A DNA stretch of 27,032 nt from Promethearchaeota archaeon (GCA_008080735.1 SHMW01000062.1:1-27032); one strand, 5' to 3'; numbered from the stretch's first letter, positions 1-27,032 are shown. Notes: generated by a model from the letters alone, not told the origin. Program-made: numbers and translations.

Positions 1-94
1 AAATTATGTCTTTTGTCAGGAACAGAAACCTCAATTTCTCTTTCTTTGTCTTTAAATATCTAAAATCATAAGAATAAAATTTCGCAATGAATTT

Positions 95-703
95 TTAATT
101 TAACTCAAAAAATTTATTTTTTTCTTCCCTCATTTTTTCGCCGTATGCTTTAGCTCGCTCAAAAAGCTCTGGACTGGAAAACTTGAATTGAAAAGTAAAA
201 TCGCGGAAAATCTTTTTAAAAATCTGGGATATGTCTGGCTTTTGATATTCTAACAAAAAAACATAAAGAAAATCTAACTCTTCTCCTATCGAAATTAGGT
301 GTTCTCTTTCACTGTTTACTATTCTATTTAAATCTCCCGTAAAACCTATAAGGACGTACATTATATCTTTTGATAACACCTGTTTAATTTGTTTATATTC
401 CGTTTTCAAATTATCCGAAGATTCTGTGGTTTGCGCTTCGATTAGAAAGCAGATCACATCATAGTTATCTCGTAGACTTCTGTTCTCTAAAAACATATCC
501 CCATTTTCAAAAAACGTTATCTCTATCTTAAAAGGCAAATCCCGATATAAGATGAAAAACTCATATGCTCTCTCATTTACAGATTGTCCTGGAATGAATT
601 GATGATCATTCAGCTGGGATTTTAAGTAATCTCTAAAGATTTCTGCACTAAACTCCTTTAGTCCAATTACCCCGCATCGAAGACTATATACTATTCTTTT
701 CAC
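95..703 (-). CDS. Hypothetical protein, possibly a degenerate Ras-like small-GTPase fold without a P-loop
   Basis: 202 aa. The spacing of predicted strands and helices (LRCGVIG, YDVICFLIE, YVLIG, LYVFLL, terminal helix DISQIFKKIF) parallels small GTPases, but GxxxxGK[ST] and NKxD are absent. Confidence 0.4.
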   Translation of the reverse strand: MKRIVYSLRCGVIGLKEFSAEIFRDYLKSQLNDHQFIPGQSVNERAYEFFILYRDLPFKIEITFFENGDMFLENRSLRDNYDVICFLIEAQTTESSDNLKTEYKQIKQVLSKDIMYVLIGFTGDLNRIVNSEREHLISIGEELDFLYVFLLEYQKPDISQIFKKIFRDFTFQFKFSSPELFERAKAYGEKMREEKNKFFELN

Positions 704-790
704 GAGTTATTCCAAAACAAATAATTACACTTTTTAATTAATTAAGGTAATATTATTTTACTTTAAAATTTCGATCTTTAAGTATTTATT

Positions 791-1726
791 ATGGAAACCA
801 AGGGAAAAATATATCTTCAGCTAACATTGATGATTTTACTCTGGTGTTTATCCTTCATTATGGTTGATATAGGAGTAGATATTATCCCTCCTTTCTCATT
901 AGCATTATATAGATTTATTATTTCATCCTTGGTGTTTTTTTGTATCCGCCTTTATACTCGTATGAAATCGAACTCATCTAAAATTGAGAAGGAGAGAATT
1001 GTGGACCCTTCTATTTCAAAATTAGATTGGTTATACATAATAATTGCAAGCTTTTCTGGCATAACATTATTCTTTTTTACACAATATTCTGCTATACAAA
1101 TAATCGGACCATCCTTGCCTGCATTATTTGTTTGTCTATTAGCACCTGTTATTATTGCGATCCTTGCTTTAGTTGTTTTTAATGAACGAATTAACAAATT
1201 GAAATTAGTCGGATTTACAGTTGCAACTATTGGGGGTTTTTTATTAGTAACCGGTGGTGATATTCAAACTCTAAATCCTAATACCCCAAACTTTTTAGGA
1301 TATTTTTATGCATTGCTAACTCCTCTACTTTGGGCTGTGTATTCCATCATATCTAAAAAAATAACTAAGAAAATAAGTACCATCAAATTTTTAGAAATCA
1401 TCTCGTACTTCGGTACCGTGGAATTATTCTTATTCGTACTATTTACAGGTCAATTTGCTATTTTAATAATAAATTCTCTAAATCCAATATTGATATTGAG
1501 CGGCTTGTATTTAGGTTTTGGGTGTCATATTATCGGATATTACATCTGGACACAATCTCAGCATAAAATTGACTCGTTTAAAGCCGCCTCGTTCTTATAC
1601 ATCGAACCGTTCATAACCCTTATCTTTTCTTTTTTGCTGCAACGGGAAGAAACAATAGTAATCTTAAATATCCTTGGAGGGATTATTGTTCTAATCGGAG
1701 TCATTGTAATTAATTATGAGAGATAA
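791..1726 (+). CDS. DMT/EamA family transporter
   Basis: 311 aa, about 10 TM segments in two repeats. Motifs: LLWCLSF, PPFSLALYRF, LAPVIIAILALVVFNER, YIEPFIT. Confidence 0.9.
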   Translation: METKGKIYLQLTLMILLWCLSFIMVDIGVDIIPPFSLALYRFIISSLVFFCIRLYTRMKSNSSKIEKERIVDPSISKLDWLYIIIASFSGITLFFFTQYSAIQIIGPSLPALFVCLLAPVIIAILALVVFNERINKLKLVGFTVATIGGFLLVTGGDIQTLNPNTPNFLGYFYALLTPLLWAVYSIISKKITKKISTIKFLEIISYFGTVELFLFVLFTGQFAILIINSLNPILILSGLYLGFGCHIIGYYIWTQSQHKIDSFKAASFLYIEPFITLIFSFLLQREETIVILNILGGIIVLIGVIVINYER

Positions 1727-1907
1727 AAAAATGGCTTCATTCTCAATTAGAATTTTAATTGGAGTTCTCTGAATGCTCTATCACCATTTTTAAAATATAG
1801 ATGAAGTATTTTCACACATTTTCATTTACTTTTTAAGATATATAAAAATCTTTCATTGATTTTTGTCGAAAAACAAAAACCTTTTAAAGCCGTTCTATAT
1901 GTTATAT

Positions 1908-1976
1908 TTAGGCATTTAAAAAGGTATAACTAGAAATAAAAAAAAGACTTAAAATTAGGCATAAGGAAATAGGTAT
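1908..1976 (+). promoter_or_regulatory. Candidate operator: four AGGYAT boxes upstream of an RHH-like gene
   Basis: AGGCAT at 1910, AGGTAT at 1922, AGGCAT at 1957, AGGTAT at 1971, forming two TTAGGCAT..AGGTAT units. Confidence 0.35.
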
Positions 1977-1981
1977 TTTAA

Positions 1982-2191
1982 ATGAATGAGGAGAAATTTA
2001 CCATTCAGATTGGGAAAAGGGAATATAAAGTTTTGGAGGAGATCGCACAGCTTTTAGATTTACAAATAAAAGATTTAGTCCGTCTTGCTCTGCAGGAGTT
2101 TTTTGATTTTGTGAATGATGACACTTTTGTTTTCTTAGAATCCGTGGGTTTAGTAGATAAACTGAAAAACGCCTGTTATGACTCAGATTAA
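1982..2191 (+). CDS. Small ribbon-helix-helix (CopG-like) DNA-binding protein
   Basis: N-terminal alternating strand KFTIQI, then helices EYKVLEEIAQLL and IKDLVRLALQEFF. Confidence 0.6.
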   Translation: MNEEKFTIQIGKREYKVLEEIAQLLDLQIKDLVRLALQEFFDFVNDDTFVFLESVGLVDKLKNACYDSD

Positions 2192-2246
2192 TTAAAATCT
2201 AAGATTATTTTTTCTTTCTTATTAGAAGCTATATCTTTGGTGCTCT

Positions 2247-3425
2247 CTATTTATCCTGTACATATTCTGGAATTAATATGACAAAATTTGATCCCTTGGT
2301 ATAATCTTTCTGGATCCTATTTTCCACCCAAATCTCACCGTTAAGAATAGTTACAATTCTTTTAACAAGCGATAATCCAATTCCCATCCCAGTATGCGCT
2401 TGATCCTTCTGACTTTTGACTTTAAAGATATTCTTTTTTTTCTTATCCGGAATTCCAATCCCGTTATCTAAAAACTCGACTTTGATATAATACCTATCGT
2501 TTTGTATTTTCCTGCTTACTCTTATAATAATTTTAACGACTTCTTGGTCATTATATTTTATAGCATTCGTTAATACATTATCAAATAATGCTCCGATTAG
2601 ATTATTAGCGAGCACATAGCATGTATCATTTTCAGTTTTGAGGGCAATTTTTATTTCTCTGGTTAAATAGGTTTTATGGATATATTCAATTGAGGTTGTT
2701 AAATATTCCAAAAGGTCTATTTTTTCAAGAGTCTTGGATTCTTTTTCCAGTTCCAAATATGTAAATACATTTGAAATTACTTTTTTTCCTCGATTTACTT
2801 GATCCAAGATTAGATCACAAAATTCTCCAACTTTTTCATAGCTACTTTTTTCTTTGAGAAAATATGAGCAAAGATGGGTGGAAGATTGGATATTCGAAAA
2901 TATATTATTCATATCATGGATAAACAAATCTCTATAAATTAATCCAATATCTTTAGATGTTTTTCCTTCTATAATCGCACGCTTTAATTTTTGGATTTGA
3001 TTAAATTTTAAAGATTTTGAATTGTCTTTATTCCCGACTAAGCTAAATTCATTCCATACCCATTCTGGAACCTTATTATAAAAGAACATATACACAATAT
3101 TTGGAGAGCAAAAATGGAATTTGATTCTAATTTTTGCAAACTTATCGGAATTTGAACTTTTTATCTCGATTTCTTCTGATATTTGTCTTTTCTTGTCCAA
3201 GCAGCTTTTTAAGCAATTTACTAACGTCATATGGTTTTTATACATTTCAGATGCGAAACATCCACACATATCTTTAATAATACCGTCAGTCACATCAACT
3301 GCATATTGGTTTGCATCTACTAATATAATCTCATCACTAAACCTGATCCAAATCGCTATCGGGATGGGAATTTTATTATACGGATCAAGAAATTGATCCC
3401 AGAGAATTTCGGAAGTATTTAGCAT
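2247..3425 (-). CDS. Soluble sensor histidine kinase with a PAS-like N-terminus
   Basis: H-box DLFIHDMNNIF, N-box NVLTNAIKY, G1 DNGIGI, G2 GMGIGL. Start placed at ATG 3425; the ORF track uses an upstream TTG at 3455. Confidence 0.9.
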   Translation of the reverse strand: MLNTSEILWDQFLDPYNKIPIPIAIWIRFSDEIILVDANQYAVDVTDGIIKDMCGCFASEMYKNHMTLVNCLKSCLDKKRQISEEIEIKSSNSDKFAKIRIKFHFCSPNIVYMFFYNKVPEWVWNEFSLVGNKDNSKSLKFNQIQKLKRAIIEGKTSKDIGLIYRDLFIHDMNNIFSNIQSSTHLCSYFLKEKSSYEKVGEFCDLILDQVNRGKKVISNVFTYLELEKESKTLEKIDLLEYLTTSIEYIHKTYLTREIKIALKTENDTCYVLANNLIGALFDNVLTNAIKYNDQEVVKIIIRVSRKIQNDRYYIKVEFLDNGIGIPDKKKKNIFKVKSQKDQAHTGMGIGLSLVKRIVTILNGEIWVENRIQKDYTKGSNFVILIPEYVQDK

Positions 3426-3520
3426 TATTCTAGTCTTTATAAATTGTAATAACAAATTTATTATGATTCTTCAAATCTTTTGATGTGGAAATCCCTAATT
3501 TTTACTTTTGATTGAAATAC

Positions 3521-3551
3521 TAATTGTGTCACATATGTCCTAATTATGTCC
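3521..3551. promoter_or_regulatory. Phased direct repeats in the divergent promoter between the kinase and RHH genes
   Basis: TAATTGTGTC at 3521 and TAATTATGTC at 3541; TGTC at 3527, 3536 and 3547 (about 10-bp period). Confidence 0.3.
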
Positions 3552-3715
3552 GTATATGAATTAATATTTATAAATCTTCTCCTCTCAGATGCCTCTTTTG
3601 AAATTTTTGTATAAATAGAATAACTAACTCAGTTTCATTGATCTTTTTAATAATGCCATAATTGAGTTAATTATGGTGCATCATACTTAAAAAGGAAAGC
3701 GGAATTTAATACAAT

Positions 3716-3895
3716 ATGCCCCAATATCGAACTGTGAGACTTCCAGAAGAGCTTGTAAAAACTGTGAAAAAAATAATTGAGGAAAAAAAAGAGCTTGGAT
3801 ATAGAAGTCATAGTGAATTCATTATTGATGCGACGAGGAGACGAGTAGAAAAACTCTTAACCACTTCTCAAAATACTTCTGAAGGGGAAAAATAA
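3716..3895 (+). CDS. Ribbon-helix-helix protein, paralog 1 (59 aa, not in ORF track)
   Basis: Translated by hand: MPQYRTVRLPEELVKTVKKIIEEKKELGYRSHSEFIIDATRRRVEKLLTTSQNTSEGEK*. Confidence 0.9.
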   Translation: MPQYRTVRLPEELVKTVKKIIEEKKELGYRSHSEFIIDATRRRVEKLLTTSQNTSEGEK

Positions 3896-4018
3896 AGTCT
3901 TTAGTACCATACTCATAATAGAATCGAATTTAATTTTCATTATTATGGAATTATTCACTCGATTCTGATCAAAAGAATTATTAAAATGCCTATAAATCTA
4001 TTATATTATTAAGTCGTA

Positions 4019-4038
4019 ATTTGACAACCCTGTCAAAT
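4019..4038. promoter_or_regulatory. Perfect inverted repeat, candidate operator
   Basis: ATTTGACA-ACCC-TGTCAAAT between RHH paralogs 1 and 2, followed by a TGCTCATA direct repeat at 4062 and 4076. Confidence 0.4.
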
Positions 4039-4205
4039 ATAAATCAAAAAAATATCACCATTGCTCATACAAGGATGCTCATAGATAACATATTTTTAAA
4101 GTTTAAACATTTTTAATAAAAGATATAGAGCATATAATAAGCATATGTAACCCAAATATATCGCCTCAACTATTAAAAAAAAGAGATTATTATAACATTT
4201 AGGTT

Positions 4206-4376
4206 ATGAAAAAATATCGTACTGTAAGGATTCCGGAAGATCTCGTCGAGTCTATATTGAAAATTATGGATGATCGGAAAGAATTGGGATATAGGTCCCA
4301 TTCCGAATTCATTATTGATGCTGTACGACGTCGGGTAGAAGTATTATTAAAATCCAGAGTGAAAAAACCTTCTTAA
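4206..4376 (+). CDS. Ribbon-helix-helix protein, paralog 2 (56 aa, not in ORF track)
   Basis: Translated by hand: MKKYRTVRIPEDLVESILKIMDDRKELGYRSHSEFIIDAVRRRVEVLLKSRVKKPS*. Confidence 0.9.
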   Translation: MKKYRTVRIPEDLVESILKIMDDRKELGYRSHSEFIIDAVRRRVEVLLKSRVKKPS

Positions 4377-4571
4377 ATCGCTCATAGAATATGATAAATT
4401 CTCTAGTTTTTAAGAATACTCTATTTAATTAAAGATATCTTGTAATTTGGTATTTTTCATTTATATTTCTTTCCAATACATCACCCTTAAATATAAAAAA
4501 CAAGGATATCACTCTAGTATAGACTATGAATAATTAATACTTATTCAAAAAAACCTTCTAAATGAATCATA

Positions 4572-4748
4572 ATGGTTGAGTATAGAACAGTTAGAATCCC
4601 TGAAGAATTAGTACAAACTGTCAAAAAAATAATGAAAAAGAGGGACAATTTAGCTTATCGATCGCATTCTGAGTTTATAATTGATGCCGTTCGACGAAGA
4701 GTTGAAGATCTAATGAATTCAGAATATAACTTAGAGAAGGATCATTAA
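4572..4748 (+). CDS. Ribbon-helix-helix protein, paralog 3 (58 aa, not in ORF track)
   Basis: Translated by hand: MVEYRTVRIPEELVQTVKKIMKKRDNLAYRSHSEFIIDAVRRRVEDLMNSEYNLEKDH*. Confidence 0.9.
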   Translation: MVEYRTVRIPEELVQTVKKIMKKRDNLAYRSHSEFIIDAVRRRVEDLMNSEYNLEKDH

Positions 4749-4887
4749 ATCGTTCTTATTCCATTTTTTCTTAAATTTCAAGATTTCCGTACTTTTTGGT
4801 TAAACCTATTTATTAAGTTATAAATGTATATAGCTTTTTATATCTAAATCGCACATATTATTTACAAATAATTGTTCTTTTTGGAAA

Positions 4888-6546
4888 ATGGAGAATTACT
4901 TTGATATCATAGTCATTGGTGCAGGATTTGGAGGTCCTGTAGCTGCCAAAATCTGTGCTGATGCAGGATTGGATGTCCTTCTGGTTGAGAGAGCGGAAAG
5001 ACCGGGTGAAAAAGTGATTTCTGGGTTGACTATTCCTTTCTACGGGTTCTTATTTGGGCCAGATTTTATACGTGATGGAAATCCCCCTATTGAAAGACCC
5101 GCGGATGGTATCATCAATTACATCATTCTTAATATCGATAAAGAGGAAATTACGATAGATGATTCATTAAAAGTTCCAAAACCTTTTTCCCCAATAATTG
5201 CTTTCGGATACAATGCCTATTGTCAACCTTTTTGTGAATGGGAAACAAATTTAGCTGTAAAATCTGGAGTCAAATTTCTGAATTCCACCACTGTTATTGA
5301 TGTAATTAAAGAAAATGGAAGAATATCTGGAATTATAACAGATAAAGGGGAAAAATTTCACTGCAAACTCATTATTGACGCTGAAGGCTCTCAAGGATTA
5401 TTAGCGGTGAAGGCGGGAGTGCGCAAAAAATATCCTCCAGAGATGATTTCCCTGGCCGACACCTATGACTATACAATGTCCAAAAAATTGCTGGATAAAA
5501 TTTTTGGTTATTCGGTTCGATTTTGCTGGGGATGGGACGAACAAAAAGTTGCACCTCCTTTGGGATACGGAAACGGATTAATGGTGTGGCCATATAGGGA
5601 AAGTATCCATTTTATCCAAGATCAATGCTTAGTTTTGGAAGATAATAAAGTTCCCAATCTTAGAAAACTGTTCCAAATTTATCATAAAAATATTACCTCC
5701 AAATTGCCGTTTTGGAAGAATTATGTGACACCGCATGCGAACTTGAGGGCGAAAATGTTTCAAGGATTTGAAATATTTGTGGGCTTAGATGAAGAATTAC
5801 GAGCTATGCCGAATTACGCGGATGGAATGATTTTGATCGGGGATGCTGCAGGTTTAGAAAGTACCGAATTATGTGATGGAGTACCGAGTGCATGGTTTTC
5901 TGCAGAAATCGCAGCCAAGGTTGCGATAGCTGCAATCAAGAAAAAAGATAGTTCAAAATCTTTTCTGAAACGTTATGATGCACAGATACGATCTCATCCC
6001 ATAATTCAATGGTCTATTTCGGGAAGAAATCGCCATGATCTACGATATGCACAAAAAAGTCATGATCAAAAGCAATTAGAAGCATTTGTACATGAGGGAT
6101 GGGGTTTGGGAGCTCTGACACATTTTACATCACCTCTTATAAAACAAATCTCTGAAATAATTAGCAATGATCCTTCGATTGTTAAAAAATGGATAAAGAT
6201 GTATTTTAGATACTTTCAAAACTATCTTTATAACGATTATGGTTTATTTATCTCTGAAACTCGCTTGCAAAAGATTCGGAAAAACAGAAATATACGCCAT
6301 GAAATCTTTTTTGTGATTTTTCTTGCATTTCTGGATTTTATGGTAAAAAGTTCAATTTGGTTTCTTAAACGCATAAAAAGGATTCTACCTTCATCAGATT
6401 TTCTTAATCCATTTGTAAAAAAGATATTACCCTCAATTGAACCAATTTATTCAAAATTAATGGCGCTTTTAGAACCAATATTAGACAAAGTTAGTAAAAA
6501 ATTAATCAGATTTACTCAGTATGCTCATCCCCATTTATTCACATAG
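4888..6546 (+). CDS. FAD-dependent oxidoreductase, FixC / geranylgeranyl-reductase superfamily
   Basis: Rossmann motif DIIVIGAGFGG, ERAERPGEKVISG (FixC-like), IIDAEG, LIGDAAG; long C-terminal extension with a hydrophobic segment; adjacent FixX-like ferredoxin. Confidence 0.8.
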   Translation: MENYFDIIVIGAGFGGPVAAKICADAGLDVLLVERAERPGEKVISGLTIPFYGFLFGPDFIRDGNPPIERPADGIINYIILNIDKEEITIDDSLKVPKPFSPIIAFGYNAYCQPFCEWETNLAVKSGVKFLNSTTVIDVIKENGRISGIITDKGEKFHCKLIIDAEGSQGLLAVKAGVRKKYPPEMISLADTYDYTMSKKLLDKIFGYSVRFCWGWDEQKVAPPLGYGNGLMVWPYRESIHFIQDQCLVLEDNKVPNLRKLFQIYHKNITSKLPFWKNYVTPHANLRAKMFQGFEIFVGLDEELRAMPNYADGMILIGDAAGLESTELCDGVPSAWFSAEIAAKVAIAAIKKKDSSKSFLKRYDAQIRSHPIIQWSISGRNRHDLRYAQKSHDQKQLEAFVHEGWGLGALTHFTSPLIKQISEIISNDPSIVKKWIKMYFRYFQNYLYNDYGLFISETRLQKIRKNRNIRHEIFFVIFLAFLDFMVKSSIWFLKRIKRILPSSDFLNPFVKKILPSIEPIYSKLMALLEPILDKVSKKLIRFTQYAHPHLFT

Positions 6547-6563
6547 GAGAATGTTAAAAAGAA

Positions 6564-6833
6564 ATGGAAAAAAAATATAAAGAATTTCCGGGAGTTCATT
6601 GGGTTCCAGCACCAGAAGATTTTATCTCAATTGAAAAAGACTTATGTAATGGATGTGCTGCGTGCTTAAAGGTGTGTTTGGCTAATTGTTTTGAACTTAA
6701 AAATGGAAAAGCGAAAATCAAGAGTTTAGAAAAATGTATGGAATGTAGTTCATGTTGGTATATATGTCCCACAGAAGCAATAAATTTTACTTATCCTGCG
6801 GGAGGTACAGGGTTTAAAACGAATTTCGGGTGA
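6564..6833 (+). CDS. FixX-like 2x[4Fe-4S] ferredoxin
   Basis: CNGCAACLKVC and CMECSSCWYICP; FixX-type tail YPAGGTGFKTNFG; starts 17 nt after the flavoprotein gene. Confidence 0.85.
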   Translation: MEKKYKEFPGVHWVPAPEDFISIEKDLCNGCAACLKVCLANCFELKNGKAKIKSLEKCMECSSCWYICPTEAINFTYPAGGTGFKTNFG

Positions 6834-6980
6834 ATTGACACTCTAATTGATTTTGAATTATCAGAAATATTGAATCTATTTTTGAAATGGTTTAGAAATA
6901 TTAAATATGGTTCATTTTATCATGCAGACTTATTGTTTAAATAAACTAATTATACGGGTGAATTATTACTCTTTTGAATT

Positions 6981-7427
6981 ATGATTGCTCATACTCTCAT
7001 CATAGAAGTGTTTGTGAAATCTGACGAAGATATTAAACATATTCGCAATAAATTTATTCAGTTGATACCATTTGACCTGGAAGAGGAAGAAATAGATCTC
7101 ACTGAAGAAAATGCTATCGGGTTTAATCAAGAAAGAATCAAAATTTTACGGGTGATTTTGTCAAAACAAAGGCATATTAATGCTTTCTTAAAAGAGATGG
7201 TAAAGAAATTACATGATCAGACTAAAAACATTATTTTAGCTCAAGCTGAGCGTAGATTTGATGAGAATCTTAATTTCTTTCTACGATTTGATAAATATAA
7301 CCTATTAAATAAAAAGCAATTTCAGTTGATCGAGCGGGGAGATTGTATTTTTGTAAAATTTAAAATTGCTGCGTTTCCTAAAAACAAGGAAAGAGCAATA
7401 AAAATTATACACGAGCTATTTGAATAG
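6981..7427 (+). CDS. Archaeal predicted RNA-binding protein (DUF54 / RNA_binding family)
   Basis: Motifs EVFVKSDED, GFNQERIKIL, FFLRFDK, GDCIFVKFKIAAFP. Confidence 0.75.
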   Translation: MIAHTLIIEVFVKSDEDIKHIRNKFIQLIPFDLEEEEIDLTEENAIGFNQERIKILRVILSKQRHINAFLKEMVKKLHDQTKNIILAQAERRFDENLNFFLRFDKYNLLNKKQFQLIERGDCIFVKFKIAAFPKNKERAIKIIHELFE

Positions 7428-7501
7428 AAATTATTTCTCTTACTATCACGGAATTGTCTTTTAGAATACTTTATAAAATCAGATTTGTATATAATATTCA
7501 G

Positions 7502-7555
7502 TTAATAACATAAATTATTTGTAAATTTACTATACATATTTTAATAACATAAATT
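7502..7555. repeat. 15-bp direct repeat enclosing a palindrome, candidate operator
   Basis: TTAATAACATAAATT at 7502 and 7541; palindrome GTAAATTTAC at 7521-7530. Confidence 0.45.
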
Positions 7556-7572
7556 TTAGATGAGAAATCAAA

Positions 7573-8058
7573 ATGGTTCGATATATACGAAAGGGAAAAA
7601 AGACTCATGCGAAGGATGAAAACTTTGACCAAGATAATGTAGGTGAAGAAAAAGAACGCTTCCAAGTTAGTATTGACTTGATCTCACTTAAAACTCTTAC
7701 AGATGAAGATATCGGATTTACTGGAGAGTTTTATTTTAAAACAGATGGGCCAGGAAATGTGTTTAAATCAAGATTTCCTCATTCTGGTGAGATTAAACTC
7801 GCAAAAAATCAAACATTTACTTCTAAAGCAGATATGAATGTATGGAGTCAATTCGAAACAATCAGACGTGGAGAAGATTCTTCAATAACGGTAAAAGTAG
7901 AATTGAGAGAAAAGGATCCCCTTATAAAAGATGAAGTTATAGCCGAGCAAGAGATTACAATTGATTTACCACAAAAGACGAAATACATCATCCTACAAGA
8001 CAAAGATGAGCAAACCAAAGCAAAATTAAGGATTCAATCTACACGGACTCGATATTGA
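7573..8058 (+). CDS. Hypothetical all-beta protein, C2-domain-like
   Basis: DEDIGFTGEFYFK and VKVELREKDPLIKDEVIAEQEI resemble the two acidic loop regions of C2 domains. Confidence 0.45.
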   Translation: MVRYIRKGKKTHAKDENFDQDNVGEEKERFQVSIDLISLKTLTDEDIGFTGEFYFKTDGPGNVFKSRFPHSGEIKLAKNQTFTSKADMNVWSQFETIRRGEDSSITVKVELREKDPLIKDEVIAEQEITIDLPQKTKYIILQDKDEQTKAKLRIQSTRTRY

Positions 8059-8117
8059 GTCAAATACCAACAAATCAGTTTTACCTATTTTTCTTTTAGT
8101 TTTTTACCATTTTTCTC

Positions 8118-8155
8118 GCAGAAAACCATGTCCTTTAGGGCATGGATGAAGGCGG
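8118..8155 (+). repeat. IS200/IS605-type subterminal hairpin end, copy A
   Basis: Stem-loop CCATGTCC-TTTA-GGGCATGG at 8126-8145, flanked by AGAAAA and GATGAA. Confidence 0.75.
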
Positions 8156-8218
8156 TGTAAAAATCACTAAACTCAAGCAAGTATACCCTTTTTATCCCAT
8201 CTCATATATTCATCTATA

Positions 8219-8278
8219 ATGGAATATCGAAGAGAGCCCCATAGGGTCTTTTCCCTCATGCATAATATCTTTATTTGA
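8219..8278 (+). pseudogene. tnpA: IS200-type Y1 transposase N-terminal remnant
   Basis: MEYRREPHRVFSLMHNIFI* resembles TnpA N-termini (YR..H.V+.L.YH) and lies just inside the hairpin end. Confidence 0.6.
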
Positions 8279-8890
8279 TAATTTTAAGCATTTTAAAGAA
8301 AATTGGTATATTCAAGATACTTTTCGATAACCATGATTTTTTTTTCTTTATCTTTTGATATCCAAGCTTTTCATAAAGTTTAATTGCCTTAATATTTCTT
8401 TTTGAGACATAGAGCGAGATTTTATCAAATTTTTTAGCTCTCGCTTGGTTTTCGGCATAGTTCAATAATCTCGTTCCAAGACCCAATCCCCGAAATTCTT
8501 TTTTAATACTAATAGTATCAATATATAATTCATTTTCTAATAATTCATGAGCGGATAACGCCTCTAACATAATTCCTACTCTCAAATTCTTGAAGAAACT
8601 AAGATATTTTCGTAATATTTTCCATTGCAGATCGTCCAATACTTTTTGTTTAATTTGTAATTCTCTATACATCAGAGAGAGCGTGCCAACCACATTAAAT
8701 TCGGTATTTTTGGGGATTAATGCTAGATAACAACCCTCTAATATGCCCAGTTGATTTTTCTGTAATAATAATAAATTTTTCAATATTAAACAAGATCCAT
8801 CAAACGACAATCCTTTAAATATTGCAGCAAACTTATCATTAAAACTTGAAATAAGAATTTGAACAAAAGAATCTAAATATTTCTCCTCTG
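8271..8890 (-). CDS. GNAT acetyltransferase, probably 5'-truncated
   Basis: LYIDTISIKKEFRGLGLGTRLL and NIKAIKLYEKLGY. The frame stays open upstream of TTG 8810 (EEKYLDSFVQILISSFNDKFAAIF) into the tnpB remnant with no start codon. Confidence 0.8.
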
Positions 8891-9096
8891 AGTGGCGTAT
8901 TCCACGATCTCGTGTGCCACCTTATGGAGTAAGCGGTCTTGTATTTATGGAGCCTTCCCAGTGAAAGCGGCTTGAAAGCGAGATACCACCGTACGCACTT
9001 TACATACAGGTCTAAATCCCGGTTAAGCTTCAAGAGCTTTCCCTTATTCGGGTTGAAAACCTTTCCTATGACCGTAAGCTGTAATGTAGAGTGCAT
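8888..9096 (-). pseudogene. tnpB: TnpB / Cas12f-like nuclease remnant, internally deleted and frameshifted
   Basis: N-terminus LTVIGKVFNPNKGKLLKLNRDLDLYVKCVRWYL; a second frame reads LLHKVAHEIVEYATQ (8888-8932), a typical TnpB helix; no RuvC catalytic motifs or Zn finger remain. Confidence 0.7.
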
Positions 9097-9184
9097 TTGG
9101 TAGGATCTCATTTAAAGTGTACTGTAGGAGAGAACGAGTCCGCCAATTTAAAAGGCAAGGGTGCGTTGAATTGCTGATTTCCGA

Positions 9185-9224
9185 TGCGATTCATCTTATC
9201 CCTTAAGGGATGAGTTTTCTCGCA
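9185..9224 (-). repeat. IS200/IS605-type subterminal hairpin end, copy B
   Basis: Stem-loop CTTATCCC-TTAA-GGGATGAG at 9195-9214; the minus strand reads GAGAAAAC...CCTTAAGGG...GATGAA, like copy A. Confidence 0.75.
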
Positions 9225-9257
9225 TTTTCAATAATAAAATTGAAAATATCTAAGTTC

Positions 9258-9551
9258 TTATTCGGATTCGAACTTTTCTTCTTGTTTCTTTTGTTTTTCT
9301 GCCCCTTTCTCAAACATATCCAAGATAACTTCCAGATTCAAATTATTAAATGCTTCAAATCCAAGGTCAAAAAGATTCTTCACAGAATCTTGTGCCATAT
9401 CACTTAATCCCGTATCAATGTCCAATTGGCTCAAGAGATCCTTTACATCGTCTTTTGTGAAATCAAGAGGATTTTCGTTTCTAAATTGTTCTATCAGTTT
9501 CGCAATATCAATATTAGATTTGTTAAATCTGTATTCTGGCTCTTTATCCAT
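9258..9551 (-). CDS. Small acidic hypothetical protein
   Basis: 97 aa, D/E-rich and helical; starts 29 nt after the PlsC-like gene in the same orientation. Confidence 0.65.
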   Translation of the reverse strand: MDKEPEYRFNKSNIDIAKLIEQFRNENPLDFTKDDVKDLLSQLDIDTGLSDMAQDSVKNLFDLGFEAFNNLNLEVILDMFEKGAEKQKKQEEKFESE

Positions 9552-9580
9552 AATGTCTCACATTGATTTATTATACTTTG

Positions 9581-10255
9581 TTATTCTCTTAATTTTAAGG
9601 CATCGATTATTTTTATGATTCCTTCTGCGAGGTCATATCTCTGATCTCTATATTTATCTCTATTTAATTTCTTTTCGATGTTCAAAGGATTGCCGACTCG
9701 TACAACTAATCCATCTATATCAATCATATTAAAGATTTTAGTTTTTCTTGTTACCACCGCGACTGGAATGATGGGGGCATCTCCCGCTATGGCAAATTTA
9801 ATAATTGAAGCCATCGCTTTCACTTGGGTCTCCTCATCTAATTTAGATGGAGGTGTCATTGCTACAAGATCATTTTTTTGATTTAGATATTCAAATACAT
9901 TATCAATCGGTTCTTGATCGTCTTTGCTTTCGGTACTTCGAAACATTCCAAGTGTTTTTAATATTGGACCATAAACTTGGTGCCGAATCAATTTTGGGTC
10001 TAACATAAAGTGAATTTGTCTACCCGATAATTGAATGATTGCCATCATATCGCGAAGAACATTATCACTAATAGTAGTTAGAATAGCTTTGTCGTGTAAG
10101 GGAATTTTTTCCTTTCCCTCTATCTTTAATCCTGCAAAAGTTTCTAATGCAAGTCCTGTGATCCCATTGGTCAGCCCGTATAAGACCTTATTAAAATTTT
10201 CTCGACCACCAATTTTACTAAACATATCACTTTTTTTTTCTTCTACTTCTGTCAT
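9581..10255 (-). CDS. Lysophospholipid acyltransferase (PlsC)-fold protein with degenerate catalytic motifs
   Basis: LKIEGKEKIP, RQIHFM, APIIPVAV and VRVGNPL match the fold. NHxxxxD is replaced by SDNVLRD and FPEG by TPPS. Confidence 0.75.
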   Translation of the reverse strand: MTEVEEKKSDMFSKIGGRENFNKVLYGLTNGITGLALETFAGLKIEGKEKIPLHDKAILTTISDNVLRDMMAIIQLSGRQIHFMLDPKLIRHQVYGPILKTLGMFRSTESKDDQEPIDNVFEYLNQKNDLVAMTPPSKLDEETQVKAMASIIKFAIAGDAPIIPVAVVTRKTKIFNMIDIDGLVVRVGNPLNIEKKLNRDKYRDQRYDLAEGIIKIIDALKLRE

Positions 10256-10276
10256 TTTCGTTCCTCATAATTAACT

Positions 10277-10480
10277 TTACAATTTATAGATAAATTCATT
10301 TACCTCTTCCATACGTTTTTCATAATATTCTTTTAATTCCTTCTCCGAAACAATAGTTGGAATCACTTTCTCTGAAAACATATCAAATAAGGTTGATAAC
10401 TTCATTTGATGTTGGGCCGTTTCTAAAAACTCCTCTCCAATATTTCTTAACTGGTTTAAAAAGTCTTTTAATTCTTCCAT
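10277..10480 (-). CDS. Small hypothetical protein (67 aa)
   Basis: MEELKDFLNQLRNIGEEF...; likely start is ATG 10480; ends 21 nt before the PlsC-like gene. Confidence 0.6.
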   Translation of the reverse strand: MEELKDFLNQLRNIGEEFLETAQHQMKLSTLFDMFSEKVIPTIVSEKELKEYYEKRMEEVNEFIYKL

Positions 10481-10781
10481 TTTTTCAATGAATTGGTATT
10501 GAGTACAGAATGAATACTCATAATTACTTTTTTTATTAAAGATTCTAAGGTATTTAAATATTATAATACCATTCAAATTATTATGAATTTTTAAAATACG
10601 GATAAGGGTTATCTACTAAGAAGTGTGGATTCTTTTTGTATAACATAGTTTTAATATGTTAGTTTTAGTGATGTATAATATAGGAGCTAAATAATTCCTA
10701 ATTCATGTATCTCTGAATTGAATATGCATAAAAGGAATAAAATCTATTGAGTTAAATGCTAAAATTATTAAAATAATGAAG

Positions 10782-11810
10782 TTAAAATACTTCCCATTTT
10801 CCACATCTCGAACCCCATCTTGCGACAATTTCGTTGCCTTTTTCGGGCATCCGAACCTGTACAATTTCACAATTGTTTGGACAATCACCACAATGAAAAG
10901 TAGAGGTCTTAAATTCAACTTCGGTCACATCAAGACCTCTAAATGATGTTTCATGTCCATGATCCAAGTAATAATCTCGAACAAGTATAGCCATCCCTAA
11001 TGCGCCCATGAGTACATTATATTTTGGGACAATGACTTCATATCCTAAGTGTCGTTGAAAGGCTTCAACTATACCTTCATTAAAAGAAACCCCTCCTTGG
11101 AAAACGACGGGCTCTTCCAAATCTTTCCCTTTTGCAAGATTATTAAGGTAATTTCTCACTAATGAATCACAGAGTCCCGCAATAATATCTTCTTTAGAAT
11201 GTCCTGCATTTTGCTTATGAATCATATCGGACTCTGCGAATACCGTGCATCGCCCAGCGATAGAAACTGGACTGTTGGATTTAACCGCATAATTTCCAAA
11301 TTTTTCGATAGGAATATTTAGTCGGGCTGCTTGATGATCGAGAAAAGAACCAGTGCCCGCCGCACAAACAGAATTCATAGCAAAATCCACTATGATACCA
11401 TCCCGAAGAATAATGATCTTACTATCTTGTCCACCAATTTCCAGGATTGTTCGTACCTTTGGATACATAGATTGGGTGGCAACAGCATGAGCGATAATCT
11501 CTGTTTTTGCCAAATCGCCCCCAATTACCGCTTTAGTTAAATATCGTGCTGATCCTGTCGTTCCAACTGACCGAATTGTATAATTTTGCAATTTTTCTTC
11601 GTTTTCAATATGCTCTCTAAGTTTTGAGATCCCTACTTTCACAGAATCAATAGGAGATCCTTGATTTCGCAAAAATACATGACTTAAGACATTGCCATCA
11701 ACATCCATTAACACAAATTTGCATGATACGCTCCCAACATCTATTCCAAGGAATGCGTCCTCTTTGGTATTGTCGGATTGAATTTTATCTGATGCTTGAA
11801 CTTGTACCAT
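10782..11810 (-). CDS. CoA-substrate-specific enzyme activase (HgdC / BcrAD_BadFG ASKHA ATPase, [4Fe-4S])
   Basis: GIDVGS, EIGGQDSK, MNSVCAAGTGSFLD, RCTVFAES, FQGGV; extra C-terminal CxxCxxxC...C motif. Confidence 0.92.
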   Translation of the reverse strand: MVQVQASDKIQSDNTKEDAFLGIDVGSVSCKFVLMDVDGNVLSHVFLRNQGSPIDSVKVGISKLREHIENEEKLQNYTIRSVGTTGSARYLTKAVIGGDLAKTEIIAHAVATQSMYPKVRTILEIGGQDSKIIILRDGIIVDFAMNSVCAAGTGSFLDHQAARLNIPIEKFGNYAVKSNSPVSIAGRCTVFAESDMIHKQNAGHSKEDIIAGLCDSLVRNYLNNLAKGKDLEEPVVFQGGVSFNEGIVEAFQRHLGYEVIVPKYNVLMGALGMAILVRDYYLDHGHETSFRGLDVTEVEFKTSTFHCGDCPNNCEIVQVRMPEKGNEIVARWGSRCGKWEVF

Positions 11811-12071
11811 CTTTCTTACCTAATATTTAATGACTTGTATTTCATTTATCAATTCTTTTTGGATATATATCAAAATGTATCGATTTGTATACTTAAATAC
11901 TCTTTTTATTAAAAAACGCATCTTACCTTTTAAAAGACATCGTTCGTTTCAAACTATCAAAAATATTATTTTTTAAGAAATAATAAAAAGGAATTCTAAA
12001 TCACTTCGAAATTAAATCAATAAAATAAATTAATTGGGGATATGATGTATTTGAAGGGAGGGAGTTGCTTT

Positions 12072-13151
12072 TTAGCTAAGCATATCATCTACTATATCTT
12101 CTATTGGAGAAAACACTTTAAGATTTCCTCGCCAATCGTACAATATATGATCATATAATGTTTCTATTCGAGAGACTAATTTGCTGAGAAATAGTTTGTG
12201 TAATCGGAGGACTTCATCACTTATGATAATTCCATACAAATGATCACCTGAATATACAATAATGTTTTTATTATCTCTTTGAATGATAGAATAATCCATC
12301 CCAGAAATAATATTATCCAAAATCATTTCAATCCCCACAATTCCACCTGATTTCAAAGATTGCTTTGTATAACTTTCTTCGCTACTCATATTTTTGTTAT
12401 ATATTAGCAATCCCGATTTATGAGCGAGTAAAATCGACTCTATTTTCTCTTTCCAATGCAATTCAGAAAGAGATGATATTGAGGTGAAAAATAGAAAAAG
12501 GAGAACGATCCCGATGATTTGAAAAACATCCCCCATTAAACGAAAGCATGAATTCAATTGGGAAACAACTAATCTTGTCGTTAGCTGATAACCAATGGCA
12601 ACAAAAAGAATACCGATTGAGAATTCAATTAAATCGGTTTTAAACCTCCTATTCTCAATTTCTAAATAATAACTGCCCTTCAATCTTTTGATATAAAAAA
12701 CCATATAGATAAAGAATAGAACCCAAAATAATGTGGAAAAGGTTGCGGCTGATTGAAAATCGAGAAAATTGAGTATAATAAAAATTAGAAATAGGATAAT
12801 ATAAATCGAAGAAAAGAGAAACTTTTTGTAGAAGTTGGTTTTTCTCTCCGTAAGAAAAATAAACAAAAAGGCACCAAATATCCCTATGGAAAATGCGGTG
12901 GTTAATATAAGAGTTCCTTTCGAAGGTGAAGAAATGTAATGATCTGCAATTACTATAAAGAACCACATAAAACTATATCCTAAAAATAAAAACAAAAAAC
13001 CCCTATCACCATATTGGTCTAATTTTTTTTCCTTTTCTCTCAATTTTCTCCATAATAAAAAGGATAACTCTATGAGAAGAAAAAAAGTGATCCACTCTAC
13101 AACAATGATTACATCCTTAAGAGCTCCTTCAATTACAAATTGAATTATCAT
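12072..13151 (-). CDS. 7TM membrane protein with C-terminal longin-like domain
   Basis: About 7 hydrophobic segments, then about 130 aa with a beta-beta-alpha-beta-beta-beta-alpha-alpha pattern (ILLAHKSGLLIY, NIIVYSG, LYGIIIS, WRGNLKVF). Confidence 0.65.
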   Translation of the reverse strand: MIIQFVIEGALKDVIIVVEWITFFLLIELSFLLWRKLREKEKKLDQYGDRGFLFLFLGYSFMWFFIVIADHYISSPSKGTLILTTAFSIGIFGAFLFIFLTERKTNFYKKFLFSSIYIILFLIFIILNFLDFQSAATFSTLFWVLFFIYMVFYIKRLKGSYYLEIENRRFKTDLIEFSIGILFVAIGYQLTTRLVVSQLNSCFRLMGDVFQIIGIVLLFLFFTSISSLSELHWKEKIESILLAHKSGLLIYNKNMSSEESYTKQSLKSGGIVGIEMILDNIISGMDYSIIQRDNKNIIVYSGDHLYGIIISDEVLRLHKLFLSKLVSRIETLYDHILYDWRGNLKVFSPIEDIVDDMLS

Positions 13152-13168
13152 AATTTTTTTATATATGA

Positions 13169-14299
13169 TTAATTAGTCAGTTCTATAATTGAGTTATCAA
13201 AACTTTGTATTATCATTTTTTTCTCTTCAAATGTAAGATCTTCATTATTTAGGATTGGGTTAAATCTATTTTGGAATTTCTTTTTGATCTGATGTAAAAA
13301 ATAATCAATAGATTTCAGTTCTTTTGATACTATCAAGCAATATATCAAATCGGAAAACTGGTTTTCACCCCGAGAAATTATAAATTTGATCTTTCCATGT
13401 ATAATTTTCTTTACTTCCTCTTCTTTATCCATTAAATCAGATGTAATTTTTTCAATATTAATGATTCCCTTAGAAAAGAGGACTTCCTTTATCTCATCAT
13501 CAGATAAAGCTCCAACAGGTAAAATTCCCGGCCTGTCTATATTTTTAGTGAAATTATAAGAATATAAAATCCTTTCAGTATTTTTATTAATAACGAATAA
13601 ATTGAGGATATTTTCTTGCCAATAGAATTCTAATAAAACAGGGAAGTTATAGCTACCAAAATAGAGAAATAGGAGTCCAACTAATATAACGGGTATGCTT
13701 ATTATTTCAGCTAAAAATCTGCCAAAATCTCTATAAAATACTATGAACTCTTCAGCCCCAAGTATTACCGAACTAAGAACGATCATCTCTCCAATAAAAA
13801 TAAGAAATATTCTTTTTTTTAATCTCCCGCGAGCCATTTTTGCTACTTTGTAATGGAAATAAGTAAAAAAACTTCCCCCAAGAATGATGCTAATGGTGAT
13901 TAAAATATATTCAATTAAATCTAATTCCGTTATTAGTAAAAGTATAGAAATTATTAATGTAATAATTACTAAAATTCGAGGTATCCTTACATCTATTATT
14001 ATATCGAATATTTTTAATGATACAATAATTAAAAAAGAAAGAGCTGCAAGCACAATGAGAATATGACTTATTTCCCATAAAATCTTCGCCATTGTTTCAA
14101 TTTCAAGGATATATCCTCTTATCATTCGCAAAAAGACACCTGTTAACCCAAAGAATACTAAAAGCGCGTAAGCGAGGATGATTTTGTTGTATCCAATTGA
14201 TTTATCTTTTAATTTGTAATATTGATAAATAAGGTATGCTGTTATTTGATACCCAATGAAAAGTACGACAAATAGAAATGGGAAATAATACTCATTCAC
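13169..14299 (-). CDS. 7TM membrane protein with C-terminal longin-like domain
   Basis: 7 TM segments, then LFVINKNTERILYSYNF, IKFIISRG, LIYCLIVS, YFLHQIKKKFQNRF; ends 17 nt before its paralog. Confidence 0.65.
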   Translation of the reverse strand: MNEYYFPFLFVVLFIGYQITAYLIYQYYKLKDKSIGYNKIILAYALLVFFGLTGVFLRMIRGYILEIETMAKILWEISHILIVLAALSFLIIVSLKIFDIIIDVRIPRILVIITLIISILLLITELDLIEYILITISIILGGSFFTYFHYKVAKMARGRLKKRIFLIFIGEMIVLSSVILGAEEFIVFYRDFGRFLAEIISIPVILVGLLFLYFGSYNFPVLLEFYWQENILNLFVINKNTERILYSYNFTKNIDRPGILPVGALSDDEIKEVLFSKGIINIEKITSDLMDKEEEVKKIIHGKIKFIISRGENQFSDLIYCLIVSKELKSIDYFLHQIKKKFQNRFNPILNNEDLTFEEKKMIIQSFDNSIIELTN

Positions 14300-14488
14300 A
14301 GTTTTTACCAGCTATCAGAAAATAATTTTTTCTCTTAGTTATTTATATTTTATTATTCTCTTTCTTAAAATTATCTATTGCTACTTTTATTTATACCTAT
14401 TGAAATAAACTAAAAATCTTTATTAAATATAGAGAATATTTTTACATTATTCCAGCGGAACCGGAATTATCAAGTATGTGGTGTAAGA

Positions 14489-15022
14489 ATAACTATTGAT
14501 GCGACTTTTAAACTTTTAATAATAGGAGATAATGGAGTTGGAAAAACGGAGCTCCTCCGTAGGTTTATCGGGCATAATTTCGATGAAACCGTCCAACGTC
14601 TAATGGGAGTTAATCTAAGCATTCGGCATGTAACTTACGATGAGAAGCGAATCCTTCTTCAGATATGGGATCTCGCGGGAAGCAGTCAATTTGAATTTTT
14701 ACTGCCTACCTATGCTCGAGGGTGTTCGGGAGCGATTCTGATGTATGATATTACAAATGAAAATTCTGTTCTCAAATTAAAAGAATATTATCAACTCTTT
14801 GAAAACGCAGTGATAAATATCAGCCCTTTTCCTATTGTAGTAGTGGTTGGTTCGAAATTGGATTTGGAGGAAAAAAGGAAAGTATCGCAAAATAGGGCAA
14901 TTGAAGTTTTTAGTACAAGTAGAATTTTTGATTTTTTAGAATGCTCTGGCAAAACAGGTATAAATGTTGACAAAATTTTTAATATTCTTCTTAAGGGCAT
15001 AACTGACCGTCTAAAAATTTAG
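14489..15022 (+). CDS. Rab-like small GTPase with uncertain start (non-canonical start or frameshifted 5' end)
   Basis: In frame upstream of ATG 14603: DATFKLLIIGDNGVGKTELL. G3 WDLAGS, G4 GSKLD, G5 ECSGK. Confidence 0.85.
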   Translation: MTIDATFKLLIIGDNGVGKTELLRRFIGHNFDETVQRLMGVNLSIRHVTYDEKRILLQIWDLAGSSQFEFLLPTYARGCSGAILMYDITNENSVLKLKEYYQLFENAVINISPFPIVVVVGSKLDLEEKRKVSQNRAIEVFSTSRIFDFLECSGKTGINVDKIFNILLKGITDRLKI

Positions 15023-15060
15023 TAATGATATGATAAGATCTCTATTAGAATAAATTGAAG

Positions 15061-16260
15061 TTATTTAGCTTCGATTAAATTCACGCATTCATTATAGAAA
15101 TTATTTCCAAGCTGATCGTAGAGATTTTTTATGCCATGGAACTTGTCTTCTGCTTTCTTGTCTTGAATCCGCTTTTTACGTCTGGAATTCATTAAATCAA
15201 CAAATGCTTCCAGTCTAGTCCTGAAACCCTCTATCCCGCTCTGTTCATCAAATGAAAAGTAAATTATAGGGAGATCATACTCCTTTTTTAAATGATTCGT
15301 GATTAACGTACGTGCTGTGACCTCTGGCATGCACGTGAAGGGATATTGATGGACAAACCCATCCAAGCCCGCTCGTGCATTATGGATGTATTGTCCAATA
15401 ACCCATACGCATTCCCCGCCGATATCCATTGGGCAATACGGTTCTGCTAAATGCTCAAGCCATTTGCGATGAAAATTCACGTGTAATTTATGGGTGATCC
15501 AATCGTACAAGCTTAAGCTCTGATACAATTCCACTCCCATCTCGCCCAGTTTCCGCCGAATATCAAGATTCACGTAGGGTTCTAAGGTGATATATATTTC
15601 TCCCGCGATACCGACCTTTAATGGATTGCGAGACTTATCAATATCCAATTGATTGAAATCTTGTTTTATAACACTTTTGAAGTTTCGTAAACCTTTCAGA
15701 TTGTTGGTCTCATCAAGTTTATGAAGCAACTTTTCCACCAGATCAGTAGTATCCCCTTGATTCCGTTCATAGGCGCGGAAAATCCCCTCTGCTGTGTGGA
15801 TATCTTCGAGATACTTGCATTTTTTAAGGAAAAAGATAACAGCTTTCATAAATTTTGAGTATTGAAAGAGCCCGGTATTCGGAGTAACTTTAAAGAGTGC
15901 CTTTACCCAACCAAAATCCAGTAAATCGGCTTGATCAAGGGGTATTAATCGAAAATCTTTGTATCCCACATCTCTCAATATCCGTTCTTGAACACTGGCG
16001 TAAAATCCAAATCGGCATGGTCCACAATCAATCGCCATTATGATGGTGTCGGCGCCCTTATCTAAAGCACTCTTTAGCTCCCCAAGTGTTGGTTTGAAGG
16101 GAAAACATACAAATTCAGGGCTATGTTTTACTCCAAACTTAACAAGATTTCGATTTACAGGCTCAGGAAGGACTACTTCTACACCAAGCGTCTCAATCAG
16201 CGTTTTAAACGCCACCCAGCTTGTCCCCATGCGTGGAAACGTGACTTTAGGAGAACTCAT
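15061..16260 (-). CDS. 2-hydroxyacyl-CoA dehydratase-like Fe-S subunit (COG3581 type; PlsR-like)
   Basis: SPEFVCFPFK, CGPCRFGFY, VGIAGEIY, PFTCMPE, FDEQSG..G..TRLEAFVD. Confidence 0.85.
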   Translation of the reverse strand: MSSPKVTFPRMGTSWVAFKTLIETLGVEVVLPEPVNRNLVKFGVKHSPEFVCFPFKPTLGELKSALDKGADTIIMAIDCGPCRFGFYASVQERILRDVGYKDFRLIPLDQADLLDFGWVKALFKVTPNTGLFQYSKFMKAVIFFLKKCKYLEDIHTAEGIFRAYERNQGDTTDLVEKLLHKLDETNNLKGLRNFKSVIKQDFNQLDIDKSRNPLKVGIAGEIYITLEPYVNLDIRRKLGEMGVELYQSLSLYDWITHKLHVNFHRKWLEHLAEPYCPMDIGGECVWVIGQYIHNARAGLDGFVHQYPFTCMPEVTARTLITNHLKKEYDLPIIYFSFDEQSGIEGFRTRLEAFVDLMNSRRKKRIQDKKAEDKFHGIKNLYDQLGNNFYNECVNLIEAK

Positions 16261-16531
16261 TTTATTTTCTTGAAGTTGTCTAGATAATAATTATGGTATT
16301 AATTGGAAACTGAAATCTGCTTATCACAATTAATATGATTTATTTAAATAAATTTTTGAATAATAGCTTAAAAATGAAGTCAATTCGATAAAAATATTAC
16401 GAGTATTATTGTTTACAATCCTGATTTCGTCTTTTTTAGCATTTCAGAATCTTTTTTTAAATTTTTTATAGAATGTTCCTTTTTAAGTATTTATTGTAAT
16501 TAGATTTACTTTTTTATGACATTTTAAAAAA

Positions 16532-17500
16532 ATGATTCAAAATAGTCCTATCATTATAGAAATAAAGGGTTTAAACAAAGAGTTTGGGGAAATCCAAGCC
16601 TTATCCAATTTAAATCTAAAGGTCAAAAAAAATTCTATCTTCGGTTTTTTAGGTCCGAATGGTGCTGGGAAGACAACGACGATAAAATTGTTGTTGGGAT
16701 TGATTTCACCAACAAATGGCAATGCAACCATATTTAATTATGATATTATCCGCGACAGCATCAAAATTCGCTCACGAGTAGGCTATTTACCCCAGAATCC
16801 CTTTTTTTATGAGAATATGACAGCGCGAGAAATCCTTGAGTTTTCGATCAAATTTTATTTTTCAGGGTCTAAAGAAGCGATAGATTCAAGAATCGAAGAG
16901 GTTTTAGAACTTGTGGAGCTTTCTGAAAAAGCAGATCGTCCTATTAAGGGATATTCTGGTGGAGAGAGACAAAGACTCGGGATAGCTCAATCTGTTATCC
17001 ATAAACCCGATCTTCTTATCCTGGATGAGCCAACAGCTTCATTAGATCCTATTGGCCGTCATGCTGTACTAGAATTGATGTCGAAATTGAGAGAAGATAC
17101 CACTATTTTTTATTCCACACATATCTTAGATGATGTACAGAGAGTAAGTGATACTGTTGCGATTCTTAATAAGGGGAAACTCGTTGCTCAAGGACCAATA
17201 CAGGAATTATTAGCTGGAAGTGAAGGGGTTGTCTATGTAATTAAGACGAAAAATTCATCCGAAACTATTAGGGAAAAACTAATTGATCTACCATGGATTA
17301 TAAATTTACAAATATCTCAAGAAAGAGATCAATATGTTTGGCTGGTAAATGTAAATAGTGAGGAAAAAGCAGAAGAACATTTACTTCGTATGATATTATC
17401 GGATAAATCGATAAAGATTACAGAATATCGCAAACAAAAGTTTGAATTAGAAGATATATTTCTGAAAGTTATCAAGGAGGATGAAAATGAATTCGAATGA
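16532..17500 (+). CDS. ABC-2 type transporter ATP-binding protein
   Basis: Walker A GPNGAGKT, signature YSGGE, Walker B LILDEP, H-loop STH. Confidence 0.95.
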   Translation: MIQNSPIIIEIKGLNKEFGEIQALSNLNLKVKKNSIFGFLGPNGAGKTTTIKLLLGLISPTNGNATIFNYDIIRDSIKIRSRVGYLPQNPFFYENMTAREILEFSIKFYFSGSKEAIDSRIEEVLELVELSEKADRPIKGYSGGERQRLGIAQSVIHKPDLLILDEPTASLDPIGRHAVLELMSKLREDTTIFYSTHILDDVQRVSDTVAILNKGKLVAQGPIQELLAGSEGVVYVIKTKNSSETIREKLIDLPWIINLQISQERDQYVWLVNVNSEEKAEEHLLRMILSDKSIKITEYRKQKFELEDIFLKVIKEDENEFE

Positions 17501-18269
17501 ACAATTGATTGCGGTTAGTGAAAATGATTGGTGGAATAGATTTAAGAATATTCTTTTTGTAGAATTAGGGGATTTTTGGAAAAGTAAAGATTGGATCTGG
17601 ATGTCTTTATTATGGATTGGTATTGGTAATGGTATAAGTGCTCTCACCTATTTAGGCGGGGCTGAGGTGGAAATGGTGGCAATTTTCAATATTTTTTTTA
17701 TATTTATTGGCCTTTTCCCCCCAATTGCTACAATACTAGTTATGCAAGATTCTATCGTCGGGGAACAACGTTCCGGAGCAATTCTATGGCTTTTATCTAA
17801 ACCAATTTCTCGCCAATCCTTTATTTTCGCAAAATGGTTAGGAAATTCTATTAATCTACTTGTATGTATAACGATTATCCCTGGAACGATCGGGTATTTC
17901 GAATTTTCGGTGTTTTCAGGAGAGTGGTTATCACCAATCCTATATTTCACAGGGATCTCAATTTTAACGCTATATCATTTATTTTTCATCGGATTCACCC
18001 TATTATTAGGGACGATTATGGATACACCAGGTGGTGTGGCAGCCCCTCCGATGATCTTAAATTTCGCCCAACAATTTTTTCAAAGTATTCCTTATGCTAG
18101 TCATGTGTTACCCCTCACTCTATTCTTAAATCAACCAAGTAATTCAGTGATCTTAAGCATTATACTCGGCGAAATTCCCTCTACCATTATTCCAATCATT
18201 TCTACGGGGATATTTACGGTTTTCTTCCTATTTTTAGCAATTTGGAAATTCAACAAAGTGGATTTGTGA
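17481..18269 (+). CDS. ABC-2 type transporter permease
   Basis: About 6 TM segments; motif IVGEQRSGAILWLLSKPISR; overlaps the ATPase stop codon. Confidence 0.9.
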   Translation: MKMNSNEQLIAVSENDWWNRFKNILFVELGDFWKSKDWIWMSLLWIGIGNGISALTYLGGAEVEMVAIFNIFFIFIGLFPPIATILVMQDSIVGEQRSGAILWLLSKPISRQSFIFAKWLGNSINLLVCITIIPGTIGYFEFSVFSGEWLSPILYFTGISILTLYHLFFIGFTLLLGTIMDTPGGVAAPPMILNFAQQFFQSIPYASHVLPLTLFLNQPSNSVILSIILGEIPSTIIPIISTGIFTVFFLFLAIWKFNKVDL

Positions 18270-18383
18270 TAAATTACAATTTAACTAATTTTTTTATTTT
18301 TAAATTGAAAGGAATTATCTCGAAATCTATTAATATTAGAACCCTAATCTATTTTTAAAAGAAAAGAAAAAAACGGTATTGAA

Positions 18384-18764
18384 TTAATTGAATGGGACTA
18401 AATAAATTTCCTCGTTCCTTTTTTCTGCTTTTACCAATTCAAACCGTCGAAGGATTGCGAAGATATTTTCAATTTCTTTTTCATTCATCTCAAAGGTATC
18501 AGCAAGTTCATTTTTCTTTGCCCCCTCATGAGATTTAATATAGTTATATATCTCCTTTTGCTCATTGGTAAGGCTTTCCTCACCTGATTTTCCCGTCATT
18601 TCTTCTATAATCTTTGCAGACCTTACCCCCATAGGATCACACGCTTTAAGTTCCATTTTCACATCAATATAACAATCTTCGCATAAAGTTTTTCCCGCAT
18701 GGGTAAAACTATCATCTCTTAGAATTTCCTCTCCACAAACATCACATTTTATAAGTTCACTCAT
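18384..18764 (-). CDS. Zn-finger plus winged-HTH hypothetical protein
   Basis: CDVC...CEDC, then LTNEQKEIYNYIK...KNELADTF...FAILRRFELV. Confidence 0.7.
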   Translation of the reverse strand: MSELIKCDVCGEEILRDDSFTHAGKTLCEDCYIDVKMELKACDPMGVRSAKIIEEMTGKSGEESLTNEQKEIYNYIKSHEGAKKNELADTFEMNEKEIENIFAILRRFELVKAEKRNEEIYLVPFN

Positions 18765-18950
18765 GCTTTCACTTCACTATCTTAATCATATTTTACCTTT
18801 ATACAATGAAATATTGGATTAATTAAAATTATCAAGATTTTAGAATATAGATTATAAATATCTATGTCAATTTTCTCAAAGCAGAAATTATAAATATATC
18901 CTCTTATCAAACTATAAACAGCAATTATTGAATTATGAGGGATAATTAAA

Positions 18951-19838
18951 GTGGTACATATTAAAGAAGAAGGTAAATTTAACGAGAATGCGTATATATT
19001 GGATGCGGAGTTTATGAAAACTGAAAAGACCTGTGCTATATATATTATTGAAAATGAAGGAAAGCGATTGATGTTAGATACAGGAGAATCTTTAAGCGCA
19101 CGACGACTTATGAAAAAAATTAAGAATTTTAATCTCTACCCCATCCACCAAATTCTGTTAACTCACGCCCATTGGGATCATATCCAAGCATTACCTAAAT
19201 TGAAGCGCTTGATGAAGGATACAGATCTCGAAGTCTATGCACATCAAAATGCGATTGATATATTAAAAAACCCAGAACGCATGAACGAGTTTTTTGGGTA
19301 CCAAGTAGACCCGATTGAAAATGTTGTGCCGCTAAAACAAAATGATGTTCTCGATTTAGCCGGATTAAAATTAAAGATTCATGAATTTTTTGGGCACACG
19401 CAAGATTCAATCGGGATTCAGGATTTAAAAAACCGGATAATATTCGTGGGTGATGCCATTATTGATAAAATCGATAAAAATACATTTGTCCCGGTGCTTT
19501 TTGGACCTGATTTTGATGAAAAGAGTCTGTTAAAGACATATAAGAAATTACGTAATATGAGTGATGAGTTAGATGCTATTGCATTAGCTCACTATGGAAT
19601 TTGGAAGGAGGAGGATTTCAATAAGATTATTAATGAAATGGAAGATCTCTACTTTGAAGCGAAAAACCTTCTAATCGAGGCATACAACGACAATCTCTCA
19701 ATTAAAGAGATAACAAGGAAATATCGTGATGAGCTTATTCCTAATTCAGAAATATTTTCGGAAGCAAATATTATGGGATTACAATGGAATATCGAACAAA
19801 ACATTGATACACTAAAAGCAGCTGGATTTATAAACTAG
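18951..19838 (+). CDS. Metallo-beta-lactamase-fold hydrolase
   Basis: LDTG, THAHWDH, GHT, VGDA, LAHYG. Confidence 0.9.
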   Translation: MVHIKEEGKFNENAYILDAEFMKTEKTCAIYIIENEGKRLMLDTGESLSARRLMKKIKNFNLYPIHQILLTHAHWDHIQALPKLKRLMKDTDLEVYAHQNAIDILKNPERMNEFFGYQVDPIENVVPLKQNDVLDLAGLKLKIHEFFGHTQDSIGIQDLKNRIIFVGDAIIDKIDKNTFVPVLFGPDFDEKSLLKTYKKLRNMSDELDAIALAHYGIWKEEDFNKIINEMEDLYFEAKNLLIEAYNDNLSIKEITRKYRDELIPNSEIFSEANIMGLQWNIEQNIDTLKAAGFIN

Positions 19839-19857
19839 AATTGAATATTGAAATGAT

Positions 19858-22107
19858 CTAAAATGGATTTTGGGGAATTAGGAGAATAAATTTTGAGCCT
19901 TGTGAGTAATCTCCTTTAACTCTATCTTCTACACTGATTTTCCCACGAAAGCTCTCAACTATTTTTCCCACTAAGGTTAAACCTAACCCTGTCCCTCCTA
20001 TTTTTCCATCCTCATCATATCCTCTTCTAAATATCTTTTCTTTGATCTCATCTTTCACACCCCTTCCATTATCGAGAAAAATTACCTCCACATAGTGTGT
20101 GTCAATTTTTTCTATTTTAGATACCTTGATTTGGATATCAATAAAATCGTTTTTATTATGGATAATAGCATTTTCTAGGATATTTTGATACACATCATAT
20201 AGATATTCGTTTGTGTAAGCAAATATTTCATTCTTATAGGGATTGAGTTTAATATTAATTTCATGAGATGAAAAGCGTCTTTTAATTTCTTCTATAACAA
20301 TTCGTAATGGTGTGAGAATATTTTTTTTGAGATTTTCGAAGGTCTGTTTTTCTAATTTAGATAATTTCCTAACATTAGATACGAGATTTGAGCCTCGAGA
20401 AATTTGATCTTCAATCAATTTAAAATTTTGGAGTATATCATGAGAAACCTTAGAATTGCGAAGAAAAATTTCATTTAATTCATTTGCAGAAAGAATATTT
20501 TGGAAGATATTATTGATATCATGTGCGAATAAATCTTTATAAAACTCCGCTCGCTGATATGCATAACGATATTTCACTTCTGATTCTTTTAAATTAAATT
20601 GTGCATTCACTCGTTTAGTAATATCCTTTAGATGTCCGATCATATTAATTGTATTCCCTATATTATCTTTCAGAGGGAAGATGCTAAGATCTAACCACCC
20701 AACTTGGTTATTCTTTTTTATCAGAGGAACTATATTTCCTCCACCTTTACCCATATCCTTTTTTATAATAATTGGACACCAAGGACATGGACTATCTCTG
20801 TTTTGAATAACATTATAGCATTTATTTCCTTGAATATTTTCTGTAATTTCAAATAATTCTTTAAATCCTGCATTAACCCGAATAAGGTTATAATTAGGGT
20901 CAAGAATATATATGCAGTCTCGAATAGCATTAAAAACACTTTGAAGAAATTTCTCATTTAATCTTAGTTTTTCTTGAATCAGTTTCTGTTCCGTGACATC
21001 TCTGACAATTGCTTGAATGAGCATTTTATCATTAAATTCTATCTTACTTAGGCTAATTTCCGCATCAAACTTAGTTCCATCCTTTTTTGTATGGAGCCAA
21101 TAAAATCTCTGTTTTTCGCCATTTAAAGCATTTTTAAGATAATTAAGTGCCTTTTCTTTTGAGTTTTGACCATCAAGTTGAATTTGCGGAGAAAATTTCC
21201 ATGGTGGATATCCAATTATCTCATTTTTGTTTGAGCAACCATAGATTTCGACCGCTCGTTCATTACATTCCAAGAACATATTTAGATTCATAATAATTAT
21301 TCCGTCATTAGCACCCTCAAACAACATCCTATATTTAATTTCGGATTCTTTTAGTGAATCTTCAATCTGTTTTCTTTCCGTAATATCAGAGGTAAGGACA
21401 TAAACATCCCTTTTATTATCTATAGTGCGACTATAAGAATACTTATTTTGTATATACCTTTTTGTTCCATCCTTTTGTCGAATCCAAAATCTCAGTGATT
21501 CTATTTCTCTTGTTTTTGCATCCACTTCTTTCTGTATTTTTCGTAATCGCTCTTTTTCCTCTTTAACCGCGAGTTCTATGCCTGTTAGATTTTCTAATTC
21601 ATTTTTTGGATAGCCAAAAATTTCGCATACCCTATTATTGAGGTATACTATCTTCCCGTCTTCTATTATAGTTAATCCTTCATTGATATTTTCTGCCATA
21701 CGTTTAAATTTCTTATCACTTTCACCGATTATATCTAATTCCCTTTTTTCTGGGGAAATTATTTTTCCAATGCAAATTACATTATTTGGATCCTTCTTTC
21801 TTCCTCTGAAGATATACATATCGATGAAGATTTTGGTGTTGTCTCTGCTCCGAATAGGAAGAGAGAAGAATCTTTCTTTCGCTCTTATGATCTCCTCCAA
21901 TATCTGATTTGCTCTTTCTTTACTTTTTATATAAACAAATTCTGAGAATTTTTTTCCAATCAAATCTTCTTCCGTATAGCCTAGCTGAGTTTTTATTATA
22001 GAATTTGTGAAAATAATATATCCCGTCTCATCAAGTATAAAGACCAATTCGCTAATAGAATTTAAAATCTCTATAAGATGATTCTCTTGATTGGAGATTA
22101 TTGGCAT
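19858..22107 (-). CDS. Multi-PAS (4 domains) soluble histidine kinase
   Basis: Repeated PAS/PAC ends (SDITERK, RDVTEQK, KDITKR); H-box DLFAHDINNIF; NILENAI, DNGRG, GTGLGL. Confidence 0.93.
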   Translation of the reverse strand: MPIISNQENHLIEILNSISELVFILDETGYIIFTNSIIKTQLGYTEEDLIGKKFSEFVYIKSKERANQILEEIIRAKERFFSLPIRSRDNTKIFIDMYIFRGRKKDPNNVICIGKIISPEKRELDIIGESDKKFKRMAENINEGLTIIEDGKIVYLNNRVCEIFGYPKNELENLTGIELAVKEEKERLRKIQKEVDAKTREIESLRFWIRQKDGTKRYIQNKYSYSRTIDNKRDVYVLTSDITERKQIEDSLKESEIKYRMLFEGANDGIIIMNLNMFLECNERAVEIYGCSNKNEIIGYPPWKFSPQIQLDGQNSKEKALNYLKNALNGEKQRFYWLHTKKDGTKFDAEISLSKIEFNDKMLIQAIVRDVTEQKLIQEKLRLNEKFLQSVFNAIRDCIYILDPNYNLIRVNAGFKELFEITENIQGNKCYNVIQNRDSPCPWCPIIIKKDMGKGGGNIVPLIKKNNQVGWLDLSIFPLKDNIGNTINMIGHLKDITKRVNAQFNLKESEVKYRYAYQRAEFYKDLFAHDINNIFQNILSANELNEIFLRNSKVSHDILQNFKLIEDQISRGSNLVSNVRKLSKLEKQTFENLKKNILTPLRIVIEEIKRRFSSHEINIKLNPYKNEIFAYTNEYLYDVYQNILENAIIHNKNDFIDIQIKVSKIEKIDTHYVEVIFLDNGRGVKDEIKEKIFRRGYDEDGKIGGTGLGLTLVGKIVESFRGKISVEDRVKGDYSQGSKFILLIPQNPF

Positions 22108-22350
22108 TTGATCCCACTATTTTTTTTGATCTAGAGATAATCCAATATAGGAATGGAAAGTTCTCTAATCATTGTCTAAAAAGATTAATTAAATGATAAA
22201 GAAATGAATTTTTATATTTTTCGATAATAATTTAGACAATCTTGTATATAACCTAACCACAAAAATAATTTTTGTAATTTCTATAAAATTAATCCAGAAA
22301 ATAAAAATGAATATAGATTATATTGATAAATATAAAGTGTAGTAAGAAAT

Positions 22351-23430
22351 TTAAAAAATATTAGCCTCTTGGATCTTTTCTTCTTGCTGAATTTCAGCTT
22401 CAGCCTTTAATTTCTTCTTTTTACGTTTAATCATTTCGACAAAAGATTCTATACGTGTAAGCATTCCTGCTTCTCCGCTATGTTCATCCATAATTAATGC
22501 GAGATAGGGAATTCCAACTACTTTCATATCTCTCATGATCAATTCTGAGATTATGCTATCGGGTCCACACGCAAAGCTTATCAAAAATATGATCCCATCA
22601 ATTTCCTCTCGTCCTTTAGTCATAAAATGTCTACAGACTTGCATTATCTCTTCTTCGTGTCGCCAGTAATTTTTTAATTTTTTATTGACCACAACAGGGA
22701 TATTATAAATTGATTCGGGCAGATTTTCTTTGGTGAGAACTTCTACATCTCGTTCCCTCAATTTTTTCTGGAAATCTAAATTAATATAGGTGTCAAATAA
22801 GTTATATTCATGCCCAATCAATAATAACCGAAGTTCTCCATCAATTTGACGTTTAGGTAATTTAAATGGCTTTCCCATGCGAACTAATTTTAAGGCATGA
22901 TTAACGGGCGCTCCTTTTCTGAGAAACTTTTTATATTTATGAAAATATTGTCGGGCGTGTTCATAGGCCTCCAAGGATTTTGAACGACCTACACCTAATT
23001 GTTTTCCGAGGTCTATTGCAGCTATATTCACAGGAAATTCTTTTACATTCACTTCAAAATGCAATATTTTGGGGACATCTGGTAAGATTTTTACAACATC
23101 CGGAAGAGAGAGGAATTTTGGACAAAAAAACGCTTCATTTACTTCAGAGACATATCGTGGCACAAAAATAAAGTCCAGATCTGGATAGTGTTCGATCAAA
23201 TGCATGACATGGCCATAATATATCTTCATTGGAATACATAATTCTCCAAAACCATGCTGTACTCCAACGGTGACAATTTTTTTATTAGTGGGGGGACTTA
23301 AAACGATTTCTGCCCCGAGTTCTTCCAATATTTTTTTCCAGAAGGGAAAATATCTATAATAATGGAGCGCGCGTGGTATCCCAACCTTTGGTTTCTTTTT
23401 TTGACTGCTCTTCCCAGCTTCCGTATTCAT
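22351..23430 (-). CDS. DUF2229 (COG3580) acyl-CoA dehydratase/activase-related Fe-S subunit
   Basis: KVGIPRAL, ELCIPMKIYYGHV, FFCPKF, SFACGPDS, DEHSGEAGMLTRIESF. Confidence 0.88.
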   Translation of the reverse strand: MNTEAGKSSQKKKPKVGIPRALHYYRYFPFWKKILEELGAEIVLSPPTNKKIVTVGVQHGFGELCIPMKIYYGHVMHLIEHYPDLDFIFVPRYVSEVNEAFFCPKFLSLPDVVKILPDVPKILHFEVNVKEFPVNIAAIDLGKQLGVGRSKSLEAYEHARQYFHKYKKFLRKGAPVNHALKLVRMGKPFKLPKRQIDGELRLLLIGHEYNLFDTYINLDFQKKLRERDVEVLTKENLPESIYNIPVVVNKKLKNYWRHEEEIMQVCRHFMTKGREEIDGIIFLISFACGPDSIISELIMRDMKVVGIPYLALIMDEHSGEAGMLTRIESFVEMIKRKKKKLKAEAEIQQEEKIQEANIF

Positions 23431-23447
23431 AATATTTGCCTCAATAA

Positions 23448-25160
23448 TTATGCATTAGGTTTATCATAGACCAATAGATCTTTTATTCTAGCCATTAGAT
23501 TATTGGTAAGACGTTTTAATTCATCATAGTCTGGCATGGGTTTATCAAAGTACTTGGAATGTTCCATAAAGGGTTCGCCTGCTTTAAACGTCTGACCGTG
23601 ACCGAAATATAAGGATTTTGCGTGTTTAGGATAGGTATTTTCAGTGCCGGTGATGCCAACTGGAATTATGGGTACCTTTGCTTCGATCGCTAATCTCATA
23701 GCACCAGTATGACCTTCAAGGACCTCGCCACCACCACTCGAAGTTGTCCCTTCGGGATATATCATTACTATTTTATCTTCTTCTAATAATCCTTTAGCGT
23801 AATTATAGCAAGGAATGTCGCTTTCTCCTCTTTTTAAAGGAAAGGCATGATGAGTACGTACCCATGCGTTCACGATGGGTATTTGGAATAATGATTGTTT
23901 AGACATCTGCCAAAGCATACGCTTTTTTGAAATTTCAAGCGCATAAGCATTCATAATAACATCCCATTCAGAGTTATGGTTTGAACAAATAATTGCTCCG
24001 CCCTCACTTGGAACGTTCTCTTCATATCCCATGACTTTAATCGGCGCAAAATTATCGACTATAAACTTAACAGCCGGATAAGTAAGTCCGTGTTGTATTA
24101 ATTTTTGAAATTCATATCGGAGTCCAAACTCATCTAAAGTTTTTAGAAAGGTTATCCAGGCATCATCAATTGATTGTAGGAAAAAGTTTTGAAGGTATTT
24201 TAGCCAATATTTGAAACCTTTTTCTTTTTCCGTTTTTTTCGTATCTTCTGGTGAGCCAATAGATAATTCTTCTGACGGTGTTTTTTGTTTGATCCTTCTT
24301 TTCGAGAAATTTACGTTTCCCTCTTTTAAATCAATTACCTTTTGTTGAAGCTCATCTGATAATTTTCTTGCTATTTCTGGAGTTAAGCGTCCTTTATATT
24401 CATCATAATAGATAGGTTTTCCAACTCTACAGCGAACTTGTACTGGTTTACCAATAAGTTTTCCTTTTGGCAAAGCATCTGCGGATCCCAAGATCGCAAC
24501 AGGAACTATTGGTACATTATTTTCAACTGCTAAACGTACTGCACCCGTTTTAAATTCACCTATGCTTCCATCCATACTTCTGGTGGCTTCAGGAAAAATT
24601 CCCACCCATTCTCCCATTTCAAGCTTTTTTTTAGCATATTCCCATGCTTTTCTCACATCTTCCTTATTTCCTCGTTCTCCGAGAGAAAAAGCACTGAGAT
24701 TTTTAAATAGAGTGCGAACGATCGGAGTTTTAAAATTCTCTGGTTTGCTCATATAATTGATTTTATGGTTACATGTTCCACCGACAAAGAAAGGGTCAAG
24801 ATGGCTCTCATGATTACTTACCACAATCCCCCCACCATATTCGGGGAAAAGCTCTCCATCTTCATAAACTGCTTCATATCGCCAAATTGCTCTCATCGCC
24901 CATTTGACATAGATATTCGCAGCCCACCATTGTAAGCGCTGTTCTTTATCTGTCAATTCTAGCATATCTATGATTTTATGATAAAAATCATTGATTGGAT
25001 CGATTGGGTTATATTTTAGGATTTTATAAAGGGTATTTTGATGGGGCTTTTTCCATTTTAACTCTTCTGCTTTTGAGCCCTCTTCAGCTTCCCATTCACC
25101 AATAGTTTTTTGCTTGATTTCATCTACTTCTTTTTCTAACTCGCTTTTACTCGTTACCAT
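23448..25160 (-). CDS. plsC: Tandem two-domain glycerol-phosphate/lysophospholipid acyltransferase (PlsC family)
   Basis: Domain 1 has SNHESHLD and FPEATRS; domain 2 has SNHNSEWD and YPEGTTS. Confidence 0.9.
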   Translation of the reverse strand: MVTSKSELEKEVDEIKQKTIGEWEAEEGSKAEELKWKKPHQNTLYKILKYNPIDPINDFYHKIIDMLELTDKEQRLQWWAANIYVKWAMRAIWRYEAVYEDGELFPEYGGGIVVSNHESHLDPFFVGGTCNHKINYMSKPENFKTPIVRTLFKNLSAFSLGERGNKEDVRKAWEYAKKKLEMGEWVGIFPEATRSMDGSIGEFKTGAVRLAVENNVPIVPVAILGSADALPKGKLIGKPVQVRCRVGKPIYYDEYKGRLTPEIARKLSDELQQKVIDLKEGNVNFSKRRIKQKTPSEELSIGSPEDTKKTEKEKGFKYWLKYLQNFFLQSIDDAWITFLKTLDEFGLRYEFQKLIQHGLTYPAVKFIVDNFAPIKVMGYEENVPSEGGAIICSNHNSEWDVIMNAYALEISKKRMLWQMSKQSLFQIPIVNAWVRTHHAFPLKRGESDIPCYNYAKGLLEEDKIVMIYPEGTTSSGGGEVLEGHTGAMRLAIEAKVPIIPVGITGTENTYPKHAKSLYFGHGQTFKAGEPFMEHSKYFDKPMPDYDELKRLTNNLMARIKDLLVYDKPNA

Positions 25161-25175
25161 ATTAATATCAACTCC

Positions 25176-25964
25176 TTATGTTTTTACTTCTAAGGATTCT
25201 TGAGCCTTAGATTCTGTATCTTTTTCATATTTTATTCCAAAAATATCCATTAATTCATATAAAGATTCAACAATCACATCAGGTCGATAATCAATTAAGA
25301 GTTCTTTATTGCTAATTCCACTGGCTATTGCGATTGACCAAATACCGGCTTCTTGTGCAACTTCTACGTCTGTAGGCATATCTCCTATCATGACGAATTC
25401 ATTTGAATTGAGCGGAGAATATTGGCTTAAAACTGGTTGTAAAGCAACGGGATTGGGTTTTAAAGCAGGTAAGTCATCAGCACCATAGATTGCTTCAAAA
25501 TATTCACCTAATTTTTTCTCTTCTCTGTGATGTTTCAAATTTTTCGATTGATTATGCGACACCACATAAAGATCATATTTATTATTGAGCTCTTTAAGTA
25601 AATCTTTCGCCCCAGAAAGTAAAGGTGCATCTTTTTCATATTCAAGATACCGAGTAAAAATTTTTGTCGCAATCCGCAATTTTTTAAAATATGTAAGATG
25701 ACTCAATGTGGGAATGAATTTAAAGATATCATGAGACTCTAAGATTATCTTTGGAAGGGGATAACCTTGAACGGACTCCAATACTGATCCAATCTCTTTC
25801 TTCGTTTGAGAGAAATCCACATCTAATTTGTACTCTTCAAAGGTTTCCTTGAGCGCGCGTTCTAGCGGCTCGCTAATATCAAGTAAAGTTCCGTCAAAAT
25901 CGAATATCAATGCGCGTAAACTATTCGACTTGAGCCAGTTTTGGAACTTATTGTCTTCACTCAT
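25176..25964 (-). CDS. HAD-superfamily phosphatase
   Basis: Motif I FDFDGTL, motif II VVSH, motif III KP, motif IV GDMPTD; ends 15 nt before plsC, which has an upstream GGAG. Confidence 0.9.
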   Translation of the reverse strand: MSEDNKFQNWLKSNSLRALIFDFDGTLLDISEPLERALKETFEEYKLDVDFSQTKKEIGSVLESVQGYPLPKIILESHDIFKFIPTLSHLTYFKKLRIATKIFTRYLEYEKDAPLLSGAKDLLKELNNKYDLYVVSHNQSKNLKHHREEKKLGEYFEAIYGADDLPALKPNPVALQPVLSQYSPLNSNEFVMIGDMPTDVEVAQEAGIWSIAIASGISNKELLIDYRPDVIVESLYELMDIFGIKYEKDTESKAQESLEVKT

Positions 25965-26208
25965 AATTCCTACTCTGTTTTAGATTATAATAATTTATGA
26001 ATCTATTTTTGGAATAATCTATTATTTTTTAGTTAAAAGATTGTTTGATTAATAAGTTTTATTCGTACTTCTTTAAAAGGATTTTAAAACAGATCATAAT
26101 ATTATTGAAATTATGTATAAATAGAACCCCATACTCATTAAGTTAGTATAGATATAAGCGCAGCGGAAAATAAAAAAAGAAAGAGATTTATTTAGTTTTT
26201 TTAGAATT

Positions 26209-26919
26209 TTAAGGTTTTAGCCCTAGATAGAGTAAAATTCCAGTAATAACTACTGTTATTCTCACGAATGGGAGTGCAGGTCCTGGCGGAATTAGAGTAT
26301 CAAATACAGCAGCTATCGGAAAGATAATAAATCCCAAGGCTAAAAAGATGAATTTTTTTCTCAAGATTCCCGTACTTTCTCGAGCTTTTTGAATTGAGCC
26401 GAACCCATTAAAGATAACTACAAAGATAAGAATTATTGCTAATGCATAAAACGAGAAAAATAATGGATTGAATGATGTATCAATTATGTTCTTTGCTCCT
26501 ATCTCATATTCAAACGTTTGTCCTTCAAATGGAAAAAATATCAACCCAATTTCGAAAATAATACCAACTATACCAATAAAGATCAGAATCGCTTTTTTTT
26601 TATTAGGTGCTATTAATTCCGTCCCGATAAGCATTGCAATAAAGATTGCAGGCGCAACCCATAAATAACTCAAATATGCATAAATTTCCTGAGGGGAAAT
26701 ATTCGCCCCGGTAAAGAGAAGCATCAAAAAATCAGTTGATGGTCCTAACCAGAGTAAACCGATAAATATAATCATAATACCTGCATATTGCAATAACTTA
26801 GCTTTAAGTCTAATTCCCTTTATCAAAATATATACTCCAATTAATACACTAGTTATCAATACCCCTAATGCTGACGTTCCATTTAATAAACCTTCGAATC
26901 CAACATCTTCGAATGCCAT
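26209..26919 (-). CDS. Stand-alone 7TM membrane protein
   Basis: 236 aa, about 7 hydrophobic segments and no soluble domain. Confidence 0.75.
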   Translation of the reverse strand: MAFEDVGFEGLLNGTSALGVLITSVLIGVYILIKGIRLKAKLLQYAGIMIIFIGLLWLGPSTDFLMLLFTGANISPQEIYAYLSYLWVAPAIFIAMLIGTELIAPNKKKAILIFIGIVGIIFEIGLIFFPFEGQTFEYEIGAKNIIDTSFNPLFFSFYALAIILIFVVIFNGFGSIQKARESTGILRKKFIFLALGFIIFPIAAVFDTLIPPGPALPFVRITVVITGILLYLGLKP

Positions 26920-27032
26920 AGAATCACTTTTCTTTATTTTTAAATTTAGACTAATTTTTTATTAATATAAAATGAGGTGTTAGATACTAATAAATGTTAA
27001 TGATATGCATTCAAAACTCCCTACAAAGAATC

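Follow-up and report, generated by a model that had tools for sequence, protein, structure and literature searches.

Gene content of the locus

The window analysed here (i.e., the whole 27,032-nucleotide stretch of Promethearchaeota archaeon GCA_008080735.1 SHMW01000062.1) carries six genes for which the initial annotation had proposed a pathway from acyl-ester to ether lipids. All six were recovered as ORFs with Pfam/NCBIfam matches, with two groups of inserted genes in between:

25176..25964, minus strand: HAD-IA family phosphatase (HAD_2), 262 aa, leading the HAD-PlsC2-Red1 run
23448..25160, minus strand: PlsC2, double PlsC/AGPAT-type acyltransferase, 570 aa, with two PF01553 domains
22351..23430, minus strand: Red1, DUF2229 plus HGD-D C-terminus, 359 aa, full-length PF09989 (160 bits)
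16532..22107, mixed strands: inserted genes between Red1 and Red2, outside the system, recognised by Pfam matches, i.e.:
19858-22107, minus strand: PAS histidine kinase
18951-19838, plus strand: metallo-beta-lactamase
18384-18764, minus strand: Zn-ribbon/wHTH protein
16532-18269, plus strand: ABC transporter pair
15061..16260, minus strand: Red2, second reductase subunit, 399 aa, partial PF09989 (DUF2229) plus PF06050 (HGD-D)
12072..15022, mixed strands: inserted genes between Red2 and the activase, i.e., a Ras-like GTPase (plus) and two multi-pass membrane proteins of no family (minus)
10782..11810, minus strand: activase, BcrAD_BadFG ATPase, 342 aa, PF01869 (164 bits), with a C-terminal CxxCxxxC...C extension
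9581..10255, minus strand: PlsCs, PlsC-fold protein without the catalytic His, 224 aa, PF01553 (22.5 bits)

The HAD-PlsC2-Red1 run showed the gaps given earlier, 15 nt between 25160 and 25176 and 17 nt between 23430 and 23448, and the extra Cys cluster noticed in the activase was also reproduced. The Asgard origin proposed for the contig was likewise confirmed, since homologues of Red1 and PlsC2 (55–89% identity) all came from Lokiarchaeota/Promethearchaeota-type MAGs.

Operon organisation in related genomes

In the related genome G104, HAD, PlsC2, Red1, Red2, activase and PlsCs lie in this order as six contiguous genes on one strand. The order PlsC-PlsC-Red1-Red2-activase was found in family f2, including the cultured Ca. 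Lokiarchaeum ossiferum, as well as in Ca. Harpocratesius repetitus and G089, and Promethearchaeum syntrophicum MK-D1 showed the same order with a single PlsC gene (PlsC-Red1-Red2-Act). Because PlsC2 was located directly upstream of Red1 in 24 of the 24 same-family (f1) genomes holding both genes, and because the genes are contiguous in G104, the grouping is not due to chance. Red2 directly followed Red1, with the activase next, in G104, G129, G040, and the f2 genomes, where Red1 and Red2 are spaced by 6–400 nt and the genes inserted between these two in the window are absent. Most genomes of the order had Red2 and the activase side by side, and PlsCs was located directly 3′ of the activase in most f1 genomes. 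Judged by this gene order, the window is a rearranged, scattered copy of a conserved Lokiarchaeial operon, and the arrangements are best explained by an ancestral order (HAD)-PlsC/PlsC-Red1-Red2-activase-(PlsC-like). The contiguity in relatives bears out the proposal of the initial annotation that the three Fe-S proteins belong together as a single system, and the synteny survey showed the linkage to plsC, its key evidence, to be kept across the order.

Several relatives depart from this order. In G113, a canonical BBD (i.e., two activase domains plus DUF2229) and PlsR-like pair is situated between the split Red1 and Red2, right after PlsC2. In other Asgard families, Red1-Red2-Act occurs with no PlsC gene beside it, and G083 has kept HAD-PlsC2-PlsCs but lost the reductase genes, so the acyltransferases can function in its absence as well. 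In one relative, the PlsC2-Red1 pair was flanked by genes for thiolase and 3-hydroxyacyl-CoA dehydrogenase. No CoA-transferase gene was found in the operon of any relative examined, and no CoA-ligase gene in the conserved operon.

Reductase subunits and activase

Red1 matched PF09989 at profile positions 1–217 of 218, and PF06050 (HGD-D) at profile positions 282–342 only (i.e., about the 60 last positions). It is ca. 70% identical across Lokiarchaeia, and three of its cysteines (C65, C103, and C288) did not vary among 80 family members, fused forms included. Red2 is a paralogue of Red1 (24% identity); its C52, C82, and C310 showed no variation in 53 sequences and are kept in Enterococcus-type fused proteins. 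The three invariant Cys residues in each subunit, together with the analogy to HadBC, suggest one [4Fe-4S] cluster per subunit.

The AF2 model of Red1 (pLDDT 92) had HadB/C, DCCP, and BzdNO as its top fold matches (TM about 0.5), and the HadBC/HadI, HgdAB/HgdC, class I benzoyl-CoA reductase and DCCP/DCCP-R systems likewise combine ATP-coupled electron injection with a two-subunit Fe-S core. Although HadBC-type proteins were the best structural matches, their sequence likeness to Red1 was limited to about 60 C-terminal residues. Membership of the 2-hydroxyacyl-CoA dehydratases (HgdAB/HadBC) was rejected, given the partial PF06050 match, a HadB match of 62 residues, and an operon that, unlike those of the dehydratases, has no CoA-transferase gene in relatives.

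The activase matched TIGR00241 (196 bits) and, among PDB entries, HadI, HgdC, and MbdQ (1e-34 to 1e-37 versus the HadI/HgdC-type). Its additional C-terminal motif consists of C307, C310, C314, and C336; HadI/HgdC-type chains count only about 270 residues and therefore lack this stretch. The extension is common to bacterial split activases and the second activase domain of Enterococcus-type proteins, and it also aligned with a Loki full-length protein and with BBD forms. By its sequence, the activase is thus an HgdC/HadI-type ATPase, which injects electrons at the expense of ATP, and it bears the Cys-rich tail of the DUF2229 family.

Relation to the PlsA/PlsR/Ger family

The split Red1 and Red2 HMMs mapped in order on the 1414-aa Enterococcus-type protein (661–990 and 1019–1388, respectively), on the fused P0318, P0299, and L015 the Red2 HMM came immediately after that of Red1, and natural Red1-Red2 fusions of 690–770 aa exist. 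The six Cys residues (three of Red1 and three of Red2) were conserved in split and fused forms. By these alignments, Red1, Red2, and the activase correspond module for module to the fused ~1400-aa PlsA/Ger-type proteins, with Red1 matching the first reductase module and Red2 the C-terminal module or PlsR, and the system belongs with the DUF2229 (PlsA/PlsR/Ger) family instead of grouping with the amino-acid-fermentation dehydratases.

Both Ger and PlsA carry out ester-to-ether conversion (PMC13159169; PMC9702350). Ger, the glycerol ester reductase of Thermotoga maritima (Tmari_0479) and Desulfatibacillum alkenivorans (SHJ90043; Sahonero-Canavesi et al. 2022), was compared via Desulfonema, Chloroflexota, and Enterococcus family members rather than the T. 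maritima sequence itself. It shares with the window a BcrAD_BadFG activase, a DUF2229 module and a second D/H module, the layout of an anaerobic ATP-driven Fe-S system (here predicted), as well as the three plus three Cys residues common to the fused members examined. However, Ger is one ~1400-aa polypeptide with two activase domains (BBDHDDH) and has no reported plsC linkage, whereas the window encodes three proteins with one activase domain, linked to PlsC. The BBD is the conserved core in all confirmed alkyl-ether producers (PMC13159169); the window has a single free-standing activase instead, and no BBD was found in its own genome, where a PF09989 search gave only C62 (twice) and C20 (twice). 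PlsA/PlsR of Clostridium perfringens is split over two genes, and the Enterococcus and Lactococcus versions are single genes, versus three genes here. With exactly the architecture of PlsA/PlsR, a BBD (865–982 aa) and a 462–469-aa Red2-like protein adjoin the PlsC2-Red1 pair in relatives. The activase Cys tail is shared with Enterococcus-type PlsA, from which the window's system nevertheless differs in being 24–28% identical and in a different clade.

In a quick Red1 tree (LG+G4, SH-aLRT support only, T. maritima and C. perfringens sequences outside it), activase-fused and BBD forms made up one clade (SH-aLRT 99), with the Enterococcus- and Desulfonema-types inside, and the Asgard split Red1 formed a separate clade (SH-aLRT 99) among bacterial stand-alone forms. 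Its nearest relatives were bacterial Red1-Red2-activase operons (33–40% identity, vs. 24–30% to the fused forms). These split operons, from Carboxydothermus, Moorella, Pelotomaculum, Desulfotomaculum, Syntrophomonas, and Omnitrophota, have the same three-gene architecture and invariant residues; a PlsC neighbour occurred in 1 of 80 loci, and no reported function was found for them. Red1 was consequently rejected as an orthologue of characterised PlsA/Ger, since it falls outside the activase-fused clade and among uncharacterised bacterial split forms. The relation to PlsA/PlsR/Ger put forward in the initial annotation thus stands as common family, modules, and Cys residues, but not as orthology. 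Of the four outcomes listed there as refuting the proposal, three were checked (grouping with fermentation dehydratases, a plsC linkage lost in relatives, and a non-archaeal contig), and none of them occurred.

Acyltransferases and HAD phosphatase

PlsC2 matched TIGR00530 (166 bits) above the cut-off, and its N-terminal domain aligned with T. maritima PlsC 5KYM (3e-18) with HX4D and motif III intact. Its HX4D/motif III pairs, NHESHLD/FPEATRS and NHNSEWD/YPEGTTS, are invariant in seven orthologues, and it is, on these motifs, a two-domain acyltransferase with both predicted catalytic sites intact. In comparison with the LPA acyltransferase 5KYM, PlsC2 has two catalytic domains fused in tandem; this fused form was found only in Asgard-labelled records, and its domains are the only PF01553 matches in their own genome (93% complete).

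PlsCs scored just below the PF01553 cut-off (22.5 vs. 23 bits), and the top fold match of its AF2 model (pLDDT 84) was again 5KYM (TM 0.57–0.62). Unlike 5KYM, it has no catalytic His. The sequence at the HX4D position is S-D-N-x-x-R-D, the His being replaced in 26 of the 27 orthologues, and motif III has degenerated to TPESKLD (27 orthologues). PlsCs is probably non-catalytic, so that of the third PlsC gene claimed initially the fold stands, but not the catalytic residue.

The HAD protein matched PF13419 HAD_2 (9e-27), with every NCBIfam equivalog far under its cut-off. Its orthologue was located directly upstream of PlsC2 in G104 and G083 and ca. 4 kb upstream in a MAG labelled Hermod; none was seen upstream of PlsC2 in L006 or among the immediate upstream neighbours of the f2 PlsC genes. 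The linkage of the HAD gene is thus less consistent, and the dephosphorylating role given to it in the initial annotation is a guess.

A candidate ester-to-ether route and its alternatives

These data point to a candidate route from ester to ether glycerolipids by PlsC2 and Red1/Red2/activase, a reading we judge to be evenly balanced between right and wrong. PlsC2 would use acyl-CoA, because about 20 acyl-CoA-synthetase-like (AMP-binding) genes and no ACP or PlsY were found in its own genome, and would esterify one or both positions of a glycerol phosphate backbone. A ferredoxin-reduced activase dimer would then hydrolyse ATP to push a low-potential electron into a Red1/Red2 heterodimer, which, modelled on bacterial PlsA/PlsR and Ger, would reduce an acyl ester of the glycerolipid to a 1-alk-1′-enyl (plasmalogen-type) or 1-alkyl ether. 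The HAD enzyme may remove the phosphate, and the His-less PlsCs may bind or present lipid.

Arguing for this route are the gene content and motifs, the operon and adjacency in relatives, the module mapping and shared residues, the HadBC/DCCP/BzdNO fold of Red1, the PlsA/PlsR-like pair in G113, the Ger/PlsA literature, the confinement of PF01553 to the cluster, and the many AMP-binding genes with no ACP found. Counting against it are the low identity of Red1 to fused forms, its position outside the activase-fused clade, the near absence of PlsC from the bacterial loci, the acyltransferases without reductase in G083, and the fact that neither PlsY nor a G3P dehydrogenase (GpsA) C-domain was found in the 93%-complete genome. 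Moreover, only phytane and biphytanes (i.e., isoprenoids) were reported from MK-D1 lipids after ether cleavage (PMC7015854). Since MK-D1 carries the operon, this argues against n-alkyl ethers being abundant in the conditions used and weakens the bacterial-type or chimeric lipid product that the initial annotation had foreseen.

The same observations can be read differently. Red1/Red2/activase might be an ATP-driven radical reductase or dehydratase acting on an acyl-CoA-level or other small substrate, e.g., making an unusual acyl chain that PlsC2 transfers, so that the PlsC link would reflect a shared pathway and not ester-to-ether chemistry. The fold and C-terminal motif are indeed common to 2-hydroxyacyl-CoA dehydratases, benzoyl-CoA reductases, and DCCP; the closest relatives, three-gene operons of bacteria, are flanked by housekeeping and not by lipid genes; and the tree position of Red1, the PlsC-less Asgard loci, and the thiolase and 3-hydroxyacyl-CoA dehydrogenase genes beside PlsC2-Red1 in one relative all fit. 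Nevertheless, the full-length DUF2229, the six Cys residues, and the Cys tail of the activase are specific links to the PlsA/Ger family, the HadBC likeness is short, the operon has neither CoA-transferase nor CoA-ligase gene, and a PlsA/PlsR-like pair is embedded in the G113 cluster, making this alternative rather unlikely.

Less probable again is that PlsC2 acylates glycerol-1-phosphate or the isoprenoid monoether GGGP, with the reductase yielding an n-alkyl/alkenyl ether and hence a diether in which isoprenoid and alkyl chains share an archaeal backbone. GGGP resembles lysophosphatidic acid, GGGP synthase is present in the genome (192 bits) while no PlsY or GpsA C-domain was found, bacterial PlsC takes either stereoisomer of glycerol phosphate (PMC13400652), and the one operon PlsC gene of MK-D1 would agree with just one acylation, on an acceptor of the lyso type. 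However, the two catalytic PlsC domains in f1 and f2 fit two acylations of glycerol phosphate better, and no such lipid was reported from MK-D1 (PMC7015854). Finally, salvage or remodelling of bacterial lipids and fatty acids from syntrophic partners, or neutral storage or signalling acyl-lipids, with an accessory reductase and products other than bulk membrane lipids, would suit the reductase-less G083, the isoprenoid-only MK-D1, and the many acyl-CoA synthetase-like genes, but is the least probable reading, as the strong conservation of Red1 across a family and its strict linkage to PlsC2 suggest a core rather than an optional function.

Ger homologues and plsC in Asgard genomes have already been published, according to the part of the literature consulted (Sahonero-Canavesi 2022; Coleman 2019, via EMBO Rep 2026), and no description of the split, PlsC-linked operon was found in the searched literature. 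If true, the ester-to-ether reading would give archaea that are close to eukaryotes a candidate route to non-isoprenoid lipids.

Gene content and origin of the window

The six genes under study, all on the minus strand, lie in contig C62 of a 4.1-Mb genome (93% complete), the window having a G+C content of ~30-35%:

25176-25964, minus strand: HAD, a HAD_2 phosphatase (Pfam/NCBIfam)
23448-25160, minus strand: PlsC2, 570 aa, two PF01553 acyltransferase domains
22351-23430, minus strand: Red1, 359 aa, full-length DUF2229 and an HGD-D-like C-terminus
15061-16260, minus strand: Red2, 399 aa, partial DUF2229 and HGD-D matches
10782-11810, minus strand: BcrAD_BadFG activase, 342 aa
9581-10255, minus strand: PlsCs, 224 aa, weakly PlsC-like

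The ORF coordinates reproduce the 15- and 17-nt gaps reported earlier for the HAD-PlsC2-Red1 run. Unrelated genes are interspersed, i.e., a PAS histidine kinase, a metallo-beta-lactamase, an ABC transporter, a Ras-like GTPase and two membrane proteins. The latter (359 and 376 aa; 12072-13151 and 13169-14299, minus strand) are multi-pass proteins whose genes separate Red2 from the activase; both have a soluble part at the C-terminus, and neither has a Pfam or NCBIfam match. The Ras-like small GTPase (14414-15022, plus strand; listed ORF start at 14603) has its P-loop (GDNGVGKT) upstream of the first ATG/GTG/TTG in the open frame, and either uses a non-canonical start or is damaged. A 552-aa FAD-dependent oxidoreductase followed by an 89-aa 2x[4Fe-4S] ferredoxin (4888-6833, plus strand) could serve as a low-potential electron donor pair.

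The homologues of Red1 (~70% identity) and PlsC2 (55-89%) all came from Lokiarchaeota/Promethearchaeota-type MAGs, some of them labelled Thor-, Hermod-, Odin- or Heimdallarchaeota, which bears out the archaeal origin of the contig. A sequencing-run search located the window DNA in marine sediment metagenomes (two DNA runs from one study), with no RNA run carrying it among the runs listed. A sigma-70 promoter scan of the window stayed at background level and is not meaningful for an archaeal host.

Conservation of the operon in relatives

The operon was surveyed in 151 genomes of the phylum, 25 of which belong to the window's family. Red1 and PlsC2 were each found in 24 of these 25, and PlsC2 immediately precedes Red1, in the same orientation, in all 24 genomes of the family holding both; the plsC linkage on which the initial annotation leaned is therefore conserved. 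Red2 adjoins the activase in most genomes of the order, and in most members of the family PlsCs comes directly after the activase. G104, G129 and G040 have PlsC2, Red1, Red2 and the activase side by side, and G104 carries the full HAD-PlsC2-Red1-Red2-activase-PlsCs series on one strand within 7 kb. At the three loci examined in another family, f2 (L011, L012 and L014), the acyltransferase domains are separate genes, in the order PlsC-PlsC-Red1-Red2-activase. Loci of this type belong to Ca. Harpocratesius repetitus and the cultured Ca. Lokiarchaeum ossiferum (NEF87_002901-2905); Promethearchaeum syntrophicum MK-D1 encodes PlsC-Red1-Red2-activase as QEE15036-15039, with DSAG12_00860 among the locus tags. 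Directly upstream of the latter genes lies a PadR-family transcriptional regulator (L132:8126-8752), a possible regulator of the MK-D1 operon.

Since relatives keep these genes contiguous, the window represents a version of the operon broken up by insertions, like that of G019. The scattered window genes are one system, their grouping being far beyond chance, and the contiguity of Red1, Red2 and the activase in G104, G129, G040 and the f2 loci agrees with the earlier treatment of the three Fe-S proteins as a unit.

The assemblies of about ten relatives have a contig end 300-900 bp downstream of Red1 (e.g., G071:C116, G125:C359, G065:C127, G121:C61, G077:C51 and G144:C8), and short fragments of the Red2 N-terminus were found at those breaks or duplicated elsewhere (G065:C165:3-176, G121:C61:304-480 and G077:C51:301-876). 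The Red1/Red2 junction is thus a recurrent site of assembly break or duplication.

The acyltransferase genes

Both domains of PlsC2 have intact HX4D and PEGT-type motifs, and the N-terminal domain aligns with the PlsC of T. maritima (5KYM) at 3e-18. In a profile search of the 93%-complete genome, PlsC2 was the only protein with PF01553. The PlsCs model (pLDDT 84) has a PlsC fold with 5KYM as top match (TM ~0.6); because the catalytic His is missing in 26 of 27 orthologues, PlsCs is probably not an acyltransferase. PlsC-DUF2229 fusions were absent from 49 longer homologues, which is weak evidence.

One relative with a 100% complete genome (G083; L127, C6:66000-75000) has kept HAD-PlsC2-PlsCs without Red1, Red2 or a matching activase, and a deaminase-toxin-like ORF is found there instead. 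The reductase has thus been lost naturally in this genome, and the acyltransferases must have a role that does not depend on it.

Relation of the split proteins to the PlsA/Ger family

Red1 and Red2 are paralogues (24% identity). The Red1 model (pLDDT 92) resembles the catalytic subunits of 2-hydroxyisocaproyl-CoA dehydratase (TM ~0.5) and, equally, the double-cubane cluster protein and class I benzoyl-CoA reductase (TM ~0.5), the sequence-level match to these structures being confined to ~60 C-terminal residues. Three Cys are invariant in each subunit (C65, C103 and C288 in Red1; C52, C82 and C310 in Red2). In HadBC, each [4Fe-4S] cluster is held by three Cys, and by analogy this pattern would fit one such cluster in each of Red1 and Red2. 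The activase matches HadI, HgdC and MbdQ at 1e-34 to 1e-37 and ends in a CxxCxxxC...C tail.

Glycerol ester reductase (Ger) was described by Sahonero-Canavesi et al. as BBDHDDH, i.e., two activase domains, DUF2229 and mixed DUF2229/HGD-D pieces, with DUF2229 used as a Ger domain and the BBD core (two activase domains and DUF2229) conserved in all confirmed alkyl-ether producers (PMC13159169). The HMMs of split Red1 and split Red2 match, one after the other, fused proteins of ~1400 aa, including a full-length Loki protein (positions 661-990 and 1019-1388, respectively, in an Enterococcus-type protein). The fused proteins keep all six Red1/Red2 Cys, as do the split proteins of the window, and the Cys tail of the window activase aligns with their second activase domain. 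By HMM order, Cys and activase tail, the three window proteins are a module-for-module split version of the PlsA/Ger family, and the original family assignment stands.

In a quick LG+G4 tree of 80 Red1 modules (Red2 as outgroup; T. maritima and C. perfringens sequences not included), all activase-fused forms, i.e., those of Enterococcus, Desulfonema and Chloroflexota, and the full-length and BBD forms of Loki, grouped together (SH-aLRT 99). A separate clade (SH-aLRT 99) was formed by the split Red1 proteins of Asgard archaea, whether linked to PlsC or fused to FAD, with an Omnitrophota protein as sister, nested among bacterial stand-alone forms. Since these clades are separate, the tree places the window system as a member of the PlsA/Ger family and not as an orthologue of the characterised enzymes.

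An exhaustive search for Red1 homologues yielded 427 representatives (E <= 1e-30), mostly stand-alone proteins of ~330 aa or Red1-Red2 fusions of ~730 aa. A tight Red1-Red2-activase operon was present at 80 bacterial genome loci, mainly of anaerobic Bacillota (Pelotomaculum, Moorella, Desulfotomaculum, Syntrophomonas and Carboxydothermus among them), and a genome scan with a narrow alignment returned mostly Bacillota. The recurrent neighbours at these 80 loci were housekeeping genes (MinC, NUDIX, DUF3786, glycogen synthase, SelA/SelB) and yielded no functional clue; SelA and SelB together adjoin the operon at ~10 of the loci (L044, L073 and others of L018-L097). Since a PlsC-like neighbour occurred at only one of the 80 loci, and other Asgard families carry the module without PlsC, the acyltransferase linkage is specific to this Lokiarchaeial order. 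The survey points to a large bacterial family of uncharacterised split DUF2229 systems.

Paralogous systems

A second, compact operon was found on contig C20 of the same genome (L005:7449-12269, plus strand), encoding, in this order, a FAD-Red1 fusion (803 aa), an activase (344 aa) and Red2 (450 aa) with 40%, 53% and 42% identity to the respective window proteins. Its FAD domain is of the VAO type (FAD_binding_4), with cytokinin dehydrogenases as nearest PDB entries; an alkyl-DHAP synthase (AGPS) was considered and rejected, AGPS matching only at 1.5e-5. An Atlas feature search placed the domain nearest a cluster with the automatic name 'Delta(24)-sterol reductase', no more than a lead; speculatively, it might be a C=C reductase saturating a vinyl ether. 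Selenocysteine in the FAD-Red1 paralogues of G113 and G135 was rejected, since the in-frame TGA flags were matches past the gene end and the tblastn frames were uninterrupted.

Relatives also carry a PlsA/PlsR-like pair, i.e., a BBD protein (865-982 aa) followed by a Red2-like protein (462-469 aa) with no Pfam match, located directly after or 2-3 kb from PlsC2-Red1 (L006:13073-17070, L009:13538-17907 and L126:11975-16335). No such protein was found in the window's own genome (93% complete). In G113, a 20-kb stretch holds, after PlsC2 and all in one orientation, the split, FAD-fused and PlsA/PlsR-like systems, which strengthens the tie of the split system to PlsA-like chemistry.

Possible function and meaning

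Neither PlsY, the GpsA C-domain nor ACP was found in the 93%-complete genome, which does contain GGGP synthase and ~20 AMP-binding (acyl-CoA-synthetase-like) genes. Given these ~20 genes and the lack of a detected ACP, acyl-CoA is the likely acyl donor; G3P, G1P and an isoprenoid monoether are candidates for the acceptor backbone.

The initial annotation had proposed acylation by PlsC, dephosphorylation by HAD and reduction of the ester to a vinyl or alkyl ether. This reading is supported in part. Its family assignment, Fe-S unity, plsC linkage and archaeal origin hold; the predicted ether products do not appear in the one set of lipid data available, MK-D1 having yielded only phytane and biphytanes after ether cleavage, and the authors of that study stated that genes for ester-type lipids were lacking (PMC7015854). 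According to a later paper, that method could have missed ester lipids (PMC13400652). An ester-to-ether lipid function of the operon, resting on distant homology and gene linkage, is accordingly about an even prospect. That the reductase acts on a different substrate seems unlikely, given the clustering in G113, even if the bacterial modules almost never neighbour PlsC. Production of hybrid archaeal/acyl-derived lipids is improbable, isoprenoids alone having been reported from MK-D1, even if an isoprenoid monoether is among the candidate acceptors, and a role in salvage or minor lipids slightly more so.

In earlier studies, plsC and the Ger homologues of Asgard genomes appeared as unconnected matches: plsC and plsY were known (PMC13400652), and Ger homologues were reported in 2022 in Lokiarchaeota, including P. 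syntrophicum, and Heimdallarchaeota at a loose cut-off (E <= 1e-50, coverage >= 30%; PMC13159169). A PlsC-linked split operon was not found in the literature searched. Here, the genome's only PlsC-type acyltransferases found and a complete, split PlsA/Ger-like enzyme are encoded together in one conserved operon. As both cultured Lokiarchaeia carry this operon, four to six genes and two organisms are available for direct testing.

The operon bears on the question of how eukaryotes, with their fatty-acyl lipids, arose from an archaeal host that had isoprenoid ether lipids. It is a long shot that Lokiarchaeia, including MK-D1 and L. ossiferum, build chimeric membrane lipids by all of the following steps jointly: PlsC would attach chains from acyl-CoA, as esters, to an archaeal backbone or an isoprenoid monoether, the split reductase would then turn the esters into n-alkyl or alkenyl ethers, and the FAD-fused C20 paralogue would saturate the vinyl ether. 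If true, a living intermediate between the two sides of the lipid divide would exist in the archaea most closely related to eukaryotes.
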